Shown here one piece after another: positions 1 to 64,000 of a stretch of DNA of 64,000 bases. How positions within the stretch are numbered: position 1 is the stretch's first letter; the number at the start of each line of letters is the position of its first letter. A program made the position numbers and the translations under genes. The notes below the pieces were generated by a model. The model saw only the letters and a program-made list of their open reading frames with translations. It searched no databases and had not been told where the DNA came from. Source of the stretch: Gammaproteobacteria bacterium (GTDB lineage: Bacteria > Pseudomonadota > Gammaproteobacteria > JACCXJ01); the NCBI GenBank assembly GCA_050740455.1, contig JBOIDF010000001.1, forward strand, positions 2,839 to 66,838, in the 5' to 3' direction.

Positions 1-534
1 TCTCTTGTAAGCGATATCGAGCGCGAACTCCGTGATCTTTTTTTTCAATCTAGTTTGCCTCGTCTATTACGTTACGAGGATCGAAATGCCATGTATTGGT
101 CAATTGAAAATCGTGTGCCGTTTTGTACAAAAAGTTTAGTTGAGGCAGCGTTCTCACTCCCAGTCGGCAGCCTGCTTTCGCCTTTTGGTGTAACCAAACG
201 TGTTCTGCGCGCGGCTTTGCGTGGTATCGTTCCCGATATCATTTTGGACCGGCGTGACCGTATTGGATTCTTTACCCCGGAAGCTAGCCTTGTACTTAAT
301 TCTTCTAACTTCGTAACACAGTTATTCAATGAGTTTCCAGCCGATTGGTTACCGCAAATCGATTTTACCAGCATGCGGAAAACCTGGCGTGATATATCGG
401 AAGGGAAGGCGCCTTATAGGCCTGTGGTATGGCGCTGGATTAGTCTATGCCTATGGGCACGCGCTTTGCGCGAGCAACCTGCTGCTACCGCATTAACTAG
501 CTATACAAACAAATACGCCCTCGAAGAAGAGTGA
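1..534 (+). CDS. Asparagine synthase (glutamine-hydrolysing)-like amidotransferase, C-terminal part; 5' end lies outside the window
   Basis: The reading frame is open from base 1; the listed ORF start at 55 is TTG. The C-terminal block ...LRYEDRNAMYWSIENRVPFC... resembles the AsnB C-terminal synthetase domain (the xDRxxMxxSxExRxPFLD motif). Stop is at 534. Confidence 0.6.
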   Translation, partial: SLVSDIERELRDLFFQSSLPRLLRYEDRNAMYWSIENRVPFCTKSLVEAAFSLPVGSLLSPFGVTKRVLRAALRGIVPDIILDRRDRIGFFTPEASLVLNSSNFVTQLFNEFPADWLPQIDFTSMRKTWRDISEGKAPYRPVVWRWISLCLWARALREQPAATALTSYTNKYALEEE

Positions 535-544
535 AAATCGACGC

Positions 545-1624
545 TCAATCCTCTCCCTTCTTCCTGCCTCTTCCAGTGGGGGAAACGGCGCTAGAATCGG
601 TTTGAACGCATTCACTATAGGACTGGTATCGTGTTTTTCTAATCAGCGCAAAGTCTTGGTTAAATGCGCGGATAGAACTAGCGTTGAAGTATTCTGCTGA
701 GCGCTCCATAAAACATCCTTCGCTAATATGATCTAATTCATTCACGGGATAGCCGTAAGCTTTAAGCAGGCCTAAAAAGCTGATCCGCTGTCCGTCCGGG
801 CAGACAAGCTCTGAATCGTAGAGAAAGGCAAGTTCGCGATTTGAAAGTTCGTGATCGAACGACAAATCCGCGAATATCTGTCCGCTGTATTGATAAGCCC
901 GCCACTGCTCAAGCCGGAAGATTCCCGAACGGTATTCATTGGTTGTATAGGTTTTGAGAATATCGTCGGGATCGATATCGATACCCGCGCTTTTCGCGAT
1001 TCTTGTGGTTATCTCAAAGGGCGATGCTACCAGATCCTCATAACGAATTTCGATGAGCCGTGGCGAAGTGCGATAACGTCGGACAGCATCGACTTCCCGC
1101 AACCAAATCAAGGCGCTTTCGAATAGACTATAGCCGCGTCGTTTTAGCGACGCGACTACCGATCGGCCATCGCGGACGATATGAATGAACCAGTCCTTTG
1201 GAAAAGCTGCTAGATAAGCTCCGACGGTGCTGGCATTGTGCGGGGTCTTTTCCGCAAAGGCACGTATTTCACGACCCCTGAATCGCGCACAATGATGCGC
1301 GAAACGATAAATGAACTCCGGTAGTGTTTCGGCACCAGCGATTAACTCATTAAGGGTGTTTTGATTAAGTCCAATCTGAGCCAGATAACGGGTGTTGAAA
1401 AAACGAGAGCGGTGGCTGGTAGCGGACGCTAGGGGAAACGCGGATCGATTGAGTGCCTCCTGCTTGAAGTCGTTATCGTACTGATAAGCGCGCTCGACGC
1501 ACAGAATATTGAGCTCGGGTCCGCATAGGAGTCCCGGACCAGAGTCGAGTAAGTCCGCAAGCAGCGTGCTGCCGCTGCTCGGGCAACAACCAACCGCAAT
1601 AATGGGGAGCTGTAAGGGCTGCAT
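545..1624 (-). CDS. Sulfotransferase family protein (PAPS-dependent, P-loop-like N-terminus)
   Basis: 359 aa. N-terminal GCCPSSGSTLL 5'-PSB-like loop, a KTPHN..RDGRSVVAS 3'-PB-like region, and overall sulfotransferase-domain architecture. Lies in the low-GC island. Confidence 0.55.
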   Translation of the reverse strand: MQPLQLPIIAVGCCPSSGSTLLADLLDSGPGLLCGPELNILCVERAYQYDNDFKQEALNRSAFPLASATSHRSRFFNTRYLAQIGLNQNTLNELIAGAETLPEFIYRFAHHCARFRGREIRAFAEKTPHNASTVGAYLAAFPKDWFIHIVRDGRSVVASLKRRGYSLFESALIWLREVDAVRRYRTSPRLIEIRYEDLVASPFEITTRIAKSAGIDIDPDDILKTYTTNEYRSGIFRLEQWRAYQYSGQIFADLSFDHELSNRELAFLYDSELVCPDGQRISFLGLLKAYGYPVNELDHISEGCFMERSAEYFNASSIRAFNQDFALIRKTRYQSYSECVQTDSSAVSPTGRGRKKGED

Positions 1625-1627
1625 CGA

Positions 1628-3382
1628 TTAAAGTGTGAGCGACACCGTTTGTGCTTGGTCCATGGCGATAACATAACGATCAAGTTCGTTATCTGAGCCG
1701 GCATCGGGTAGGACATCAACAGAAGCCTTGAAAGGGGATTTTGAAGGTACCTTAATCTCCAAAAAACACTTGCCAGCGCTGGTGATCGTGAGGTTGCGTC
1801 CAGTACCCTCTGGCGCAACCGTTCCGCTCGTATGATAGGTTGACCTGACGGCGGCGACGTGATCGCATAAGCGGCGCACGACGGCACCTTCTGCTCGCCA
1901 AGCGTCGAGCCTCTCTTCCAGGGCGGGTGAAAAAAGGTCGGGGTGATTCGCGACTATCAGGTGCCCGCGATATCGTCGAATCAACCGCTCGTGGGAGTCC
2001 GCCCAGTACGGAGGCGATTCGACTGGTAGGGGCCGTTGAGTAAGCACGAGACCCGTGTCGCGGTCAACTTCAGGGTGAGGTACCCACTCCGTGAGCCGTT
2101 CGCCGTAAGTAAGCTTTAACGATGCCAAGGTGGATATCGTGCGGTGTCCTTGCCAGAGGCTGGCGTCTTGTCCCCCATGGTTTGTGGTGCCGAAGATTGG
2201 CGCACTGACCTCCGCACGCAATCGATCAAGGAATCCGTGGTCTCCGTTTTCCACATGGCAGACGTGCCACCCGATCTCATCGCCGGATCCTGCTGCTATA
2301 TACGCCACCTCCCTGCAATAGGTCTCTGGCTTGAAGAACCATGTCGCTTGAAACCCGTGTGTTTTCTGCCAAGCGACGTGTCGTGCCATTCCTTGACGAT
2401 CAAGAGGCCGGTCGACGTCCCGGCGCAGCGATAGCACGAATGGTGCCCACGGGGGTGCTGGTAATATCCTCAACGATACGCCAAAAGTTTCCAGTGCGGC
2501 AGCTTCAATGCGTTGTTCTGCTTCAACGGCGAGAATCTCCCGCAATGCATCTGGCGGATGACGGGATAAGCCACGCGGTAGCTCGGGCACAGTCGAAAGA
2601 ACGTTAAGGACCCCGAGCAGGCCGCCGGACTTCGGCGGTAGAGGAATGACAACATGATCTTGGGGCGCACTGACGGAGATCACGAGAGTATGCGCCAACA
2701 TGATCAGAGCCTCGATCGCCACGGGATCCGTGAGATATCGCTTGGGTTGCTGATCGATGTCATCAAGGGTAAAAAGTCCGGCGGTTCGGTCAAAAAACCT
2801 GGTGAACAACAGTTCCACCAATTTTCTCCAGGTGTGGCCGCCCCTGGCGATCTGTGCAAGCAGTTCGGGCCCCTCGCCGCGTGGCAAGCCCGGCCGGAGA
2901 CTTCTCCCGCACTGCCACCGTTCCTCGGGTTGAGGTATAGAACCCGTTGCCAAGACGGCCTTTATCCGGCGCGTATCGACATTGACGAAGTTAAGCTCCG
3001 TTTGGAGATGCTCAACGACCTTCGATAAGCGCCAGACAGTGTATGGGTTCAGCGGTTTGCCCCGCTCCAAACGCACTGCAAGGAGGTTGAGCTGGCTCGC
3101 CAGCAGTTCAGGCACCAACGCCCTGAGCGACGCATCGTCGGTGATCGGATTCGGAGAAAGAAGGACGGCAGGATAGCTTGACCGCAGCGGGTAGCTACGG
3201 GCTTCCGGCCATGCACCGGGCGGTTCCGGAACAGACAACGCGCGACGGATCATAGTACGAAAATAGTCTCCGCCAATACCCAGTAGAGGGCCAAAACCCA
3301 GGGCACGCAGCAAGTGCTCGATGACTTGATCACCTCCCGGGGATTGCCTGGAAGCGGAATGACCGGCATTAATGGAGTTCAC
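1628..3382 (-). CDS. Polysaccharide deacetylase-like (CE4/NodB-fold) domain protein
   Basis: 584 aa. Block ...FQATWFFKPETY...GDEIGWHVCHV..NHGG... resembles CE4 motifs (TWF, H-x-x-x-H). It is a paralog of the next gene, and its start overlaps the neighbour's stop by 4 nt. Confidence 0.45.
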   Translation of the reverse strand: MNSINAGHSASRQSPGGDQVIEHLLRALGFGPLLGIGGDYFRTMIRRALSVPEPPGAWPEARSYPLRSSYPAVLLSPNPITDDASLRALVPELLASQLNLLAVRLERGKPLNPYTVWRLSKVVEHLQTELNFVNVDTRRIKAVLATGSIPQPEERWQCGRSLRPGLPRGEGPELLAQIARGGHTWRKLVELLFTRFFDRTAGLFTLDDIDQQPKRYLTDPVAIEALIMLAHTLVISVSAPQDHVVIPLPPKSGGLLGVLNVLSTVPELPRGLSRHPPDALREILAVEAEQRIEAAALETFGVSLRILPAPPWAPFVLSLRRDVDRPLDRQGMARHVAWQKTHGFQATWFFKPETYCREVAYIAAGSGDEIGWHVCHVENGDHGFLDRLRAEVSAPIFGTTNHGGQDASLWQGHRTISTLASLKLTYGERLTEWVPHPEVDRDTGLVLTQRPLPVESPPYWADSHERLIRRYRGHLIVANHPDLFSPALEERLDAWRAEGAVVRRLCDHVAAVRSTYHTSGTVAPEGTGRNLTITSAGKCFLEIKVPSKSPFKASVDVLPDAGSDNELDRYVIAMDQAQTVSLTL

Positions 3383-5106
3383 GGCATCGATTGTTTCGTG
3401 TTCGGCTCGATGGCAATGGCCACCGTGGATGTAGAACCGTTTGAGGACAGAACTACTCTCGGTTGAGCCTCGGCCAAGTTGACGTGGGCTACGCGGGTCC
3501 CCTGAAGCAGGACGACGGAGTGAGCATTATCGCCGTGCCCGATAGAGAGTGTCGCGGAGTACGGTAAGGGTTGTCCCCAGGTCAAAGACATGCTTCGCGT
3601 ACCGTCCTTACGGTAGACGCAATTGCGCGCGAGTGCCCAGCTTGCGACTTCGGCCATTGTCGCTGGCCATACACCGGCGAGATCGAGGCCGTTGGATAGC
3701 GCGATCATTTCTTCGATGTGTATGTCGGGGTGATTCATGATCACACAGTGTTCTCCGTTGGCGAGCGCTTTCGCTGATTCGGGAAGCAATGTGCTCAGGC
3801 AGTGGCCCTCGGGACGCGTACTCCGATCCAGGCCGCGGTGCCGCGCGGGAAGTACGAGGCTCGACGCAGTCGGAATGTCATTATCCACGACGATTGCCAA
3901 GGTCGGTAAAGATATATGGCCGCCCAGAAGCTCGCCGTAGGACATGCCCGATGCTTGAGCCCAGCGAATCTGATGCTGGCCTAAATAGCCTGCCGCGCCA
4001 CCGCCGCCGTGAGCCGTGTATCCAGCAACGGGAACATCCGCCTGTTCCCGAAAAAACTTTATTTCCCTCTCATACCATTGACCGAAATCGAATGCCTCGG
4101 TATGCAACGCTATCTCATGTCCGGCGGAAGTTACCTCGCCAATAAGTTCCGGGTGATAGGAAGCGACGCGCCAAAACCATGTGGATTTGATGCCTCGCTC
4201 CACATAGCATTGAAGCAGACGGGAGATATCCGCCCGCTGTTTTTGAACTTTCGGCGTATCGAATTTTAGATCTCTATCGAAGTCGTGGCGAACCGTCAGG
4301 CAAGCGCACTTCGAATGCGGCCATCGGTCTACGGCTATGGTTACCCTATCGTGCCGTCTGAACCATGCCTCGCTGGCGCTGAGTAACCAGCGTTCAAGCG
4401 GTTCAAGGTTGGACCAAGCGGTCATGGCATAGTAACCGTGCGGGTAGGGGGGCATTAGGTGGTGCTGTACCATGATGTCAAGCAGCGGCACGCCGAACAA
4501 CAAATGCGGTCCGCTGCGCACCCCAAGTACGTAACGCAATCCTGATGTGTCTACGCCCCAGACTATTGGATCGCCATCGTTCAACCGTTCAAACGCCTGA
4601 AAGCGGAATGTCTGTGGCGTCCAACGGCGATCGTCGGCTTCGAAGGGGTAGGGTTCGGAGATTTCAGTGCGGTTCGCGGGGATGCGCCGCAAAGATACTC
4701 GGTTAAAACGCAATGTGCCAAGATGCTCACCCTGCCCGTCGAAAAGTTCCAGCTGTTCGGCCATTAACATGCGCGTGGCTATCTCGAGGTGTGAGAGTAC
4801 CGAAGCGGCAAGCGGGCCTTCAAAAACCAAAGGCAGGCTGCTAAATGATTCCTGCCAGGCTGTTGAGCGCGTAACAAAACCGAATGCTTGGGCAGTGGCT
4901 GGCGAGGGTGTTTCTACCCGGGAGAGAATCCAACCGTATTTCTTTAAAATGACCTCGAAAGCGGCGCTGAAATAGAACCGGCATTCGTCATTTTGGACCG
5001 ATCGAACGAGCGAATCAGGTGGACGGAAGATCAGCATGGTAGCATATGGCGACTGCTGTTTCTCGGGGCGTGCAATCGATCTTAGTTCCAAGGACACCGA
5101 TGCCAA
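3379..5106 (-). CDS. Polysaccharide deacetylase-like (CE4/NodB-fold) domain protein
   Basis: 575 aa. Contains ...LTVRHDFDRD...IKSTWFWRVASYHPELIGEVTSAGHEIALHTE..., CE4-like motifs. Confidence 0.5.
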   Translation of the reverse strand: MASVSLELRSIARPEKQQSPYATMLIFRPPDSLVRSVQNDECRFYFSAAFEVILKKYGWILSRVETPSPATAQAFGFVTRSTAWQESFSSLPLVFEGPLAASVLSHLEIATRMLMAEQLELFDGQGEHLGTLRFNRVSLRRIPANRTEISEPYPFEADDRRWTPQTFRFQAFERLNDGDPIVWGVDTSGLRYVLGVRSGPHLLFGVPLLDIMVQHHLMPPYPHGYYAMTAWSNLEPLERWLLSASEAWFRRHDRVTIAVDRWPHSKCACLTVRHDFDRDLKFDTPKVQKQRADISRLLQCYVERGIKSTWFWRVASYHPELIGEVTSAGHEIALHTEAFDFGQWYEREIKFFREQADVPVAGYTAHGGGGAAGYLGQHQIRWAQASGMSYGELLGGHISLPTLAIVVDNDIPTASSLVLPARHRGLDRSTRPEGHCLSTLLPESAKALANGEHCVIMNHPDIHIEEMIALSNGLDLAGVWPATMAEVASWALARNCVYRKDGTRSMSLTWGQPLPYSATLSIGHGDNAHSVVLLQGTRVAHVNLAEAQPRVVLSSNGSTSTVAIAIEPNTKQSMP

Positions 5107-6223
5107 TTAGATTTCGTTTAAAACAACGGCGATACTCAAGCGGATCGATAAGCCTGCAGGTGTATCCAGCTGATAGAAACCAACCAATTATTTCGTGGAA
5201 CGAGTGGCGATGGGCGAAGAGACAGGTCCAGCGGTCACGCATGGAATGCTCGGAATGTCGAAAACGCCAGACATCCTTTTTCAAGCCTTTGCGACGATAT
5301 TTCCGAAAGTGTTGCAGGGCCAGTAGCTTTACGAAGATACTCTGTAGCGGTTCCGGGAGCCTTGCGATCTTAGGGCGCAAAAAGAGTTCTGCAAGATAAC
5401 CGAGTTTTTTCGCGAGCTTCCCGCGTTGTGCGTCTTCCAAGGCGTAGACCCATATGTAGATATCCGCATGAGGTGCAGCGAACCGCCGTGCGCTAGCGAA
5501 TGCACGCTCCGTATTATAGGTATGATGTAGCACGCCGTGGCTGTATACAAGATCAAAGCTCTCCGGCGCGAATGGTGGCGCGAAGACCGACGCGATGCCA
5601 TTGTGTGCGAGCGGACAGGCCTTAAGGCGCGCGGCTACGCGTAGGATGGACGTGTTCAGGTCAATTCCGAAAACCATCCGCTCTGTGACCTGTGCTAAGA
5701 ACATACTCTCTAGCCCCGAGCCGCAGCCAATGTCCAAGGTTTTGAATCCATTGGCGGGCGGGGCGGTCCTTGGCCAGCAGAGTTCTAATCTGATGAAATC
5801 GCAACGTTCCTCATGGTTGTACGTAAACGTTAGTTCATCGCCTTCATCGATGCTTGCCCATTCTGCGGTAAAGCTCTTCTGCGTAAGTAGCTCGCCGGGA
5901 CGTGGCTTTGCGTCCGGCCTGCGGCGGCCGCGCCACGCATGGTGGTGCTGGGCATTTTCCGCTTCGAACCGATCGATGAGCGCATTGTTGAAATCCAAGA
6001 GTATTGGAACGCCGCGATCAATGGGATACCAGTAACCGGCGCTTTCGCTCAAGAGGACGCCGCTATTGATCTGTCGGCTAAAGTCGTTAACCGTGAAACC
6101 GAGAGCTTCTAATCTACCCTGATCTTCTTGGGATAAGGCCACATCTTCTTCCTCGAAGGGTAAGAGATGTAGCGGTTCGCCGCTAATCGGGCAGCGATAA
6201 ATGGACGACGCCCAGACCTTCAT
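5015..6223 (-). CDS. Class I SAM-dependent methyltransferase with N-terminal Trm112-like zinc-ribbon
   Basis: 402 aa. The N-terminus has a CPISGEPL Trm112-like motif. The central LDIGCGSGLESMFLA is SAM-binding motif I, followed by ..DLVYSHGVLHH.. Confidence 0.65.
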   Translation of the reverse strand: MKVWASSIYRCPISGEPLHLLPFEEEDVALSQEDQGRLEALGFTVNDFSRQINSGVLLSESAGYWYPIDRGVPILLDFNNALIDRFEAENAQHHHAWRGRRRPDAKPRPGELLTQKSFTAEWASIDEGDELTFTYNHEERCDFIRLELCWPRTAPPANGFKTLDIGCGSGLESMFLAQVTERMVFGIDLNTSILRVAARLKACPLAHNGIASVFAPPFAPESFDLVYSHGVLHHTYNTERAFASARRFAAPHADIYIWVYALEDAQRGKLAKKLGYLAELFLRPKIARLPEPLQSIFVKLLALQHFRKYRRKGLKKDVWRFRHSEHSMRDRWTCLFAHRHSFHEIIGWFLSAGYTCRLIDPLEYRRCFKRNLIGIGVLGTKIDCTPRETAVAICYHADLPST

Positions 6224-6282
6224 CCCATTTGCACTTTATATTTAGCCGGCGCTATAGATTAGGAGCGATAGAGGCAACGATT

Positions 6283-7491
6283 TTACTCGCCTCGTTGGAT
6301 GACACGAAACAGCGTACGCGCTCCTGCACTAGATGCCGGTATCTCGACTGTGGCAGTCGATAGGTAATACTTGATGTCACCGAACGGCGCCAAAAGCTCA
6401 TCGAGCTCTTGCGATTCAAACATGATGTCGAAATCACGTTGGTATTGCTGCGATTTGATATTCTCGTGGACTATGAGTAACCCGCCCGGGTTAAGTGATT
6501 TCCACGCCCGCTGTAGGGTCCGGGCGCGCCGTTCTCGCGGCACGTAAAGCAAAGACCCAACAAAGCTGATGATGTCGTATCGTTCCGGGAACGGATACTC
6601 CTCGGCGGGGGATAAAGCATAGCGCAAGCGACCCTTCAATTCCGTTTCAAAGTATCGGTAAAGAAAATTGCCGATGTATAGGTTGAACGGCGCAATATCG
6701 CAACAGACGGCCTGTTGTATTCCGGTCGAATGGTCGAGCAGCATTTCAGCACAGAGCAATCCATATCCGCCCCCTACGTCACACAATGCTAGCCTGTTTC
6801 TTCTGGTTAAATATTGGTGGATGATGGCTCGGATGACGGCGCTCTTATAGGATATTCCCCAACAATAATAGACTTGTTGCAAGAACGCGTCTTTGAGGGT
6901 TGTGGCGGCCAATCTGCTTTGAGAATCTACCCAATCGGTAGGCAGCAGGAAGTCATTAAAAAGCTCGAAGCTATCGTCGGTCGCACGCACGACTTGGCGA
7001 TCGGGCCAAGAGTATTGCTCGATCGACACCCGTGTCACCGCGCTCAAAAACCAATCCAGCGTGGAAGGAGCGGATGGCGGGGCCGGTTCGGTAAAAACGC
7101 TCGCATAACTTGGATGGTTATCGTGTAGGTTAACCGCGCCAAGCTTTTCACGCAGTAACTCAGCCGACCAATAGCCCTTTTTTTGTGCCTCGGCGTGATT
7201 CGTTATGGGTAAGAGCAACTCTCCCCCGGGGTGTACCGATTTCAATAGGGACCTTAACAGGCACGATCCCCAATTATTGGAGAATAGTCGAAGGCTGCGC
7301 CCAACCATAATCGACGCGAATGCTCTCGCGGGCATGGGAAACAAAATATTCCCCACGCCGGACGGTTCCCACGGAAACCCGAGTGCCTCCGACGTCAGGG
7401 TGAAGCGTCGTGCGGATTTAAAATGATGATGAGGGAATCCTTGTTCATCGGCGTCTTTGTGAGCGATGTCGTAATGCAAGCTCGCGTGCAA
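6283..7491 (-). CDS. Class I SAM-dependent methyltransferase
   Basis: 402 aa. LCDVGGGYGLLCAEML is motif I, and ..DIISFVGSLLYV.. follows. The divergent AT-rich region 7492-7804 is upstream. Confidence 0.6.
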   Translation of the reverse strand: MHASLHYDIAHKDADEQGFPHHHFKSARRFTLTSEALGFPWEPSGVGNILFPMPARAFASIMVGRSLRLFSNNWGSCLLRSLLKSVHPGGELLLPITNHAEAQKKGYWSAELLREKLGAVNLHDNHPSYASVFTEPAPPSAPSTLDWFLSAVTRVSIEQYSWPDRQVVRATDDSFELFNDFLLPTDWVDSQSRLAATTLKDAFLQQVYYCWGISYKSAVIRAIIHQYLTRRNRLALCDVGGGYGLLCAEMLLDHSTGIQQAVCCDIAPFNLYIGNFLYRYFETELKGRLRYALSPAEEYPFPERYDIISFVGSLLYVPRERRARTLQRAWKSLNPGGLLIVHENIKSQQYQRDFDIMFESQELDELLAPFGDIKYYLSTATVEIPASSAGARTLFRVIQRGE

Positions 7492-7804
7492 GATGGTAAG
7501 TCCTCTTTTAGTCGAATCGGCGGAGGAGGTCAGTGCTGATGTTTTTTTGTCGCTTATTTCGCCGTCGGTTGCCGTTTCCGCGCATATTAATTGGGCCTCG
7601 CTCGTGTGTGATGCTGGTTGGAAAAAATTCCGGGCAAACCGTATACTACTAGCGTAGATTATGAGCTAAGGCGACAACGGGACGGCGAAATACTAACAAA
7701 GTTCTCCTAATAAATATTGGAAGCAGGTTGCTCGTGTCAAACTCGATCAAGAATCTTTCTCAATGCCAAGCAACGCTGGCCTGAATCAATGCTGTTTATA
7801 AATA

Positions 7805-8947
7805 TTGTCACGATGCCGGGAGATCGTGATCGTCTATTCGAGTCAACTGCGCATGGCTGAAATTGTACCATTGCCATCGAGACGATGGCGCAGGGCCGAA
7901 AATATTCTCAAGATTGCGCTAAGCAAACTGCGACGCAAGATGATGATCTTGCGTTCGGCCCTTTCGCCCGGTTCGACCCATGACGCTATGGATATCATGG
8001 TCCGGGTGCTGCGACTAAACGATCGGCAGATCAATAAGATTAAGATGCTTGCCGAAGTGCGTAACGAGTCGCTGGATACGACATTGCGCCGGACGCTGTC
8101 GAACTTAGTAAGCACCATACCTAAGCGCGTCGCACCTATGAACGTCTTGCGGGCGCTGGACTATAGGGACATCCGCACGGAAGATGGCTTGGTAAGGATT
8201 GAGTTAAGCAACGGGCGCATCTTTTATAATTATCCCTCGCGTACCCGTTATGTGCATATCTACGGAGCGCTACGCGATATCGTCCCTCGCGGTTTGAAAG
8301 CCGAAACCTATCAGCCGGCGACCGACGTCGTGAAAAGATATGCGTGGGGCGCCCATGGAGGTTATTTTCCGGGACCCGGTGGCGTCGTGATAGAAGGGGG
8401 GGCGTTCATCGGCCTCAAGGCAATCCGGATGGCCGAAGCGGTTGGACCCAGCGGAAAAGTCATCGCTATCGAGATTGGACGCCGAAACTTCGAGGTCATG
8501 TGTCGCAATATCAATGCAAATGGCATGGAGCACATTATTACCCCACTGCACTGCGGCATCTGGAAAGAACCCGGTCAGATGGAGGCAGAGTTCGAATACG
8601 CTAATGCCTACCATCTGGCGAAACCTGATGAGCACGACTGGTGTACGCGCAAAGAAACGGTAGAAACTACGACGTTAGACGATATCATCGATCAACAACA
8701 ACTGGAAACTGTTGATTATCTCAATCTTCAGTTGAATGGGGCAGAGTACGAAGGCCTGCTCGGTCTCAAACGGCGACTTAACGATGTGAAAATTCTTTAT
8801 GTGGCAGCGTATTACACTCGTAACGGCGTACGCCAGGTCGAGGCGGTTTCAAATCTGCTAAAGAGCAAAGGCTGCAAGCTGCTGGTCGTGTCACCATTAG
8901 GTTCAATAACTGCCGTGACGCCCCGCTTCTCAGCAGGATATGGGTGA
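7805..8947 (+). CDS. FkbM-family methyltransferase
   Basis: 380 aa. GGVVIEGGAFIGLKAIRMAEAVGPSGKVIAIE plus ..LNLQLNGAEYEGLLGL.. match the FkbM domain. The 5' start is uncertain. Confidence 0.6.
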   Translation: MSRCREIVIVYSSQLRMAEIVPLPSRRWRRAENILKIALSKLRRKMMILRSALSPGSTHDAMDIMVRVLRLNDRQINKIKMLAEVRNESLDTTLRRTLSNLVSTIPKRVAPMNVLRALDYRDIRTEDGLVRIELSNGRIFYNYPSRTRYVHIYGALRDIVPRGLKAETYQPATDVVKRYAWGAHGGYFPGPGGVVIEGGAFIGLKAIRMAEAVGPSGKVIAIEIGRRNFEVMCRNINANGMEHIITPLHCGIWKEPGQMEAEFEYANAYHLAKPDEHDWCTRKETVETTTLDDIIDQQQLETVDYLNLQLNGAEYEGLLGLKRRLNDVKILYVAAYYTRNGVRQVEAVSNLLKSKGCKLLVVSPLGSITAVTPRFSAGYG

Positions 8948-9244
8948 GGGAGATACGACTAACTTCCCGAGCCAGTGCGATGCGAGATCGTCGTAACCAA
9001 GGTGTGGAAACAATGAGAGGCAAAGCCTAAGATAGGCGCAGCCACTGGGCACACCTTTGATGATTCGGATCTCGAAGATTTCACAAATTTGTACCAGCTC
9101 TCCGACTCTGATCGGGGTCGTTCCGACATCAAGGAATTTACGGTCAAACTCCACACAACTTCCGCTTTTGACGGTATCTTAGAAACTCCGGCCGAGCTGA
9201 AAGCCACCATTTAAGTATGTAGCGTAGTACGTTACACTACGAAA

Positions 9245-9530
9245 GTGATCCGAAGCTTCCGGCATAAGGGTTTGGCCGCCTTCTTTATGGAGGGCGACGC
9301 CAAAGGCATCCGGCAGGATCAACGGAAGCGATGCCAAATACGGCTGAACGCCTTATGCCGCCTCGACATTTGAGGATTTGAACATCCCCGGCTTTGACCC
9401 ACACTTGCTACACGGCAAGCCCTCGCGTTACGCGATCAAGGTCAACGGGCCGTGGCGGATCACCTTTGAATGGGTCGATGGCGATGCATGGCGCGTTGAC
9501 TTGGAACAATTCACTGAGATTGAACAATGA
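9245..9530 (+). pseudogene. higB: higB (RelE/ParE-fold toxin) disrupted by a frameshift
   Basis: A GTG at 9245 opens VIRSFRHKGLAAFFMEGDAKGIRQDQRKR.., a HigB N-terminus, which runs into TGA at 9371. The HigB C-terminus (..NIPGFDPHLLHGKPSRYAIKVNGPWRITFEWVDGDAWRVDLEQ) continues in the +1 frame (9366-9530) and overlaps the higA start in ATGA. Confidence 0.6.
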
Positions 9531-9850
9531 GCACGAAGCACGAGTATCCTGTCAAGCGTGACCCGAAACTGCCACCGACGCACCCCGGCGAACTATTGAA
9601 GGAAGACGTGTTACCCGCCTTGGGTTTGTCGGTGTCGGAAGCCGCCCGTCAGTTGCGGGTAAGTCGTCAGACCTTGCACCGCATTTTGTCGGGTGCAATG
9701 GCGGTAAGCCCAGAGATGGCTTTGAAGTTGGGCCGGTTTTGCGGTAACGGTCCTGATCTGTGGCTACGCATGCAGATCGCCTATGACCTATGGCACGCCG
9801 AACGGCGGATCGGAAAAGAACTCAAGCTGATCCCGGGACGAGCGGCGTAG
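9527..9850 (+). CDS. higA: HigA-type HTH (XRE) antitoxin
   Basis: 107 aa. The sequence ..HPGELLKEDVLPALGLSVSEAARQLRVSRQTLHRIL.. is typical of HigA, and the gene sits immediately downstream of the higB remnant. Confidence 0.8.
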   Translation: MSTKHEYPVKRDPKLPPTHPGELLKEDVLPALGLSVSEAARQLRVSRQTLHRILSGAMAVSPEMALKLGRFCGNGPDLWLRMQIAYDLWHAERRIGKELKLIPGRAA

Positions 9851-10274
9851 CGCAACGGCAACATCACGCCCCGCCCGAGGGCGAAACCGCTTTTCTTACT
9901 AGGTAGATCGTTTCTCCAATTCATTTACGTTATGGCAGTCTTGAATATCGCCTCGGAACGCTATAGGTCGTCATACCTGCGAAAGCAGGTATCCAGGATT
10001 TATGCCGGTTTGCTGGATGCCAGCTTCCGCTGGCATGACGGCCGTTCTTGGAATTCAAGTCGTAAACGTTTATATAAAACACACTACTAGGAAAGCTACT
10101 GACCATCATGAACGCCATGCTGAAAAACAATAGCGCCTGGAACCCGAAAACCGCTTGACATGGAACACGGTTGCTCTCCCGGTGGGAGAGGGAGTTCTTA
10201 AATTTCAAATATTTGTGGCTAGGCTTTCGTCGATGTCGGAAAGGCTTTCTCGCTCGAGGTGGGGCAAACAAGTT

Positions 10275-10856
10275 ATGGACGTAATCGGTGCCTCGCTCGG
10301 GCTCGCCTTGAGTGCCTTGCCGATGCTCCTCATCGCCCTCTCGATCCTGGTGACGATGGGGCGTCCCATCCTCTTCCGGCAAACGCGCCCGGGATTGCGG
10401 AGGGTGCCTTTCGACATCCTCAAATTTCGAACGATGCGGTGCTCGGCGGGAGCCCTCAATGAGTCTGACGAAGCACGGCTCACGCCGCTCGGGCACTTCT
10501 TGAGGAGCTTGAGCCTTGATGAGTTACCCGAGCTTTGGAACGTGCTGAAGGGCGAGATGAGCCTGGTCGGTCCGAGGCCGCTGCTGATGGAATACCTCAA
10601 TCTCTATTCCCCGGAACAAGCGCGCCGGCAGGAAGTGAAGCCGGGGATCACGGGCTGGGCCCAGGTCAACGGGCGGAACGCGCTCGGCTGGCGGGAGCGG
10701 TTTGAGTTGGATGTCTGGTATGTCGATCATCAAAACCTCTGGCTCGACGCGAAGATCCTTCTCCTAACCGCCGGCGCCATGCTGCGCCGGAAGGGGATCA
10801 ACGCGGAGGGCCACGCGACCATGCCGCCCTTTAGGGGAAACAATGCCGGAGGGTAA
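10275..10856 (+). CDS. Bacterial sugar transferase (PglC/WbaP-C-like initiating phosphoglycosyltransferase)
   Basis: ..MGRPILFRQTRPGL..FDILKFRTM..LDELPELWNVLKGEMSLVGPRP.. is the hallmark of the small phosphoglycosyltransferase family. There is an internal ATG with an upstream GAGGTGG. Confidence 0.85.
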   Translation: MDVIGASLGLALSALPMLLIALSILVTMGRPILFRQTRPGLRRVPFDILKFRTMRCSAGALNESDEARLTPLGHFLRSLSLDELPELWNVLKGEMSLVGPRPLLMEYLNLYSPEQARRQEVKPGITGWAQVNGRNALGWRERFELDVWYVDHQNLWLDAKILLLTAGAMLRRKGINAEGHATMPPFRGNNAGG

Positions 10857-11481
10857 TCCTGTATATATTTTGGGCGCCGGAGGTCATGCCAAGGTCGTGG
10901 CGAGTACGCTGCTCGCGGCGGGATACCGCGGGGCGGGCTTTTTCGATGACGATGCCGGCAAGTGGGGACAGACCGTGTTGGGGCTGCCCGTGCTCGGAGA
11001 TCTCAGCCAAGCACTGCGTATTGAGGGGGGGATGACGGCGGTCATCGGAATCGGCGACAATAAGCGGCGCCGGGAGATAGCCACAACCTATACGAATATC
11101 AAGTGGCTCAGTATCGTCCATCCCCGTGCCTATGTGCATCCTACGGTGCGGCTTGGCCGGGGAACGGTGATTTTCGCGGGTGCCGTGATTCAAGCGGACG
11201 CCCGGATCGGAGAGCATTGCGTCGTGAATACCCTGGCCTCCGTGGATCACGATTGTAACATCGGGGCGTTTGTGCACATTGCCCCCGGTGCTCATCTCGC
11301 GGGTAACGTCCTGGTCGGGGAGGGCGTATTGATTGGGCTTGGCAGCAGCGTGATGCCCCATGTGTCGATCGGGGCCCGCACGGTGGTCGGGGCCGGATCG
11401 GCGGTCGCCGGCAACTTACCTCCGGATGTGACCGCAACCGGCCTACCGGCACGTATTCTCAAGATCCGCCGACATGCTTAA
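10843..11481 (+). CDS. Sugar N-acetyltransferase (PglD/NeuD-like, left-handed beta-helix)
   Basis: N-terminal VYILGAGGHAKVV is a Rossmann-like loop, followed by hexapeptide repeats (..GAVIQADARIGEHCVVNT..). Confidence 0.8.
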   Translation: MPEGNPVYILGAGGHAKVVASTLLAAGYRGAGFFDDDAGKWGQTVLGLPVLGDLSQALRIEGGMTAVIGIGDNKRRREIATTYTNIKWLSIVHPRAYVHPTVRLGRGTVIFAGAVIQADARIGEHCVVNTLASVDHDCNIGAFVHIAPGAHLAGNVLVGEGVLIGLGSSVMPHVSIGARTVVGAGSAVAGNLPPDVTATGLPARILKIRRHA

Positions 11482-12598
11482 ACCGATCGCCATGTCCGCC
11501 GCGGATTTGGATGATACCGATCTGCAGGCAGTGCACGATGTGCTGCGTTCCGGCCGCCTGGCCCTCGGGCCCAAGGCGGAGGAATTCGAAAACCTCATGG
11601 CCGGCTATATTGGGGTCCGGCATGCGGTCGCGGTGAATTCCGGCACCGCGGCCTTGCATTTAATCCTGTGCGCCTTGGGCATCGGTCCCGGCGACGAGGT
11701 GTTGGTGCCATCGTTTACCTTCGTCGCCAGCGTCAATGCGATCCTCTATGTGGGCGCGGCGCCGGTGTTCGTGGATATCGAGCCCGAGACCTACACGCTG
11801 GATGCGGGCGATCTGGAGTCCAAGATCACGCCCAAGACCAAGGCGGTCATGGCGGTCGATGTGTTCGGTCACCCGATCGAATGGGAGGATGTTTTAACTA
11901 TCGCAGGGCGCCACGCTCTGGTCGTGATCGACGACTCGGCGGAAGCGCTCGGCGCGGAATATCGGGGAGAGAAGATCGGCCGATTCGGTAGCGCCGCCGT
12001 GTTTGCGTTCTATCCGAACAAGCAGATCACCACCGGCGAGGGCGGCATCGTGGTCACCAACGATGACGGCCTGGCCCGCGTAGTACGCAGCCTGCGCAAT
12101 CAAGGGCGAGACGCGGAGCACGCGTGGTTGCAACATGAGCGGCTCGGGTACAATTACCGCATGAATGAAATGTCGGCCGCCCTGGGCGTATCGCAACTAC
12201 GAAAGATCGACCGCATCCTGTCGAGGCGGAATCACGTCGCGAAAATGTATACGGAGCGTTTGAGCTTACTCGATCTGGTGCGGCCGCCGGTGATCAAACC
12301 GCAGGTGACGATGAGCTGGTTCGTGTATGTGGTGACCTTGGCGGATGGGCTAGACCGCAACGCCCTGATCCATGCGCTGGAGCGGCAGAGCATTCCCGCG
12401 CGGGGATACTTTAGTCCGATTCATCTCCAGCCGTTCATTCGCGAGCGCTTCGGCACCAAGCCCGGGATGTTGCCCATCACCGAATCGGTGGCGAAACGCA
12501 CCCTAGCCCTACCGTTTCACAATCGCATCACCGAAGCGCAGGTGGACCAGGTGGTTACAGGGCTTGAAGAAGCCGTGAAGCGTGGTAACGCGGCCTAA
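11474..12598 (+). CDS. DegT/DnrJ/EryC1/StrS aminotransferase (PglE-like)
   Basis: 374 aa with typical PLP-dependent sugar aminotransferase blocks (..AVNSGTAALHL.., ..GYNYRMNEMSAALGVSQL..). Confidence 0.85.
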   Translation: MLKPIAMSAADLDDTDLQAVHDVLRSGRLALGPKAEEFENLMAGYIGVRHAVAVNSGTAALHLILCALGIGPGDEVLVPSFTFVASVNAILYVGAAPVFVDIEPETYTLDAGDLESKITPKTKAVMAVDVFGHPIEWEDVLTIAGRHALVVIDDSAEALGAEYRGEKIGRFGSAAVFAFYPNKQITTGEGGIVVTNDDGLARVVRSLRNQGRDAEHAWLQHERLGYNYRMNEMSAALGVSQLRKIDRILSRRNHVAKMYTERLSLLDLVRPPVIKPQVTMSWFVYVVTLADGLDRNALIHALERQSIPARGYFSPIHLQPFIRERFGTKPGMLPITESVAKRTLALPFHNRITEAQVDQVVTGLEEAVKRGNAA

Positions 12599-12609
12599 GA
12601 GGGGAACGC

Positions 12610-14496
12610 ATGTCCAAGCATTTGAAAACCTGGCACCTGCGCGCCGCCGCCTTCCTGCATGATCTCATGATGATCCCGCTCGCCTGGCTGTGCGCTTATT
12701 GGTTGCGTTTTAATCTCGGGAGCATCCCGCAGGAATTCTTGACCGCGGGGGTCGGCGCTCTGTTCGTGGTCGTCCCCGTCCAAGCCGTCTTTTATTGGTA
12801 TGTCGGCCTCTACCGGGGTGTTTGGCGTTTCGCCTCGCTGCCCGATCTCATGCGCATCGGGCAGGCGGTGCTAGCGGGCGCCCTCGTGTGCGCGGCGGTG
12901 TTGTTCATGGTCACCCGGCTGCAGGGAGTGCCGCGTTCGGTCTTTCCTCTCTATGCGATCATTCTCGGGGGCTTGCTCGGTGGCCCGCGCTTCGCTTTCC
13001 GCTGGTTTAAGGACTATCACCTGCGCTCGCGCACCGGCCAGCGGGTCATCATCGTGGGTGCGGGGCAGGGGGGCGAATTGCTCATTCGGGACTTGATGCG
13101 CGATCCGGAATGCCGCTACCGGCCGGTCGCGTTTTTGGACGACGATCTCGCGAAATCGGGGCGCGAGATCCATGGCCTGCGGGTGCTGGGGACGAGCGAT
13201 GACTTGCCCGCCGCGGTGGACCGCCTGGATGCGCGGATGGTGATGATCGCCATTCCCTCGGCCACCTCGCGTCAAATGAAGCGTCTGGTCGAGTTGGCGG
13301 AGCGCACCGGGTTGCCGGTGCGCACCTTGCCGAGCATCCATGACGTGATGGCCGGCCGCGCCGGGATGAATGATCTCCGCGAGGTGCTGATCGAGGACCT
13401 CCTAGGGCGCGAGCCGGTGGCGCTCAACTGGAACCTGATTCGATCCCGCCTCTCAGGAAAGGCCGTGTTGATCACGGGCGCCGGGGGCTCGATCGGCGCG
13501 GAGCTATGCCGTCAGATCGCTCAGTTGTCGCCGGGAAAGCTCGTCGTTCTTGATCACTCCGAATTCAATCTTTATGAGTTGGATCTCGATCTCAAGACAG
13601 TCTTCCCGGACGTGGAGACGAGCTTTCATCTGTGTAATGTCTGCGATGAAGCCGCGGTGCGGCGCCTCATGCAGCGCCACGCGCCCGAGGTCGTGTTCCA
13701 TGCCGCGGCCTATAAGCACGTGTCCATGCTCGAATCGCAACTGCGGGAGGCCGTACACAACAATGTGCTCGGGACCAAGACCGTGGCCGAGGCCGCGCAT
13801 GCCGCCCGGGTGAGCCAATTCGTGCTCATCTCGACGGATAAAGCGGTGAATCCCGTGAATGTCATGGGGGCCAGCAAACGCGCTGCCGAGATAATCTGTG
13901 AGAATTTGCAGCAACGCTCCGCCACCCGCTTTACGACCGTACGCTTCGGAAACGTCTTGGGCTCGGCGGGCAGTGTGGTGCCGTTATTTCGTAAACAGAT
14001 CGGCTCGGGCGGCCCGGTCACCGTGACCCACCCGGAGGTCATGCGTTACTTCATGACCATCCCCGAGGCCTGCCAATTGATCATGCAGGCCGCCGCGATG
14101 TGCGAGAGCGGTGAAATTTTCGTGCTCGATATGGGAGAGCCGGTCAAGATCAGCGATCTCGCCGAGCAAATGATACGGCTCTCGGGGAAAGTCCCCGGCG
14201 CGGAGATCGAGATCGTGTATACGGGCCTGCGGGCCGGGGAGAAGCTCTTCGAGGAACTATTCCATGATCAGGAAGCCTTGCGCGCGACCAAGCACAAAAA
14301 GATTTTGCTGGCGCGTCACCGGCATGTCGATTCCAACGTGCTTAAATCGACCTTGGCGGAAATGGCCGAAGCCGTGGCCCACTACGATGAGGCACGCTTA
14401 CAGTCTTTGCTGCACCGCTTGGCGCCCGAATTCCCAACCCAGGCGGGCGAGAGCGCGACGGCCGCGGTGGTGCCGTTCACGCCCCGCGCGGGATAA
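12610..14496 (+). CDS. Membrane-anchored UDP-GlcNAc 4,6-dehydratase (PglF/WbpM/CapD family)
   Basis: 628 aa with N-terminal TM helices and an ..LITGAGGSIGAELCRQ.. NAD-binding site. CapD-like epimerase/dehydratase fold. Confidence 0.85.
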   Translation: MSKHLKTWHLRAAAFLHDLMMIPLAWLCAYWLRFNLGSIPQEFLTAGVGALFVVVPVQAVFYWYVGLYRGVWRFASLPDLMRIGQAVLAGALVCAAVLFMVTRLQGVPRSVFPLYAIILGGLLGGPRFAFRWFKDYHLRSRTGQRVIIVGAGQGGELLIRDLMRDPECRYRPVAFLDDDLAKSGREIHGLRVLGTSDDLPAAVDRLDARMVMIAIPSATSRQMKRLVELAERTGLPVRTLPSIHDVMAGRAGMNDLREVLIEDLLGREPVALNWNLIRSRLSGKAVLITGAGGSIGAELCRQIAQLSPGKLVVLDHSEFNLYELDLDLKTVFPDVETSFHLCNVCDEAAVRRLMQRHAPEVVFHAAAYKHVSMLESQLREAVHNNVLGTKTVAEAAHAARVSQFVLISTDKAVNPVNVMGASKRAAEIICENLQQRSATRFTTVRFGNVLGSAGSVVPLFRKQIGSGGPVTVTHPEVMRYFMTIPEACQLIMQAAAMCESGEIFVLDMGEPVKISDLAEQMIRLSGKVPGAEIEIVYTGLRAGEKLFEELFHDQEALRATKHKKILLARHRHVDSNVLKSTLAEMAEAVAHYDEARLQSLLHRLAPEFPTQAGESATAAVVPFTPRAG

Positions 14497-14500
14497 GGCT

Positions 14501-14633
14501 GGTTAAAATCTATTCCCCGCGGTCTTGCCGCGGGGACCTTAGCGATGGGGTTTCCAAAGGGGAGAAGCGCAGCTCTCCCCTTTGGTCGCCCCACGGGGTT
14601 GCATACCCCGTGGTGGCGAAATCTAAATTGACT
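14501..14633 (+). repeat. Family-1 three-hairpin intergenic element, copy 1
   Basis: Three consecutive perfect stems (CCCCGCGG/CCGCGGGG; CCAAAGGGGAGA/TCTCCCCTTTGG; CCACGGGGT/ACCCCGTGG). Near-identical copy at 25354-25484 on the opposite strand. Confidence 0.8.
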
Positions 14634-14634
14634 T

Positions 14635-15498
14635 TCAGTCACGGTTGATCGGAACCTTAAGATAACAGCGCCCATTCGACTCGGGCGGTGGAAACTGACC
14701 GGCACGGATATTAATCTCCAGCGAGGGGAAGAGGAGCTTTGGCGTCGCGAGTTGCTTATCCCGTGCATTGCGGAACCGGACGTAATCCTCCTCGCTCGTC
14801 GCCGCGTTGATTTGGATGTTGTGCTCCTGTTGTTCGGCCACCGCGGTCTCCCAGCGGTGTGTTCGCCGCTTTTCAGTCAAATAGTCATGACAGAGGAAAA
14901 GCCGGGTCTCGGGCGCCAGCGCATAAAGCTTTTGGATCGAGCGATAGAGCATCCGGGCATCGCCTCCTGGGAAGTCCGCTCGCGCCGAGCCGTAATCGGT
15001 CATGAACAAGGTGTCTCCAATGAAGGCCGCATCGCCGATGAGATAAGTCACGTCGGCTCGAGTGTGGCCGGGCGTGTAGAGCACATGCGCTTCCAGCGCC
15101 CCGATCCGAAAGCGTTCCTCTTCTTCGAATAGGTGATCGAATTGCGAGCCGTCGGCTCTGAGCTCATTGCCCAAGTTCAGTATACGCTTCCAGGTCTGCT
15201 GCACCTCGACGATGTGCTCTCCTATCGCGATGCGTCCGCCGCACTGCGCTTTTACCTCCTGTGCCGCACTCAGCCGATCGGCATGGCCATGGGTCTCCAA
15301 GATCCAATGGACGGTGAGCCCATGCGCTCGAATCCAAGCGATGACAGGCTCTATGCTCGCGGTACTCGTCCGCGAAGCTCCATTGTCGTAGTCGAGCACC
15401 GGATCGACGACCGCGCAATGGGGACCATGGGGCTCCCGCACCACATAGGTGAGCGAGCCGGTGGGTTCATGCATGAAGGCGGTAACGATGGGGTTCAT
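14635..15498 (-). CDS. MBL-fold metallo-hydrolase, persulfide dioxygenase (ETHE1/Sdo)-like
   Basis: Motif ..ETHGHAD.., a ..YTPGHT.. block, and an ETHE1-like C-terminus (..EDYVRFRNARDKQLATPKLLFPSLEINIRAG). The likely start is MNPIV...; the ORF as listed extends to 15525. Confidence 0.6.
   Translation of the reverse strand: MNPIVTAFMHEPTGSLTYVVREPHGPHCAVVDPVLDYDNGASRTSTASIEPVIAWIRAHGLTVHWILETHGHADRLSAAQEVKAQCGGRIAIGEHIVEVQQTWKRILNLGNELRADGSQFDHLFEEEERFRIGALEAHVLYTPGHTRADVTYLIGDAAFIGDTLFMTDYGSARADFPGGDARMLYRSIQKLYALAPETRLFLCHDYLTEKRRTHRWETAVAEQQEHNIQINAATSEEDYVRFRNARDKQLATPKLLFPSLEINIRAGQFPPPESNGRCYLKVPINRD
14646..14723. repeat. 78-bp direct repeat, copy 1 (3' end of the MBL-fold gene)
   Basis: 72/78 identical to 17021-17098. 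Confidence 0.85.
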
Positions 15499-16074
15499 CA
15501 TGTTTATGGTCCTACTGGGGATCACTGGGGAGATACATCTTGGCTTTGTCGAGCGCGTAGCTTCAAGGAAAGCCGCTCACCTGCCAGTCGTTGGCCGGGA
15601 AACGTGCGGGAACTAACGAATGTCGCCGAGTATCCCTTTGCCGTGGGGCGGGGGGCGAGATCCGGCTCTCCGAGTTTCGGGAGCCAAGGACGTTCCGACT
15701 CGGAATTATGGTTTTCTGGCCACATGGTTTGGCTTTACAGCTCTCGCAGGAACGCAGCCAGGTCCTACTTCTCGGCTTCGGTAAGCTTGATTCCCAGCAC
15801 CAGATTGAAGAATTATACCGTATCGTCCAGAGTGAGCAGCCGTCCATCATGCAGGTAGGTCGGCGAGTCCCTAATGCCGCGTAGCGGGAAAGTGCCGTCG
15901 GCCGAGTCCATCCGGCCATTGATCATCTGCGGCTTGTAGAAGCGCTCGACCTTAGAAGCACGCCGGGGCAGGCTGGCGTATAATCATGGGTGCCTGGAAT
16001 TTCCCAGGCGGGGCTCGTACGAGCGCCGGCCGAAGGCTGGCCGGGCCCGAAGGGCGAAAATCAAGGAGGACAGA

Positions 16075-16310
16075 TGGCCACGATCGAAAACCTCGTGCTA
16101 GAGCAACTCCGCGAGCTACGCAATGATGTGGCCGCGTTTCGGACCGACATCGGCGCCCGCATCAGCCGAGTCGAAATGCGTCTAGGCGCCATCGAGGCGC
16201 GTTTGAGCAGCGTTGAGTCGCGCCTGGCCGATATCGAAGCGCATCACGAGCAACGCTTAGAGCGCCTCGAGCGCCGGCTCGAGTTGACCTCGCCAGGCGA
16301 GCCATCGTGA
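16075..16310 (+). CDS. Small coiled-coil protein (78 aa), unknown function
   Basis: Strong RBS AAGGAGGA 7 nt upstream of the ATG. Heptad-rich sequence ..LRELRNDVAAFRTDIGARISRVEMRLGAIEARL... Confidence 0.5.
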
Positions 16311-16329
16311 TCATCGCGGTGATATTCCC

Positions 16330-16512
16330 ATGAGCGCCGACCGAACTCTCGCGATTGCCGGCCTGGTCGTCTTGGGCGCGGCGCTTGTGTGGTTCTTCGG
16401 CCGCGCCTTCGTGATGCTCGGTTGGAATAACGTTCTTAAGGTGTTCCGAGATCCGCCGTTCCTTTTGGCTCTGCTCGGCCTGCTCTTGGTCGTGGCGTCG
16501 TACTTATTATGA
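16330..16512 (+). CDS. Small membrane protein (60 aa, two predicted TM helices)
   Basis: Hydrophobic sequence ..LAIAGLVVLGAALVWFF.. and ..FLLALLGLLLVVASYLL. Tightly packed between two coiled-coil genes, with a 4-nt overlap onto the next ORF. Confidence 0.45.
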   Translation: MSADRTLAIAGLVVLGAALVWFFGRAFVMLGWNNVLKVFRDPPFLLALLGLLLVVASYLL

Positions 16513-16784
16513 CGTACCACGAAAGCGTCACGCTCGGGCTGGTGCGCGAGATTCAGGTCGAGCTCAGAGAGATGCGCGGCGAGATCAAAGCCGCGATTGA
16601 GTCGCTCGACGCAAGATTGAAGGTCCTCGAAGAAGAGCGGCGGAGGCTGGACAAGGGAATACTCAAGATGCGCGAAGAAGATCGCCAGGAACAGGCCGCC
16701 ATCGGCATCGATGACGAGCGCGAGGTCGGTTCATCCCCGCGTGTGCGGGGTATCCGGCGCAGTCAGACGGAAACGCGGCGGTAA
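16509..16784 (+). CDS. Small coiled-coil protein (91 aa), distant paralog of 16075-16310
   Basis: ..LVREIQVELREMRGEIKAAIESLDARLKVLEEERRRL.. has a similar heptad pattern to the first small gene. Confidence 0.45.
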   Translation: MTYHESVTLGLVREIQVELREMRGEIKAAIESLDARLKVLEEERRRLDKGILKMREEDRQEQAAIGIDDEREVGSSPRVRGIRRSQTETRR

Positions 16785-16993
16785 GGCTGGTTGAATTATC
16801 AGGGCGGCGCCTGGCGCGCGGTCCGCGCACGCGGTTCCACCCGCGCCCCCGCCGGCACTGCGGCGCGGGAAGCACCGCGACTGATCGGCGGCTGCCATCT
16901 GCGACCGGACGGTACATGCCCCAAAGGGTTCTGCGTGCGTGTACGCTATTTCTTTTGCACGCTATGGAAATCGTAACGTGGACAGGTGCAGCA

Positions 16994-17010
16994 GATTTTT
17001 TCACAAGCTC
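16994..17010. repeat. Solo MITE terminal inverted repeat (GATTTTTTCACAAGCTC)
   Basis: Matches the right terminal inverted repeat of the MITE at 22168-22310. Confidence 0.5.
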
Positions 17011-17020
17011 CCAGCCCGCA

Positions 17021-17098
17021 TGATTGGAACCTTCAGATAAGAGCGTCCATTCGACTCGGGCGGCGGAAACTGACCGGCACGCATATTAATCTCCAGCG
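17021..17098. repeat. 78-bp direct repeat, copy 2: orphan duplicate of the MBL gene 3' end (~25 codons, no upstream part)
   Basis: The reverse-strand translation ..EINMRAGQFPPPESNGRSYLKVPIM.. matches the C-terminus of the 14635 gene. Confidence 0.8.
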
Positions 17099-17117
17099 TC
17101 GTTAAGCTGCGCGCGCG

Positions 17118-17417
17118 TTAGCGCATCTCCTTGAGCGGCTTGTTAGCCGTATGCTCCACCAACTGGCCTTCGACGAACTTATGAAGCACGCTCGAAACAA
17201 GTGTTTGGTACGGTATGCCATCGGCAAGAGCGCGCTTCTGTAACGCGCGGAGGTCCTTAGATGAAATACGTATGTTGATACGACTATCCTTTTTAAAGGT
17301 TGCCGCAGCCGTCGCTCTATGACGCTCAATCTCTTTATCTACATCTTTGACTCGCTTTAGCGTGCCTTTCTCGAATGCTCGCAAAATCTCTTTCTCTTCA
17401 GGATCAAGTCTACTCAT
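17118..17417 (-). CDS. brnA: BrnA-type ribbon-helix-helix antitoxin
   Basis: ..DSRINIRISSKDLRALQKRALADGIPYQTLVSSVLHKFVEG.. is typical of BrnA. It overlaps the brnT stop. Confidence 0.75.
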   Translation of the reverse strand: MSRLDPEEKEILRAFEKGTLKRVKDVDKEIERHRATAAATFKKDSRINIRISSKDLRALQKRALADGIPYQTLVSSVLHKFVEGQLVEHTANKPLKEMR

Positions 17418-17691
17418 TAGATTCACCCACATACCTTTTTGTGGCTTTCCGGCTCGGAATTATGGTTTTGAGGAATATCACCTCATCCGATTCGACATAT
17501 GGCACCAGATACGCATAGCCTTCGACGATTACGACGGAGATCTTCTGGCCAGCGTAACGCTTCTGGTTTGGGTGCTCGAAGACGTCAATCTCGTCACCCG
17601 CCTCAATATGAAATACAACTTCCTCGAACGATATACCGCGCTCCCTTATCAATTGCTCGTTCTTTTCCGGGCTCCACGTGTAGTGCCTCAT
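17410..17691 (-). CDS. brnT: BrnT-type (DUF497) ribonuclease toxin
   Basis: 93 aa. ..WSPEKNEQLIRERGISFEEVVF.. matches the BrnT/DUF497 family. It sits upstream of, and overlaps, brnA. Confidence 0.75.
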   Translation of the reverse strand: MRHYTWSPEKNEQLIRERGISFEEVVFHIEAGDEIDVFEHPNQKRYAGQKISVVIVEGYAYLVPYVESDEVIFLKTIIPSRKATKRYVGESNE

Positions 17692-17726
17692 CTAACGATG
17701 ATACCAAACTGTGTGCCATATGTACT

Positions 17727-17750
17727 CCCGTGGCGAAATCTAAATTGACT
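17727..17750 (+). repeat. Fragment of the family-1 element (last 24 nt: CCCGTGGCGAAATCTAAATTGACT)
   Basis: Matches the 3' end of the 14501-14633 element. Confidence 0.5.
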
Positions 17751-17947
17751 ATGGCGGCGCCTCGCGCGCGGTCCGATAGCCGCAGCGCCGGCACTCCACT
17801 TTCTCGATGCCGGAACTGCCGCCGAAGGCAAACGACACTTCCACCACTCGAAAGTCGTGGAATCCCAATATACAGAGGAGTCGTCCTAGCTTTTTTAACC
17901 ACTCGTTTATCATTTTGCCGCCTCCGTCGTGAGAATCCGTAGGACCC

Positions 17948-17968
17948 AGAGCTTGTGAAGAAATCGTC
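17948..17968. repeat. Solo MITE terminal inverted repeat (AGAGCTTGTGAAGAAATCGTC)
   Basis: Matches the left terminal inverted repeat of the MITE at 22168-22310. Confidence 0.5.
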
Positions 17969-17984
17969 AGCGACCGAGAGCCAG

Positions 17985-19436
17985 TTACACCTTGCCCTGG
18001 GATAACGCATGCAACGCCAAGAATTCATCCGCGTCCCGCGGGCCCCAGGTGGCAAAGCTCGGCTCCGGATCCTCGGCATAGGCTTGCTTGATCTCTGCCA
18101 GCCAATCGCGCGCGCGGGGCAGCGCTTGAGGGTCGAGGCCGTAGGGGACGGCCGCATTGAGTCCAAAGACCTTGGCGCGCAAGGTGGGCGTGATTTCGGG
18201 ATAACCGTAACGCTCGCGGTATTCGGGGGCGATCTGAAAGGCGCGGAAGGCCTGGATCTGGTCTTGCGGGCTGCCGTACCAAATGGAGTCGGTGCCCCAG
18301 AGCACGTTGTTTTCGCCCACGTATCTGAATAACTTCCCGAGCACGTGGGCGGCTTGATCGGGGTCCTGCATCAACTGCCTCCAAGTGGTGCCGAGCTCCG
18401 CGTACACGTTGCTGTTCGGCGCGATGCCATTGTCTTCGAGCGATTTCACCAGTGAATCGACACCGCCCGCGGCGTTCTTCGGATCGTAAGGACCCTCGCG
18501 GCGGCCGGGATCGAATCCCGAGTGATAGACGATAAAGCTCACGTCCGGGTAACGGCGCGCGACGATCCCGATATCCCGGCAGGTGGAATACTCGTAGTCG
18601 AGATTGAACAGCGGGATCCCCTTGTGGATGCAAATCAACTTGACACCCAAGGCACGCGCTTTCTCTATGAACGCGATCCCGGTGCGCTCATCATCGAGCC
18701 AATAGCCCACTCCATCGGGCCCCCACTGGGTGTAGGTCTTCCACGCGCTGACGCGGTAGTCTTCCTTTTGGCGCGCCATGGCGTCAATGGCCCCCGGGAG
18801 GTTCGGATGCACGAGACCGTGGATGAGGAGCCGATGCCGACCTTCCATTGCCTCGACCAGCGCGCGGGTAGCCGCGGCGTCCGCCAGCGACAAGGGATTA
18901 TCCTCGGGCGCGGCAGGGACGGCCGAGAGCACGGCCATGTCGGTATCGCTGTCGAGGAATATCTCCCGCAGGAAGTGCTCGGCGGAGAAGCACTCGATGG
19001 CGTCGCCTCCGCAGTCCGCCTGTGGAAAGAAGCGCAGAATGTAGGTCCAGCGGTTCGTAAGCTTGCGCCAGCTCCCCTTGGGGTTCACATGGTGGGTTTG
19101 AATATCGAAGATGAACTCCTCCCCGCCGATGCGCTCCCCGGCCGCGGCGGGTTCGAAAGCGGCCTCCCGCGGCACGGCGTAGAAACCGCCGGCCTTGCCA
19201 CAGCGCGCAAACGCCTCGTTCATCGACAGCAAGGTCGCGGCCGCGCCGCAGATGGATTTTAGAAACGCGCGCCGGCCGAGACCGAGCTTTCTCGCCGTTC
19301 CGGTGGCGTTTTCTCGCGCCAAGCGATTGGCGTAGCGCACGCCCGCCGCCACCGGCCGCGGCAGGAACTCCCCGTTCGAGGTCGCATCGAGCTTGATGGG
19401 TAAGCGCCGGCCTCCGGGGTCAAAACGTTCGCTCAT
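17985..19436 (-). CDS. Amidohydrolase-family (TIM-barrel metal-dependent hydrolase) protein with twin-arginine signal
   Basis: 483 aa. N-terminal ..GRRAFLKSICGAAATLL.. is a Tat motif. Amidohydrolase_2-like blocks are present (..IFDIQTHH.., ..VKLICIHKG.., ..GTDSIWYG..). Confidence 0.6.
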   Translation of the reverse strand: MSERFDPGGRRLPIKLDATSNGEFLPRPVAAGVRYANRLARENATGTARKLGLGRRAFLKSICGAAATLLSMNEAFARCGKAGGFYAVPREAAFEPAAAGERIGGEEFIFDIQTHHVNPKGSWRKLTNRWTYILRFFPQADCGGDAIECFSAEHFLREIFLDSDTDMAVLSAVPAAPEDNPLSLADAAATRALVEAMEGRHRLLIHGLVHPNLPGAIDAMARQKEDYRVSAWKTYTQWGPDGVGYWLDDERTGIAFIEKARALGVKLICIHKGIPLFNLDYEYSTCRDIGIVARRYPDVSFIVYHSGFDPGRREGPYDPKNAAGGVDSLVKSLEDNGIAPNSNVYAELGTTWRQLMQDPDQAAHVLGKLFRYVGENNVLWGTDSIWYGSPQDQIQAFRAFQIAPEYRERYGYPEITPTLRAKVFGLNAAVPYGLDPQALPRARDWLAEIKQAYAEDPEPSFATWGPRDADEFLALHALSQGKV

Positions 19437-19444
19437 GGTTTATT

Positions 19445-19550
19445 CACTACTGCCCCGCCGCTTGCAACGGCCCACGTAAGCCTTGGGTTTTCAAAGGGGA
19501 GTAGTTGCAACTCTTCCCTTTGCTCGCCCGCGGGCGATATGGCGATATCC
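19445..19550 (+). repeat. Degenerate family-1 element copy upstream of leuS
   Basis: CCCCGCCGCTTGCAACGG...TTTCAAAGGGGAGtagttgcaaCTCTTCCCTTTG... aligns with the first two hairpins of the 14501 copy. Confidence 0.45.
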
Positions 19551-19706
19551 ATTAATTAACTATAGACCATCACCGGCGCTTTGATCGGGGGAGATATGCC
19601 CAAACCCTGTCTACTGCGGGGATCGCGTTGCGGAAATGGGCGCGGCGCAACGCCCGCCGGCTCCCCGGTTGTGGCAGGTGAGCCCGCTGCGGTATTCTCA
19701 GTGACT

Positions 19707-22160
19707 ATGGAGGCGCGATACCAACCGGCCAGCATCGAGCCCGCGATGCAACAACGATGGGAAGAGCAGCGGGTGTTTGCGGCCAGCGAAGAGCCGGGGC
19801 GGGAGAAATTCTACTGCCTTTCGATGTTCCCCTACCCGAGCGGGCGCCTGCATATGGGCCACGTCCGCAATTACACGATCGGCGATGTGATCGCCCGTTA
19901 TCAGCGCCTGCGGGGGAAGAACGTCCTGCAGCCGATGGGTTGGGACGCCTTCGGGCTGCCGGCGGAGAACGCCGCCATCGATAACCGCGTGCCCCCGGCG
20001 CGCTGGACCTATGAAAACATTGCCACTATGCGCGGCCAGCTCAAGCGTTTGGGGTTTGGGTATGACTGGGCACGCGAGCTGACCACCTGCCGGCCCGAGT
20101 ATTACCGCTGGGAGCAGTGGTTCTTTATACAGTTATTTAAGAAAGATCTGGTCTATAAGAAGACCGCCGTCGTCAATTGGGATCCGGTCGACCAAACAGT
20201 GCTCGCCAATGAGCAGGTCATCGATGGCAAGGGCTGGCGATCCGGGGCGCCCGTCGAGCGGCGCATGATCCCCCAGTGGTTCTTGAAGATCACCGATTAC
20301 GCCGAGGAATTGCTCACCGGTTTGGAGGGGCTCGAGGGTTGGCCGGACGCCGTGCGCACGATGCAGCGCAATTGGATCGGACGCTCCGAAGGCGTCGAGG
20401 CCGAGTTTTCGATCCCCGCACTTGGGGAGAGCGTGACGGTGTTCACCACGCGCCCGGACACGCTCATGGGCGCGACCTATCTCGCGGTCGCCGCCGAGCA
20501 CCCCTTGGCGGCGCGCTTTGCGCAACGTGATCCCGCGTTGGCCGGGTTCGTCAACGAGTGCCGCCACATGGGTACGAGCGAGGTGGAGCTCGAGACCATG
20601 GAGAAAAAAGGCATGCCGCTCGGGGTTGAAGCCCTGCACCCTATCACCGGCGAGGCCTTGCCGGTGTGGGTCGCCAACTTCGTGTTGATGGGCTACGGCA
20701 CCGGGGCGGTGATGGCGGTGCCCGCCCATGATCAGCGCGACTATGAGTTCGCGCGCCGCTTCGGCCTGCCGATTAAGCAGGTGGTGTTCCCCGGGGATGC
20801 TCTCAGCGCGGACATATCGGAGGCCGCGTTCATCGAACCGGGGGTGCTGAGAAATTCAGGCGCGTTCGATGGTTTAAGCTCGGCAGCGGCCTTCGCGGCC
20901 ATCGCCGAGTGTTTGCATGAGAACGGCAAAGGGCGGCGCAAAGTGAACTACCGTTTGCGTGACTGGGGCGTGTCCCGCCAGCGCTACTGGGGCTGCCCGA
21001 TCCCGATGCTCAATTGCCCGCGGTGCGGCCCCGTGCCGGTCCCCGAGGAGCAGTTGCCGGTGGTACTTCCCGAAGAGGTAGAGTTTCAGGGCGTGGTTTC
21101 TCCCATCAAGCGCATGCCGGAGTTTTACCAGGCACACTGTCCGGCCTGCGGCGTAACCGCCGAACGCGAGACCGACACCTTCGATACTTTTTTCGAATCC
21201 TCGTGGTATTACGCCCGTTACTGTTGCGCGGACAGCAGCGAGCGCATGCTCGATGCTCGGGTCCGCTACTGGCTGCCCGTGGATCAATACATCGGCGGCG
21301 TGGAGCATGCCGTGCTGCATTTGCTTTATGCCCGGTTTTTCCACAAGCTGATGCGCGACCTAGGAATGGCGCCGCATGCGGAGCCCTTCACGCGCCTGCT
21401 CACCCAAGGGATGGTGCTGAAAGACGGCGCCAAGATGTCGAAATCGAAGGGTAATACCGTCGATCCGCAAGCGCTCATCGATAAGTACGGGGCCGATACG
21501 GTGCGCTTATTCACCATGTTCGCGGCTCCGCCGGAGCAATCCCTCGAGTGGTCGGACACCGCCGTCGAAGGTGCGTTTCGCTTTCTCAAGCGTCTCTGGC
21601 GCTTCGCGGCGGAGCAACTCGCAGGCGGTGCCGCGGCTGCGGTCGATAAGACCCGGCTGACGCCGGCGCAAGCGGAATTACGCCGCCAGATCCATCAGAC
21701 GATCGCCAAGGTCAATGACGATATCGGGCGCCGCTATACGTTCAATACCGCGATCGCGGCGGTCATGGAGCTTACGAATGCCTTGACGGGTTTCAAGGAT
21801 AATTCCGAGCAGGGGCGCGCGCTGCTGCGCGAAGGTCTCGAGACCATCGCGATAGTGCTGTCCCCGATCGTGCCCCACATCACCGAGGCGCTCTGGGCCG
21901 CCCTCGGCCATGCGGATCTGGTCGCCAACGCGCGCTGGCCCACGGTCGATGAGGCCGCCCTGGTGCGCTCCGAGATCCGGCTAGTGGTGCAGATCGACGG
22001 TAAGAAGCGGGCCGATCTCACGCTCGCCGCGGGGACACCGGAGGCGCTGGTCAAGGAGATCGTGCTCGCCGATCCCAAGGTCCGGCGCTACCTCGAGGGT
22101 CACGAGATCGAGAAGCTCGTGGTGGTGCCCGGGCGCCTGGTGAACATCGTGACCGTATGA
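19707..22160 (+). CDS. leuS: Leucine--tRNA ligase
   Basis: [20 protein letters not shown].. start, [12 protein letters not shown] (HIGH motif) and KMSKSKGN (KMSKS motif). About 818 aa from the ATG at 19707. Confidence 0.95.
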
Positions 22161-22792
22161 TGAAGTCAGAGCTTGTGAAAAAATCGTCGCGAGCGAAGGG
22201 AGGTCGTGTTCCGCCGGCGCGCAGGAACCGGAGTGTATTTAAATACATGAGGATTCCGAGCACCGCCGGAACGCGAGATCCCGAGCGCAGCAGATTTTTT
22301 CACAAGCTCTCAGTGGCCGTCCTGGCGATCATCCTGTGTGGATATGGATGCGGATTTCACCTGCGCGGATCGAGCCCGGTGGCGCTTCGCTTCTCGGGCG
22401 TGTTTGTCGAGGCGGCCGGCGCTCCGCAAGTGGCGGCGCAATTGCGGCGGCAGTTGCAATATAATGGCGTTGTGCTAACGTCCAAACCCACCCGTGCGGA
22501 GGCTGTGGTTACGCTCAGAGACGAGCGCTTCGAGCAGCGCGTGCTTTCGGTCGATCCGCGCACCGGCAAGGTGCGCGAGTACGAGCTAGCCTATCGCGTC
22601 GATTTGATGGTGGCCGGCGCCAAGGGGCATTCCTTGCTCGCCGCGCAAAGCATCGATCTGGTGCGCGATTACACTTTCGATGAGACCGCGGCGCTTGCCA
22701 AATCCGATGAAGACCAGCTCTTGCGGCAAGAAATGATTCAAGACGCGGCCGCGACGGTGCTTAGACGGCTCGAAACCATTAAAGCGAAGTAA
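22157..22792 (+). CDS. lptE: LPS-assembly lipoprotein LptE; 5' region overlaps a MITE and the true start is uncertain (alternative ATG 22247)
   Basis: ..[12 protein letters not shown].. matches the E. coli LptE lipobox context (..AGCGWHLRD). The rest is LptE-like. The ATG overlaps the leuS stop in ATGATGA. Confidence 0.75.
22168..22310 (+). mobile_element. MITE (ERIC/Correia-like), copy A
   Basis: Terminal inverted repeats AGAGCTTGTGAAAAAATC / GATTTTTTCACAAGCTCT. Internal palindrome TGTATTTAAATACA. Lies between leuS and the lptE lipobox. Confidence 0.75.
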
Positions 22793-22980
22793 GGAAGCTC
22801 TGCAAACGTGTCGCGAGCAAGCCTAGATGCGCGAAGCAGCGGAGCGAGTCGCGAGACATATCAGGTAGATAGGCGAGCGAGGAGCGAGCACGCGAAGACG
22901 CGGGGAGCGGTCCAGGGACGGCCGCGCTTTGAGAAGCGAGGAAAGCAGATGGGCTGCGCAGTACCTTTTGCAGAGCTTCC
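22793..22980 (+). mobile_element. MITE (same family), copy B, 188 bp
   Basis: Terminal inverted repeats GGAAGCTCTGCAAA / TTTGCAGAGCTTCC. The GCGAGC-rich core is about 90% identical to copy D (51259-51402). It begins 1 nt after the lptE stop and ends 5 nt before the holA ATG. Confidence 0.85.
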
Positions 22981-22985
22981 GTAAG

Positions 22986-24059
22986 ATGACGGCAGCCCGC
23001 CCGCGGCCCCGGGCAAAGCTCAAACCCGCCGAGCTTGGGGCGCGCATCGAACGCGAGGGGCTCGAACGGCTCTATCTCATCGCGGGCGATGAGCCCTACC
23101 AGTGTCTGGAGGCGATGGACCAGATCCGATCCCAGGCGCGTGCGCTCGGCGTCACGGAGCGCGTGGTGCTCGAAGCGCAAGCGGGATTCGACTGGCAACG
23201 CCTGCGCTACGAGGCGAATCACCTGAGCCTCTTCAGCGACCGCCGGCTCATAGAGCTTACCCTCGCGCACGTTCCCCCGCGGAACGAAGGCGCGCAAGCC
23301 ATCATCGCCTATACCCAAGGGATGTCAGCGGACACCGTGGTGGTGATCCGCGCGCCCGTCCTCGATTACAGAGCAAAGCAAGGCGCATGGTACCAGGCCA
23401 TCGAAGCCGCGGGCGTGGTTGTCGAAGTCGCGCCGGTGCCGCCCGAGGCGATGCCGGACTGGATCCTGCGGCTCGGCGAACGGCGCGGTCTCATCCTGGA
23501 TCAGGAGGCGGCGATGTTCATTGCCGAGCGGGTCGAGAATAACCTGCCCGCGGCAAGTCAGGAGCTTGAGAAGCTCCGGCTTTCCTTGCCGGGCGGCAAG
23601 GCCGGTCTCGAGGACGTCGTCGCGGTGGTCACGGACAGCAGCCGTTATGACGTGTTCGCCCTAGTCAATTGCGTGTTGGAAGGGCGCCAGGCACGATCCC
23701 TGTCCGTGCTCGCGGGACTCCGCGCCGAGGGTACCGAAGCCGCGCTCGTGACCTGGTCTCTGGTGCGTGAGCTGCGGATCCTATGCCGCTTGGCTTATAA
23801 TCAGGCGCGCAAGCTTCCTTTGGAGCCCGTGTTCGAGGAATTCCGAGTCTGGGATCGGCGTAAAGCGGCCTTGAAACCGGCACTGCGGCGCCACACCGTC
23901 GCCAGCTTGCGGGAGTTGCTGCTGGCCGCTCATCAAGTAGAACGAGCCATCAAAGGCGCGAGCCCAGGAGATCCGTGGCTCATGCTGGCGGAGGTGGCGA
24001 TCGGCCTCGCCGCAAGCAATGCCTCACGACGGCAGCGGAATTACAATGTGAACGAGTGA
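22986..24059 (+). CDS. holA: DNA polymerase III subunit delta
   Basis: ..[11 protein letters not shown].. in the N-terminal region matches HolA. It follows leuS-lptE, the conserved gene order. Confidence 0.8.
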
Positions 24060-24805
24060 CCTAGATAGACCTGGCGTACGGTGTCGTTGGCGAGAACGGT
24101 CTCCGGCGCGCCCTCCGCGATGATGGTTCCTTCATTGACGATATAAGCCCGATCGCAGATCCCCAGGGTCTCGCGGACGTTGTGGTCGGTAATCAAGATC
24201 CCGATCCCGCGCGCCGCAAGCTGTTTGATGACCTTCTGAAGATCGAGCACCGAAAGCGGATCGACGCCGGCGAAGGGTTCATCGAGCATAATGAACTCGG
24301 GCTCCGCCGCCAGTGTCCGCGCGATCTCCGTGCGCCGCCGCTCGCCTCCCGACAGGGTTTCGCCCACACGATCGGACACCTGCTGAAGATGGAACTCTTG
24401 CAGCAGGCCCGTCAGCCGGCGTTCGCGCTCAACCGCATCGATGACCGATCGTATTTCCAGTACCGCCAGGACGTTTTCCCTTACCGTGAGCTTTCTGAAG
24501 ATGGAAGGCTCCTGCGGTAGATAGCCCAGTCCTAAACGCGCGCGCTGGTCCATCGGCAAGGCGGTAATGTCGCGGCGGTTGAGAAACACGGCGCCGGTGT
24601 CATTCGGCACGAGACCCACGATCATGTTGAAGCTCGTGGTCTTACCCGCGCCATTCGGACCGAGCAAACCGACGACTTCTCCGCTGTTAACCTTTAGGCT
24701 GACATCCTTGACGACCTGCCGCGACTGATACGTTTTGGAAAGGTGCCGGGCGCTGATGACGTGGGTCGATTTTTCGCCGGGTTCATTCTTTTGGTCGAGA
24801 TCCAC
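24041..24805 (-). CDS. lptB: LPS export ABC transporter ATP-binding protein LptB (putative GTG start; no canonical ATG nearby)
   Basis: ..[21 protein letters not shown].., ..[16 protein letters not shown].., ..[12 protein letters not shown].. are nearly collinear with E. coli LptB. The ORF as listed extends to 24943. Confidence 0.85.
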
Positions 24806-25358
24806 CAGCGCCGGAGCCGCGATTGGTTCCGTTTGGTTCCGTCTTTTTGGCTGGAGGAATGATGATCCGTACCCGGCCATCGTCCGTGGCCCCGTTGTCA
24901 TCGGATAGCTCGCCGGGGCGCGCCTTTCTTGCTTTAAGGACATTGCGAGCGGTATCGTAGGTCATGTGGTGGCCGGTGTAAATCTGCCCCCGTTGCACGA
25001 TTTTGACCTTGTTGGTCATATGGATCAGTTGCTCTTGCGCCTGATACCTCATGTTGAGGGCCTCGCCCTCGATATCCTCCTCCTCGTTGTCGGGGCGTTG
25101 CCGGTAAGTCGCCGGGCTGCCTTCCAAGAGCGCTTCTTTCAGCTGTTGGTCGGGCGCATAGTTCAAGGTGAGGGTGTGGCCGGTGAAGCGCGTGCTCCCT
25201 TGGATGACGATGACATTCCCGCGGTAGATCGCAACCCCTGCCTTATCGTCGATTTCCACGAAGTCTGCCGTGACTTCAATCGGTTGATCGCGATCGGTGG
25301 ACAACGCGGCGGCGGCCGTGACAAAGAATAAACCCGCCAGCAACACGCTGGAAGTCAA
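24783..25358 (-). CDS. lptA: LPS transport periplasmic protein LptA (TTG start at 25358, or GTG at 25376)
   Basis: Signal peptide ..[20 protein letters not shown], then the OstA-like fold (..[44 protein letters not shown]..). The listed ORF's extra N-terminus is encoded by the family-1 repeat. Confidence 0.8.
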
Positions 25359-25484
25359 TTTAGATTTCGCCACCACGGGGTATGCAACCCCGTGGGGCGA
25401 CCAAAAGGGAGAGCTGCGCCTCTCCCCTTTGGAAACCCCATCGCTAAGGTCCCTGCGGCAAGACCGCGGGGAATAGATTTTAAC
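25354..25484 (-). repeat. Family-1 three-hairpin element, copy 2 (between the lptC stop and the lptA start)
   Basis: The reverse complement is ~97% identical to 14501-14633. One stem mismatch is G-U compatible. Confidence 0.85.
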
Positions 25485-26064
25485 GCTTTTCGTCATAATG
25501 AGTCCGCACGTTTTTCAGCAATTCGACCAGGCCAAACGCAAGCCGCGCACGCATCCCGATTCCCCGGGTGATGGACGTGGGCGTGATGATCGTGGCGGCG
25601 CTATCGGTTTCAGCATAGCGCTTTTTGGGCAGTATCCTGAGATCGGGCGCTTGCACCTCGATCTCGCGCACGCCCTCGGGGTTTCGGCGCCACACTCTCA
25701 CGTTTCCGTACAGCAAGACGGTATCGTTGTTGGCCCCGATCCATCCCGAGTCGGCACGGGCGAACCACGGCGCCTTCGGATTATCGCTATAGAGCTCGAG
25801 GGTGGGATGAAGGAGTTGGGTGGTGTCATCCCCGAAGTGGAACATGCGCTTGGCGCGGAGCCTGCTTTCGAGCCTTCCGCGCTCGTCCATGGCGGTGCGG
25901 ACGAAGTTCTCCATGTAAGAATCCGGTTCATCCGGGCCGACCGCCTCGCGGGTGATATTCTGCTCTTCCAGGCGCTCCAGGATCCAAGCGGTGGTGCCGG
26001 CGCAAACGCTAAGTGCGATCACCCCCGGCCAGTGCTTTAGCTTGCGGAAGCTTAGAATCGTCAC
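25480..26064 (-). CDS. lptC: LPS export inner-membrane anchor protein LptC
   Basis: 194 aa with an N-terminal TM helix and LptC fold. Position is between kdsC and lptA. Confidence 0.8.
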   Translation of the reverse strand: MTILSFRKLKHWPGVIALSVCAGTTAWILERLEEQNITREAVGPDEPDSYMENFVRTAMDERGRLESRLRAKRMFHFGDDTTQLLHPTLELYSDNPKAPWFARADSGWIGANNDTVLLYGNVRVWRRNPEGVREIEVQAPDLRILPKKRYAETDSAATIITPTSITRGIGMRARLAFGLVELLKNVRTHYDEKR

Positions 26065-26077
26065 AGAAGCTGTTCTT

Positions 26078-26221
26078 AGAGGTTGTGAATAAATCTGCTG
26101 CGCATCCCGATCGCGGCGTCGCGTGCTCGCTCGCTCCTCGCCTATCTGGTTGATATGTCTCGTCGCTCACTCCGCGGCTCCTTGCGCTCGGAATGCTCGC
26201 GACGATTTATTCACAACCTCT
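26078..26221 (-). mobile_element. MITE (same family), copy C, inverted relative to B/D
   Basis: Terminal inverted repeats AGAGGTTGTGAATAAATC / GATTTATTCACAACCTCT. The core is the reverse complement of the B/D core. It fills the kdsC-lptC intercistronic gap. Confidence 0.8.
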
Positions 26222-26766
26222 TAGCTCAAGTACCGGCCGTAAAGGTTTGCGAGCGCGCCTTGCGCATCGAGGAGCAGCTCGCACAATTCGCGCACGGCGC
26301 CGCGTCCGCCGGGTTGCCGTGTCCGCCAATGCGCATGCTGACACACTAAATGGTGCGCATCGGCCACGGCAACCGCAAGTCCGGCGCGCATCATGACCGG
26401 CAAATCCGGCACATCGTCTCCCATGAACGCCGCCTGCTCGGCGCTCAAGCCGAGCTCGCGGAGCAGCGCATTGAAGATCGATAGCTTGTCGGAGGCCCCC
26501 TGGTAGATGTACCGTATCCCGAGCTCCGTCATGCGCTCTTCGACCGCCGCCGAAGCGCGTCCCGAAATCACGGCGATGTGTAAGCCGGCTTCCCGCAGCA
26601 TGGCCAGCCCCTGCCCATCGCGGGTGTGAAACAGCTTCAACTGCTCGCCTCGCTCGCCCAGGATCAGACTGCCGTCGGTCAGCACCCCGTCGACATCGAA
26701 TGCGGCGAGGCGGATCTTCGCGGCCCTGGCCTTGACCCGATGCAGCGGTTCCGCGAGGTCCGCCAT
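26221..26766 (-). CDS. kdsC: 3-deoxy-D-manno-octulosonate 8-phosphate phosphatase
   Basis: ..FDVDGVLTDG.. HAD motif I and ..FMGDDVPD.. motif. Confidence 0.85.
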   Translation of the reverse strand: MADLAEPLHRVKARAAKIRLAAFDVDGVLTDGSLILGERGEQLKLFHTRDGQGLAMLREAGLHIAVISGRASAAVEERMTELGIRYIYQGASDKLSIFNALLRELGLSAEQAAFMGDDVPDLPVMMRAGLAVAVADAHHLVCQHAHWRTRQPGGRGAVRELCELLLDAQGALANLYGRYLS

Positions 26767-26776
26767 GACGGGCGCG

Positions 26777-27775
26777 TTACAGGACTCCGGCGCGCAGTAA
26801 ATCGTGCATGTTCAGCACGCCGCGCAGATCGCTTTTTTCGTCGGCGACTAACAATGCGTTGATCTTGTGCCGCTGCATCAGGTTGAGCGCTTCGGCCGCG
26901 AGGCAGTCTTGGCCGACGGTGACGCATGCGGGCGTCATGACGCTCCGCATGCGTGCTCGATGGACGTCGACGCCGCGGTCCAGGGCGCGGCGCAGGTCGC
27001 CATCCGTGAAGATACCGGCGATCCGCAGCCCGTCCTCGACGATCGCCGTCATACCCAGGCCCTTGCGCGACATTTCCACCAGCGCGTCCCGCAACAGCGC
27101 CTCGGTGGTGACCACCGGGATCTCGTCCCCGGTATGCATGAGATCGGAAATACGCAGCAGCAGCCGCCGCCCCAATATCCCGCCCGGATGCGTCTGCGCG
27201 AAGTCCGCGGCGTTGAATCCGCGCGCCTCGAGGAGGGCGATGGCCAGCGCGTCTCCCATGGCCAGGGCCGCGGTCGTGCTCGAAGTCGGCGCCAAGCCCA
27301 AAGGACAAGCTTCTTGTGCCACGCTGACATCCAAGTTGACGGAGGCGGCGCGTGCGAGGGTCGATTCGGGCTTGCCGGTGAGAGCGATGAGCGGGATCCC
27401 TAGGCGTTTAATGAGCGGCAGCAAAACGATAAGTTCCACGGTTTCCCCGGAGTTGGACAGCGCGAGCACCACATCCTTGGTGGTGATCATGCCCATGTCG
27501 CCGTGGCTGGCCTCGCCGGGGTGAACGAAGAATGCCGGGGTGCCCGTGCTGGCCAAGGTGGCTGCGATCTTGCCGCCGATATGGCCGGACTTACCCATGC
27601 CCAATACCACGATTCTGCCCTCGCAACTCAAAAGGTAACGGCAGGCGCCGACGAACTCCGGGCCGATGCGCGCGCCGAGAGCGGCCACCGCTTGCGCCTC
27701 ATTGTCGATGACCGAACGTCCCAAGGCTTGCAGCCGTTCGCCGGCAACGCGCTCGTCATGGAGATGGTCACGCAT
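26777..27775 (-). CDS. kdsD: Arabinose-5-phosphate isomerase (SIS + tandem CBS)
   Basis: ..VVLGMGKSGHIG.. SIS domain and a C-terminal CBS pair. Precedes kdsC. Confidence 0.85.
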   Translation of the reverse strand: MRDHLHDERVAGERLQALGRSVIDNEAQAVAALGARIGPEFVGACRYLLSCEGRIVVLGMGKSGHIGGKIAATLASTGTPAFFVHPGEASHGDMGMITTKDVVLALSNSGETVELIVLLPLIKRLGIPLIALTGKPESTLARAASVNLDVSVAQEACPLGLAPTSSTTAALAMGDALAIALLEARGFNAADFAQTHPGGILGRRLLLRISDLMHTGDEIPVVTTEALLRDALVEMSRKGLGMTAIVEDGLRIAGIFTDGDLRRALDRGVDVHRARMRSVMTPACVTVGQDCLAAEALNLMQRHKINALLVADEKSDLRGVLNMHDLLRAGVL

Positions 27776-27865
27776 GAGTCAAAAAATTCCGCTACGCTAG
27801 TAGTGCTCCAAGGGCAAGAAACCCGTTTATCATTTCAAGTACACCAAACGTTGACATGAAATTCT

Positions 27866-28924
27866 ATGGTAAGTGCGCGGCATTTGCATGTGGACTACAT
27901 TACGACCGCCGTGAAAAGAAACCGGATCCCGATGCGTCACGATGATCTCAAGCTCTGGGTAACCCAGATCCTCAAGACAGGTGAGTTTCAGCTGAGCGCG
28001 GCCTCGAGCGACGCTAGCTTCCGGCACTACTGGCGGATCCGGCATCGGGATCGCTCCTATATCGTGATGGACGCGCCGCCCGAGCGGGAGACTTGCGACG
28101 CTTTCATAGACATCGCCAAACGTCTGGGAGAGGCGGGTTTGAATGCCCCCAAGGTATTGGCTGGCGATCTTGCGCGTGGGTTTTTGCTCTTAACGGATCT
28201 CGGAACCAGGCTCTACCTCGACGAACTGCAATCGGACAACGCCGGGCAGCTTTATAGCAACGCCTTGAACGCCGTCGTCGCGATGCAGGTGCGCGCCGAC
28301 GGCCGGGGACTCCCCCCTTACGATCGCGATGCTCTGATGCGGGAGATGGAGTTGTTTCGGGGATGGCTGCTAGCGAAGGAACTCGGTCTGCGCTTATCGG
28401 CCGGCCAAAACGCGTCGCTCGACGCGAGCTTTGCATTTTTGGCGGAATCGGCCTTGTCGCAACCTCGAGTCTTCGTGCATCGCGATTTCCATTCCCGAAA
28501 CCTATTGGTCAGCGTGGGCAATGATCCCGGGATCCTCGATTTCCAGGACGCGGTGATCGGTCCTGTCACTTATGACGTTGTTTCTTTACTACGGGATTGC
28601 TACATTCGCTGGCCACGGGAGGAGATCGAGGCCTGGGCCGCCGAGTATTACCGGCGGGCGCTTGAACATGGCATTTTAAGTGGCGTGAGCCTCACGGCGT
28701 TTTACCGCTGGTTCGATCTGATGGGCGTGCAGCGGCATCTCAAGGCCAGCGGAATATTCGCGCGTTTATGGCATCGCGACGCTAAGCGCGGCTACCTCAA
28801 TGATATTCCTAGAACGCTCGCGCACATTGCCGATGTGAGCGTGCGCTACCCGCAATTGGATTCGCTGCATGGCCTGCTGGTCGCAGAAGTCATACCTGCG
28901 ATTAACGAACGGTACGCGCGATGA
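27866..28924 (+). CDS. amgK: Aminoglycoside-phosphotransferase-fold kinase, likely anomeric MurNAc/GlcNAc kinase (AmgK-like)
   Basis: ..VFVHRDFHSRNLL.. kinase catalytic loop. The stop overlaps the start of the downstream nucleotidyltransferase, the amgK-murU arrangement. Confidence 0.55.
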   Translation: MVSARHLHVDYITTAVKRNRIPMRHDDLKLWVTQILKTGEFQLSAASSDASFRHYWRIRHRDRSYIVMDAPPERETCDAFIDIAKRLGEAGLNAPKVLAGDLARGFLLLTDLGTRLYLDELQSDNAGQLYSNALNAVVAMQVRADGRGLPPYDRDALMREMELFRGWLLAKELGLRLSAGQNASLDASFAFLAESALSQPRVFVHRDFHSRNLLVSVGNDPGILDFQDAVIGPVTYDVVSLLRDCYIRWPREEIEAWAAEYYRRALEHGILSGVSLTAFYRWFDLMGVQRHLKASGIFARLWHRDAKRGYLNDIPRTLAHIADVSVRYPQLDSLHGLLVAEVIPAINERYAR

Positions 28925-29589
28925 AGGCGATGATCTTGGCCGCGGGCAAGGGGGCGCGCATGCGCCCCTTGACCGATCGTCTGCCCAAGGCGCTGCTGCA
29001 AGTCGCGGGCAAAAGCCTGATCCAATATCAAGTCGAGCGCTTGGTGGGCGCGGGAATCACGGATATTACCGTCAATCACGCGCTGCACGGCGATCTCATC
29101 GAGCAGACGCTGGGTACCGGCGCCGTCTTGGGCGCCTCGCTGCGCTATTCGCGCGAGGGGACCGAGGCGCTGGAAACCGGTGGGGGTATTTTACGGGCCC
29201 TGCCGTTCCTGGGACCGGGGCCGTTTATCGTGGTCAACGCGGACATCTGGACCGACTACCCCTACGAAAAATTAGCGGGCCAACCGCAACGGCTGGCGCA
29301 TGTGGTGCTGGTGGATAATCCGCCGCATCATCCCGCGGGAGACTTCGCGCTCAGCGGGCATGGCGTGGCATTGTCCGGGGATCGGCGGCTAACCTTCGGC
29401 GGGATCGGCGCCTATCGGCCGGAGCTGTTCGACGATTGCCTGCCGGGCACGTTTCGGCTCTCCGCGGTGCTGCGCATCGCGGTATCCCATGGCTTGGTGA
29501 CCGGGGAGCGCTACGGGGGAGCCTGGGTGGACGTCGGCACGCCCGAGCGATTGTTGGCGGCAGAGAACCTCGTTCAATCGCGACGCTGA
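28921..29589 (+). CDS. murU: Sugar-1-phosphate nucleotidyltransferase, MurU-like
   Basis: MKAMILAAGKGARMRPLTDRLPKALL.. nucleotidyltransferase N-terminus; 222 aa. Confidence 0.6.
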   Translation: MKAMILAAGKGARMRPLTDRLPKALLQVAGKSLIQYQVERLVGAGITDITVNHALHGDLIEQTLGTGAVLGASLRYSREGTEALETGGGILRALPFLGPGPFIVVNADIWTDYPYEKLAGQPQRLAHVVLVDNPPHHPAGDFALSGHGVALSGDRRLTFGGIGAYRPELFDDCLPGTFRLSAVLRIAVSHGLVTGERYGGAWVDVGTPERLLAAENLVQSRR

Positions 29590-29643
29590 CCCGAAGCGAT
29601 GCAGCTTGGTATCTGCATTGCTTCCGGTTAGTTTGATGCAGTA

Positions 29644-30795
29644 GTGCGCTTTTCGGTAGTAACCATGACCTTGACTAATGACCTCGCCTTGGTGCTAAGC
29701 GGCGGCGGCGCCCGCGGCGCCTATCAGGTGGGATTCGTGCAATCATTGGCTCGCCGGCATCCGGAGCTAGAGATCCCCATCATCACCGGTGTGTCGGCCG
29801 GGGCCATCAATGCCGCCTATCTCGCCAGCCAGCCCACGGGGTTTCTCGAACGGGCGGAGACGCTCGCGGGGCTCTGGTCCGGCTTGACCACCGACCAAAT
29901 ATTTCGCGTTGACTTGTTATCGCTCGCGCGCAACGTCGCGCGTTGGAGCACCCGGTTGCTCTTAGGGCGGTCGTCAAACCGCGTGAGCGCGCGCAGCATG
30001 GTGGACACGGCGCCTCTTTGCGCCATGTTGGAACGCCTGCTCCAGCCCGCGCACCGTCATCTGCCCGGTATCGGGCACAACCTCGCCCGGGGACGCCTGA
30101 AGGCCGTAGCCATCACCGCCTCGAGCTATTCCACCGGCCAGTCCGTGACCTGGGTGCAAGGCACCGAACCGGTCCATTGGGAACGCGGTCACCGGAAACT
30201 GGTGCGCTGCAAGATCCGGCTCGATCATATTTTGGCGTCGGCGGCCCTACCCTTGCTCTTCCCCGCCGTACGCATCAACCGCCGCTGGTTCGGCGATGGC
30301 GGGATCCGCATGACTGCGCCCCTCGCGCCCGCGGTACATCTCGGCGCCGAGCGCATCCTGGCTGTCTCGACGCGCTTCGTTAACGGGGTTGATGCGATCC
30401 CCCACGTCGATTCCTATCCCCCGCCTGCTCAGGTCGTCGGCGCATTGTTCAACGCCATCTTTTTGGATGTTTTCGATCACGATGCAGCGCGGCTCCAGCA
30501 CGTCAACGATCTGATCGGCAAGATCCCGGTGCGGGAGCGCGGGGATCTCCGTCCCATCAAGCTGCTCTTGCTCCGGCCCTCGCGCGATCTCGGCAAGCTT
30601 GCAAGCGAGTACGAGGCCGCCCTCCCGCGCGCGTTTCGGTTCATGACCCGGGGACTCGGCACGCAGGAGACCCGATCCAATGACATCTTGAGCTTGCTCA
30701 TGTTTCAGCCCGACTATCTCGCGCACCTCATCGAAATTGGATATGAGGATGCCGAGGCGCGACGCGGCGAAATCGACGCCTTCCTGGAATCATAG
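29644..30795 (+). CDS. Patatin-like phospholipase family protein
   Basis: ..LSGGGARGAYQVG.. oxyanion loop and ..GVSAGAINAA.. GxSxG. Confidence 0.8.
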   Translation: MRFSVVTMTLTNDLALVLSGGGARGAYQVGFVQSLARRHPELEIPIITGVSAGAINAAYLASQPTGFLERAETLAGLWSGLTTDQIFRVDLLSLARNVARWSTRLLLGRSSNRVSARSMVDTAPLCAMLERLLQPAHRHLPGIGHNLARGRLKAVAITASSYSTGQSVTWVQGTEPVHWERGHRKLVRCKIRLDHILASAALPLLFPAVRINRRWFGDGGIRMTAPLAPAVHLGAERILAVSTRFVNGVDAIPHVDSYPPPAQVVGALFNAIFLDVFDHDAARLQHVNDLIGKIPVRERGDLRPIKLLLLRPSRDLGKLASEYEAALPRAFRFMTRGLGTQETRSNDILSLLMFQPDYLAHLIEIGYEDAEARRGEIDAFLES

Positions 30796-31017
30796 CTACT
30801 ACCAGCGGGGCGGGTAAGCCTCATGTGCCTCACCCATGGTAGAGCAGATTTACGGCCAGACCCCCGCGGGTATAGAGCGCGTCGCGGTCTCATAGGTCCC
30901 GATGGCGCCGAGCATCACATGCAGCGCTGAGCAGAGATCACCCCTTGCGTCAATGCATGAGGTCTCGGAAGACCTATGCCTGTACCCGCCGTTCGTCACT
31001 CGATCGTCCGCGTCGAG

Positions 31018-31482
31018 CTAGAACGTAACGGTAACGGTGATATTGTCGGAGTAGCTGCCGACGGCGATGTTTTGCAGCGCGGGCACACGCCCGTATAGGG
31101 TATGGTTGACGGTCACCCCAAACAGCACCAGCGTGATGTTATTGCTTACGAACGACGTCCCGGCGCTGCCGTCCCCCCACACGTTGAGGCGGGTGGCAGC
31201 GGTGTACAAGTTGTAATTGAGCCGATTCGCCCCGCTCGCCATCTGTCTCGGCGCATAACTGCCGCTCAGGCCGGTGCTGAGCTTGATGTTGTAGTTGACC
31301 AAAAGCCCCAGTAGGCCGGTGCACTGGACCGTGATCGTCCCCGTCGCATCGCGGGGGCTGGCGTTGAAGACATTGTACGAACCGAAAGAAACAGGCGTTG
31401 CACTTACAGTACAGGCGGCCCTCGCTGCCGTGGAAAATACAATAAGAGCTAGACCGAGGAGTACCACGCAAAACCGTTTCAT
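31018..31482 (-). CDS. SCPU-domain (Csu-type) pilin subunit, second copy
   Basis: Signal peptide MKRFCVVLLGLALIV.. and the SCPU C-terminus ..YSDNITVTVTF. It is the last gene of the chaperone-usher operon. Confidence 0.7.
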   Translation of the reverse strand: MKRFCVVLLGLALIVFSTAARAACTVSATPVSFGSYNVFNASPRDATGTITVQCTGLLGLLVNYNIKLSTGLSGSYAPRQMASGANRLNYNLYTAATRLNVWGDGSAGTSFVSNNITLVLFGVTVNHTLYGRVPALQNIAVGSYSDNITVTVTF

Positions 31483-33821
31483 GGGACCACCCCGCGGCAT
31501 TCAAACGGACCGAGCCGCGGCAGAGGACCGGCGGCCTTCGGCAGCCGCACTTCGAAACGGCACCGCTGGCCGCGCCAGCGTGCTTCCAGCCGATTGAACC
31601 TCGCTAATTCGGTAACGTAAACCTCGCCGCGAAACGCGACCGGGAATTGCTCTTTTCCTCCAACCACGCGCACGATTGCGCCCGCCGGCAACGGGGAGCG
31701 GTCGCTCAGTACGATCGTCAGCAGCGCCGCGTTTGCTGGGCGAACGCCGAAATCGGCGAGCACGCCGCTCCGAAACGCCGGGGTGACGTCCATCCGCAGG
31801 GCGGCGAAACGCGCATCCAACGGCAAATCCGCTTGCTCGATGCCGATATTGTTTTTCTCGTATGCGCGAACCCTGGGAACCAGCGCGGTGCCTCTCGAAT
31901 TGGTACGCGCCACCGGCTGATTTTCGGCATAGATCCCCACGTTCGGGTAGTTGCCTACGCGAACCACTGCGAAGCTCTCGCTGATGCGGCGCGCGAGAAA
32001 CGCTTCGTTGCCCAGGGCGGCGAGCCCGCCCGATGCGCTTAGACGGTAGGCATCGGCGTCGCCGAATTGCGAAGTTTCGGCGCCAAACGTCCCGATGTCG
32101 TTCTGATAGAAAACCCCCGCTTCGGCGCGCGAATCGGTTCCTTCGAGGCCCAGGAGGCGATAGCCGAGCCCAGTCCCCTCGGGAAGGTTGCGCTGGATCT
32201 GGAAAGCACTCTGGTGATCGGCGTTCTGCTGGGTCCAATTGACGCTCGCGTTGGAGCGCTCGCCAAAGGCAAGGGTCAAGGTGATTCCTAAGCTGGTATC
32301 GCGCACGCCGGTTAAGCTCTGCAACGCGAATACCGAGAGGTGGTAATCGCGAAATATGTTACGATCGTATCCAACGCTGACGAATTCCACCCTTGGCTGT
32401 GACCGGTTGTCCTGCAGCAGGTAGCTCAGCGAAAAGGTGTCGCTTCCATCGGGAGAGACCGATACCCGCGCTAGGGTCGTCTGGCGGAGCTCGCCTTGAA
32501 CGCGCCCGAGCTGCGCAAAGTGCGGCGTGGTCCACTGCGATTGCACGCCGTAGCTTACGCGGCGCGCCTGGCGATCGAGGCCGAGCGCAAACAGCCCGCC
32601 TCCGCCTGCGTCGCTGCTGCTTGCCACCAGCGCAGCGTTCGCTACGCCGATTATGGGCCAAAGGTAGCTGGCGGAAAAGCCCAGCGCTTGCTGATCCTTC
32701 AGCACTTCGGCGCGCGCCTCTGCGGTGAGGCGATCGGTGACGCCCGCCCGGTACGTGGCGGCGCCAAATCCTCGCCCGTAATCGTTACTTTCGATGCCGA
32801 AGTTCTCGCGCTCGAATCCCAGATCAAAGGTGTAGTCGGTAAGCCCGGCTCGCAGCAGCGCCTGGCTTACGTAGTACGGAACGACCAGCACCCGTTGCCT
32901 TCCAAGCAGATCACGCACCACCAGTTGGACATCTCCGGCCCCGGTGGTCAGGGGCACGTTGGGGATCTCGAACGGGCCGGGAGGTACGCTTTGCTGTAGC
33001 CTCAAAGCGCTGTTGGCGAACAGCTCAACGGTGGAAGGGATCCTTGCTTCTCCGCTGAGGGTAGGCAGCGGAAATGTAATAAACTCAGGCTGGGTGGCAA
33101 AATTGGTTCCCCATTGTATCCCCCCGAAGCGCACCGAACCGCCCCACGCGCCAGGGCGCCCGATGGCATCTCCAAGCCGCAGGGTGCTGAGTCGTTCCGG
33201 ATCATCGGCGGTCCAGGTGGTCTCCAAGCGGGTGAACGAGTTCTGATCGCCGATATCGCGGGCAAGCGTCGTCGCGGTGCCCACCCCGAGGCGGTGGAAT
33301 AGCCCGAGCTCTATCAGGCCCGTCCAAGTTGCTGTGCGCCTCTGGTGCTGGAATTGAAGGTCGTAGTTGAGGAATCCGCCCAAGTCGATTTCCCCGGGCA
33401 GTGCAAATCTTTGCGACGGGACTCCCAGCACCGTCGCGGCAAAAATGTCGGGGGAGCCTTCGATATTAAGTTCCTGCGTGCGTTCGTCGAGTTGGTAGCT
33501 CAACCCCGGCACCGCATCGAGAGCGAAATACTCGATACCGCGAAAAAATGCAGCAGGGACAGCGGGCGGAGCGATGCGCCAATCCTGGAAGTCTGTTGCG
33601 GTCGCAAGCAGACGGCCGTCCGCCGAAATCAGTAAGCGTTTTGGCGCGCCCGTTTCTGCGCCGTTGATGCGAACTGAGAGCCAAGCCTGGGAATAACCCT
33701 GGGTCTCCTGCGCCGATACCTTGCGCAGCTTGAAACCTGGCGCGTCACGGGTTGGGGCCGAGACTGCGGTTGACTGCACGCCGGAGAGCGAAAGCGCGAT
33801 CCCGCCAAGCAGCACACCCAC
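31479..33821 (-). CDS. Fimbrial outer-membrane usher protein
   Basis: 780 aa. PapC/CsuD-like length and position between the chaperone and pilin genes. Confidence 0.75.
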   Translation of the reverse strand: MGVLLGGIALSLSGVQSTAVSAPTRDAPGFKLRKVSAQETQGYSQAWLSVRINGAETGAPKRLLISADGRLLATATDFQDWRIAPPAVPAAFFRGIEYFALDAVPGLSYQLDERTQELNIEGSPDIFAATVLGVPSQRFALPGEIDLGGFLNYDLQFQHQRRTATWTGLIELGLFHRLGVGTATTLARDIGDQNSFTRLETTWTADDPERLSTLRLGDAIGRPGAWGGSVRFGGIQWGTNFATQPEFITFPLPTLSGEARIPSTVELFANSALRLQQSVPPGPFEIPNVPLTTGAGDVQLVVRDLLGRQRVLVVPYYVSQALLRAGLTDYTFDLGFERENFGIESNDYGRGFGAATYRAGVTDRLTAEARAEVLKDQQALGFSASYLWPIIGVANAALVASSSDAGGGGLFALGLDRQARRVSYGVQSQWTTPHFAQLGRVQGELRQTTLARVSVSPDGSDTFSLSYLLQDNRSQPRVEFVSVGYDRNIFRDYHLSVFALQSLTGVRDTSLGITLTLAFGERSNASVNWTQQNADHQSAFQIQRNLPEGTGLGYRLLGLEGTDSRAEAGVFYQNDIGTFGAETSQFGDADAYRLSASGGLAALGNEAFLARRISESFAVVRVGNYPNVGIYAENQPVARTNSRGTALVPRVRAYEKNNIGIEQADLPLDARFAALRMDVTPAFRSGVLADFGVRPANAALLTIVLSDRSPLPAGAIVRVVGGKEQFPVAFRGEVYVTELARFNRLEARWRGQRCRFEVRLPKAAGPLPRLGPFECRGVVP

Positions 33822-33873
33822 CCGAAGCGCCTTACTGAGTTCCAGGGCGAGATCCTCTTACAGCGGACCGCCC

Positions 33874-34596
33874 TCACTGAGGTTCGAGGGCGAGATCCGC
33901 TTCGAGCGGACCGCCATCCGTTTCTGCCGACAAATGGATAGTGTGGCCTGGCAAGCCATCTGGTAACCGCACCACCCATTCCCGCGCTTGCCCCGCGAGA
34001 ATGTAGCCCGGAGCTTTGATCTCCGCAAGCGCTGACGCACCGGCGGTTGGCTTGAGGGCGAGGACGATGATCTGGGTATGCGCGTTGCCGGTGTTGCTCA
34101 CGCGGAGTTTGACCTCGTCTTGCCCGCTGCGCAACACACGCCAGTTAAGCTGCGGGCGAGCTGCGATAGCCGGCGCAACAAATATCGGAAGACCCACTCG
34201 CAACGCCACCCGCAGCCCCTGGTAGCCGGGCTGCGGGGGTGGGGGAACCTCCTCGAAGAATAGCCGGTAGGTTTGCTCGCGCCTGGCATCGACCGGTTGC
34301 GTCAATCCCACGCGAATTACTTGTGAGGCCGCGACCGGAAGGGTGAAAATCGGCGGGGTGGCGAGCACCTCGTCACTGCCGGCGTAGACATCCTGATCGC
34401 CGTCCATGGCCCACTTGAGCAACTGGAGCTGCACGACGACGACGGCATCCCCGTTATTCTTGACGGTGATGACCTCCGTCGGAGTCTGCTCGCTTAGATT
34501 GGCGCGCAGCGGAGTGAATTCAAAGCTGCCGGCGTAGACAAACTGAGCGCCCCACAGGCATCCGATAAGCAAGCCGGCAGTGAAGGGCGCGCGCAA
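33874..34596 (-). CDS. Periplasmic pilus chaperone (PapD/CsuC-like)
   Basis: 240 aa with a signal peptide and a PapD-like N-domain (..TPLRANLSEQTPTEVITVKNNGD..). Confidence 0.7.
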   Translation of the reverse strand: MRAPFTAGLLIGCLWGAQFVYAGSFEFTPLRANLSEQTPTEVITVKNNGDAVVVVQLQLLKWAMDGDQDVYAGSDEVLATPPIFTLPVAASQVIRVGLTQPVDARREQTYRLFFEEVPPPPQPGYQGLRVALRVGLPIFVAPAIAARPQLNWRVLRSGQDEVKLRVSNTGNAHTQIIVLALKPTAGASALAEIKAPGYILAGQAREWVVRLPDGLPGHTIHLSAETDGGPLEADLALEPQ

Positions 34597-34602
34597 GAGC
34601 TA

Positions 34603-35091
34603 TCAAAAGGTCACGGTGGCGGTGATAAGATCAGTATAGCCTCCCACCGGAACGTTCTGCAACGCCGGGATCCGGCCAAATACGGCAGTGCCCACCGCCA
34701 GACCGGTACCCACCAGCGCGACCGTATCGGTACCGATCGTATTCCCCCACACCACTGCGCGCGCGGCATCCTGGAAGAGCGAATATGTCAGCAAATTGGC
34801 GCCGCTGGTCATCTTACGCGCCGCCACGGTGGCGCCGGTACCGGTGCCCGCATCCAGCCCGATGTTGTATGGGGCGGCCAGCGTGCAGGTCGTGGTCACC
34901 GTCGAGCTTGCATCGGTGGGTAGCGCTGCGGTCGGAACATACGCACCGAAGGCCAGGTTGGTCGCGCTGATGGTGCACGCGGCTGCCACGGTTGCGGTCA
35001 CCGTGAACGTGGTGGTTGCAGTAGCCGCCAGCACCGGCGCGCAACCGAGGGCTAATAGTGCAGCAAGTCCAGCGCGTAGAATTTTCCTCAT
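34603..35091 (-). CDS. SCPU-domain (Csu-type) major pilin subunit
   Basis: Signal peptide MRKILRAGLAALLALGCAPVLA, a Thr/Ala-rich body, and C-terminal ..YTDLITATVTF. Confidence 0.7.
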   Translation of the reverse strand: MRKILRAGLAALLALGCAPVLAATATTTFTVTATVAAACTISATNLAFGAYVPTAALPTDASSTVTTTCTLAAPYNIGLDAGTGTGATVAARKMTSGANLLTYSLFQDAARAVVWGNTIGTDTVALVGTGLAVGTAVFGRIPALQNVPVGGYTDLITATVTF

Positions 35092-35558
35092 GAACGTAGC
35101 TCCTTTGTGTTGTCGTCAGAAATGGTTGCTGTGGGGAGCTGCGCGTCGGCTCAGCTTGTCCCGCATCGGTTGGAACAATTGTCATGCCAACTGTGACTAG
35201 TCATTCTGCTTTACACATCCGTGCTAAAGGAATCGAAGGGTGAAACTGGGTTGGGCGGCGATGAAGCGAGGTCGCCCTTTATGAGGGCGATACGCATCCT
35301 TGTTTTCTATCATGGTGTGTCGACCCTAAGAGGATCCGCACCAGTCACCCCGATTGCAATGGAGTTCTTTCACAGGCTCTCAGGTCCTCGCGCGGTGTTA
35401 TGTTCTTCGCTGCAGGCGGATACAATCGCCGTAAGCGCTGCTTCGAGCACCTGCGTGGTAGATTTATTGACAACCATTGAGCAGAGGCCTGTCAGGAACG
35501 CCTTGCCCACGCGCCTTTCCCGGGGGCCGCGCCGTGCTTTCGAGTATAATGCCCGCCC

Positions 35559-36806
35559 ATGTTCAAGCCACTCGGTCTCTACATCGGCCTGCGCTACACG
35601 CGCGCCAAGCGCCGCAACCACTTCATTTCGTTCATATCGATCATTTCCATGCTGGGGGTCGCGGTCGGCGTGACGGCGCTCATCACCGTGATCTCGGTGA
35701 TGAACGGCTTCGAGAAGGAATTGCGGGGGCGTATCCTCGGGGTTACCGCGCATGCGACCATCGTCGAGCGCGGCCGGCCGTTGCGCGATTGGCGGGCCGT
35801 GAGCGCGGTGATCGATCGCGATCCCCGGGTACGCGGGTCCGCACCTTTCATACGCGCCGAGGGCATGGCGACGCGCGCGGGCATCGTCCAGGGGGTGATC
35901 GTCGAAGGCGTGTTGCCGGACCAGGAACCCAAAGTTTCGGTGGTGGGGGAGCGCATGCGCACGGGCCGTTTGACGGACCTCAAACCGGGCGGATATAACA
36001 TCTTGCTCGGCGCCGCCTTGGCGCGAGCCCTGCGCGCCGAGGTCGGGGATAAGATCACCCTGGTCGTACCGCAAGCGATGGCGACGCCCGCGGGCATCCT
36101 ACCGCGCCTCAAGCGCTTTACCTTGGCGGGGGTGTTCGAGATCGGCATGCACGACTACGACGCCGCCTTGGCCGTGGTCCATCTCGAGGATGCAGCGCGC
36201 TTGTTCCGGATCCAGGGGGGCGTGAGCGGGATCCGCATCAAGGTCGATGATATGTTTGCCGCGCCGCGCATCAGCCGCGAGCTCATCCGCGGCCTCTCCG
36301 AACAGTATGCGGCCGTGGACTGGACCCAGCAACACGTCAATTTCTTCCAAGCGCTGAAGACCGAGAAGATCGTGATGTACGTGATCCTGATGCTGATCGT
36401 GGCAGTTGCGGCCTTCAATATTATCTCGACGCTGGTCATGGTAGTCACCGACAAGGCCGCCGATGTCGCCATCCTGCGCACCCTCGGCCTGACACCGGGG
36501 GGCATCATGTCGATCTTCATCGTGCAAGGGACGGTGATCGGCTTTGTCGGGACCTTGCTCGGGCTGCTGGGCGGGGTGCAGTTGGCGACGCACGTCGATA
36601 CCTTGGTCCCGGCGATCGAGCAGTTCTTTCAGACGCAGTTTCTACCCCCCGATATTTACTACATCAGCGAGCTGCCCTCCGACATGCGCTGGCCGGATGT
36701 CATCCGCATCGCCGTGATCGCCTTCACCCTCTGTCTCTTGAGCACCTTGTACCCCGCCTGGCGCGCCTCCCGGACCCAACCCGCGGAGGTCTTGCGTTAT
36801 GAATAA
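35559..36806 (+). CDS. Lipoprotein-releasing ABC permease LolC/E family
   Basis: 415 aa with MacB-like periplasmic domain and FtsX C-terminal TM domain; the next gene is lolD. Confidence 0.85.
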
Positions 36807-37485
36807 TGGGGTGGTGCTTTCGTGCCGCGAGCTGCAGAAATCGTTTTGCGAGGGCGGGCTCGAGGTCCATGTGCTCAAAGGTATCAATCTCGCGGTCGCG
36901 GCCGGTGAATTGATCGCGATCGTCGGCGCCTCCGGTTCCGGTAAGAGCACCTTGCTGCACCTGCTCGGGGGATTGGATGTTCCCACGGCCGGCACGGTCG
37001 AGGTTTCGGGTGCGCCGATGAGCGCCTTGAGCGAGGCCGAACGGGGCTTGTTGCGTAACCGCACGCTGGGGTTCGTGTACCAGTTTCATCACTTGCTGCC
37101 CGAGTTCACCGCCCTCGAGAATGTCTCCATGCCGGTATTAATCGCCGGGGCGAGGCCGCGCGATGCCAAGGCACGGGCGGCTGAAATACTTGAGGCCGTG
37201 GGTCTAGGCCAGCGTTTGCAGCACAAACCGGGAGAGCTGTCGGGCGGGGAGCGTCAGCGGGCGGCGGTGGCGCGCGCGCTGGTGACGCGCCCCAAGTGTG
37301 TTTTAGCCGATGAGCCGACCGGGAATCTCGACGAACATACGGCGCAGCAGGTGTTCGAGGTCATGCTTGAGCTTAACCAGGCCTTTGGGGCGACCTTGGT
37401 GATCGTGACCCACGATATGCGCTTGGCCGAGCGCATGCACCGCGTGCTGCGCCTGACCGAGGGGCGCTTGGAAAACTCTCAATAG
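36799..37485 (+). CDS. lolD: Lipoprotein-releasing system ATP-binding protein
   Basis: ..[16 protein letters not shown].., ..[15 protein letters not shown].. ABC ATPase motifs. Confidence 0.85.
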
Positions 37486-38024
37486 CCGGCTTCGCGGCGT
37501 TGGTTGTGGCGCGCTTTCAGGCGCCGGAGGAGGTGCAGCCGCCACAGGCACTGAACGCTAAAATAGCCGACCACAGCGCTGGCGGCCCCGAGAAGTAGAC
37601 ACCCGAGCAAGAACGGCGCCCAACTTTGGACGAGCGTGCTTGTGACCCAGTCGATGGTCGGGTCGAAATCCGCGTTGAGGGCCGGTAGGCCCAGCAACCA
37701 GGCGCCTATCTTATAGGCAATCACGCTGAAAGGAACGACAGTGACAGGATTCGTTGCCCAGGAAGACAGGACCAGGACCGGGAGGTTCACCCGCAACGCG
37801 ACGGCGGAGACGGCCGCGAGCGGGGTGTGCACGGGTAGCGGGATGAAGGCGATGAAAAGACCGGTGGCGACGGCCCAGGACGCGGAGCGGCGATTAATAT
37901 GCCATAAGCTCGGATCATGCAAGCGATGGCCGAGAAAGCTGACGAAACGGTTACCGAAGAGCTTATGCTTGGCGGGCTGGTAACGCTGAAAGAATTCCTT
38001 GGGATGCACGCTGCTGATCTCCAT
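37479..38024 (-). CDS. DUF2062-family membrane protein
   Basis: Start taken at [19 protein letters not shown].. (the listed ORF extends to 38222). It lies beside comEC and lolD, a common DUF2062 context. Confidence 0.5.
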
Positions 38025-38080
38025 TGGGAGGCCGTTCGTTCCCGGCGCGCCGGCTGCGACGCTAGCGCTATACTGATGGT

Positions 38081-40399
38081 GTGGATTCTCGTCGTCAAGG
38101 AAGACGTCGCGTGCGTACGGCAACGCTAGCTTTTCTGCTCGGCGTCTTAGCGCTATACCCGTTTCCCGATCTGCCCGATGCCCGCTTGGGCGCCGTCGCC
38201 TTGCCGCTGCTCGCGGCGTCAATCCGATTTCACTCCCTGCGCGTTCCGGCGTGGTTTGCGCTGGGGTTTGCCTGGGCCTTGCTCCGGGGGTCCTCTATCC
38301 TCGCGGCCGGGCTACCGCCGGCGCTCGAAGGCGAGCCTCTCGTCATCGAGGGAACCGTGGCCGGTCTTCCGCGCGCCTACGAGCGTGCGCTCAACTTCGA
38401 TATGGACGTGGCGGCGGTAACCGGAATGGGTCGGGACTGGCCCTCCCCCGGGCGCGTGCGCCTGAGCTGGTACGGCCGGGAGCGCATCCTCGTTCCCGGG
38501 GAGACCTGGCGATTGGCGGTGAAACTGAAACGTCCGCACGGATTCATGAATCCCGGCGGCTTCGATTATGAAGGCTGGTTGTTTCAGCACCGCATCCGGG
38601 CGCTCGGTCATGTCATCGATAGCCACCGAAACCGGCGCTTGGAGGCCGCTCGCGGCGCCCCGGTCGATCGCTTGCGCCAGCGGCTGGCGCTGAAGCTCGC
38701 GGGGGTGGCGCGGCAGTCATCCCAGGGTAATGTATTGACGGCCCTGGTGATCGGGACGCAGGACGCCATCGGCGCGGAACAATGGCAGGTCTTCAACCGC
38801 ACCGGCACCTCGCATTTGGTCTCGATCTCCGGCCTGCACATCGGGCTCATCGCGCTCCTTGGCTTTTGGGTGGGCCGGTGGCTCTGGTCCCTGCCGGGAT
38901 TTACCGTCCTGTACGTTGCCGCCCCGCGTGTCGGCGCGCTCTGCGCAACGCTGGCCGCGCTCATGTACTCGGGCCTCGCGGGCTTTTCGGTGCCCACGCA
39001 GCGTTCCTTCATCATGGTCGCGGTATTGATGTCCGGGACCATCGTAAACCGCTTATTCAAGACCATCGACCTCTGGTTCATCGCGCTATTGCTGGTGCTG
39101 ATCCTGGATCCGTTTAGCGTGCTGGCGCCGGGCTTCTGGCTGTCCTTCGGGGCAGTGGCCTTGATCCTTTATGGGATGGGCGGGAGGGTCGCGCCTTCCG
39201 GCCTCTGGTGGCGGATCGCGCGCCTGCATGTCGTGGTGGCGATCGGCTTGACCCCGGTGCTGTTGCTGATCTTCGGCCAGAATCCCACCGTGGGTCCGGT
39301 CGCGAATGTCCTCGCGGTACCGTGGGTAAGCGTGGTGGCGGCGCCGTTGGCCTTGGCCGGCACGGCCTTATGTTTTGTCTGGGAGTGGGCGGGGATCGCC
39401 TTGCTGGATCTGGCGCTTAAAAACCTGGAGGGGCTTTGGGTTTATTTACAGTATCTATCGGAACTCGACTATGCCACCTGGGTGCGGGCCGTTCCGGTGC
39501 CTTGGATCGGTGGGGCGGCGCTGATCGGCGCTTTGATCGTGCTCGCACCGCGCGGCATCCCGGCCCGTTGGCTGGGGCTCGTGTGGTTGCTCCCGCTCCT
39601 AATCACACCGCCACCGCGCCCGAAAGAAGGAGAGCTATGGTTCACTTTGCTGGATGTCGGGCAGGGCCTTTCCGCGGTCGTGCAAACCCGCGACCGCACC
39701 TTGGTATACGACACCGGGCCGAAGTTCAATGAGCGCTTCGACGCCGGCCGCGCGGTGTTAGTCCCCTTTCTCAGGCAACACGGCATCGCGCATGTCGATA
39801 CGCTCCTCATCAGCCACGGCGACAGTGATCACACGGGCGGGCTCGGCAGTCTGCTGGCGGAAGTCTCGGTGGGACGAATTCTCGCGAACGGACCTATCGG
39901 CGGCCGGCGGGTCTCGGTGTGTCGAGGCGGTCAGCGCTGGCGCTGGGGCGAGGCGAACTTTTCGGTGCTGCATCCCGCACTCGATGCGAAGGGTTCCGAC
40001 AACAACCGTTCCTGTATCCTCAAACTTTCCCTCGGGGACAGGTCCGTATTGCTACCGGGCGATATCGAGGCCGAGGCGGAACACGAGTTATTGAAGCACC
40101 ACCGGGAGAGCCTGAAGGCGGACATTTTGGTGGCCCCCCATCACGGGAGTAAAACCTCGTCCACGGCGAGCTTTATCGATGCGGTCGCCCCCGACTACGT
40201 GCTTTTCGCCGTGGGCTATCGAAACCGCTATCGCTTTCCTGATGCCGATGTTCTGCGCGACTATCGGGCGCGGGGCGCCATCCCGTTGCTGAGCGCCGAG
40301 GAAGGCGCGATTCGGTTTCGCTTCGGCCCTGGGGCCCGCCACGCTCCGGAGCTCTACCGTAAAGAGACGAGGCGGTTTTGGCGGGCCGATGCCCCTTGA
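38081..40399 (+). CDS. comEC: DNA internalization-related competence protein ComEC/Rec2
   Basis: 772 aa, polytopic membrane N-terminus plus a C-terminal MBL domain (..ISHGDSDHTGG..). Confidence 0.85.
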   Translation: MDSRRQGRRRVRTATLAFLLGVLALYPFPDLPDARLGAVALPLLAASIRFHSLRVPAWFALGFAWALLRGSSILAAGLPPALEGEPLVIEGTVAGLPRAYERALNFDMDVAAVTGMGRDWPSPGRVRLSWYGRERILVPGETWRLAVKLKRPHGFMNPGGFDYEGWLFQHRIRALGHVIDSHRNRRLEAARGAPVDRLRQRLALKLAGVARQSSQGNVLTALVIGTQDAIGAEQWQVFNRTGTSHLVSISGLHIGLIALLGFWVGRWLWSLPGFTVLYVAAPRVGALCATLAALMYSGLAGFSVPTQRSFIMVAVLMSGTIVNRLFKTIDLWFIALLLVLILDPFSVLAPGFWLSFGAVALILYGMGGRVAPSGLWWRIARLHVVVAIGLTPVLLLIFGQNPTVGPVANVLAVPWVSVVAAPLALAGTALCFVWEWAGIALLDLALKNLEGLWVYLQYLSELDYATWVRAVPVPWIGGAALIGALIVLAPRGIPARWLGLVWLLPLLITPPPRPKEGELWFTLLDVGQGLSAVVQTRDRTLVYDTGPKFNERFDAGRAVLVPFLRQHGIAHVDTLLISHGDSDHTGGLGSLLAEVSVGRILANGPIGGRRVSVCRGGQRWRWGEANFSVLHPALDAKGSDNNRSCILKLSLGDRSVLLPGDIEAEAEHELLKHHRESLKADILVAPHHGSKTSSTASFIDAVAPDYVLFAVGYRNRYRFPDADVLRDYRARGAIPLLSAEEGAIRFRFGPGARHAPELYRKETRRFWRADAP

Positions 40400-40450
40400 C
40401 CCCGCCGGATCCCGGAGGCGGGGTTGAGCGGTCGCCGCTCGGGCGCCCGC

Positions 40451-41002
40451 TCAAGGCAGGAGATCGGCGACCGCGACCGCCTGGCTCGCCCCGCTCGGCA
40501 CGAGCGTTTCACCCTTTTTTACAATACGGTGCTCAAGATAATCTGAGCCTTGCGGGTTCCGGTAGACCTCGAGCACACCCTCGATGAGGTTGGCCAGCCA
40601 GTATTCCGGGACCCCATTCCGGGCATACAGCACCCGCTTTGTGGAACGGTCGTAGGCGAGCGTGGTGTCGGCGATCTCCACGAGGAGCACGGCGTTGCTC
40701 GGGTGGCTCGTGAGGAAGTCCCGCGGCCTGCCCGGGACGATCGCGAGATCGGGCTCCGGTGCCGAGCCGGCGTCCAGGGCTACGGGAGACTGGATACGGA
40801 CGACATAGCCGTCTCCGTACGCACGGCGCAAGGCGTCGTGCAGGAGGCAGAGGGCCACCGCGTGCGCTTCGTTCTGAGGCGCCATATCCACGATCTCCCC
40901 GTCGATCAACTCCAGGCGTTGGTCGGGTTCGAAGCCCCCGAGCCGCACTACACGCTCATATTGCTCGCGCGTCCAACGATGAGGCTTGGGAAGGGTGCTC
41001 AT
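40451..41002 (-). CDS. Uma2-family (DUF820) PD-(D/E)xK endonuclease
   Basis: 183 aa. Contains ..ELIDGEIV.. and ..PDLAIV.. blocks. Confidence 0.7.
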   Translation of the reverse strand: MSTLPKPHRWTREQYERVVRLGGFEPDQRLELIDGEIVDMAPQNEAHAVALCLLHDALRRAYGDGYVVRIQSPVALDAGSAPEPDLAIVPGRPRDFLTSHPSNAVLLVEIADTTLAYDRSTKRVLYARNGVPEYWLANLIEGVLEVYRNPQGSDYLEHRIVKKGETLVPSGASQAVAVADLLP

Positions 41003-41165
41003 GACAACTCTAACATAGTCTAAGGGTGGACCTGAAACAACCAGGGGTCAGGTCTCCTATCTTGCATACATTCAAACGATGATTACTACGGCATGTGTCG
41101 TATTCTACGGTGAATCGTGAAGACTATTGAAACGGCCAACGCCGTTGGGTGCAGGTTAACCACTC

Positions 41166-41870
41166 TCAGTATCTGCGATTGCCTGCCGGCCGATACAGCC
41201 GCACGTGGCGATATTTAAAGAATGGGATCAGCGCCATGCCCGCGACAAAGCCGCTCGCATGAGCAACAAACGCCACGCCCCCTTGGTCCGCGCTGGTGAG
41301 TGCCGAATTGAGCAGCTGCACGCCAAACCATAGGCCCAGAACCCACAACGCGGGCAGGCGCATGAGCTGCGAGAGAAAGCCGAAAGGTATTAGAACCAAG
41401 ACTTGGGCACGCGGGAAGAGCAGCAGATAAGCGCCGAGCACGCCCGAGATGGCGCCACTGGCGCCGATCATGGGGATCTTGCTTTCTGGGTTGAGCAAGG
41501 ACTGGCCAAGCGCCGCGATCGCACCGCACGCAAGGTAGAACACCACGAAGCGCCGATGCCCCATGGAGTCTTCGACATTGTTGCCGAAGATCCACAGGTA
41601 CAGCATGTTGCCGATGAGGTGCATGAAACCGCCATGCAGGAACATGGACGAAAAGACCGTGAACCACGCCGGCGCCATCACCAGCTCCGGCGCTAATTCA
41701 ATGTCCGTGAAGAATAAAGCGGGGATGAACCCTAAGCCATAAACGGCCTGATCATAAGCTTCGGAACCCAAGCTGCTCTGCCACAGGAAGATCAACGTGC
41801 AGGCACCGATGAGAGCCACCGTCACCAGCGGGGTGAGGGCGGCCGGGATATCAGCGCGTAGTGGAATCAT
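41166..41870 (-). CDS. Rhomboid-family intramembrane serine protease
   Basis: GASGAISGVLGAYLLLFP contains the GxSG motif; six or more TM helices. Confidence 0.8.
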   Translation of the reverse strand: MIPLRADIPAALTPLVTVALIGACTLIFLWQSSLGSEAYDQAVYGLGFIPALFFTDIELAPELVMAPAWFTVFSSMFLHGGFMHLIGNMLYLWIFGNNVEDSMGHRRFVVFYLACGAIAALGQSLLNPESKIPMIGASGAISGVLGAYLLLFPRAQVLVLIPFGFLSQLMRLPALWVLGLWFGVQLLNSALTSADQGGVAFVAHASGFVAGMALIPFFKYRHVRLYRPAGNRRY

Positions 41871-41952
41871 GAGCGTTCACAATGGGTGCTTAGCAATCCT
41901 CAAACCGTATAATATACGATGACACCCTACCGGCGAGTCCGCACAGCTCACA

Positions 41953-42243
41953 ATGACAAGCGAAAAGAAGATCGATAGCCCGCTTCTCGCCTCCTATGTC
42001 ATCGCGGTTCTCACCGAGGATCACGGCGATCGCATGTTCGTCGCGCTCGATCAATACCGAAATCGGTTGGTCTGGTCGCGGAAGTATCGGCCGTCGGTCG
42101 TGTATGACAGCGCCGACAAGGCGCTCATGGCGATGGAGGACATCAGCGGCGGAAGACATCCGCATTTGCTCGACGAAAAAGCGGGGGTGGATCTCGCGAC
42201 GATGTGCGTATTGGAAACGAGCATTTCCTTCCGGTTTAGCTAA
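41953..42243 (+). CDS. Small hypothetical protein (96 aa), first gene of the ATP-grasp/GCS2 cluster
   Basis: ORF with no recognisable domain. It is co-directional with, and 9 nt upstream of, the C39-like peptidase gene. The RBS is weak. Confidence 0.4.
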   Translation: MTSEKKIDSPLLASYVIAVLTEDHGDRMFVALDQYRNRLVWSRKYRPSVVYDSADKALMAMEDISGGRHPHLLDEKAGVDLATMCVLETSISFRFS

Positions 42244-42251
42244 GGCTTTGG

Positions 42252-42977
42252 ATGACGCTCCCGACAGAAACGCGGCTGCCCATCATCATGCAGCCGCAAC
42301 CGGACGAGGCCACCTGCGGTCCGACCTGCCTGCATGCCGTGTATCAATTTTACGGCGGCAAGGACAGTCTGCACGCCGTGATCGAACGTACCCAGAGCCT
42401 CGACACCGGCGGTACGCTGGCTGTCTTCCTCGCCTGCGATGCCTTGCGCCGGGGCTATGCCGCAACCATCTACACCTATAACCTGCAAGTCTTCGATCCC
42501 ACCTGGTTTAAAGCACCTGGCGCCGATCTGAGCGAACGTCTGCGGCAACAGATGCGGTATAAAACCGACGAGAAACTACAAACCGCTTGCCGTGGCTACT
42601 TGGAATTCCTTGTCCTCGGGGGGCAGTTGCGCTTTACCGATCTCACGCGGCGCTTGATCCGCGAATATCTTGGCCGCTCTATACCGATCCTCACCGCCTT
42701 GAGCGCGACCTATCTCTATCGCAGCATGCGCGAGTACGGGCCCAAGGACACGCCCGACGATATCCGCGGCGAGCCGTCCGGCCATTTCGTGATACTGTCC
42801 GGATACAATCCGGCCGAGCGCACGGTATTGGTCTCCGATCCCTTGCTGCCGAACCCACTGTCCGACTCCCATCTCTATGCGATCGACGTGGACCGAGTGA
42901 TCTCCTCCGTGCTCCTGGGGATCCTCACCTACGACGCCAATGTGCTCCTCATCCGGCCGCGATCCCAAGCGCAGTGA
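42252..42977 (+). CDS. Papain-fold cysteine peptidase, C39-like
   Basis: ..QPDEATCGPTCLHAV.. has the catalytic Cys context, and a later ..PSGHFVILSGY.. supplies the His. Confidence 0.55.
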   Translation: MTLPTETRLPIIMQPQPDEATCGPTCLHAVYQFYGGKDSLHAVIERTQSLDTGGTLAVFLACDALRRGYAATIYTYNLQVFDPTWFKAPGADLSERLRQQMRYKTDEKLQTACRGYLEFLVLGGQLRFTDLTRRLIREYLGRSIPILTALSATYLYRSMREYGPKDTPDDIRGEPSGHFVILSGYNPAERTVLVSDPLLPNPLSDSHLYAIDVDRVISSVLLGILTYDANVLLIRPRSQAQ

Positions 42978-42986
42978 CGCCCTTCG

Positions 42987-44459
42987 ATGTCTATTCTTAT
43001 CGTCGTCAATAATCCTCGGGATTGGCCCTTGCACATTCCGGGGGTGGAGGTCGTTCCGGCGCGCGCCTACCTGAGCGATTCCAATTACAGCGTGGACCGC
43101 AGCGCTAAGGTCTTCAACCTTTGCAAATCCTACCGTTACCAGAGCGTCGGCTACTACGTCTCGCTGCTGGCCGCGGCCCGCGGCCACAAACCGCTCCCGA
43201 ACGTCAACACCATCGAAGATCTCAAATCGCAGAATATCATCCGCTTGTTGGCCGAGGACCTGGACGATACCATTAAGCGCGCGCTTACGCCCCTCAGTAG
43301 CGAGGAGTTCACGCTCAGCATCTATTTCGGACAGAATCCTCAGGGGCGCTATGAAACCCTGAGCCGGCAGCTTTTCAACCTGTTCGAGGCGCCTGCCCTG
43401 CGTGCCCAGTTCGTCCGCGACCACGAATGGCGGCTCAAAAACGTGCGCCCCATCGCTGCTAGCGAAATTCCCCCCGAGGATCATGACATCGTGGTCGCCG
43501 CGGCCACCAACTATTTCTCCGGACAGAAACGTCGCGTGCGTAAGCGCACGGTGCCGCGCTACGCCTTGGCGATCCTCCATACCCCTAGCGAGCCCCGAGG
43601 CGCTTCCGATGCCAAGGCCCTGCAGCGCTTCGAGAAGGCTGCGGAAGCCGTGGGGCTCGATGTCGAAATCATCTCCAAGGACGATATAGGACGGCTCGCG
43701 GAATTCGACGCCTTGTTGATCCGCGACACCACGGCGGTCAATCACTATACCTATCGCTTCGCCCGGCGCGCGGCCGCCGAGGGCTTGGTTGTCATCGATG
43801 ATCCGGACTCCATCCTCAAATGCACCAACAAAGTCTACCTGGCCGAGCTGCTCTTGCGTCACGGCGTCCCCACGCCCAAGACGCTCGTCGTTCACCGTGA
43901 CAACATCGATCAAATCGCCACCACGCTCGGCCTGCCGTGCGTCGTGAAACAGCCCGACAGCTCGTTCTCGCACGGGGTCGTGAAGATCGAGAATCTACAG
44001 GATCTCGAACCCACGGTGATCCAGCTTTTGGAAAAGTCCGAGCTGGTCGTGGCGCAGGAATTCCTGCCCACGGAGTTCGATTGGCGCGTGGGGATCTGCG
44101 ATCGCCGCGCGCTCTACGTCTGCAAATACTTCATGGTCCGCCGCCACTGGCAGATCGTCAAGCGCGATGATTCCGGGCAGATCGGCGGCGAAGGGAGCGT
44201 ACAGACGCTGAGCGTGGGTGAAACCCCCGAGGAGGTGATCCGCGCCGCGTTGAAGGCGGCGGATCTCATCGGGGACGGGCTCTACGGTGTCGATATCAAG
44301 CAAATTGGCCGGCGCTGCTGCGTGATCGAGGTCAACGACAACCCGAATATCGACGCCGGATACGAGGACGCCGTGCTGCGCGACGGCCTTTATCGCGAGA
44401 TCATGGGGATATTTTTGAGGCGGATCGTGGAACATAAGCAAGCCAAGCACGAACGATGA
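42987..44459 (+). CDS. RimK-type ATP-grasp ligase with ~250-aa N-terminal extension (RLAN-like)
   Basis: C-terminal ATP-grasp (..LGLPCVVKQPDSSFSHGVVKI.., ..GVDIKQIGRRCCVIEVNDNPNI..). The N-terminal MSILIVVNNPRDWPLHIPGVEVVPARAYLS.. domain is not RimK-like. Confidence 0.7.
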   Translation: MSILIVVNNPRDWPLHIPGVEVVPARAYLSDSNYSVDRSAKVFNLCKSYRYQSVGYYVSLLAAARGHKPLPNVNTIEDLKSQNIIRLLAEDLDDTIKRALTPLSSEEFTLSIYFGQNPQGRYETLSRQLFNLFEAPALRAQFVRDHEWRLKNVRPIAASEIPPEDHDIVVAAATNYFSGQKRRVRKRTVPRYALAILHTPSEPRGASDAKALQRFEKAAEAVGLDVEIISKDDIGRLAEFDALLIRDTTAVNHYTYRFARRAAAEGLVVIDDPDSILKCTNKVYLAELLLRHGVPTPKTLVVHRDNIDQIATTLGLPCVVKQPDSSFSHGVVKIENLQDLEPTVIQLLEKSELVVAQEFLPTEFDWRVGICDRRALYVCKYFMVRRHWQIVKRDDSGQIGGEGSVQTLSVGETPEEVIRAALKAADLIGDGLYGVDIKQIGRRCCVIEVNDNPNIDAGYEDAVLRDGLYREIMGIFLRRIVEHKQAKHER

Positions 44460-45697
44460 TCGCGGCGAGCGCAAGCCCCCTGTCCTTGTTCGCCGGCTAC
44501 GGGATCGAGCTCGAGTACATGATTGTCGATTCTGCGAGCTTGGATGTGTTAGCGATCGCCGATAAGCTTATCCATGCCGTGACCGGCGATTATCGATCCG
44601 AGGTCGAGCAAGGAGAGCTTGCCTGGTCCAACGAGATGGTGCTGCATGTTATCGAGATCAAGACCAATGGACCGGCCGGCGCGCTCGAGCCCTTGCCGGC
44701 GCTGTTCCAACGCGACATCACGCGCGTCAACGAGTTACTCGCACCGCATGAAGCCTGCCTGATGCCCGGGGCGATGCATCCTTGGATGGATCCGCGCAGC
44801 GACACCCGGCTTTGGCCGCACGAGTATAACCCCGTCTACGAGGCCTACGAGCGGATCTTCGGCTGCCAGGGACATGGGTGGTCGAATCTGCAAAGCGTGC
44901 ACCTTAACCTGCCGTTCGCGGGCGATGCTGAGTTCGCCCGGTTGCATGCCGCCATTCGCGTGCTGCTCCCGGTGTTGCCTGCCCTCGCCGCAAGCTCGCC
45001 CATCGTCGAAGGACAATGCACCGGCATGCTCGACTACCGGCTCGAAGCCTATCGGTTAAACGCGCGCAAGATCCCCTCGATCACCGGGCGCGTGATCCCC
45101 GAAACCGTGTCGAGCCGCGGAGATTACGAGACCGGGGTCCTCGGCCCGATGTACCGCGATATTGCGCCCTCCGATCCGGACAGCATTCTGCGGCACGAGT
45201 GGCTAAACTCGCGCGGCGCCATCGCGCGCTTCGACCGTTCGGCGATTGAAATCCGCGTCCTCGATATTCAGGAATGTTCGCTGGCGGACTTGGCGGTCCT
45301 GGCCGCGATCGTGAGCGCGTTGCAGCGCCTCGCCGCCGAAGACTGGGGCGATCTCCAGGCACAACAAGCGCTTACGACCGAGGAGCTTGAGGCTATCCTG
45401 CTGGAAACCGCGCGTAGCGGCGAACAGGCGGTCATCGACAATACGCGCTTCCTGCGGGTGGTGAGGTTTCCGGATCGGCGTTGCGAGGCGCGGGATCTCT
45501 GGCATCATCTGATCGAGGCGGCGCCCGCGGGCGAGATCTGGCGCACACCTCTGCGGACGATCCTGCGCTCGGGCCCGCTCGCGCGGCGGCTGCTGCGCGC
45601 CGCGGGTAAGGAGCCGAAACGCTCGCGCCTCATCGCGGTTTACGCCGAGCTTTGCCGCTGCCTGGCTGCGGGACACCAGTTCCTTGGCCTCGATTGA
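44456..45697 (+). CDS. Carboxylate-amine ligase, GCS2/YbdK (gamma-glutamylcysteine-synthetase-like) family
   Basis: ..YGIELEYMIVD.. is the N-terminal signature of COG2170 ligases. It overlaps the ATP-grasp stop by 4 nt. Confidence 0.7.
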   Translation: MIAASASPLSLFAGYGIELEYMIVDSASLDVLAIADKLIHAVTGDYRSEVEQGELAWSNEMVLHVIEIKTNGPAGALEPLPALFQRDITRVNELLAPHEACLMPGAMHPWMDPRSDTRLWPHEYNPVYEAYERIFGCQGHGWSNLQSVHLNLPFAGDAEFARLHAAIRVLLPVLPALAASSPIVEGQCTGMLDYRLEAYRLNARKIPSITGRVIPETVSSRGDYETGVLGPMYRDIAPSDPDSILRHEWLNSRGAIARFDRSAIEIRVLDIQECSLADLAVLAAIVSALQRLAAEDWGDLQAQQALTTEELEAILLETARSGEQAVIDNTRFLRVVRFPDRRCEARDLWHHLIEAAPAGEIWRTPLRTILRSGPLARRLLRAAGKEPKRSRLIAVYAELCRCLAAGHQFLGLD

Positions 45698-46400
45698 TTG
45701 CGTTATTGTCACCTGCGAGCACGCGAGCCGGCGCGTGCCGTTCCGCTACCGTGCGTTATTTCGTGGTCAGGAAGCGGTGCTGAAAACTCATCGAGGGTCC
45801 GATCTCGGCGCGCTACGGCTCGCGCGCGAGCTTGCGACGGCGCTGGAAGCACCGCTCTTCGCCGGGAGCGTAAGTAGGCTCCTAATCGATCTGAATCGCT
45901 CCTTACATCACCTGAAGGTGTACTCCGCGATCACGCGGGCTTGTACCGAGAACGACCGGCGGCGGCTCGCCGCGAATTATTACCTGCCGTACCGGAATGC
46001 GGTGGAACAGTGGATCGCGCACCGCGCCCGCCGAGGCCGCACCGTTTTGCACCTTTCCATCCATAGCTTCACGCCGGTTTTGGACGGCCAGGTACGGCAT
46101 GCCGATATCGGGCTTCTTTACGATCCCCGGCGGGCGTTGGAACGAACGCTCTGCGGCGCTTGGCGCCGGGCCCTTTGCAGGGCGGCGCCTGCGCTTACGC
46201 TACGGCTAAATTACCCTTATCGCGGTAAGACGGACGGCTTTACGGCATACCTCCGCCAGCGGTTCCCTTCTAGCGCTTATCTCGGGGTCGAAATAGAAGT
46301 CAACCAAACGCTTGTCCATAGCGGCTGGAAGCGGCTACGACAGTTGCTTCGCGCGACACTCAAGGAAACTCTTTGCAGCATGCTTCCATCGCCTGTCTAA
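45684..46400 (+). CDS. N-formylglutamate amidohydrolase (FGase) family protein
   Basis: ..VIVTCEHASRRVP.. and ..LHLSIHSFTP.. are FGase motifs. It overlaps the upstream stop. Confidence 0.65.
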   Translation: MASIDCVIVTCEHASRRVPFRYRALFRGQEAVLKTHRGSDLGALRLARELATALEAPLFAGSVSRLLIDLNRSLHHLKVYSAITRACTENDRRRLAANYYLPYRNAVEQWIAHRARRGRTVLHLSIHSFTPVLDGQVRHADIGLLYDPRRALERTLCGAWRRALCRAAPALTLRLNYPYRGKTDGFTAYLRQRFPSSAYLGVEIEVNQTLVHSGWKRLRQLLRATLKETLCSMLPSPV

Positions 46401-46504
46401 TCGCTGTTTAATAGCAACTGCGACGCCCCGATCAGCTCCGCCCGAGCCCGGGTGCAGTGTGCACGGCTTTTGCCCTTGATGAGCATCGGGAGACTAAACT
46501 AATC

Positions 46505-47974
46505 ATGACCAAGACTGCAGCGATTCCATTCCAGGCATTACTCGGCGGCCTCTTTCTAGCCTTGGGAGCCTTGATTCCGGCGGCTTCCGCGGCCACCCCG
46601 CGGGCTGACACCGCTTCCAGGAGCATCCGCGACCCGTTCCCCCAGCCGCCGGAACTGCGAGATGCGGTGGATTTTTGGCGGCGGGTGTTCGCCGTTTGGC
46701 GACGCGACCAGGTCGTTTTGCACGATACCGAAAACCTAGGCATCGTCTACGACATCGTTGAACTTCCCGGGCCGGTGGCGGACGCACAGACCCCACGCCA
46801 ACAAGCCTACGTGCGTGCCCGGCGCCAATCCTTGGAGCGCGGATTGCGGGAGCTGGCGCGCCGGGTCAAGTTTAGGATGGGCTTGAACAAAGAACAGCAG
46901 CGTCTGCTTGGCGTGATCCGTCACGGCGCCGGCACCCATGTCCTGGCGGGCGCGGATTCCCGGGTACGGGCTCAGCGCGGTATGCGCGAGCGGTTCCTGA
47001 AGGGTCTGGAGATCAGCGGCCGCTATGACCGGCTCATGCGCGCTATATTCCGCGACGCGGCTTTGCCCGAGGATCTCGCGCTCCTACCCCACATCGAATC
47101 GTCGTTTGTTAACCATGCACGCTCCTCGGCGGGCGCCGCCGGGATGTGGCAGTTCATGCCGGCGACCGGCCGGCGGTTCCTCCGCATCAACAGCGCGGTC
47201 GATGAACGCTTCGACCCGATCCTGGCCGCGCACGGCGCCGCGCGCTATTTGCGGAACGCCTACGATGATCTCGGCGACTGGGCCCTGGCCATCACTTCTT
47301 ATAACCACGGCGTCGGCGGGATGGTGCGCGCTCAGCGGCAGTTCGGGCGTGACTTCGGCCGCATCGTCCGGAGCTACCGCGGCAAGACCTTCGGATTTTC
47401 CTCACGTAACTTTTACGCGGAATTTCTGGCTGTCCGTTCCATCCTTGATGCGGAGCGGCGCTATTTTCCCGAAGGGGTGCGCTACCAACGTCCCCTAGAC
47501 CACCAACGCATCCGGTTGAAACAAGCGCTGCCCCTCACGCGACTAGCAGCGAGTTACGGCGTTCACCGCGAGCTTCTCGTTGACCTTAACCCGGCCTGGA
47601 CACGGCGGGCGGCGCGCGGACTCGTTTCCCTACCGGCGGGTTCCGAGATCTGGTTGCCGAGCGGCGCTCGGGTTGCGAGTACGCGGACTTACGCAGAATC
47701 GGTATCACCGGCGGGCCGGGAGTTCATCCGCCCGAGCGGAGAATTCCTGCGCGCGGGTTTGGTCTACAACCCGATAGAGTTTTCGCCGCGCCCCACCGAA
47801 ACGCCGCGGCGGAAGCGGTCTAAGGAACGTACCCATATCGTGCGCAGAGGCGAGTGGCCCATTTTGATCGCAAGCCGATACGACGTACCGTTGAAGGATC
47901 TTATGGTTTTGAACGATATCGGGCGCCGGGGCATCATCCGGCCCGGACAGCGATTGCGTATTCCGGCGCGTTAA
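46505..47974 (+). CDS. mltD: Membrane-bound lytic murein transglycosylase (SLT domain + C-terminal LysM), MltD-like
   Basis: ..ESSFVNHARSSAGAAGMWQFMPATG.. is the SLT catalytic region. The C-terminal ..HIVRRGEWPILIASRYDVPLKDLMVLNDI..IRPGQRLRIP is a LysM domain. Confidence 0.7.
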   Translation: MTKTAAIPFQALLGGLFLALGALIPAASAATPRADTASRSIRDPFPQPPELRDAVDFWRRVFAVWRRDQVVLHDTENLGIVYDIVELPGPVADAQTPRQQAYVRARRQSLERGLRELARRVKFRMGLNKEQQRLLGVIRHGAGTHVLAGADSRVRAQRGMRERFLKGLEISGRYDRLMRAIFRDAALPEDLALLPHIESSFVNHARSSAGAAGMWQFMPATGRRFLRINSAVDERFDPILAAHGAARYLRNAYDDLGDWALAITSYNHGVGGMVRAQRQFGRDFGRIVRSYRGKTFGFSSRNFYAEFLAVRSILDAERRYFPEGVRYQRPLDHQRIRLKQALPLTRLAASYGVHRELLVDLNPAWTRRAARGLVSLPAGSEIWLPSGARVASTRTYAESVSPAGREFIRPSGEFLRAGLVYNPIEFSPRPTETPRRKRSKERTHIVRRGEWPILIASRYDVPLKDLMVLNDIGRRGIIRPGQRLRIPAR

Positions 47975-47996
47975 GGAAAATAAATCAAACCGCGCC

Positions 47997-50900
47997 ATGA
48001 CGCTTAAGGCACGTAAAATATTGGTGAGGATCTTGTCCTGGAGCGCGCTGGCCGGGCTCGTAACCGTCGGGGCGCATTTCCTTGCCGAGGAAATGGATTC
48101 GTCGGCGCTCCAATCCCGCTATCTTTCTTCCTTAGGCACGCAACTGACTTATACCCTGGAACCGGGATCGAGCGCGCGAATTCGCTTTCCCGAGACCGGA
48201 CCCTATGATTTGCGGCTCGGTTATGTCGGCCTCCCGGCCTTTCTTAAGCGTCTGCGGCAGTTCGGTTACGAGATCAAAAGGCAAGCACGCTTCTCTCCCA
48301 TGCTGGAGCGGGTGTTCGACGCCGGATTGTTTACCGCCTACCGGGAGAAAACCCAGGGGGGGCTCCGGATCTTCGATCGCGACGATCGCCTGCTTTTCAA
48401 AGCGATGTACCCGGCGCGTGTCTACCCGGACTTCGGGTCGATTCCACCGCTCGTGCTGCACACCTTGCTTTACATCGAAAACCGGGAACTGCTGGATGAG
48501 AACAAGCGCCATAAGAATCCGGCGATAGAATGGGACCGCTTCGGACGGGCGGTGCTCGAAGGACTGGCGCAAAAACTGGGCGCCAATATCCATGTCACCG
48601 GGGGCAGCACGCTGGCCACACAACTGGAGAAATACCGTCATTCGCCGGGTGGCCAGACAGCTTCTGTCGGGGACAAGCTACGGCAGATGGCGAGCGCCTC
48701 GTTGCGCGCTTACCTCCAGAGTCCCGACACCTTCGAGTCCCGGCGCGGGATCGCGCTTGCCTATGTGAATACCGTCCCGCTCGCGGCCGCCCGCGGTTAC
48801 GGCGAAGTTCACGGCCTCGGCGATGGCCTGTGGGTCTGGTACGGCCAAGATTTTTCGGCGGTGAACGGTCTGTTGCGCGAGGAAGGTATCGGCGGCGCTG
48901 GGCTCGCGGAGCGGGCAGCCGCCTACCGCGACACACTGTCGCTGCTATTGGCCCAGCGGCGTCCAGCGTACTTCCTCGGGCGCGGTCATAAGGCGCTGCA
49001 ACGCTTAGCCGACAGCTACCTGCGGCTCCTAGCGACTGATGGGATCATCCCAGCCGCTTTGCGTGATGCCGCGCTCAGCAGACGCAACGTGCCGCACCAC
49101 GGACCGGTGGAGAAAGCGCAACGAAAATTTACCGATCATAAAACCGAGACCGTGCTTCGCTCTCGTTTAGCCCAGGCATTGGGTGTCTCGCGCTTGTACG
49201 ATCTGGATCGGCTGGATCTGAGCGCAAAAAGCACCATCGATAAATCAGCGCAGCAGGCCGTGACGCAGGCTTTGCGAAATCTTTCTGTTGCGGAACACGC
49301 CCACGCAGCGGGGCTCGTTGGGTTTCGCTTGTTTGGCGAAGGCAACGATTTAAGCCGTGTCGTGTATAGCATGATCCTATTCGAGCGCAGCCCGAAGGGT
49401 AATCTACTCCGGGTGCAGACCGATACTTACGCAAACCCGCTCGACATCAACGAGGGCGTGCGACTGGATCTCGGATCGACCGCCAAGCTGCGTACTCTAG
49501 TGCATTATCTCGAGCTCGTGGCCGAGGTGCATCGGCGCTACGCGGGCGGCAAGGGCAAGGAACTTAATAAGCCCGACGTTCATGCGCGCGACCGCCTATC
49601 GCAGTGGGTGGTCGACCAGTTGCGATCAAACCCGCATCTGACGCTCTCCGCGCTACTGGACGCCGCTTTGGAACGGCGGTATTCGGCCAACCCCGGGGAA
49701 CGATTTTTCACCGGCGGAGGGCTGCATAGTTTCGTCAATTTCAACGGCGCGGATAACGGCAAGATCCTGTCCGTCCGGGAGGGATTGCGCGATTCCGTAA
49801 ACCTTGTTTTTATCCGCATAATGCGCGACATCGTGCGTTACCATCTGTACAAACCCGGGGGCGTGGGACGTAAGACCGAATCCGCCGACGGCGAGTGGCG
49901 CCGCAAGTATCTTGAGCGTTTCGCCGACCAGGAGGGCCAAGTTTTTCTGCGCCGCTTCTATGCGAAGTACCGCGGCAAAAAACCGGGCCAAGTGATGGAC
50001 TTGCTCACCGAGAGCGTCTACCCTACCGCGGTGCGTCTGGCTACCGTCTATCGCTCGGTTTTTCCCGAGCGCACCTTGCGCGCGTTTAGCGGATACCTGC
50101 GCCGCCGCGTCGATGCTGCTCACCTTTCGGAGCGCAAGGTCAAACACCTCTATGATAAGTATTCTCCCGAACGCTACAACCTGCACGACCGCGGTTATAT
50201 AGCCCACATCCATCCGCTGGAGCTCTGGCTTGTGACTTACCTCGTAGCACATCCCGCCGCGCCCTTCGCGGACGTTGTTGCGGCGAGCACGCAACAACGC
50301 CAGGAGGTGTATCAATGGCTGTTTAAGACCCGCCGTCAGCATGCCCAGAACAAACGCATTCAAGGCCTGCTAGAAATAGAGGCTTTCGGAGACATTCACA
50401 GCGCCTGGCAACGCCTCGGATATCCGTTTCAGACCCTCACGCCTTCTTATGCTTGCGCTATCGGCGCCTCGGCGGATCGTCCCGGGGCGCTGGCGGAGCT
50501 CGTTGGGATCCTGCTTAATGGGGGCGTGCGCTATCCGACGGTCCGCTTCGAATCCCTGCACTTCGCGGCGGACACGCCTTATGAGACAGTTATCGAGCGG
50601 CCGCTCGCGCATGGACAAGCGGTGCTTGCGCCCGAGGTCGCGGCCGCGGCGCGCGCCGCGCTCATCGATGTGGTTGAGAACGGCACGGCGCAGAGGCTTA
50701 AGGGGGCAATTAAAGACGCTCACGGCGTACCATTGGTTGTCGCCGGCAAGACCGGCACCGGCGATCATCGCCGAGACGTTTATGGCGCGGGCGGACGCTT
50801 GATCGAGTCGCGCGTTCTAAACCGCACGGCGACCTTCGCCTTTACGCTTGGCGAACGGTTCTTCGGCGCCATCACCGCGTTTGTGTCGGGTCCGGAAGCG

Positions 50901-51068
50901 GCACGTTATCGCTTTACGAGCGCGCTACCGGTGCAGGTTTTGAAATCCCTTGCGCCGATCCTAGAGCCTGTCATCGCGCGCGGAGAGCCTGCGGCAGTTC
51001 GGGGAATCCTCGCCACTAAAGATAACCCATCGGTGCAGGCGATGATCAAGGGAGCGCACGAAGGTTAA
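47997..51068 (+). CDS. Large class-A-PBP-like protein (divergent GT51 transglycosylase + transpeptidase motifs), 1023 aa
   Basis: N-terminal TM helix, a GGSTLATQLEKY GT51 motif, a later STAK (SxxK) and AGKTGTG (KTG) motif. Confidence 0.6.
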   Translation: MTLKARKILVRILSWSALAGLVTVGAHFLAEEMDSSALQSRYLSSLGTQLTYTLEPGSSARIRFPETGPYDLRLGYVGLPAFLKRLRQFGYEIKRQARFSPMLERVFDAGLFTAYREKTQGGLRIFDRDDRLLFKAMYPARVYPDFGSIPPLVLHTLLYIENRELLDENKRHKNPAIEWDRFGRAVLEGLAQKLGANIHVTGGSTLATQLEKYRHSPGGQTASVGDKLRQMASASLRAYLQSPDTFESRRGIALAYVNTVPLAAARGYGEVHGLGDGLWVWYGQDFSAVNGLLREEGIGGAGLAERAAAYRDTLSLLLAQRRPAYFLGRGHKALQRLADSYLRLLATDGIIPAALRDAALSRRNVPHHGPVEKAQRKFTDHKTETVLRSRLAQALGVSRLYDLDRLDLSAKSTIDKSAQQAVTQALRNLSVAEHAHAAGLVGFRLFGEGNDLSRVVYSMILFERSPKGNLLRVQTDTYANPLDINEGVRLDLGSTAKLRTLVHYLELVAEVHRRYAGGKGKELNKPDVHARDRLSQWVVDQLRSNPHLTLSALLDAALERRYSANPGERFFTGGGLHSFVNFNGADNGKILSVREGLRDSVNLVFIRIMRDIVRYHLYKPGGVGRKTESADGEWRRKYLERFADQEGQVFLRRFYAKYRGKKPGQVMDLLTESVYPTAVRLATVYRSVFPERTLRAFSGYLRRRVDAAHLSERKVKHLYDKYSPERYNLHDRGYIAHIHPLELWLVTYLVAHPAAPFADVVAASTQQRQEVYQWLFKTRRQHAQNKRIQGLLEIEAFGDIHSAWQRLGYPFQTLTPSYACAIGASADRPGALAELVGILLNGGVRYPTVRFESLHFAADTPYETVIERPLAHGQAVLAPEVAAAARAALIDVVENGTAQRLKGAIKDAHGVPLVVAGKTGTGDHRRDVYGAGGRLIESRVLNRTATFAFTLGERFFGAITAFVSGPEAARYRFTSALPVQVLKSLAPILEPVIARGEPAAVRGILATKDNPSVQAMIKGAHEG

Positions 51069-51258
51069 GCTGCGCTCCGCGCGATTGGCGCCCGTGTCGA
51101 AACGTCGAGCGCGCGAATTCGCGTACATTCACGCCGCGCTACATGCGCGGTTTTTCGCGGCTTCGTGGCATGACCCGCGAAATACTGCGGGAGTTGTGGA
51201 CGGTTGGTCGGATCGCTCGACCCATCGTTCCATGCGACAGGAGGCGAGCTAAAACTAA

Positions 51259-51402
51259 GGAAGCTCTGCAAAAGTGTCGCGAGCAAGCTCAAATGCGCGA
51301 AGCCGCGGAGCGAGTCGCGAGACATATCAGTTAGATAGGCGAGCGACGAGCGAGCACGCGACAAAGCAGATGGGCTGCGCAGTAACTTTTGCAGAGCTTC
51401 CC
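51259..51402 (+). mobile_element. MITE (same family), copy D
   Basis: Terminal inverted repeats GGAAGCTCTGCAAAAG / CTTTTGCAGAGCTTCC. The core is ~90% identical to copy B. Confidence 0.85.
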
Positions 51403-51525
51403 TAAGTGTCCCGGCAAATGAATTGCTTAGCTGAGGTTGGGCGACACGGACATGCTCCTGGCACGCAAATAGCGTGAATCCCTATGAGAGCACAAGAAGC
51501 CTTGACCACATTAGAGGAAATCACA

Positions 51526-51699
51526 ATGGCGAATCTGAATGAACGCTTCGGAGAGATAGAGTCTGCTCACGTCCAACACGTAAGCCGGGAAGACACGCTC
51601 GTTAACTGGTCCCTGGATGATTTCTCAGACATCGTGCCCATGTCGTTGCTCCGTGACGACAGCAGTTTGATGAAAGTCCCTGACGAATCCACCCACTGA
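51526..51699 (+). CDS. Small acidic hypothetical protein (57 aa)
   Basis: GAGGA RBS 8 nt upstream of the ATG. No domain recognised. Confidence 0.35.
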   Translation: MANLNERFGEIESAHVQHVSREDTLVNWSLDDFSDIVPMSLLRDDSSLMKVPDESTH

Positions 51700-51721
51700 T
51701 ATTCTGTGACCGGAGAGCCCC

Positions 51722-51925
51722 ATGACACGGACACAAGCTGTAGCGGTAGACGAAATCCGGCTCTCCCGGCTGATCGACCAACGCTACGGCGACGGGCAAA
51801 TCTATCTGAAGGACGCCAATGAACAACCCGTTCTACAGGCGGCTATTTACTTGGGACTGGTGAGTGAAGAGGGCTACATGACCCGCCACGGCAAACGGTT
51901 ATGGGCCCAGCATATGGGCGGCTAG
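51722..51925 (+). CDS. Small hypothetical protein (67 aa)
   Basis: GGAGAG RBS. It is co-directional with, and 22 nt after, the previous small ORF. Confidence 0.35.
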   Translation: MTRTQAVAVDEIRLSRLIDQRYGDGQIYLKDANEQPVLQAAIYLGLVSEEGYMTRHGKRLWAQHMGG

Positions 51926-52097
51926 TGCGCCTTACGGTAAGCGTCGTAACCATGGATGACATCTAGCGTACTTGTAGACTGACGGTCGATCCGATGATGT
52001 CGTAACGGGAGGTCCGTCATGACAAGCGAGTCGATCGCGAGGCAGGGGAGGCGCGTACCCGGTGGCGGCAACCCCCGGATTGATCAATAGTAATCCC

Positions 52098-52358
52098 ATG
52101 AACGACATGGTGCCGACTTTGCCGGTAACTGCCGTACTGGACGTAATGGGTTTAAAGTGCCCATTGCCGTTGCTCAAGACCAAAGTCGAGCTGAACCGGA
52201 TTCAGCCGGGGCAAATCCTGCGGGTCTTGGCGACCGATCCCATGGCGGTCGTGGACCTGCGGGCGTTTTGTGTACGCAGTGGACACGAGATGCTGCGTTG
52301 GGACGAGCGCGGACGGGTGTGGGAATTTTTCATCCGTAAAGCGGCGAGCGATTCATAA
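52098..52358 (+). CDS. tusA: TusA-family sulfurtransferase
   Basis: ..LDVMGLKCPLPLLKTK.. contains the CPxP motif. Confidence 0.8.
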   Translation: MNDMVPTLPVTAVLDVMGLKCPLPLLKTKVELNRIQPGQILRVLATDPMAVVDLRAFCVRSGHEMLRWDERGRVWEFFIRKAASDS

Positions 52359-52850
52359 CGATCGCGAAACGCTTGTTCGTTTCTTTTTGAAACAAAAAAC
52401 AACGAGCAAAAACTTCTTGGCCTGCGCGTAAATCCCGGGCTGCTTGCTTTCTCGCGGTCCGGCCACGTTTAACACCTGGATGCGGTTTTCCGCCATCCAT
52501 CCGTGAATAATCTCGGTTCCCGGTGGGTGTTGCAGGTCAATGATTATACTCGGTTTGCTGTTGCGAGCCGCCCATCGTGCCGTCAGCGCCGTACCACCGT
52601 CCATTACATCACGTATCAGAATAAGGGTCCCGTCCGCATCGAGCACGTTGCGTTCGGTGCGGTCTCCATAGCGCTCGGAATCAAGCTCACGTAGAGGGTA
52701 ATGTGCCGGAATGCGTCCATCTTCCGCACGCCTCCCGCGCGGGCACCAGCCTCCGCAAGGGATCCCCAATTCCAGGGCGGTATCGAGGGCCGCACGGTCG
52801 ACGCCTGTCTGGCCACCCGATAGGATGCGCATGATGTCCGGTTTTTTCAT
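52353..52850 (-). CDS. Rossmann-like SLOG / putative molybdenum-carrier family protein
   Basis: N-terminal ..ILSGGQTGVDRAALDTALELGIPCGGWCPRGR.. signature. It has an odd Lys/Phe-rich C-terminal tail. Confidence 0.5.
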   Translation of the reverse strand: MKKPDIMRILSGGQTGVDRAALDTALELGIPCGGWCPRGRRAEDGRIPAHYPLRELDSERYGDRTERNVLDADGTLILIRDVMDGGTALTARWAARNSKPSIIIDLQHPPGTEIIHGWMAENRIQVLNVAGPRESKQPGIYAQAKKFLLVVFCFKKKRTSVSRSL

Positions 52851-53045
52851 GCCGCGAATGCCGTATCGCTTTTACAATGGTTCGTTTAAGGTGGTATCTT
52901 CACGTTATCATAGGCAGGCGGAATTCTTGATGGAACGGGCGCAAAGGCTTGTTCCGGGAAATTAACGGCAAAGAATCGGCGCGTTGTGTGGGCGGCGAGC
53001 AGAGCGGATTGAAGAGAACCGAATCAACGAAACACGAGCGGAAGC

Positions 53046-53441
53046 ATGAGTAATATTCCCGAGGACCGTAAGTACACCTCCAGTCACGAATGGGTAAAAC
53101 CACTCGATGACGGTACGATGCGGATCGGCATTACCGATCATGCCCAGCAGGCGTTAGGCGATATGGTGTTCGTAGAGTTACCGGAAGTCGGCGGGGCTTA
53201 TCCGGCCACGGCGGAATGCGCCGTTGTGGAATCGGTAAAGTCGGCATCGGATCTTTACTGTCCGCTGTCCGGCGAAATCGTGGAGGTGAATGAGGCGCTC
53301 AATCAAAGTCCGGAAATCGTCAACCGTGATCCCTACGGCGAAGGCTGGATCTTTCGGCTCAAACCAGATGACGTGAATGAGATGAATCGTCTTTTGGATC
53401 CCGACGAATACGCCGACGGACTGAAAGACGAGCAACATTAG
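53046..53441 (+). CDS. gcvH: Glycine-cleavage H-protein-like lipoyl carrier, standalone (LbpA-like candidate)
   Basis: ..[11 protein letters not shown].. is the lipoyl-lysine motif; 131 aa. No gcvT/gcvP are adjacent. Confidence 0.8.
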
Positions 53442-53579
53442 AACTGATTACCACGAGCTCGTCACGGCCCCGGCAGCGATTTGATGAGCAAGCCTTGAAA
53501 TCGCCCGAGTGCGGACCTCCTCGCGATAAGATCGCGTGGACCGTGAGGTACCTCAACGACCCGTCAGGAGCATGAATAA

Positions 53580-54077
53580 ATGGCAACGATTACTTTCAAG
53601 GGCGCCCCGATACATACCAACGGCAATTTACCGGCGGTCGGCAGCCAGGCCCCCGATTTCACCCTCGTAGACAGCGCGCTGAATGATGTCACGTTGGCGA
53701 CATACCAGGGCAAGAAGAAACTACTGAATATCTTTCCAAGCCTCGACACACCCGTGTGCGCCGCGTCCACGAAGCGTTTTAACGACGCGGCGAAAGGCTA
53801 CGGCGATGTGGTCTTTTTGATGATCTCGGCGGATCTACCGTTCGCAATGACGCGCTTTTGTAAGGCGGAAGCGACAGCTAACGTGATCCCCCTCTCTTTG
53901 ATGCGATCGCGAGCCTTCGCTCGGGACTACGGTGTTTTGATCGAGGACGGTCCTCTTGCAGGAGTCACGGCGCGGGCTGTCGTGGTCCTGGATGGACACG
54001 ACCGGGTTATATTCACACAGCTTGTCCCCGAAATCGCCCACGAGCCGGATTACGATCGCGCGTTGGCAGCACTTTAG
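53580..54077 (+). CDS. tpx: Thiol peroxidase (atypical 2-Cys peroxiredoxin)
   Basis: ..PSLDTPVCAAST.. contains the peroxidatic Cys. Confidence 0.85.
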   Translation: MATITFKGAPIHTNGNLPAVGSQAPDFTLVDSALNDVTLATYQGKKKLLNIFPSLDTPVCAASTKRFNDAAKGYGDVVFLMISADLPFAMTRFCKAEATANVIPLSLMRSRAFARDYGVLIEDGPLAGVTARAVVVLDGHDRVIFTQLVPEIAHEPDYDRALAAL

Positions 54078-54357
54078 AAAGCGGTTCGCCCTTTTCACTA
54101 CTATCGCGCCGCTTGCGAGCACTTTAGCCTTGGGGTTGCCAAGAACCTGACGCCCCAGGACCTGCGCGGCTAGCGCGGGCACCTCGTGTCCATCATTACC
54201 GGATCCCCGGTCCAGACGGTCGTTATTAAATATAGCTATATAAACATAGAAATATATTCTTTTGACGAACCTATCTTCCGCGCTACAGTGCTCGCAATGA
54301 TAGCCGCCATGGGAACCGACGACCGCATCACGTTACTTTGGACCGGAGATCCCTACC

Positions 54358-54546
54358 CTGCAAGGCAATCGCGCTAAGGTCCCCCTTGGGAGCGGTCAAA
54401 CCTCGTCTCTCTCAGTCGAGGACATCCGTTTCGCGCTTCAGGGGCTTCACTACGGCGCCGTGGAGATCACCGTCCACAACGGACAAATCGTGCAGATCGA
54501 GCGCAAGGAAAAGCTCCGTGCTTCCTCCGCCCCTGCAAGACAGTAA
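54358..54546 (+). CDS. YezD/DUF2292-like small protein; start codon unresolved
   Basis: The ..IRFALQGLHYGAVEITVHNGQIVQIERKEKLR.. frame is open from 54304 but holds no ATG/GTG/TTG. Candidate starts are CTG at 54358 or ATC at 54349; alternatively, a +1 slip from the overlapping 54186-54377 ORF. Confidence 0.35.
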   Translation: MQGNRAKVPLGSGQTSSLSVEDIRFALQGLHYGAVEITVHNGQIVQIERKEKLRASSAPARQ

Positions 54547-54667
54547 AACGGAGCTGACCAGACCGGCCTATTAACCCCACCAGTTAACTGGAGGTAATTA
54601 CAGCTAGCATTTAACCAGGAGCCGACCGGGCCACCGGAGGTTCTCGTGAAAATAGGAGATTATTTCT

Positions 54668-56089
54668 ATGAGAAACTCCACGCTCACCCTCCTGGGCGGG
54701 CTCGCCACGGGTTTTCATGCTTCGCTCGCCGCGGAGGAAGCCATTCCGCCCGCAGTACAGCAGCGCATCGACGAGCTCGACCTCAAGGTACGGACGCTCG
54801 AGCGGCGGCTCGAGGTCGAGCAGGAAGTCAAGCTCGCCGAGACGGCGAAACAGACGGCCACCATGTCCGCGGGCGCCGATGGCTTCGCTCTTAAATCGAC
54901 CGACGGCGCCTTTCAGTTGAAGCTGCGCGGTGTGCTGCATGCAGACGGCCGGTATTTTTTCGAGGACGAAGACCGAACGAACGGCGACACCTATTTGCTC
55001 CGCCGCGCCCGCCCGATCCTGGAAGGCACGGTCTTCAAGATCTTCGACTTCCGCTTCATGCCGGATTTCGCAGGTGGCCGGACGGTTATCCAGGATGCCT
55101 GGCTGGACGGTCGTTTCCTGCCGTGGCTGCAGCTCAGAGGTGGCAAGTTCAAGACGCCTTTCGGTATCGAACGGTTGCAGTCGGCAACAGCAATTCGGTT
55201 CGTCGAGCGCGCATTTCCCAATAACCTGGTTCCTAATCGCGACATCGGCGTCGAGCTGCATGGCGATTTTGGCCAGGGGATCGTGAGCTATTCGCTGGCG
55301 TGGTTGAACGGGGTCAACGATGGGCGCTCGAGCGAGGACTTCGGCGATGTGGACAACAACATCGACAAGGATCTCGCGGCCCGGATCTTCGCCCATCCCT
55401 TTCTGCAAAGCGATTTCGTGCCCCTGCAAGGTCTCGGGTTAGGCTTCGCGGTGAGCTACGTCGATGCCCGCGGCAGCACCGCCTCGCCCAATCTGCCTGA
55501 CTACCGGACCTCGGGCCAGCAGAGGTTTTTCTCGTATCGCACCAGCGCGACCAATCCAGCCAGCAACACCTTCGCCGACGGCGAGCGGCTCAGGCTCTCA
55601 CCTCAAGGTTACTACTACTATGGGCCTTGGGGGTTGCTCGCCGAATACGTCACCGTTTCGCAAGATGTCGACCGGGCGGTAGGCGCCACAATCCGTGAAG
55701 AAGATCTCCGTCACGACGCCTGGCAGATCGCGGGGAGTTATGTCCTGACCGGCGAGGAATCGACCTATAAGGGCGTGCAGTCCACGCGTCCGTTCTCGAT
55801 CGAAAACGGACATTGGGGCGCCTTCGAAATCAAAGCCCGCTACAGCGAGCTGGACCTCGACGAGGACACCTTCGCGGGCGGCGCCGATTCATTCGCCGAT
55901 CCCACCACGGCCGTGGAACAAGCGTCGGCCTGGGCCGTGGGCTTGAACTGGTATCTCAATCAAAACGTCAAGTTTGTGGTCGACTACGAGCACACGGTGT
56001 TCGACGGCGGTGGCGGCGGCACCGCGGACTTCCCGCGCGATCGGGAGGATGAAAACGTCGTCCTCAGCCGGGTCCAACTCGCTTTTTGA
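54668..56089 (+). CDS. OprO/OprP-family anion-selective porin
   Basis: 473 aa with a signal peptide, an N-terminal coiled-coil segment and the porin O/P body (..LRRARPILEGTVFKIFDFRFMPDF..). Confidence 0.7.
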   Translation: MRNSTLTLLGGLATGFHASLAAEEAIPPAVQQRIDELDLKVRTLERRLEVEQEVKLAETAKQTATMSAGADGFALKSTDGAFQLKLRGVLHADGRYFFEDEDRTNGDTYLLRRARPILEGTVFKIFDFRFMPDFAGGRTVIQDAWLDGRFLPWLQLRGGKFKTPFGIERLQSATAIRFVERAFPNNLVPNRDIGVELHGDFGQGIVSYSLAWLNGVNDGRSSEDFGDVDNNIDKDLAARIFAHPFLQSDFVPLQGLGLGFAVSYVDARGSTASPNLPDYRTSGQQRFFSYRTSATNPASNTFADGERLRLSPQGYYYYGPWGLLAEYVTVSQDVDRAVGATIREEDLRHDAWQIAGSYVLTGEESTYKGVQSTRPFSIENGHWGAFEIKARYSELDLDEDTFAGGADSFADPTTAVEQASAWAVGLNWYLNQNVKFVVDYEHTVFDGGGGGTADFPRDREDENVVLSRVQLAF

Positions 56090-56119
56090 TCTATCCCAAT
56101 AAAGCCAAGGAGAAATGCT

Positions 56120-57136
56120 ATGTCTACAAGAGAAGGTTTGCTCGCACTGACCGTCACCACCTTAGTGTTATCGCTGATCAACCCGCTAGCATCCTGGGCT
56201 AAGGAGATCAGTTTGCTCAACGTCTCCTATGATCCGACGCGCGAGCTGTACCAGGAGTATAACGCCGCGTTCGCGAAACACTGGCAGGAAAAGACCGGCG
56301 ATACCGTGACCGTGCAGCAGTCGCATGGCGGCTCCGGTAAGCAGGCACGCGCCGTCATCGACGGGCTCGAGGCGGACGTGGTGACCCTGGCTCTCGCCTA
56401 CGACATCGATGCCATCGCCGAGAAATCGGGCTTCATCCGCAAAAACTGGCAATCCGATCTACCGGGCTCGAGTTCCCCCTACACCTCCACGATCGCCTTT
56501 CTGGTGCGTAAGGGTAATCCCAAGGGGATCAAGGACTGGGATGACCTCGTTAAGCCCGGCGTTTCGGTGATCACGCCGAATCCCAAGACCTCCGGAAGCG
56601 CCCGCTGGAATTACCTCGGCGCCTGGGGTTACGCCTTGTTGAAATCGAATCGTGACGAAGCCAAGGCCAAAGACTTCATCGCCAAGCTCTATAAGAACGT
56701 GCCGGTGCTCGATACCGGGGCGCGCGGCGCCACCACCACCTTTGTCCAACGTGGCATCGGAGATGTGCTTATCAACTGGGAGAATGAGATTCTGCTGGCC
56801 GGCAAGGAGTTAGGCCCGGATAAGTTCGACATCGTCGTGCCGCCAAGCAGTATCCTGGCCGAGCCTACGGTCGCCGTGGTCGAAAAGGTCGCGGACAAGC
56901 ACGGCACGATCGAGGCCGCGCGCGCCTATCTTGAGTATCTCTACACCAAGGAAGGCCAGGACATCGTCGCCAAGCACTTTTACCGGCCGGTGGATGCGGA
57001 GGTCGCGGCCAAATACGCCTCCCAGTTCCCGAAGCTGACGCTGTTTACGCTCGCGGAAATAGTGGGCGATTGGAAGAAAACCAATCAGGTCCACTTCGCC
57101 GATGGCGGGGTGTTCGATCAGATCTACGGACAGTGA
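56120..57136 (+). CDS. sbp: Sulfate/thiosulfate ABC transporter substrate-binding protein
   Basis: 338 aa. ..[32 protein letters not shown].. is typical of Sbp/CysP. Confidence 0.85.
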
Positions 57137-57191
57137 GCAAAGCAATAGAGGGCTTTAGCCATTAACCCGTCCAAGACTGAGGAGAAACTCT

Positions 57192-57353
57192 TATGACTGA
57201 TTTTATATGGGGCTTTATTCTGGGTCTGCTCGTTAGCAGCTTCGGCGTCTTTCTCACGCTGGCCCTAGCGTACGTCGGCGCGCGTGCGGATGCAGACGAG
57301 TTGGCCGATTGGCGCAGCCTGGGCACAGAGGACGATTGGGTATGGATCGGTTA
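57192..57353 (+). CDS. Small membrane protein (53 aa), not in the ORF track
   Basis: GAGGAGAAACTCTT-ATG RBS. MTDFIWGFILGLLVSSFGVFLTLALAYVG.. is a single TM helix. It sits between sbp and mop. Confidence 0.4.
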
Positions 57354-57621
57354 GAGGTGCTCAACCGCAATGCGGTGCGGCCAGATCATACGCTCCTGCC
57401 TCCACCACCTCCCCGGTCCGCTCGGGCCGGGGTCTTTTAAGCGTGAGGGGAGCTATGGGAATCGCCGTCGCGCGGATGCCGGGATGGGCCGCGAGTTTTC
57501 TTAGGGTGCGGTAAGCACATGCGGAGCAGGCGGCGGATAGCTCGTGGAGACGAGCATCAGTAAGCGGTTGCATGATCAGTGCTGCCACGTGAGTTTAACT
57601 TAGATAATAGAGGTATATATC

Positions 57622-57837
57622 ATGACCATTAAAGCGATCAATGTACGCAATCAGTTTCGCGGCAAGATCAAGGAGATCGTCGAAGGACCGGTGCTCTCGG
57701 AGGTGGATGTCGAAACGCCGTCCGGAATAGTGACCTCAGTGATCACCTCACGCTCGATCGCAGAGCTCGATCTCAAGGTGGGGTCGAAGGTGCTGGCGCT
57801 GGTGAAATCGACCGAAGTGGCACTTGCGAAACTATAG
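57622..57837 (+). CDS. mop: TOBE-domain molybdate/anion-binding protein (Mop-like)
   Basis: 71 aa. MTIKAINVRNQFRGKIKEI.. is typical of a TOBE domain. Confidence 0.75.
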   Translation: MTIKAINVRNQFRGKIKEIVEGPVLSEVDVETPSGIVTSVITSRSIAELDLKVGSKVLALVKSTEVALAKL

Positions 57838-57984
57838 GATGAATTCCCAGCGTAGCGGGGGGGGGCAGCCGCCGGTCCGCTCGATTCCATCCGCGGACCG
57901 CACTAACGCAACACCCTAGGAGGCTTACCATGCAACCCCGGCCAGCCAGCACACAGCGGACACCCAAGCGGTAGGAGGAGCAGC

Positions 57985-58916
57985 ATGCCGGTCAGTCAGA
58001 TCATCGATTATTTCAATGACCAGATGCGGGTCGCGCCTATGCGCTTCCTGCCCGAGGATCCGATTCGTTCGCGCTACGGGGCGGTCGAGGGGTATTTCGG
58101 ACCGCTGCGGCTGACGAGCGTGTTTCAGCCCCTCGTCGCGATCGCCTCCAGCGGGCGCCTCGCCGTCGGCCATCAAGCCTATTTGCGCGCGTTCGGTGCG
58201 AACCACGCGGCGCTACCGGCGCCCGAGGTCTTTGCGAGCGCCCGCGAAGCGGCGGCGATCGTATATCTGGATCGGCTGTGCCGCACGGTGCATATGCTCA
58301 ATTTTCTACGCCAGGCGAACGAGGATGGCTGCTTATTTCTACACGTGCACGCCCGCCATATCCTGGCGGTCCCCCATGATCATGGCGAGTACTTCGAAGG
58401 TCTCTTGCACCGCTGCGGCCTGACCCCGGAGCGCATCGTGATCCAGGTCGGTCCGCCGAGCATAGCGAACGCCGATGAACGCCGCCGAACGCAAGCCGCG
58501 CTAAGAAACTACCGGCGGCGCGGCTATCGCCTAGCTTTGAACGTCACCTCCGGCGTCCACAGGGGAAATATTCTCGAACACGTCTCGGAGCTCCAACCGG
58601 ATTACGTGCGACTCGACCGCACTTGCCTGGCGATGGGGACAGTCAGGCCGCGTTGGCACGGGCTATGACCTTGATCGCTCTTCTCCACGAATCAGGAGTC
58701 AAGGTCATTGTCCATGGCCTTGAGATCACGGCGCAGGTTCGTGCCGCCAATGAATACGGGGTGGATGTAGCCGCGGGAGATCACTTCGGCCGGCCGAGCC
58801 CTGATCTCAGCAATGGTGTCCTCGACCCGGTGGACGGCAGTCGTCCATTCGGAAGCCGCACAGCGGCCGGTACGGGGCCGTTTCGGGCGGGTGACGTATT
58901 CTTACGTTATGCATAA
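57985..58916 (+). pseudogene. EAL-domain protein with degenerate active-site motif, split by a frameshift near a GGGG run (~58635)
   Basis: Frame 1 carries the EAL N-half (..FQPLVAIASSGRLAVGHQAYLR.., ..GYRLALNVTSG..) and ends at TGA 58668. Frame 3 continues with ..LIALLHESGVKVIVHGLEITAQVRAANEYGVDVAAGDHFGRP. Confidence 0.55.
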
Positions 58917-59260
58917 TAGTTATTTATAGCTATAAGCAATCGTCTGCTAGATTACGCAACATGGCGCCGTTCCCCGAGTTTCTTTTTTACTGAATCTACG
59001 CGCTCTGGCTGCTCAGCACAATTACCGGCCGGTGCACGCGGACCCAGCCGACCTGAAGCGCTTTCAGGAGGTCAAGCGCATCACCGTGGACGAGTAAGTT
59101 CGGCGGATGGACGCAGGCCACGCATTTCGGCGCAGTCGGCGTTTTGGACCGGTTGCATGGCACGCGAATAGGACCCCTCCAATGACCCGCCATATCGTCC
59201 GCTCGATCGCGTGGGCGCAACTGGCTATGGGTCTGCCCCTGCTCTGATCGTTCCTGGACC

Positions 59261-60163
59261 ATGCGCCCATCAATTATGAAGATGCGGCCGTCTCCCAGCC
59301 GTTCCCCGATCCCGGGGTTCGGACTGACGCTGGGCTACACGATGATCTACCTCAGCCTGATCGTGCTGGTCCCGCTCGCTGGGGTTTTTGTCAAAGCGGC
59401 CGGGCTCGGTCTTGACGGCCTCTGGCCGATTCTCGGTTCGCCTCGTGTACTGTCGGCGCTGAAGCTTTCCTTCGGAACGGCGCTGATCGCGGCGGCCATC
59501 AACCTGGTCTTCGGCATGCTCGTGGCCTGGGTATTCGTGCGCTACGAGTTTCCGGGCAAGCGGCTGTTCGATGCGACGATTGATCTGCCTTTCGCGCTGC
59601 CGACCGCGGTCGCCGGCATCGCCCTGACTGCGCTCTACGCGGGCAACGGCTGGGTCGGCCCGTTTCTGGAACCGCTGGGCATCAAGGTGGCCTACACGCC
59701 GCTCGGCATCGTCGTCGCGCTGACCTTCGTCGGCCTGCCGTTCGTGGTGCGCACGGTGGAGCCGGTGCTGAGGGACGCCGAGAAGGAACTGGAGGAGGCT
59801 GCCGCCTCGCTCGGCGCTACGCGCTGGCAAACGGTGAGCCGCGTCGTTTTTCCGGCCATCCTGCCCGCGCTCTTGACCGGCTTCACGCTGGCCTTCGCGC
59901 GCGGAGTCGGCGAATACGGATCGGTGATCTTCATCGCCGGCAATCTGCCGCATGTGTCCGAGATCGCGCCGCTGCTCATTGTCATCAAGCTGGAGGAGTA
60001 TAGCTATGCGGGCGCCACCGCGGTGGCGGCAGCCATGCTGGTCATTTCCTTTGCCATGTTGCTGGTCATCAATGCGCTGCAGGCGTGGACCAACCGCCAC
60101 CGGACGCAGCGCCATGTCGAACCTGCACTGCCTCATCCTGTACTTCAGGGAGCCGGAGCATGA
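59261..60163 (+). CDS. cysT: Sulfate ABC transporter permease CysT (CysU)
   Basis: ..[24 protein letters not shown].. parallels E. coli CysT. Start is uncertain (alternative ATGs at 59276 and 59282). Confidence 0.85.
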
Positions 60164-61065
60164 GTCCCCGGATCGACCACTCACTGCTCGATCCGATCCG
60201 GCTCCCCTTCGAGCCGCTGCTACAGCGCAATGCCGTGATCACCGAGCAGCCTTGGGTCCGTTGGTTACTGACGGCCGGCGCGCTCGCCTTCCTGATGGTG
60301 TTTCTTCTGCTTCCCCTGGTCGCTGTCTTTACGGAGGCCTTGCGCGGCGGCTTCAAGCTGTACTGGGAGTCCTTGAAAGAACCCGACGCACTGGTGGCGA
60401 TCCGGCTGACCCTCACCGTCGCCGCCATCGCGGTGCCGCTGAATCTCGTCTTCGGCGTGGCCGCGGCCTGGGCGGTTACCAAGTTCGAGTTCCGTGGCAA
60501 GTTCTTCCTTATCACCCTTATCGACCTGCCGTTTTCGGTGTCGCCGGTGGTCTCCGGGCTGATCTACGTGTTGATGTTCGGCGCGCAGGGCTGGTTCGGT
60601 CCTTGGCTGGCCGCGCACGACATCCACATCATCTTCGCCGTGCCGGGTATTGTGCTGGCCACGGTGTTCGTGACCTTTCCCTTCATCGCGCGCGAGCTGA
60701 TCCCGCTGATGCAGGAGCAGGGCACGGACGACGAGCAGGCGGCGCTGTCCCTGGGCGCGAATGGCTGGCAGGCCTTCTGGCGGGTCACGGTGCCGAACAT
60801 TAAATGGGGCCTGCTGTACGGCCTGCTGCTGTGCAACGCCCGCGCCATGGGCGAGTTCGGTGCGGTCTCCGTGGTCAGCGGCCACATCCGCGGCGAGACC
60901 AATACCATGCCGCTGCACGTGGAAATCCTCTACAACGAATATAACTTCGCCGCGGCCTTCGCCGTGGCCTCGCTCTTGGCCGGGCTGGCCTTGATCACGC
61001 TTGCGCTGAAGTCCTTCCTCGAAGCACGGCACGGCGCCGAGCTTTCGGCCTCGCATCGTCATTAA
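60160..61065 (+). CDS. cysW: Sulfate ABC transporter permease CysW
   Basis: Start taken at [11 protein letters not shown]...; carries the EAA-loop permease fold. Confidence 0.85.
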
Positions 61066-61076
61066 CGAAGCCACTC

Positions 61077-62207
61077 ATGGACATTCGAATCCGCCACATC
61101 CACAAAAGCTTCACCGGCTTTCCCGCGCTCGTGGACGTCAATCTCGACATCCGGTCGGGCGAGTTGATCGCGCTCTTGGGTCCGTCCGGCTCCGGCAAGA
61201 CGACGCTGCTGCGCGTCATCGCCGGGCTTGAATTTCCGGACTACGGGGAGATTCTTTTCGGCGCCGAGGACATGGCGCGCAAGCCCGTGCGTGAGCGCCG
61301 CGTCGGCTTGGTGTTCCAGCACTACGCGCTGTTCAAGCATATGAGCGTGCTGGACAACATCGCCTTCGGTCTGCGCGTGCAGCCGAGGTTCTTGCGGCCC
61401 GGTGAAGCCCAGATCCGCCGCAAGGCGGTCGAGCTGCTGGACCTGGTGCAGCTCGGCGGCCTGGAGCGCCGCTACCCGCACCAGCTGTCCGGCGGCCAGA
61501 AACAGCGGGTGGCGCTGGCCCGCGCTCTGGCGATCGAACCGCGCGTGCTGCTCTTGGACGAACCGTTCGGCGCGCTCGACGCCAAGGTGCGCAAGGACCT
61601 GCGCCGCTGGCTGCGCGAGCTGCACGACCGGACCGGCTACACGACCGTGTTCGTCACCCACGACCAGGAAGAGGCGCTGGAATTGGCCGACCGGGTGGTG
61701 ATCATGAACCGTGGGTGCCTCGAGCAGGTCGGCACGGTGGACGAAGTGTACGAGCACCCGCGCACGCCGTTCGTCTTCGACTTCCTGGGCGGCACCAACG
61801 TGCTCGACGCCGAAGTGCGCGGACGCAAGGTGTTCCTGCGCGGCGCCGAGCAGCCGCTGGTGACCGACATCATCCATCCCGACGGCCCAGCCGATCTCTA
61901 CGTGCGCCCCGGCGACCTGCGCCTTGCGGACCCGGGCTGGCACGGCATCGAGGTGCGCGTAAGCACCGTTCAACGCACCGGGCCTATCGTGCGCGCCAGC
62001 GCCGAAGTATTGGCCAACGGCACCAGCGTCAGCGTCGAACTGCCTCATCTGCACCACGACGCAGCCAGGTTCCAGGCGGGCGCCACGCTGCGGCTGAGGA
62101 TGATGCAGTTCTGCGTTTACCCCCGAGCCGTTGCGGCGCATGCGCACCCGATTACGGATTCTCGGGAACCAACCGCCGCCGAATCGCAAGAGCGCACCCG
62201 CGTCTAG
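61077..62207 (+). CDS. cysA: Sulfate/thiosulfate import ATP-binding protein CysA
   Basis: ..[12 protein letters not shown].., ..[15 protein letters not shown].., and a C-terminal TOBE-like regulatory domain. Confidence 0.9.
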
Positions 62208-62336
62208 TGACGCCTTCGGAGCGCTCGATGATCGCCACGACATCCTTGACACGGCGGCGCCGGTGGCGCCCGACAAATCCGAGCCTGCTTATCGATGAGC
62301 GGTAGGAGGATCGAGCCCGGAACCCAAGCGTCAAGT

Positions 62337-63254
62337 TCACGCGCCCGAACGTTGCGCGGCAATCATCGTGATGTCATCGTATTGCGGGGCCGAGCCTTGG
62401 TAATCGGTCAGGGCCTTCAGCAACCCATCGCACATCGCTTGAGCGGGCACACCCGTGTGCGCACGCAGCGCCGCTTGCAAGCGATCGACGCCGAACGCGT
62501 GCTCGCGCGCATCCACCGTGTCGGTGATGCCGTCGGTGTAGAGAAACAGGGTACCGCTTTGGGGAATGATCATCGTTGCCTCATCGAATCGGGGATCATC
62601 AATGATTCCCAGGGGTTGCCCGGAGCCTTGGGGCATGAGCTCGGCCTGGCCCGCCGCATCGATGAGGATCGGTAGCTCGTGCCCCGCGCGGGCATAGTCG
62701 AAGCGCCCGCTATGGATATCCAGCACTCCGTAGAGAACCGTGACGAAGAGCCCCGTGTCGCCCATCTCCAGCAGATGACGGTTGACCCGGCGCAGGGTCT
62801 CGCCGGGCGCCTCGAATCGGCTTGCCTCGGCGCGCCACAGCGCGCGCGCCTGGGCCATGAAAATCGCCGCGGGCACTCCCTTGCCGGTCACATCGCCCAC
62901 GACGGCGCCGATTGCCTGATCGCTCAAAGCTATGAAGTCTAAGAAATCGCCGCCCACCGCGCGCGCCGGGGCCATGCGCATTCCGAAATTGAACGCCGGG
63001 GAGCGCGGCACTGCCTTGGGAAGAATGCCTATCTGGATCTCGTGCGCGAGCTGGAGCTCGCGCTCTAATTTCTCCTTCTCGATGATTTGGCTTTGCGCGG
63101 CTTTCAGACTTTCGTAAGCCTCGGCGAGCCGGCGGTTCTTTTCCGGGCTGAACGTTTCACCAGACTCAAACGCCATGCAAGCCATTAGATGATTGGCGTC
63201 CGTGCCGAGTGTCCGCGCCACTTCACGCACCCGGTTGCGAAATTCCTCCGGCAC
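62337..63254 (-). CDS. PP2C-family (SpoIIE/RsbU-like) serine phosphatase
   Basis: ..GGDFLDF.., ..GDVTGKGVPAAIFMA.., ..LYTDGITD.. motifs. Confidence 0.75.
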   Translation of the reverse strand: MPEEFRNRVREVARTLGTDANHLMACMAFESGETFSPEKNRRLAEAYESLKAAQSQIIEKEKLERELQLAHEIQIGILPKAVPRSPAFNFGMRMAPARAVGGDFLDFIALSDQAIGAVVGDVTGKGVPAAIFMAQARALWRAEASRFEAPGETLRRVNRHLLEMGDTGLFVTVLYGVLDIHSGRFDYARAGHELPILIDAAGQAELMPQGSGQPLGIIDDPRFDEATMIIPQSGTLFLYTDGITDTVDAREHAFGVDRLQAALRAHTGVPAQAMCDGLLKALTDYQGSAPQYDDITMIAAQRSGA

Positions 63255-63330
63255 CTTTCGACCCCCATGCCAGCATCGGTCCTCCTCGGTTCGTATTCGA
63301 TTCTTAAGGGCCTCGCCATGGGCGAGAAGA

Positions 63331-64000
63331 TCATACAGGCGATCGATGCAATGTGGGAGACTTGAGCCCGGATGTGGCTGGAATCACCGGCGTCTGCGAG
63401 CGCACATCGAGGTTTTGCGCGCGGTGCCGCAGCATGTGGTCCATCAAGACCAGCGCCAGCATGGCCTCGGCGATAGGCGTCGCGCGGATCCCAACACAGG
63501 GATCATGGCGGCCGAGGGTGACGACTTCGGCGGGGTTACCGAGGATATCGATCGAACGGCCCGGCAAGCGCAGGCTCGAGGTCGGTTTAAGCGCGATGCC
63601 GACGACGATATCCTGGCCGGAGGAGATACCGCCAAGGATCCCGCCCGCGTGGTTGCTGAGAAATCCTTCAGGCGTCATCTCGTCGCGGTGTTCGGTCCCC
63701 TTTTGGGTCACGCTCGCAAACCCGGCGCCGATGTCCACACCCTTGACGGCATTAATGCCCATCATGGCCTTGGCGATGTCGGCATCGAGCCGATCGAAGA
63801 CCGGTTCTCCGAGACCCGGCGGTACGCCGGTGGCGACCACGTTGACGCGCGCGCCAATGGAGTTACCTGCCTTGCGCAAGGCGTCCATGTAGGCTTCTAG
63901 CTCCGGGACCCGATCCGGATCGGGACAGAAAAAGGGATTCTGGTCTGCGGCCTCCCAGTCTCGCAGCTCGATGCGGTGGGACCCGAGCTGCGCGAGATAG
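63331..64000 (-). CDS. aroC: Chorismate synthase, C-terminal part; N-terminus lies beyond the window end
   Basis: ..[47 protein letters not shown]... The reading frame continues open to base 64000. Confidence 0.85.

What the first reader, a model, noticed from the sequence alone, without database searches (positions are those of the whole stretch)
1..9244. Lower-GC glycan-tailoring island abutting a high-GC pglCDEF-type core
Bases 1-9200 are visibly AT-richer than the rest, with intergenic stretches such as 7492-7804 near 40% GC. They carry only glycan-decorating functions: an AsnB-like amidotransferase, a PAPS-type sulfotransferase, two CE4 deacetylase-like proteins, Trm112-MTase, MTase and FkbM-MTase. 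The adjacent high-GC pglC/D/E/F-like genes make a 2,4-diacetamido-2,4,6-trideoxyhexose (bacillosamine/QuiNAc4NAc-type) primer. The combination predicts a sulfated, O- or N-methylated, partly de-N-acetylated glycan (O-antigen, capsule or protein glycan). The composition parallels NodB/NodH/NodS chemistry. The compositional break coincides with a decayed higBA and REP-like hairpins, suggesting horizontal acquisition.
Basis: partly seen in the sequence, partly recalled or inferred. Interest (0 to 1): 0.6.

Follow-up and report, generated by a model that had tools for sequence, protein, structure and literature searches.

The report
Low-GC sugar-decorating genes in variable glycan locus
The AT-richer first 10 kb of this window is the right-hand end of a roughly 32-kb, species-variable cell-surface sugar locus in an uncultured soil and cave methane-oxidiser relative; the layout is ordinary for such loci, but it carries an unusual, largely uncharacterised set of sulfate-, methyl- and deacetylase-type tailoring enzymes.

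Summary
Bases 1-10,290 are 53.3% GC against 61.3% for the rest, and codon third-position GC (GC3) is 44-61% against 68-79%. All the gene calls hold, including the two "CE4-like" proteins. Pfam misses these, but high-confidence structure models match CE4 deacetylases.

Three corrections:
- The break lies at about 10,222-10,290, at the pglC start, not 9,244.
- The low-GC block runs about 13 kb past the window's left edge. It belongs to a roughly 32-kb glycan locus between aat and pglF, with two more sulfotransferases, a heparinase II/III-like protein and 2,3-diacetamido-sugar genes. No Wzx, Wzy, PglB or PglL is in it.
- The block is not a recent private acquisition. A sister lineage has it at the same site with synonymous divergence close to that of the flanks. 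Between these two lineages the exchanged parts are pglC-pglD and a heparinase-like gene. Bases 9,047-10,221 (frameshifted higB, intact higA, one 80-nt hairpin) are a private insertion at that junction.

Four species-level relatives carry different genes upstream of pglF, so this is a hypervariable O-antigen-type locus.

The most interesting element is the five-gene operon methyltransferase, methyltransferase, CE4-like, CE4-like, sulfotransferase. It recurs as a rare module in unrelated bacteria, sometimes as CE4-like/methyltransferase fusions.

Verdict: a new variant of a known kind, of moderate interest.

The parts
1..534 (+). 3' end (last 177 codons plus the stop) of a 658-aa AsnB-type glutamine amidotransferase. 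The gene starts at window position -1442.
   Evidence: PF00733, E 9e-21. The full-length gene in L027 18508-20484 has GATase_6, GATase_7 and Asn_synthase domains and scores 403 bits on TIGR01536.
545..1624 (-). PAPS-type sulfotransferase, 359 aa. It is the last gene of the five-gene tailoring operon.
   Evidence: PF13469, 78 bits against a cut-off of 27. By inspection, a 5'-PSB-like loop CPSSGST and a 3'-PB-like RDGRSVVAS motif are present. No TM segment or signal peptide.
1628..3382 (-). 584-aa protein with a divergent CE4/NodB-fold domain (about residues 305-520), a unique helical N-terminal half and a C-terminal beta-sandwich. It belongs to a rare family.
   Evidence: No Pfam or NCBIfam hit. 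AF2 pLDDT 88. Foldseek top hits are CE4 proteins: BA3943, ArnD (8t0j) and WbmS (3hft). Only 166 representatives with E<=1e-3 among 1.84 billion proteins. hhalign to the 552-aa family gives 99.3% probability.
3379..5037 (-). 552-aa protein with a CE4/NodB-fold central domain (about 240-470), an N-terminal beta-rich domain and a C-terminal beta-sandwich. The ORF as listed (to 5106) is 575 aa. The called start gives 552 aa.
   Evidence: AF2 pLDDT 93, pTM 0.93. Foldseek hit to 3rxz polysaccharide deacetylase, E 5e-8, and about 20 further CE4 structures. The profile against PDB gives 3rxz at E 1.3e-6, with RHDFDR aligned to TFDVD, GHEIALH to GHEIAHH and NHPD to NHPF. There are 44 homologues, several fused to methyltransferases.
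5015..6223 (-). 402-aa class-I SAM methyltransferase with an N-terminal extension of about 150 aa (weak Trm112-like match). It overlaps the next gene by 23 nt.
   Evidence: PF08241, E 3e-14. Trm112p E 0.009, below threshold. Gene spacing.
6283..7491 (-). 402-aa class-I SAM methyltransferase with an N-terminal domain of about 220 aa. It is the first gene of the operon.
   Evidence: PF13649 and PF08241. It is 35% identical over nearly its full length to the C-terminal half of P0039, a natural fusion with a 552-family CE4-like domain. Homologues lie beside CE4-like genes in L036, L038 and L040.
7492..7852 (.). AT-rich divergent intergenic region between the minus-strand operon and fkbM. It is presumably the promoter region.
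   Evidence: 45.4% GC over 7492-7804. The role is inferred from position only.
7853..8947 (+). FkbM-family methyltransferase, 364 aa from the ATG at 7853, with an N-terminal extension of about 175 aa.
   Evidence: TIGR01444, 64.3 bits against a cut-off of 37.7. PF05050, E 4e-8. Called as 364 aa in the source record.
9047..10221 (.). Lineage-specific insertion of 1,175 bp at the junction between the variable block and pglC. It contains frameshifted higB (9245-9530), intact higA (9527-9850) and one 80-nt inverted-repeat hairpin (9966-10044).
   Evidence: DNA homology to the sister lineage stops at 9046. Homology to USCg_Taylor and the Lehman Caves MAG starts at 10222. HigA and HigB matches. Hairpin.
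10233..10856 (+). PglC-type small phosphoglycosyl transferase, 207 aa, which starts the glycan on the lipid carrier. The GC change point at 10,290 falls in its 5' end.
   Evidence: PF02397, E 1.6e-59. One N-terminal hydrophobic segment. Only 68-70% identical to the sister lineage (dS 2.2) but 86% identical to USCg_Taylor.
10843..11481 (+). PglD-type N-acetyltransferase.
   Evidence: PglD_N plus Hexapep domains. TIGR03570, 222 bits against a cut-off of 160.8.
11474..12598 (+). PglE-type (DegT family) sugar aminotransferase.
   Evidence: PF01041, E 8e-123. 90-94% identical in four of the seven species-level relatives (68% in L011, no orthologue in L008 or L009) and in the sister lineage.
12610..14496 (+). 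PglF/WbpM-type membrane-anchored UDP-GlcNAc 4,6-dehydratase. It is the conserved right-hand anchor of the locus.
   Evidence: PF02719, E 1e-115, plus CoA_binding_3. 91-94% identical in seven species-level relatives whatever lies upstream.

Best explanation
**What it is.** Window 1-10.2 kb is the right-hand third of a roughly 32-kb surface-glycan biosynthesis locus. The locus runs from window -17.3 kb to +14.5 kb, between the core genes aat/ate/infA and MBL/leuS. The organism is an uncultured gammaproteobacterium related to the USC-gamma clade of atmospheric methane oxidisers.

**How it most likely works (inferred).**
1. PglF, PglE and PglD make a UDP-2,4-diacetamido-trideoxyhexose (bacillosamine type). 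PglC puts it on undecaprenyl phosphate.
2. A WbpB/WbpD-like fusion, a DegT aminotransferase and a WecB-like 2-epimerase make a 2,3-diacetamido sugar, probably a uronic acid. A 503-aa GT4 glycosyltransferase adds it.
3. Soluble enzymes then tailor the lipid-linked glycan on the cytoplasmic face. AsnB amidates a carboxyl group.
4. The tightly packed operon MT402b, MT402a, CE4-like 552, CE4-like 584, sulfotransferase 359 removes N-acetyl groups, methylates, and sulfates from PAPS. FkbM adds a further methylation.
5. The finished glycan is exported and attached by genes that are not in the locus.

**Evolution.** The low GC reflects the usual atypical composition of variable O-antigen-type loci that are exchanged by homologous recombination through conserved flanks. 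The block was already present in the common ancestor shared with a sister lineage. The junction next to pglC is a recombination and indel hot spot that picked up a higBA cassette.
For: **Shown by tool results.**
- Composition break.
- Enzyme families.
- CE4 fold of both unknown proteins and their mutual homology.
- Operon spacing of 59, -23, -4 and 3 nt, with no signal peptides or TM segments in the tailoring enzymes.
- Full locus content, with no Wzx, Wzy, Wzz, Wzm/Wzt, PglB or PglL among the called genes.
- Seven relatives share PglF at 91-94%. The four with upstream sequence carry other genes there: a WbpL-type transferase, formyltransferase, Wzm, GT2, HisH/F-like and Capsule_synth genes. 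These regions are also lower in GC.
- The sister lineage has the same locus at the same site. Flanks are 95-97% identical at the DNA level and the island is 91-95% identical. dS is close to that of the flanks and dN/dS is 0.16-0.36.
- Homology breakpoints at 9046 and 10222.
- Functional coupling. The CE4-like domain is fused to class-I methyltransferases in P0019, P0021, P0026, P0029 and P0039. The P0039 methyltransferase half is 35% identical to MT402b.
- The module WecB-like epimerase + GT4_503-like transferase + MT402b-like + CE4-like, with or without a sulfotransferase and Wzm/Wzt, recurs in unrelated contigs of 47-71% GC.

**From the literature.**
- Bordetella wbm/wlb loci combine diacetamido-uronic acids, glutamine amidotransferases for uronamides, terminal-sugar modification genes, low GC and recombination (PMC2615507, PMC3849452).
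- Lipid-linked glycans are sulfated in the cytoplasm before flipping in Halobacterium (PMC12624080).
Against: - No enzymatic activity, substrate or glycan structure is known. The organism is uncultured.
- The CE4-like proteins miss Pfam PF01522 and have non-canonical motifs (RxDxDR instead of TFDD). In the 584 family the first metal-binding His is not conserved, and its best structural match is a CE4 pseudoenzyme. One or both may therefore be inactive or act on another group, such as O-acetyl or N-formyl as in ArnD.
- Only one GT plus PglC is present for nine tailoring enzymes, and no flippase, polymerase or ligase was found. The pathway as drawn is incomplete.
- The sister lineage has an extra GT4 next to pglC that this genome lacks. 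The window's version could be a truncated variant.
- WbpA (UDP-GlcNAc 6-dehydrogenase) was not seen in the locus, so the uronic-acid assignment rests on AsnB alone.
Confidence: 0.65

Rival explanations
1. Terminal-cap model. The tailoring enzymes do not decorate every unit. They build one heavily modified capping residue at the non-reducing end of an ABC-transporter-dependent polymer. This cap would terminate the chain and be recognised by the exporter, as with WbdD/Wzt in E. coli O8/O9a and the capped Bordetella O antigen.
For: - In unrelated organisms the CE4-like genes sit next to Wzm/Wzt ABC-2 transporter genes (L025, L034, L036).
- One homologue (P0038) is fused to an ABC ATPase domain.
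- There are many modification genes but very few glycosyltransferases.
- The Bordetella precedent has a capping sugar and middle-of-locus genes that modify the terminal residue (PMC2615507, PMC3849452).
Against: - No Wzm/Wzt lies within -20 to +14.5 kb of this locus.
- The only membrane protein in the block is a 596-aa protein. It resembles an ABC exporter by eye only, with no Pfam or PDB sequence match.
- Three sulfotransferases and three methyltransferases are many for a single residue.
Confidence: 0.3
2. Recent horizontal acquisition. The 1-9.2 kb block was imported from a lower-GC donor into this genome next to a resident high-GC pglCDEF core, and the higBA remnant and hairpins mark the insertion scar.
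For: - The GC and GC3 break is real.
- The block is absent in four species-level relatives.
- The module occurs in unrelated taxa.
- A private 1.2-kb higBA insertion sits at the junction.
Against: - The sister lineage carries the block at the same site, with dS close to that of the core flanks (0.10-0.24 against 0.09-0.12). The block therefore predates the split.
- Between these lineages it is pglC, pglD and the heparinase-like gene that show allele replacement (dS 0.5-2.2).
- No tRNA gene in the window and no integrase or transposase family among the called genes.
- The relatives' alternative gene sets at this site are also low in GC. Low GC is therefore a property of the locus, not of one import event.
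Confidence: 0.15
3. Decaying or non-functional cluster. After losing a glycosyltransferase next to pglC and picking up toxin-antitoxin debris, the locus no longer makes the full glycan, and the CE4-like proteins are pseudoenzymes.
For: - higB is frameshifted.
- The GT4 and DUF4325 genes present in the sister lineage are missing here.
- The best structural match of the 584-aa protein is the CE4 pseudoenzyme BA3943. The first metal-binding His is Asp in this protein and variable in the family.
Against: - All tailoring ORFs are intact with tight operon spacing.
- dN/dS of 0.16-0.36 indicates purifying selection.
- RxDxDR, HGG and NHPD are invariant across distant homologues of both families. This argues for a conserved active site.
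Confidence: 0.1

Closest known systems
Bordetella wlb (band A trisaccharide) and adjoining wbm O-antigen loci
   Same: - A PglF/WbpM-type dehydratase (wlbL) sits at the edge of the locus.
- Genes of WbpB/WbpE/WbpD/WbpI type make 2,3-diacetamido-uronic acids.
- Glutamine amidotransferases make uronamides.
- A CE4-fold protein (WbmS, PDB 3hft) is among the structural matches of the 584-aa protein.
- Middle-of-locus genes modify the terminal sugar, with low GC, recombination breakpoints and serotype variation (PMC2615507, PMC3849452).

The wlb gene roles are from my own knowledge of the Bordetella and P. aeruginosa O5 literature.
   Different: - No sulfotransferases are known in wbm. Here there are three.
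- Wzm/Wzt are present in wbm and not found here.
- The CE4-like proteins here are twice the size, have extra N- and C-terminal domains and are not detectably similar in sequence to WbmS.
Rhizobial Nod-factor tailoring: NodB (CE4 de-N-acetylase), then NodS (N-methyltransferase), plus NodH (PAPS sulfotransferase)
   Same: The same three chemistries are encoded together. De-N-acetylation followed by N-methylation is the logic suggested by the natural CE4-like/methyltransferase fusions.
   Different: - No sequence-level membership. The only Nod-related hit is NoeE at 17 bits against a cut-off of 500.
- The substrate here is presumably a lipid-linked diacetamido-sugar glycan, not a chito-oligosaccharide.
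- The CE4-like proteins have a different architecture.
Campylobacter/Neisseria pgl bacillosamine pathway (PglF, PglE, PglD, PglC)
   Same: All four enzyme families are present, contiguous and co-oriented. PglD passes the NeuD/PglB/VioB model cut-off.
   Different: - No oligosaccharyltransferase (PglB or PglL), no PglA/H/I/J-type transferases and no recognisable PglK in the locus.
- In relatives, pglD is swapped for a formyltransferase and pglC for a WbpL-type enzyme.
- The stereochemistry of the product cannot be told from sequence.
Pseudomonas aeruginosa O-specific antigen locus (variable low-GC cassette anchored by conserved wbpM)
   Same: A conserved WbpM/PglF homologue sits at one end. Unrelated gene sets lie upstream in different lineages, the GC is lower than the genome, and at least one relative has a wbpL-wbpM arrangement (L009; L008 has the same ORF layout).

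The P. aeruginosa layout is from my own knowledge.
   Different: The left flank differs (aat/ate/infA rather than ihfB). There is no wzz, wzx or wzy here, and the tailoring content is sulfation, methylation and deacetylation.
Sulfated prokaryotic glycans: Halobacterium N-glycan (Agl30/Agl31) and the Cobetia marina sulfated capsule
   Same: PAPS sulfotransferases are encoded inside glycan clusters and act before export (PMC12624080, PMC11766843).
   Different: Those clusters include identified flippase or ABC transporter genes and, in Cobetia, PAPS-synthesis genes. None is in this locus. The sulfate importer at 54.7-62.2 kb of the window is about 45 kb away and is probably housekeeping.

Membership tests
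Carbohydrate esterase family 4 (NodB-homology polysaccharide deacetylases) | Distorted (beta/alpha) barrel NodB fold | tested here: met
   Models with pLDDT 93 and 88. Foldseek hits are almost exclusively CE4 structures: 3rxz at E 5e-8 for the 552-aa protein, and BA3943, ArnD, PdaA and PdaC at E 2e-5 to 1e-3 for the 584-aa protein.
Carbohydrate esterase family 4 (NodB-homology polysaccharide deacetylases) | Sequence match to the family model (Pfam PF01522 Polysacc_deac_1) | tested here: not met
   No Pfam hit at E<=0.01 for either protein. There is only a 20-bit local hit to TIGR03006 against a cut-off of 276. A family profile does reach PDB CE4 chains weakly (3rxz, E 1.3e-6).
Carbohydrate esterase family 4 (NodB-homology polysaccharide deacetylases) | Asp-His-His metal triad and catalytic Asp/His (motifs TFDD, H(S/T)xxH, LxH) | tested here: inconclusive
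   - 552 family: RHDxDR (D252, D254 invariant), H307 (at least 90% conserved), E308 and H312 invariant with H-x4-H spacing, and NHPDxH invariant.
- 584 family: RxDxDR, H373 and NHPD invariant, but the first-His position is Asp in this protein and variable in the family.
- The geometry could not be inspected.
Carbohydrate esterase family 4 (NodB-homology polysaccharide deacetylases) | De-N- or de-O-acetylase activity on a carbohydrate | not testable with these tools
   Needs an enzyme assay.
PAPS-dependent sulfotransferases (Sulfotransfer_3) | Family model above the gathering score, with 5'-PSB and 3'-PB PAPS-binding motifs | tested here: met
   PF13469, 78 bits against a cut-off of 27. CPSSGST and RDGRSVVAS are seen in the sequence. 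The motif reading is by eye.
pgl-type bacillosamine pathway / protein glycosylation locus | PglF dehydratase, PglE aminotransferase, PglD acetyltransferase and PglC phosphoglycosyl transferase together | tested here: met
   The genes are contiguous at 10233-14496 on one strand.
pgl-type bacillosamine pathway / protein glycosylation locus | Oligosaccharyltransferase (PglB or PglL) and flippase (PglK or Wzx) in the locus | tested here: not met
   No such Pfam families among the called genes from -20 kb to +21 kb. The rest of the genome could not be searched.
Hypervariable O-antigen/capsule-type locus | Conserved flanks, unrelated gene content between related lineages, GC below the genome | tested here: met
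   - PglF is 91-94% identical in seven relatives. Content differs in the four with upstream sequence, and GC there is 51-57%.
- The left-flank genes aat and ate are 95-96% identical to the sister lineage.
Classical mobile genomic island | tRNA or integrase at the border, direct repeats, mobility genes | tested here: not met
   No tRNA in the window. No integrase or transposase family among the called genes of the locus. Flanking direct repeats were not searched for.
HigBA type II toxin-antitoxin | Intact HigB toxin upstream of HigA antitoxin | tested here: not met
   HigA is intact (TIGR02607, 107 bits against a cut-off of 47.7). HigB is split into two frames at about 9370-9378.
REP / repetitive extragenic palindrome | Many copies of the palindrome in intergenic DNA of the genome | tested here: inconclusive
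   A stable 80-nt hairpin, but only one copy in the 64-kb window and none in the other loci apart from L001 and L003, which re-sample this same contig. The whole genome was not available.

The most novel reading that the evidence does not exclude
The operon MT402b, MT402a, CE4-like 552, CE4-like 584, sulfotransferase 359, possibly together with the two upstream sulfotransferases that carry an unexplained C-terminal domain with HDID, GLH, AHGYG and HPxNY motifs, may be a previously undescribed bacterial system.

In this reading it strips N-acetyl groups from lipid-linked di-N-acetylated sugars and re-derivatises the freed amines by N-methylation and N-sulfation. That would make it a natural prokaryotic counterpart of both NodB/NodS and the animal N-deacetylase/N-sulfotransferase (NDST).

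Diacetamido-trideoxy and diacetamido-uronic sugars have almost no free hydroxyls. Nine tailoring enzymes would therefore have few places to act other than nitrogen.
Probability: 0.2. Interest if true: 0.7.

Novelty: new variant of a known kind. Interest (0 to 1): 0.38.

Why it matters
As a compositional island it is textbook. Variable surface-glycan loci are regularly low in GC and exchanged by recombination, so the headline of the finding is ordinary.

Three things are worth keeping.

1. **Two unannotated CE4-fold families.** Neither has a Pfam model. The 584-aa family has only 166 representatives among 1.84 billion proteins. Their gene neighbours and domain fusions tie them to methyltransferases, sulfotransferases, a WecB-type epimerase and a specific GT4 transferase across unrelated phyla. 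This makes a concrete, testable candidate for deacetylation-dependent N-modification of bacterial glycans.

2. **Possible relevance to heparin manufacture.** Prokaryote-compatible N-deacetylases and NDST variants are actively being sought and engineered for that purpose (PMC13353177).

3. **A first view of surface chemistry in USC-gamma.** It predicts a sulfated, highly charged surface glycan, variable between species, in the uncultured USC-gamma group. That group is important for atmospheric methane uptake in soils and caves and is suspected to depend on extracellular polysaccharide and biofilm growth (PMC13333085).

Tried and rejected
- **Pfam and NCBIfam on the two large unknown proteins.** Nothing usable. 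Solved by structure prediction instead.
- **The 596-aa membrane protein upstream of the window.**
  - I read a degenerate ABC signature and Walker B by eye (LSDRDR...AIAFDE).
  - Pfam at E<=5, PDB phmmer at E<=1 and BLASTP against a real ABC exporter gave no significant support.
  - The ABC-exporter idea is kept only as a guess.
- **C-terminal domain of the 526- and 542-aa sulfotransferases as a CE4-like domain.**
  - hhalign probability is 1.9-5.6% against the 552 family and 21% against the 584 family. The motifs align in register but the match is not significant.
  - The PDB profile search hits only the sulfotransferase half.
  - Left open.
- **REP-element claim.** The hairpin sequences were searched with 3 mismatches in the window and a looser pattern in all loci. 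Only the one copy was found.
- **tRNA at the border.** None.
- **Classical 'recent HGT' reading.** Rejected because dS is close to that of the flanks.
- **Secondary-metabolite reading (AsnB as a lasso-peptide cyclase).** Considered and rejected. The AsnB scores 403 bits on the asparagine-synthase model against 210 bits (cut-off 525) on the lasso cyclase model, and every neighbour is a sugar enzyme.
- **Metagenome scan for the 584 family.** Only six distant relatives in 241 million records.

Full report

Yes. One-kb windows run at 47-59% GC up to 10 kb and at about 61% afterwards. A finer profile places the rise between 10,050 and 10,350.

Computed directly, 1-9,244 is 53.2% GC and 1-10,290 is 53.3%. 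The remainder is 61.3%. The best single change point is 10,290 (log-likelihood gain 115 nats).

Third-codon-position GC is 0.44-0.61 for the eight ORFs of the low-GC block (HigA, inside the private insertion, is 0.68). It is 0.68-0.79 for pglC-F and ten genes sampled across the rest of the window.

The intergenic stretch 7492-7804 is 45.4% GC rather than about 40%.

**2. What are the genes?**

Pfam and NCBIfam confirm the following:
- The AsnB C-terminus. The gene enters from the left edge of the window.
- A Sulfotransfer_3 protein.
- Two class-I methyltransferases of 402 aa each, and an FkbM methyltransferase.
- HigA.
- A small Bac_transf phosphoglycosyl transferase (PglC type).
- A PglD_N plus hexapeptide acetyltransferase. 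It passes the TIGR03570 cut-off.
- A DegT aminotransferase.
- A Polysacc_synt_2 dehydratase with the WbpM/PglF architecture.

The two large proteins (1628-3382 and 3379-5037, minus strand) have no family hit. Three lines of evidence place a CE4-type domain in both:
- They are distant paralogues: BLASTP E 2e-4, hhalign probability 99.3%, and 99.9% on the domain alone.
- AlphaFold models built on alignments of their homologues are confident, with pLDDT 93 and 88.
- Foldseek against the PDB returns almost only CE4 deacetylases for the central domain of each. The hits include 3rxz, chitin and peptidoglycan deacetylases, ArnD and Bordetella WbmS.

A profile of the 552-aa family also reaches 3rxz by sequence (E 1.3e-6). 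In that alignment RHDFDR lines up with TFDVD, GHEIALH with GHEIAHH, and NHPD with NHPF.

The proteins still fail the Pfam model, carry non-canonical motifs and have extra N- and C-terminal domains.

**3. Where does the window come from, and what lies beyond its edge?**

Exact-protein look-ups place the window on contig CDIABF010000018.1 of the MAG GCA_975305705.1. The closest species-level genomes are "Chromatiales bacterium USCg_Taylor" and cave and soil MAGs of the same group.

Walking left from the window gives the whole locus:

| Element | Notes |
|---|---|
| kdsB, cspA, infA, ate, aat | Core flank |
| HTH regulator | |
| WbpB/WbpD-like fusion | Oxidoreductase plus acetyltransferase |
| DegT aminotransferase | |
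| HEPN/MNT pair | |
| WecB-type 2-epimerase | |
| 503-aa GT4 | Glycosyltransferase |
| Two sulfotransferases, 526 and 542 aa | Each with an unexplained C-terminal domain |
| 596-aa polytopic membrane protein | |
| Heparinase II/III-like protein | |
| AsnB | Continues into the window |
| Window genes | |

Low GC runs from about -13 kb to +10.3 kb.

No Wzx, Wzy, Wzz, Wzm/Wzt, PglB or PglL family appears among the called genes.

**4. Comparison with relatives.**

Seven species-level relatives share PglF at 91-94% identity. None has any of the island genes within the sequence available upstream. The four whose contigs extend far enough carry other sugar genes there:
- L009 carries a WbpL/WecA-type transferase with an epimerase, a GT2, a cytidylyltransferase and Wzm. 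L008 and L011 share most of that gene order by ORF layout, but L011 keeps a PglC-type transferase.
- L006 and L011 carry PglC plus a formyltransferase in place of PglD. L006 also has HisH/HisF-like and capsule-synthesis genes.

Those regions are also at 51-57% GC.

This is the pattern of a hypervariable O-antigen-type locus anchored by a conserved wbpM/pglF. It is not a fixed pglCDEF core with an add-on.

**5. How old is the block?**

Two MAGs of a sister lineage (GCA_030154905.1 and GCA_030154825.1) carry the same locus at the same chromosomal site.

DNA identity is 95-97% in the flanks and 91-95% through the island. It is about 80% over the heparinase-like gene, which is inverted, and 69-79% over pglC-pglD.

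Nei-Gojobori estimates:

| Genes | dS | dN/dS |
|---|---|---|
| Island genes | 0.10-0.24 | 0.16-0.36 |
| aat, ate, pglE (flanks) | 0.09-0.12 | 0.18-0.33 |
| Heparinase-like gene | 0.53 | 0.23 |
| pglD | 0.85 | 0.24 |
| pglC | 2.2 | 0.11 |

The tailoring block is therefore inherited from the common ancestor of the two lineages and is under purifying selection. The replaced segments are pglC-pglD and the heparinase-like gene.

Homology to the sister lineage ends at 9,046. Homology to USCg_Taylor-type genomes begins at 10,222, which is 11 nt before the pglC start. The 1,175 bp in between are private to this genome. That segment holds frameshifted higB, intact higA and one 80-nt hairpin.

The sister lineage has a GT4, a DUF4325 gene and small ORFs at that spot instead.

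The junction is a recombination and indel hot spot, not the scar of the island's arrival.

**6. How it probably works (inference).**

All tailoring enzymes lack signal peptides and membrane segments. The five minus-strand genes are spaced 59, -23, -4 and 3 nt apart. They therefore probably act together in the cytoplasm on a nucleotide-linked or undecaprenyl-linked glycan, before export.

The coupling of the CE4-like domain to methylation is supported by natural fusions. One of them (P0039) has a methyltransferase half that is 35% identical to MT402b over nearly its whole length.

Across unrelated contigs with GC from 47% to 71%, the same partners recur. They are a WecB-like epimerase, a GT4 31-54% identical to the 503-aa transferase, an MT402b-like methyltransferase and one or two CE4-like proteins. 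Often there is also a sulfotransferase-359-like protein and Wzm/Wzt.

This points to the sugar delivered by the epimerase/GT4 pair as the substrate, and to deacetylation followed by methylation, as with NodB and NodS. Whether sulfate goes on oxygen or nitrogen cannot be told.

The diacetamido sugars predicted here have very few free hydroxyls. That makes N-modification attractive but unproven.

**7. Comparison with what is known.**

The closest described systems are the Bordetella wlb/wbm loci. They share diacetamido-uronic acids, amidotransferases, a CE4-fold WbmS, terminal-sugar modification genes, low GC and recombination (PMC2615507, PMC3849452). The P. aeruginosa O-antigen locus anchored by wbpM is also close; that comparison is from my own knowledge.

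The chemistry parallels NodB/NodS/NodH. Cytoplasmic sulfation of lipid-linked glycans has precedent in Halobacterium (PMC12624080). Sulfated capsule clusters exist in marine bacteria (PMC11766843).

What differs here:
- The density of sulfotransferases, three in the locus.
- The architecture and rarity of the CE4-like proteins.
- The absence of export and polymerisation genes in the locus.
- The host, an uncultured methane-oxidiser relative whose surface chemistry is unknown (PMC13333085).

**8. Verdict.**

The function classes and the variability hold. The "recent acquisition next to a conserved pglCDEF core" does not.
- The finding is a new variant of a well-known kind of locus.
- Its real value is a rare, conserved tailoring module built around two unannotated CE4-fold families. 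This module deserves biochemical follow-up.

Noticed in passing
L027 10001-13317 (window -9949 to -6633): Two paralogous sulfotransferases (526 and 542 aa) carry a C-terminal domain of about 250 aa with no Pfam or PDB sequence match. Its invariant motifs are HDID, GLHxNAAER, AHGYGR and HPxNY.

It aligns in register with CE4-like motifs 1 and 2 of the 584-aa protein, but only weakly (hhalign probability 21%, E 1e-3).

If it is CE4-like, these would be natural sulfotransferase/deacetylase fusions. About 59 homologues exist, some annotated from Phycisphaerae.
   Followed up: partly
L027 13387-15177 (window -6563 to -4773): A 596-aa protein with about six hydrophobic segments in its first 330 residues and a soluble C-terminal domain.

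By eye it shows a degenerate ABC signature and Walker B (LSDRDR...AIAFDE) and no Walker A lysine. There is no statistical support from Pfam, PDB or BLASTP.

It is the only candidate exporter in the locus.
   Followed up: partly
L027 15255-17339 (window -4695 to -2611): The heparinase II/III-like gene is inverted relative to the sister lineage and is much more divergent (78% amino-acid identity, dS 0.53) than its neighbours. This suggests a separate allele exchange inside the locus.
   Followed up: partly
L027 6148-7070 (window -13802 to -12880): A nucleotidyltransferase (MNT-like) and HepT/HEPN-like pair, with weak Pfam matches, is inserted between the aminotransferase and the epimerase. It is absent from the sister lineage. 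Together with higBA this is a second toxin-antitoxin-type cassette inside the glycan locus.
   Followed up: partly
window 14635-19436: The right side of pglF is also variable.
- The MBL-fold gene (14635-15525) is missing in L007, L009 and L010 and duplicated in L008.
- The amidohydrolase (17985-19436) is missing in L009 and L010.
- A BrnT/CopG-like toxin-antitoxin pair at about 17118-17691 coincides with the GC dip to 51% at 17-18 kb.
   Followed up: partly
window 54668-62207: A porin O/P-family gene is followed by a complete sulfate ABC importer: sbp at 533 bits, then cysT, cysW and cysA. It lies about 45 kb from the sulfotransferase-rich locus. It is probably housekeeping, and no link was shown.
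   Followed up: no
window 31479-33821 and 38081-40399: A chaperone-usher pilus usher (Usher plus PapC_C domains) and a ComEC-type competence channel (Competence plus Lactamase_B domains) are encoded in the high-GC part of the window.
   Followed up: no
window 42987-45697: Adjacent RimK-like ATP-grasp (RLAN plus RimK domains) and GCS2 glutamate-cysteine-ligase-family genes. These would make a possible small peptide-ligase pair. Not examined.
   Followed up: no
L035 (Desulfovibrio sp. JC010, GCA_010470675.1) and L034, L036: In distant carriers, the CE4-like genes sit among radical-SAM enzymes, large hexapeptide-repeat proteins and further sulfotransferases (Sulfotransfer_2 and Sulfotransfer_3). 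This hints at a wider, uncharacterised glycan-tailoring toolkit.
   Followed up: no

Follow-up and report, generated by a model that had tools for sequence, protein, structure and literature searches.

PATEs (palindrome-associated transposable elements) are gene-less derivatives of IS200/IS605 elements (Dyall-Smith et al. 2011, PMC3119063; Meers et al. 2023, PMC10055086). They have no inverted terminal repeats, carry palindromes near their termini, do not duplicate their target and are too small for a coding sequence (PMC3119063), and they are reported often to encode ωRNAs that are used in trans by TnpB (PMC10055086). Classical MITEs (Correia/NEMIS, RUP, ERIC and a MITE of the window studied here) resemble the element described below in being gene-less, intergenic, 100-160 bp long and often co-transcribed with their neighbours, and in preferring A/T-rich targets such as TTAA; unlike it, they have terminal inverted repeats (TIRs), one long hairpin and a duplicated target (TA, TTAA). 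REPs are single, imperfect palindromes of 20-40 nt with a conserved 5' GTAG, are usually found as inverted pairs and flank the RAYT gene. ωRNA scaffolds measure ~115-150 nt and end exactly at the right end of the transposon; those of TnpB are encoded at the 3' end of tnpB or downstream of it, and their transcription continues past the right end into a guide of 16-20 nt.

The window, i.e. the whole 64,000-nucleotide stretch of DNA analysed, is part of a USC-gamma (atmospheric methane oxidiser) genome and contains three copies of a hairpin-rich element. We lean towards reading it as a non-autonomous mobile DNA element of 125-135 bp, of the IS200/IS605 PATE type, that is moved in trans. The copies and the features around them are as follows.

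12610-14496, + strand: PglF-like polysaccharide biosynthesis gene, with its stop codon 10 nt 5' of copy 1
14503-14506: target-like TTAA, directly against the 5' end of copy 1
14507-14633, + strand: full copy 1, subfamily A (covariance model 172 bits, E=6e-48; nhmmer; fold); its 5' part is the leader AATCTATT
14515-14522/14528-14535, + strand: copy 1 hairpin H1, 8-bp perfect stem, joined to H2 by a linker containing the invariant TGGGGTTT
14554-14565/14574-14585, + strand: copy 1 hairpin H2, 12-bp perfect stem
14587-14590/14615-14618, + strand: copy 1, outer CGCC/GGCG of H3
14591-14599/14605-14613, + strand: copy 1 hairpin H3, 9-bp perfect stem, followed by the tail AAATCTAAATTGAC(T)
14634-17726, no strand assigned: inserted DNA of ~3.1 kb, extending from copy 1 to the repeat of its tail
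17727-17750, + strand: tail fragment of 24 nt, made of the H3 3' arm and AAATCTAAATTGACT, repeating the copy 1 tail
~19442-19566, + strand: decayed copy 3, a relative of subfamily B (covariance model 26 bits, E=1.8e-4; nhmmer 49.6 bits)
24783-26064, - strand: lptA (24783 to ~25358) and lptC (25480-26064), LptA and LptC being identified by Pfam
25353-25479, - strand: full copy 2, subfamily A, at the lptC/lptA junction (covariance model 166 bits)
25483-25480: TTAA target of copy 2, including the lptC stop codon TAA (25482-25480)

An earlier note on this DNA had placed two near-identical full copies at 14501-14633 (+) and 25354-25484 (-); both were recovered, with the refined boundaries given above. 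The degenerate copy that it saw at 19445-19550 is a true relative, in which H2 is the only hairpin still intact, and its 24-nt tail fragment is real. The 21-mer tail GTGGCGAAATCTAAATTGACT occurred exactly three times in the window, against 0 expected by chance, and the core GGGTTTCCAAAGGGGAGA was present in 3/3 window copies. The three perfect stems of 8, 12 and 9 bp were described correctly for copy 1. In contrast to the single stem difference claimed between the full copies, a G to A change said to keep a G-U pair, we found three differing positions. The G>A change lies in the 3' arm of H1, where it produces a C·A mismatch and opens the stem; a G-U pair is retained, on the sense strand of the element, at a C>U difference in the 3' arm of H2, and the third difference is located at the H2 apex.

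Searches beyond the window indicated that the family is large, previously uncatalogued and widespread in uncultured Gammaproteobacteria. An exact tail scan identified 35 true copies in 7 USC-gamma-type MAGs, a core scan found diverged subfamilies at at least 120 metagenome loci, and nhmmer returned 189 non-overlapping matches in the fetched loci; the neighbours of these copies are ordinary genes. No matches to the element were found in plasmids or in the searched literature. The earlier note had proposed a search of Rfam and a covariance model built from the copies: the model recovered copy 3, but Rfam release 15 gave 0 window matches at gathering thresholds and noise only in E-value mode (best 21.8 bits, against a microRNA model), and identity with an Rfam family was rejected.

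Comparison of orthologous sites revealed that the element is mobile. The lptC/lptA site is empty in two relatives (L043 and L047, GCGCTAA/CTCCAG, the slash marking the boundary) and filled in the window and in two others (L044 and L045, GCGTTAA/[A]ATCTATT…ATTGAC/CTCCAG). A second clean pair was provided by L132, which is empty (CCGTAG/TTACC), and L126, which is filled (CCGTAA/TTCTGAATA…TATTGA/TTACC). The site orthologous to that of copy 3 is empty in L047 and is occupied in L048 by two tandem copies, the orthologs of copy 3. No target duplication of more than 2 nt was detected at these three sites, where boundaries are defined to ±1 nt. Close relatives lack the element at the same junctions, so it is dispensable for the flanking genes.

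Insertion takes place immediately 3' of T-T-N-A. In subfamily A, T was found in 29/32 and A in 30/32 of the left flanks around the variable N, and the left flank of subfamily C read T25, T22, G22, A29 of 32. The end of the element itself is TTGA(Y); right ends consisted of TTGA followed by CT (49 and 47 of 52) or by TT (36 and 35 of 38), in each case with random sequence beyond. The T-T-N-A preference accounts for the position of the element beside stop codons: among the T-N-A sites that can be hit without damage in a GC-rich genome, the stop codons TAA and TGA are the most frequent, and copies therefore pile up at gene ends and operon junctions. Because the 3' end of the element recreates the target motif, tandem arrays, which do occur, are possible and inserted foreign sequence is found at this end. 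No terminal inverted repeats were found in subfamilies A, B and C, the best being a weak 7/10 resemblance in subfamily C, and pairing of the termini is limited to a 5-bp GUUAA/UUGAC in some copies, paired in 65% of cells. With neither TIRs nor a target duplication at lptC/lptA and L132/L126, the element is not a classical MITE. A different MITE, of the TIR type, occupies in a relative the same lptC/lptA TTAA as the window element; in L042 this second MITE is bounded by TIRs of 16 nt and has TTAA on either side. The TIR-bearing MITE is also present in the window, at 22167-22313 and 26075-26225.

The element thus shares with PATEs the absence of terminal inverted repeats and of target duplication, palindromes near both termini (the distance is 8-14 nt from the 5' end to H1 and 13-15 nt from H3 to the 3' end), a length too short for a protein, a left-end oligonucleotide (T-T-N-A) resembling a TAM and a right-end TTGA[Y] resembling a TEM. 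Homogeneous, high-identity subfamilies beside heterogeneous relatives and the insertion of other mobile DNA in or beside the element are further common traits. Unlike PATEs, its two near-terminal hairpins, H1 and H3, are dissimilar to each other, its conservation peaks in a third, central hairpin whereas PATEs and IS200/IS605 elements have conserved ends, and the family crosses many gammaproteobacterial lineages with its core almost unaltered. It also differs in that the fetched loci contain neither an IS605-type parent nor a TnpA whose ends correspond to its own: an IS200-type TnpA homologue was not found among 2141 ORFs in ~1.1 Mb of loci, no tnpB-like ORF was attached to any copy in the loci examined, and there was no full-length partner among the tail or core matches. 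If it derives from an IS200/IS605-like element in the manner of PATEs, it would transpose by 'peel-and-paste' in the form of folded single-stranded DNA, mobilised by a Y1/HUH transposase presumably supplied in trans. The hairpins are very stable as single-stranded DNA, and the covarying H1 and H3 may be the structures recognised by the transposase. Effects on neighbouring genes, through the stop or start codons provided and through stable hairpins in read-through mRNAs, would be side effects; the 3' end of copy 2 (TTG, 25358-25356), for instance, may supply the lptA start codon. Near-identical copies of subfamily A contain indels and stem-breaking mutations and show no covariation, a pattern that fits decay from a master copy.

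Structural conservation was investigated across the family. The earlier note's view of a non-coding, strongly structured element was supported: the fold of a copy is much more stable than that of shuffles (RNA z=-7.7, DNA z=-9.2). The covariation that it had proposed to look for was found as compensatory changes across 51 diverged members, where the three-hairpin structure had 17 pairs and 136 cells with such changes, as compared to 9.2 pairs and 52±6 cells in shuffle controls (0/500 reaching the observed value) and at most 37 cells in slid-structure controls. Strong covariation between subfamilies is located in H1 and H3, and the central H2 (GGGGTTTCCAAAGGGGAG…CTCCCCTTTGG) is nearly invariant. 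Together with the adjacent single-stranded TGGGGTTT stretch, H2 forms a near-invariant block of ~45 nt, and the termini are the least conserved part. This distribution, which speaks against a PATE-type element, suggests an extra, unexplained constraint. Orthologous copies are conserved to a degree equal to or above that of the flanking coding DNA, indicating that they are not simply decaying.

These properties could be explained if the conserved core of a mobile element encoded a functional RNA, such as a stand-alone, ωRNA-like guide-RNA scaffold acting in trans with a nuclease of the TnpB/IscB type, or another protein-binding small RNA, with H2 as the putative protein-binding module. We consider this unlikely. 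Along with the covariation in H1 and H3, the near-invariant centre and the conserved orthologous copies, the loops of H1 are RNA-type tetraloops (CUUG/UUCG-type), and on the sense strand G·U moderately exceeded A·C at paired sites (G·T 51 versus A·C 27, a count biased by the search pattern). Tetraloops and G·T excess are a hint of constraint at the RNA level; the asymmetry was nevertheless non-significant once the arm fixed by the pattern was set aside, and the uncorrected count was G·T 55 versus A·C 41 (p=0.18). The multi-hairpin fold, the size of ~125 nt, the end at the right transposon end and a target-adjacent motif of the T-T-N-A type would all be shared with ωRNA scaffolds of TnpB, and the ωRNAs reported from PATEs (PMC10055086) also speak for this explanation. 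Against it, and unlike TnpB ωRNAs, the element had no tnpB or iscB beside any copy in the loci examined and no sequence or structure match in Rfam, even in permissive mode. The copies showed neither a conserved promoter nor, in a terminator scan, a conserved terminator. The element may still conceivably have a role of the sRNA type.

Somewhat more doubtful is the proposal that the element is a host-domesticated, REP/BIME-like repeat that serves the cell in mRNA 3'-end protection, in binding of nucleoid proteins or gyrase, or in similar ways, and that owes its maintenance to a single-copy RAYT-type transposase. It has in common with REP/BIME and REPIN-RAYT systems of Enterobacteria and Pseudomonas that it is a strictly intergenic, hairpin-rich repeat found in both orientations, tolerated in operons such as lptC-lptA, presumably mobilised by an HUH-type enzyme and possibly able to stabilise mRNA; its orthologous copies are conserved and it reaches tens of copies per genome. 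REP/BIME repeats, however, number in the hundreds per genome. The consensus sequences contain no GTAG-hairpin unit and the copies do not form inverted doublets; the unit is 125-135 nt long with three different hairpins, as opposed to the short REP palindromes, and a REP/BIME-RAYT identity was therefore rejected. No RAYT homologue was found among the 2141 ORFs of the loci (~1.1 Mb), and the insertion polymorphism, together with a target shared with another MITE, points to ordinary selfish mobility.

The earlier note had interpreted the element as a cis-acting intercistronic RNA (a terminator, attenuator or RNase site) controlling the flanking transcription units, which now appears very unlikely. 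Its fold is indeed very stable, and in the window two of the copies follow a stop codon directly and read in the sense direction; the T-N-A target preference accounts for this link with stop codons. The statement that each copy has the same sense as its transcription unit and fills the space between a stop codon and the start of the following gene applies to the lptC/lptA copy, which interrupts the two genes at their junction, and fails for copies 1 and 3, because the neighbours of copy 1 are convergent (PglF-like, +; MBL-fold hydrolase, -) and those of copy 3, which lies in a divergent promoter region, are divergent (amidohydrolase, -; leuS, +). The census suggested by the note confirmed a dispersed family, whose junction context was not consistently sense. 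Relative to the upstream gene, 32 copies had the same and 43 the opposite orientation, with identical numbers for the downstream gene; settings were tandem-sense (12), tandem-antisense (15), divergent (10) and convergent (8). Orientation relative to neighbours is random across ~116 copies. A Rho-independent terminator or attenuator was likewise rejected: the scan placed no such site on the sense strand of the copies, and H3, read in sense, is not followed by a U-tract. The sole terminator-like match in the scan was antisense H1 followed by AUAGAUUUUA, which faces the MBL-hydrolase gene in copy 1 and has a weak score and an interrupted U-tract. A relative whose LptC is 90% identical has an overlapping, element-free lptC-lptA junction. 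Collectively, these data indicated that the element is not a dedicated regulator of neighbouring genes.

A site-specific recombination site (attC-like or Xer/dif-like), with the 3.1-kb segment as a captured cassette, is extremely improbable. In its favour, the 3' end of the element is the precise site of the insertion, which is accompanied by a 21-24-nt tail duplication, and some 5' junctions read GTTAAAA, like the R' core of attC. In integron attC sites, R'' (RYYYAAC) and R' (GTTRRRY) cores close a single bulged hairpin, and the cassettes form same-orientation arrays next to intI. Identity with attC was rejected: the 5' G is not conserved (G/T variable), there are three separate hairpins instead of one bulged R''-L''/L'-R' hairpin, and the copies, in mixed orientation, are dispersed between housekeeping genes rather than grouped in arrays of cassettes near an integrase. 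The ~3.1-kb insertion, of which the tail fragment at 17727-17750 forms the right border, is missing in the relatives L048 and L047; it contains the MBL-fold hydrolase, small ORFs and a BrnT/BrnA-like toxin-antitoxin pair.

The window contains two full copies of the element (copies 1 and 2), a decayed third copy and a tail fragment. The element consists of a 5' leader, three hairpins (H1, H2 and H3) and a 3' tail, and its copies lie in the following contexts:

14507-14633 (+), copy 1, between convergent genes encoding a PglF-like protein and an MBL-fold hydrolase
17727-17750 (+), tail fragment
about 19442-19566 (+), copy 3, between divergent genes encoding an amidohydrolase and LeuS
25353-25479 (-), copy 2, between lptC and lptA

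The full copies, placed by the earlier note at 14501-14633 (+) and 25354-25484 (-), could be aligned along some 130 nt and differ at three positions. A 21-mer from the tail, GTGGCGAAATCTAAATTGACT, matched the window exactly three times (copy 1, copy 2 and the fragment at 17730-17750) and matched none of 100 shuffled sequences; the core GGGTTTCCAAAGGGGAGA is present in copies 1 to 3. The suspected degenerate copy proved to be a real relative (covariance-model E=1.8e-4; nhmmer 49.6 bits) in which H2 is the only stem still intact. Perfect stems of 8, 12 and 9 bp are indeed found in copy 1, where H3 is further lengthened by CGCC/GGCG across a bulge. The predicted fold is strong both as RNA (-82 kcal/mol, z=-7.7 against shuffled sequence) and as DNA (-44 kcal/mol, z=-9.2). 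The full copies had been said to differ at a single stem position with pairing kept as G-U. There are in fact two such differences: a C>U change in the 3' arm of H2, which retains a G-U pair, and a G>A change in the 3' arm of H1, which creates a C·A mismatch. A position after a stop codon, before the next start and in operon sense describes copy 2 but not copies 1 and 3; copy 1 adjoins the stop codons of both its convergent neighbours.

Comparison with related genomes revealed empty sites. The window LptC protein is found as an exact match on contig CDIABF010000018.1 of GCA_975305705.1, and its nearest relatives (90-92% identity) are encoded by MAGs labelled Chromatiales/USCg, including one from the Frasassi cave. 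The Lehman and Frasassi MAGs belong to the genus USCg-Taylor, upland-soil-cluster-gamma high-affinity methanotrophs (preprint 10.1101/2024.08.23.608578). In a genome with 90% LptC identity to the window (loci L043/L047), which carries the element family elsewhere, the lptC/lptA junction is empty (GAAAAGCGCTAA^CTCCAGCGTG, ^ marking junctions) and the two genes overlap, whereas copy 2 places 127 nt between them. The filled junction, present in the window and in L044 (the Frasassi MAG), reads GCGTTAA^(A)ATCTATT…AAATTGAC^(T/C)TCCAGCGTG. A third relative (L042/L048) has a quite different element at the same TTAA, flanked by TTAA at each end and bearing 16-nt terminal inverted repeats. Metagenome contigs provided a second clean pair, empty in L132 (CCGTAG^TTACC) and filled in L126 (CCGTAA^TTCTGAATACCC…GTATATTGA^TTACC), and the site of copy 3 is empty in L047 and occupied by two tandem copies in L048. 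With element boundaries fixed to ±1 nt, no target duplication longer than 2 nt was seen at any of these three compared sites, and terminal inverted repeats are absent from the element. Nor did the L132/L126 comparison or the junction profiles show a duplicated TA, TTAA or TNA such as IS630/IS5 MITEs leave.

The junction profile of all copies showed T-T-N-A directly 5' of the element. The left flank of subfamily A has T in 29 of 32 copies, a variable base and A in 30 of 32; that of subfamily C reads T25, T22, G22 and A29 of 32. The conservation of T and A around a variable base argues that the motif was selected as a target and not inherited. At the right end the element has TTGA, then CT in subfamily A (49 and 47 of 52) or TT in subfamily C (36 and 35 of 38), beyond which the sequence is random. 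In many cases an upstream gene in the sense orientation stops precisely at the junction, and copies lie at gene ends and stop codons because TAA and TGA are themselves T-N-A sites. The 3' end of the element recreates a T-T-N-A site, which would explain the head-to-tail tandem arrays found in some contigs (L048, L093 and L168) and may explain a segment of about 3.1 kb beside copy 1. This segment also holds small ORFs and contains:

14634-17726, the segment itself, between the end of copy 1 and the duplicated 21-24-nt tail; absent from L047/L048
14635-15525 (-), MBL-fold hydrolase
17118-17691 (-), BrnT/BrnA-like toxin-antitoxin pair

A 78-nt duplicate of the 3' end of the hydrolase gene lies at 17021-17098.

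Both the lptC/lptA spacing and the stop-codon contact of copy 1 would be side effects of harmless landing sites. The 237-aa ORF publicly annotated as LptA (24783-25496, -) reads through the whole element and is a false call made by gene callers; the true start, with a signal peptide, is probably the TTG at 25358-25356, in the last bases of the element, or the GTG at 25346.

An exact scan with a 19-mer of the tail (one genome per species) returned 39 loci, 35 of which are true copies, distributed over seven USC-gamma-type MAGs and one Pyrinomonadaceae bin; the other four are chance matches within genes. The copy in the latter bin, a full subfamily-A copy (L021, 1378-1520 of JBPCIQ010000275.1), lies on a contig binned as Acidobacteriota and represents either a mis-binned USC-gamma contig or a horizontal transfer. 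Subfamily-A copies are 90-100% alike, their differences being internal deletions and substitutions that break stems. Together with the lack of covariation among them (below), this pattern fits a master copy that spread recently and whose copies then decayed. Subfamily B, found in relatives of the window, has H3 changed from CCACGGGG/CCCCGUGG to GGGCGGGG/CCCCGCCC. Scanning metagenomes with the 19-mer core TGGGGTTTCCAAAGGGGAG yielded at least 120 loci and, among the core matches listed, many more subfamilies, with copies of 42 to 61% GC. The abundant subfamily C resides in an uncultured gammaproteobacterial lineage whose nearest named relative is Methylohalomonas (ABC-F protein, 65% identity). 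Several copies may share a contig, as in L050, where three lie within 3.6 kb among ordinary genes. No match was found to Rfam (whole window at gathering thresholds; copy 1 in a permissive scan) or, using subfamilies A and C as blastn queries, to PLSDB plasmids. According to ARAGORN the whole window, with its copies, is free of tRNA and tmRNA genes, and none of the papers searched in full text contained the core string. The 19 viral-contig matches to an 18-mer core are unrelated sequences: some encode EWGFPKGR in giant-virus contigs and the remainder belong to a different, GC-rich phage repeat. The latter carries the 18-mer GGGGTTTCCAAAGGGGAG followed by GTTTCAAGGGGGTGCGGGGGGAAATCGGAATCCCCCCGC (L169-L186, from IMG/VR contigs, L131 and L159) and recurs in many viral contigs of one metagenome (3300045988).

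Covariation, whose absence the earlier note had named as a ground for refutation, became visible only once diverged subfamilies were sampled. Subfamily A (29 copies) is too uniform to reveal any (paired cells 93.8%, shuffles 93.6%; two double changes), and an apparent compensatory change in L003 was discounted as being off by one position. We derived the three-hairpin structure column by column from 51 members with a mutual identity of at most 90%. In this alignment the share of paired cells is 93.6% (shuffles 85.5%), compensatory changes occur in 17 of 30 pairs, compensatory cells number 136 against 51.9±5.6, and the covariation score is 0.272 against 0.126 (0/500 shuffles for each); slid controls did not exceed 0.067. 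The covarying pairs comprise 10 of 10 in H3 and 5 of 6 in H1, indicating selection on the hairpins. H2 shows almost no variation; the search pattern dictated the sequence of its 5' arm, yet near-invariance extends to the 3' arm and the flanking TGGGGTTT…GGTCG, on which the pattern placed no constraint. An alternative CCCC/GGGG pairing or G-quadruplex proposed by RNAalifold does not hold from one subfamily to another. Covariation by itself is compatible with selection on either RNA or single-stranded DNA. Sense-strand asymmetry is at most weak: G·T and A·C at paired positions stand at 55:41 (p=0.18), or 51:27 after dropping two badly aligned pairs, a count inflated by the pattern-fixed arm. The CUUG/UUCG-type loops of H1 lean towards RNA without being decisive. 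In L084 (about 930-1060) and L139 (about 3710-3840), TCGCC after H2 is replaced by AAACC and GGGGTTTCCAAAGGGGAG…CTCCCCTTTGGAAACCCC becomes one long perfect palindrome, suggestive of DNA-level correction with the hairpin as template.

Collectively, the element is gene-less and duplication-free, lacks terminal inverted repeats, has near-terminal hairpins and is specific for a target motif. We conclude that it belongs to a large, uncatalogued family of hairpin-bearing mobile repeats resembling palindrome-associated transposable elements (PATEs), the gene-less derivatives of IS200/IS605; the family itself is new, and the kind of element is already known. The element matches the logic of transposon-adjacent and transposon-encoded motifs in IS200/IS605 transposition (PMC10055086). 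It would move as folded single-stranded DNA by means of a Y1/HUH transposase supplied in trans, with H1 and H3 as the putative recognition hairpins. A BLAST search of 2141 ORFs from the loci, using an approximate IS200 TnpA query, found no IS200-type TnpA homologue. All-against-all clustering of these ORFs followed by Pfam annotation returned housekeeping families only, with histidine kinases, ABC-F proteins, SDR, dehydrogenases and similar proteins as recurrent neighbours. Core copies lacking H1 were considered as right ends of full-length insertion sequences and rejected, their upstream ORFs being rpsI, glnA and similar genes, not tnpB.

Three features fit a PATE poorly: conservation peaks in the middle of the element and not at its termini, H1 does not resemble H3, and orthologous copies are well conserved. 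A near-invariant centre with covarying terminal hairpins is unlike decaying transposon ends, and this conservation pattern points either to a recognition protein or to an RNA function. Across seven pairs of orthologous copies, element identity is 0.94-1.00 and that of the flanks mostly 0.88-0.98 (one upstream flank has diverged to 0.60); in the window/L044 pair the element stands at 0.93 against third-codon-position identities of 0.93 and 0.85. Conservation of orthologous copies is thus equal to or above that of flanking coding DNA. Given these three features, the element may have an added RNA or protein-binding function. PATEs are reported to encode ωRNA (TnpB guide RNA) scaffolds often (PMC10055086). 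The family might itself be an RNA module on the move through uncultured Gammaproteobacteria, atmospheric-methane oxidisers among them: either a transposable guide-RNA scaffold that stands alone (ωRNA-like) or another protein-binding structured RNA, with a conserved protein recognising the ultra-conserved central hairpin; we consider this unlikely. Were a mobile guide RNA involved, the 3' flank of each copy would be the guide and T-T-N-A the target-adjacent motif.

The reading of the element as a cis-acting intercistronic regulatory RNA of its flanking genes was not borne out. Crude gene calls around some 116 copies revealed no preferred orientation (same/opposite 32/43 for the upstream and for the downstream gene), and copies are often found in each of the four contexts, tandem-sense, tandem-antisense, divergent and convergent. 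Subfamily A taken alone gave the same picture. Neither a terminator-like site on the sense strand nor a promoter-like site was called at the copies; an outward -35 promoter at the TTGACT/TTGATT end was rejected, with no site called and no -10 at the right spacing. Together with the lack of database matches and the empty orthologous sites, this excludes dedicated cis-regulation as a general function. On the opposite strand, H1 followed by AUAGAUUUUA scores as intrinsic-terminator-like at 14514-14536 (-) and 25450-25472 (+), the former facing the convergent MBL-hydrolase gene.

The PATE-like reading gives a mechanistic reason for a 130-nt hairpin block sitting on stop codons and in essential operons (lptC-lptA). 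Being widespread, strongly structured and absent from Rfam, the family is now open to modelling and masking. USC-gamma methanotrophs, which have not been cultured, are important to the atmospheric methane sink, and insertion polymorphisms could mark strains in their populations. Should a TnpA/TnpB-type system prove to be the partner, nature would have supplied in this family a collection of minimal substrates or guide scaffolds. The ultra-conserved central hairpin is most worth following up.

Other repeats were noted in the window. A second, unrelated MITE family (22167-22313 and 26075-26225; half-sites 16988-17014 and 17947-17968) has terminal inverted repeats of about 20 nt (CAGAGCTTGTGAAAAAATC…/TTAGAGGTTGTGAATAAATC…) and TTAA/TTAG-type flanks, and occupies the leuS/lptE junction and the kdsC/lptC gap. 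A copy of it is present in L042 (3085-3233) at the lptC-stop TTAA, where the window has the hairpin element. A third repeat pair, 28.4 kb apart, lies at 22787-22895 and 51253-51361 (109 nt, 93% identity), with an adjoining 44 nt (95%) at 22942-22985 and 51363-51406.

Follow-up and report, generated by a model that had tools for sequence, protein, structure and literature searches.

What places a short palindromic repeat exactly between two essential genes, and does the position reflect a function there or the habits of a mobile element? The question is raised by a 64,000-nt stretch of a gammaproteobacterial genome (hereafter, the window), in which the leuS-lptE-holA and kdsDC-lptCAB operons both carry such repeats. 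An earlier note on this DNA had recognized a MITE family with copies in essential operons, forming long hairpins, and this description holds. It had also taken the junction-precise placement and the orientation of the copies as a sign of selection at the RNA level. Our analysis leads to a different answer: the repeats are very probably small, recently mobile MITEs (non-autonomous DNA transposons) which target stop-codon-like sites, with little sign that the host depends on them.

Matches to the ends and the core of the element placed four full copies (A to D) and two decayed ends in the window, where the earlier note had reported them, and the identities of leuS, lptE, holA, lptA, lptC, kdsC, and kdsD agreed as well. 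A profile search of the window detected no copies beyond these six. The full copies are 141–188 bp long, bear perfect or near-perfect terminal inverted repeats of 16–19 bp, and are flanked by duplications of TCA, GTAA, TTA, and CTAA, respectively. We distinguished two end types. Type-1 ends start with GAG, read GAGnnTGTGAA, and are accompanied by a 3-bp T-S-A duplication (TGA or TCA); type-2 ends start with GGAAG and are accompanied by a 4-bp YTAR duplication (CTAA, TTAG, CTAG, or TTAA). The type-1 end GAGCTTGTGAAAAAATC matched at 16994, 17949, 22169, 22293, 26079, and 26204, with one additional match at chance level (7 matches in the window versus 0.07 expected), and the type-2 end GGAAGCTCTGCAAAAG matched at 22793, 22965, 51259, and 51386. 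The core GAGACATATCAnnnAGATAGGCGAG, for which 0 matches were expected by chance, was observed in copies B (22853–22877, plus strand), C (26137–26161, minus strand), and D (51319–51343, plus strand) as the asymmetric motif GAGACA-TATC-AnnnA-GATA-GGCGAG. The core was previously thought to be common to all copies, but copy A has a different centre.

Copy B (type 2, 188 bp; 22793–22980, plus strand) lies at the lptE stop codon and corresponds to the 143-bp form with an internal insert of ~45 bp (roughly 22896–22940). The lptE TAA is part of the left copy of its GTAA duplication (22789–22792; the right copy is at 22981–22984), and the element ends 5 nt upstream of the holA ATG (22986), as described before. 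Copy C (type 1, 142 bp, with the common core; 26079–26220, minus strand) lies at the kdsC stop codon, between kdsC and lptC (start GTG at 26064), and is flanked by TTA, or TAA on the gene strand (26076–26078 and 26221–26223). Both copies sit on TAA stops, of lptE and kdsC, that the duplication restores, and for these two the proposed location between cistrons was confirmed. Copy D, a canonical type-2 element of 143 bp (51259–51401, plus strand; CTAA at 51255–51258 and 51402–51405), is found 190 bp downstream of a PBP-like gene (end 51068). It had been assigned to a single operon with small ORFs, but these ORFs match no family, and the next recognizable gene is on the opposite strand, so that the assignment of D to an operon is not supported. 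Of the decayed type-1 elements, one (16983–17010, plus strand) retains only the right end (GCAGCAGATTTTTTCACAAGCTC), followed by CCA. The other (17949–17995, plus strand) retains the left end and ~30 nt of the left arm (GAGCTTGTGAAGAAATCGTCAGCGACCGAGAGC...), preceded by CCA, just beyond the stop of an amidohydrolase gene (17985–19436, minus strand); in the relative L120, CAGAGCTTG alone is left at this place.

Copy A (type 1, 141 bp; 22169–22309, plus strand; ends GAGCTTGTGAAAAAATC, variant centre GGAGTGTATTTAAATACATGAGG) is not located between cistrons, as had been proposed, but inside lptE. It is flanked by TCA (22166–22168 and 22310–22312) and follows codon 4, so that MMKS is continued by 48 amino acids, in frame and without a stop codon. 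The reading frame including the element (22157–22792, plus strand) encodes 211 amino acids, compared with 161–167 in element-free relatives; besides the original ATG at 22157, it contains an internal ATG at 22247. The LptE profile match begins at residue 58 of this product, and the N-terminus of LptE homologues reads MMKS[VLM]AVLAIILCG. The 141+3 bp added to lptE are a multiple of three, free of stops, and would lie within the portion of the lipoprotein signal peptide removed by cleavage. LptE, an essential protein, should thus be unaffected in its mature form, and the extension is presumably harmless.

We compared the window with syntenic loci from relatives (L118–L121, L243, and L244), the close ones having 87–92% LptE identity. 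Empty sites were present among them at leuS/lptE, lptE/holA, and kdsC/lptC, with the same gene order. The copy A site is empty in L120 and L121 (AAGTCA/GTGG) and in L118 (AAGTCA/ATGG), while in L119 the lptE site retains a footprint of 12 nt (GA+CAAGCTC+TCA), in agreement with the LptE protein P0007 (MLKSDKLSVAVL). In L243, the same lptE TCA site is filled by an A-type element in the reversed orientation, with the frame kept, and L244 has copy A and an empty B site. In relatives without the element, the B site reads AAGTAACGTGACGG. The kdsC stop is occupied by a type-1 element in the window and, at the same TTAG, by one of type 2 in L118, representing independent insertions; the same site holds a solo type-2 end in L119 and is empty in L120. 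Copies do differ among close relatives, then, by empty sites, a footprint, an inversion, and a change of element type at one stop; the earlier note had itself named differences between close relatives as grounds for refuting its reading.

The duplications explain the placement. Among the matches listed, the type-1 flanks were an identical 3 bp in 30 of 39 copies, 29 of which were TNA (TGA 17, TCA 10, TTA 1, and TAA 1), and perfect 4-bp duplications flanked type-2 copies at 32 of 61 unique sites (CTAA 18, TTAG 8, CTAG 3, and TTAA 3); the 188–189 bp variant resembling copy B occurred at 3 of 61 other sites. At about one third of the listed sites adjoining the 3′ end of a gene, the stop codon of that gene is the duplication itself. 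Correspondingly, the stop-to-core distance spikes at the exact arm length (~20 of 60 left-hand and 17 of 49 right-hand genes, with 12 and 11 in a second census, both among the matches listed). Convergent gene ends outnumbered divergent gene starts as insertion sites by 21:4 and 9:2 in the two censuses of the listed matches. The precise position between essential genes hence arises because the targets are stop-codon-like sequences, and it does not by itself show RNA-level selection, as the earlier note had suggested. Target choice alone is insufficient, since genes contain TGA and YTAR internally as well, and purifying selection must be invoked; the placement is best explained by the two together. 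A modest RNA-level constraint on the elements is possible, and we found little sign of host dependence on them.

The IS5 group of insertion sequences in ISfinder generates a 4-bp YTAR duplication and has inverted repeats starting with GGAAG, and the IS1031/IS427-like groups generate a 3-bp TNA duplication and have ends starting with GAG. By these definitions, the type-2 ends presumably belong with the IS5 group and the type-1 ends with the IS1031/IS427-like groups. The type-2 end GGAAGCTCTGCAAAAG agrees with the IS5 inverted repeat GGAAGGTGCGAATAAG, read from E. coli K-12, at 11 of 16 positions, including the GGAAG start. From duplication length and sequence, this modest end similarity, and the ISfinder groups, we infer a relationship to the IS5 family. 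The copies are small and dispersed (141–143 bp, plus the 188-bp variant), without coding capacity or a transposase gene. An IS partner would be marked by the ends GGAAGCTCTGCAAAAG or GAGCTTGTGAAGAAATC with YTAR or T-S-A duplications. No pair of ends 0.6–3.5 kb apart enclosing a transposase was detected in the window and in ~240 fetched loci, which cover parts of genomes; the search returned only pairs of MITEs, matches at chance level, and a single 1628-bp unit whose ORF does not encode a transposase. A tblastn search of the window and these ~240 loci with IS5 InsH likewise gave no match.

The MITEs would accordingly move by cut-or-copy transposition, with a transposase, putatively an IS5-family DDE enzyme, supplied in trans to two end types that share a common interior. 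These targets are themselves stop codons (TGA, TAA, and TAG) or include them. In a genome rich in G+C, insertions might survive only where they are harmless and would then pile up on stop codons and at the 3′ ends of genes. There, the left copy of the duplication would rebuild the stop and leave the upstream protein unaltered, and within an operon the element would merely be co-transcribed as a long hairpin.

The family extends well beyond this genome. Scans of sequence collections detected at least 117 loci with the core in its exact form, in many beta- and gammaproteobacterial MAGs, and at least 120 loci in a second scan; a Geobacter MAG (L019) contained one match among those listed. Hosts with complete or near-complete sequences include Tepidiphilus margaritifer DSM 15129, Nitrosomonas MAG_20 (CP091134), OW818677.1, and the 472-kb contig ERZ25039555:contig_1021. 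Copy D shares 93–97% identity with its counterparts from other gammaproteobacterial MAGs, which suggests recent activity. The family seems to be common, and to have moved recently, in soil and cave gammaproteobacteria that are uncultured, in nitrifiers, and in further beta- and gammaproteobacteria. A blastn search with copies C and D against a plasmid collection and a search of viral contigs with the core pattern gave no matches. A purine-rich, asymmetric core and a hairpin with strong covariation are common to its members; across lineages, one interior with the conserved core is joined to at least four end types and two duplication lengths. We found no earlier record of this family: the window had 0 Rfam matches at the gathering threshold and none at an E-value threshold (the only sub-threshold match, sX9, scored 27 versus 44 bits), and the searchable literature, queried by core sequence, Nitrosomonas MITEs, and IS5/MITE/stop-codon themes, held no description.

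Among the closest known systems are the IS5-derived bacterial MITEs, which share terminal inverted repeats, YTAR or T-S-A duplications, dispersed non-coding copies, and filled and empty sites. They differ in that no cognate transposase was found here within the window and ~240 loci, and the usual MITE pattern, conserved ends with a variable interior, is reversed in the present family. ERIC/IRU elements of enterobacteria are also intergenic hairpin MITEs (~127–140 bp), co-transcribed in operons, and in Yersinia they affect the stability of the upstream mRNA in an orientation-dependent manner (De Gregorio 2005, reviewed in PMC2229807). However, ERIC duplicates TA, unlike the 3–4 bp (T-S-A or YTAR) here, the hosts differ (environmental beta- and gammaproteobacterial lineages in the present case), and the sequences show no similarity. 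A blastn search with copy D against 5,426 E. coli genomes gave no match, and we rejected membership in ERIC. Correia/NEMIS elements of Neisseria are similarly abundant hairpin MITEs (100–155 bp) with size variants, in or beside operons, and RNase III has been proposed to act on their long double-stranded RNA stems (PMC2229807; PMC10969869). They have a TA duplication, 24–26 bp ends that by eye are unrelated to ours, and, in long-form elements, a site for IHF, whereas the centre of the present elements did not fit the IHF consensus WATCAANNNNTTR by eye. Membership in this group was rejected on the duplication type and, by eye, the end sequences. Copy A resembles the Rickettsia RPE and Yersinia YPAL repeats as an in-frame palindromic repeat within a conserved protein gene, and, like YPAL at locus YPO1552, it forms part of a signal peptide (PMC2229807; PMC10969869). 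In contrast to those elements, only one of the four window copies is intragenic, the sequences are unrelated, and frames through the common core are not consistently open. [quoted passage not shown]

The principal alternative is that the sense-strand hairpin acts in cis, as an RNase III or RNase E site, a stabilizer, or a stop-start bridge for translational coupling, and that orientation and position are selected. RNA folding, which the earlier note had recommended, yielded long hairpins in all window copies (z = −3.3 to −11). In 76 of 105 copies, folding is more stable for the sense than for the antisense strand (mean −60.8 versus −57.6 kcal/mol, p = 2.6e-8), and the same is true of the consensus fold (−30.8 versus −18.4 kcal/mol), in favor of a role in RNA. 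Predicted pairs contained ~211 G-U and ~81 A-C cells, pointing in the same direction, although pairs predicted on the sense strand bias the G-U count. Paired cells amounted to 92%, compared with 73% in shuffles and 32–42% in slid controls, and changes on both sides to 814 cells versus 256 in shuffles, among copies that are phylogenetically related. All 15 pairs of helix 1 showed compensatory change across subfamilies. Such covariation of the arms is also expected, however, if a transposase binds the two ends, and as a result of quasi-palindrome repair templated by the hairpin. A comparison of the left arm with the reverse complement of the right arm gave more A-C than G-U; it contradicts the structure and energy results, and we took it as an alignment artefact. 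The notion of a hypervariable three-base core loop was discarded, as GGT is present in 41 of 52 type-2 copies, and no reading frame is consistently open across copies. A terminator or promoter cassette was rejected too: the T run of type-1 elements pairs with the A run of the opposite end and is not free, and copies A, B, and C contain no consensus promoter or terminator site.

Orientation provides the second line of evidence for a cis-acting hairpin. All four window copies run in the same direction as the upstream gene, as had been pointed out, but four of four is not significant (two-sided p = 0.125), and the claim that this holds always fails for the family. We counted ~155 sites among the matches listed. 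The gene calls derive from a home-made hexamer model that did not detect the window's lptE and lptA; two initial callers, based on codons and on hexamers with a greedy selection of ORFs, were for this reason replaced by local strand calls on the flanks, which are approximate. Among these listed matches, orientation was 39:23 over all co-directional flanks and 30:27 outside operons, and an approximately 2:1 co-orientation appeared in tight operons only, at 29:11 under a lenient rule (p = 0.006) and 20:9 under a strict rule (p = 0.06). The excess in tight operons speaks for the cis-acting hairpin. Against it, 9–14 listed copies in tight operons are anti-oriented, and the two orientations are balanced with respect to the gene that supplies the stop (20:17 and 12:11 among the matches listed). 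The same junctions are, moreover, empty in close relatives with the gene order kept, and the orientation is reversed at the same lptE site in L243. The holA start offers a further hint: it is ATG after GA in the window and GTG after C in all five relatives without copy B, which could be compensation for lost coupling. On balance, we regard selection for a cis-acting hairpin as unlikely.

A polarity filter could produce the same excess with no positive function of the element. Here, the pyrimidine- and C-rich, untranslated antisense RNA may load Rho, such that anti-oriented copies in operons are purged. The inner part of the sense strand is composed of 0.36 G, 0.27 A, 0.275 C, and 0.09 T, and its GC skew averages +0.14 and is negative in none of 105 copies, which gives the antisense RNA more C than G. 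The orientation excess is also restricted to elements with a close downstream co-directional gene. Nevertheless, the region is largely base-paired, which disfavors Rho loading, the excess is of borderline significance, and the argument is a matter of inference throughout; we give this filter only a slim chance of being the explanation. Movement of REP/BIME-type or IS200/IS605-type palindromes in single-stranded form by an HUH enzyme (RAYT or TnpA-Y1) would suit the strong palindromy, the asymmetric folding of the strands, and the GTAG or GCAG near the right end of many copies, but it is very hard to reconcile with 141–143 bp elements (versus 20–40 nt) bearing true terminal inverted repeats and identical 3- or 4-bp duplications with the same central base on both sides. 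HUH-moved elements are not known to make duplications, no RAYT gene was noticed nearby, and on the element size and the flanking duplications we rejected REP/BIME membership.

Recently mobile MITEs with stop-codon-like targets remain the preferred explanation. A mild strand-specific constraint would fit the better sense folding, the covarying hairpin, and the conserved core, none of which proves an RNA function. Strong covariation of the inner helix, together with sense folding and the core, hints at a constraint beyond transposase binding. It is conceivable, if doubtful, that the shared interior is a functional module, with a purine-rich sense strand, an invariant core, a freely covarying closing helix, and a long compensated hairpin, that makes the MITE "operon-compatible" in the sense direction. 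It could act by bridging stop and start with the hairpin, by escaping Rho polarity, or by offering an RNase a defined site.

For the host, these results mean that a mobile element may look designed in leuS-lptE-holA and kdsDC-lptCAB simply because its target is a stop codon, which the duplication rebuilds. One site in an essential gene offers a natural series of empty, filled, inverted, and footprint states, and the lptE series documents that 48 additional residues are tolerated within a lipoprotein signal peptide. Gene starts in carrier genomes will be mis-called by annotation pipelines, as in the case of LptE, which is annotated from MRIPST, inside the element. Should the interior be an operon-compatible module, it would have let one interior spread through beta- and gammaproteobacteria and into Geobacter, exchanging its ends so as to employ different IS5-family transposases, and it would also yield the ~2:1 co-orientation inside operons. 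If the core and the orientation excess prove functional, the family would provide a tractable model of how MITEs become harmless or useful in polycistronic mRNAs.

We identified two types of element among the four full copies in the window. Copies A (22169..22309, plus strand) and C (26079..26220, minus strand) are of type 1, with ends starting GAG and a 3-bp T-S-A duplication; copies B (22793..22980) and D (51259..51401), both on the plus strand, are of type 2, with ends starting GGAAG and a 4-bp YTAR duplication. The type-1 end GAGCTTGTGAAAAAATC, with up to three mismatches, occurs seven times in the window (0.07 expected), six of the matches being the ends of A (22169, 22293) and C (26079, 26204) and two solo ends (16994, 17949). 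The type-2 end GGAAGCTCTGCAAAAG bounds B and D on both sides, and B corresponds to D plus ~45 bp. Re-reading the sequence thus confirmed the repeats described in the earlier note, and NCBIfam bore out the identities of leuS, lptE, holA, lptA, lptC, kdsC, and kdsD. Folding predicted the long hairpin for each copy, on either strand. The proposed common core, a 25-nt centre (GAGACATATCAnnnAGATAGGCGAG), is present in B, C, and D, but absent from A, whose variant centre (CCGGAGTGTA...TACATGAGGAT; 22225-22255, with L085 2362-2507 and L244 1940-2130) recurs in copies from Thiotrichales MAGs. A profile built from ~100 family members found no further copy in the 64-kb window, and the window search returned no matching Rfam family for the elements.

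The duplications are TCA after lptE codon 4 (A), GTAA at the lptE stop codon (B), TTA, or TAA on the gene strand, at the kdsC stop codon (C), and CTAA 190 bp beyond the PBP-like gene (D). For both B and C, the upstream gene's stop is one copy of the duplication. The view that all full copies are intercistronic therefore holds for B and C, which lie at gene stops, but not for A, which is inside lptE (ORF 22157-22792). Upstream of D, the 1023-residue product of 47997-51068 matches transglycosylase and transpeptidase models; since these matches are weak and partial, we describe it as a putative atypical, long PBP1-like protein.

The ORF spanning A translates as MMKS-ELVKK..., and its LptE profile match begins only at residue 58. 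LptE homologues with 87-92% identity start MMKS[VLM]AVLAIILCG and are 161-164 residues long; the additional segment is present in two of them, P0005 and P0001, and a third, P0007, reads MLKSDKLSVAVL. The centre of A contains GGAG followed by an ATG, which is the annotated LptE start in P0005 (MRIPSTAG...). The element may thus provide a start site of its own, and it misleads gene-start annotation.

The contigs of the LptE relatives are syntenic with the window and, as far as sequence comparison goes, settle the history of its insertions. The leuS-lptE junction is empty in L120 and L121 (ATGATGAAGTCA/GTGG) and in L118, and filled in L244 as in the window; in L243, the TCA occupied in the window holds an inverted A-type element, with the reading frame still kept. 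In L119, lptE (2888-2950) retains a 12-nt in-frame remnant (GA + CAAGCTC + TCA), which adds DKLS to the signal peptide and resembles the footprint of an excision or palindrome deletion in which the frame was preserved. The lptE-holA junction is empty (AAGTAACGTGACG) in all five relatives, and holds the 188-bp element between GTAA copies in the window. The kdsC-lptC junction is empty in L120 and has a type-1 element in the window; at the same TTAG, L118 has a type-2 element and L119 a type-2 end alone. All three operon sites are thus polymorphic, one stop codon was struck independently by two element types, and one site occurs in both orientations.

A core-pattern scan of one genome per species yielded at least 117 loci. 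Among the matches listed, the hosts include Nitrosomonas, Rhodocyclaceae, Accumulibacter, Burkholderiales, Tepidiphilus, Halothiobacillus, Guyparkeria, Thiotrichales, Chromatiales, Porticoccaceae, and one Geobacter MAG; their interiors are homologous across lineages, and the outer ends differ by lineage (GAGnnTGTGAA; GGAAnCnCTG; CAGnnnGTTGAAAAA; GGGCACCTCGAAAAA). This conserved interior joined to several end types is the unusual trait of the family. Identical 3-bp flanks were found in 30 of 39 type-1 copies among the matches listed, 29 of the 30 being TNA (TGA 17, TCA 10). A type-2-specific metagenome scan added at least 120 loci; at the 61 unique sites among the matches listed, the duplications that are perfect over 4 bp were CTAA 18, TTAG 8, CTAG 3, and TTAA 3, and the length was 143 bp at 52 sites and 188-189 bp at 3. 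IS5 duplicates YTAR, and IS1031-type groups have a 3-bp TNA duplication and ends starting GAG. The IS5 end of E. coli K-12 (GGAAGGTGCGAATAAG) is identical to the type-2 end at 11 of 16 positions. An end-pair search and tblastn with IS5 InsH found no transposase partner within the window or ~240 family loci. Type-2 ends may be able to move passenger DNA, because a 1628-bp unit in L131 (6257-7884) holds a 261-residue non-transposase ORF between such ends, with a perfect TTAG duplication.

Decayed type-1 ends in the window (16983-17995) face each other over ~940 bp in an 'inside-out' arrangement, each bordered by CCA on its inner side. They enclose a brnT/brnA-like toxin-antitoxin pair on the minus strand (17118-17432 and 17410-17691); the cassette is 98% identical to that of L120 (neighbouring DNA, ~94-95%) and is missing from the corresponding place in L118. 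Elsewhere, 1-10000 has a G+C of 0.51-0.58 versus ~0.62 in the rest and could be a foreign island, and the 2-kb bin 38001-40000 (G+C 0.65) has an unusually strong AT skew (−0.26).

The earlier note likened the family to ERIC and Correia. The likeness to these two, which are hairpin MITEs co-transcribed in operons, is functional, and copy A resembles the in-frame insertions of RPE and YPAL (PMC2229807, PMC10969869). Neither the duplication type nor the sequence fits membership in those families, and the literature searched held no description of the present family.

RNA-level selection had been suggested from an apparently constant co-orientation with transcription and from junction-precise placement. 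RNAalifold of 105 distinct copies among the matches listed gave 37 pairs, 28 with compensatory changes. In these copies, which are related by descent, paired cells amounted to 92.1% (72.7% in shuffles, 32-42% with partners slid), cells changed on both sides to 814 (256 in shuffles), and the covariation score to 0.527 (versus 0.185). Among the matches listed, inner helices covary as do the ends, e.g., columns 35-121 (GC 56, AU 40) and 50-100 (GC 59, CG 32), and the core-closing helix comprises many unrelated sequences (GGGCC/GGCCC, CACCC/GGGTG, CTCCC/GGGAG, GGATGC/GCATCC). Because copies were searched for by their exact core, ascertainment accounts for part of its invariance; decayed cores occur in secondary copies within the same loci. 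Additionally, the sense strand, which carries the core, out-folds the antisense in 76 of these 105 copies (p = 2.6e-8) and is purine-rich (inner part G 0.36, A 0.27, C 0.275, T 0.09; among the matches listed). These data show that arm pairing is under constraint and that the element has an intrinsic polarity, and they do not distinguish RNA function from ssDNA intermediates, subterminal protein binding, or hairpin-templated repair.

Orientation and location were counted among the matches listed, with the coding strand of each flank called locally from hexamers, which is approximate. Co-directional flanks gave co:anti ratios of 28:17 and 11:6 in two censuses (pooled 39:23, p = 0.056), and constant co-orientation was a small-sample impression. 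Counted against the gene that contributes the stop codon, the ratios were 20:17 and 12:11. For tight operons (no more than 40 nt to the upstream stop and 80 nt to the downstream start), a lenient rule gave 32:14, or 29:11 minus three ambiguous sites (p = 0.006), and a strict winner-takes-all rule gave 20:9 (p = 0.06); all other stop-adjacent sites gave 30:27 (Fisher p = 0.17). Within operons, the excess of ~2:1 may be genuine but is not secure.

Convergent gene ends outnumbered divergent starts by 21:4 and 9:2 in the two censuses, among the matches listed. In the first, the distance from stop codon to core spikes sharply at arm length (59-60 nt left, 57-58 nt right; among the matches listed), indicating that in roughly one third of gene-3'-end sites the duplication itself forms the stop; the second gave 12 and 11 such cases among the matches listed. 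Placement at stops and 3' ends is the expected product of a stop-codon-containing target and the removal of harmful insertions.

We propose that the element enters T-S-A or YTAR sites by means of a transposase acting in trans; the duplications show this target, and the enzyme family we infer. An insertion on the stop codon leaves the upstream protein intact, and within operons the element would be transcribed through as a hairpin. In lptE, the 144-nt insertion would extend the positively charged n-region of the signal peptide. By the established logic of signal peptides, mature LptE should be unchanged, because the inserted part belongs to the peptide removed at the lipobox Cys. The holA initiation region (22981-22988) reads GTAAGATG in the window, with copy B, versus GTAACGTG in all five relatives without it (L118-L120, L243, L244), so that holA starts with ATG (GATG) rather than GTG (CGTG). 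This change may compensate for lost translational coupling with lptE; if so, the insertion of copy B would have been tolerated, not useful.
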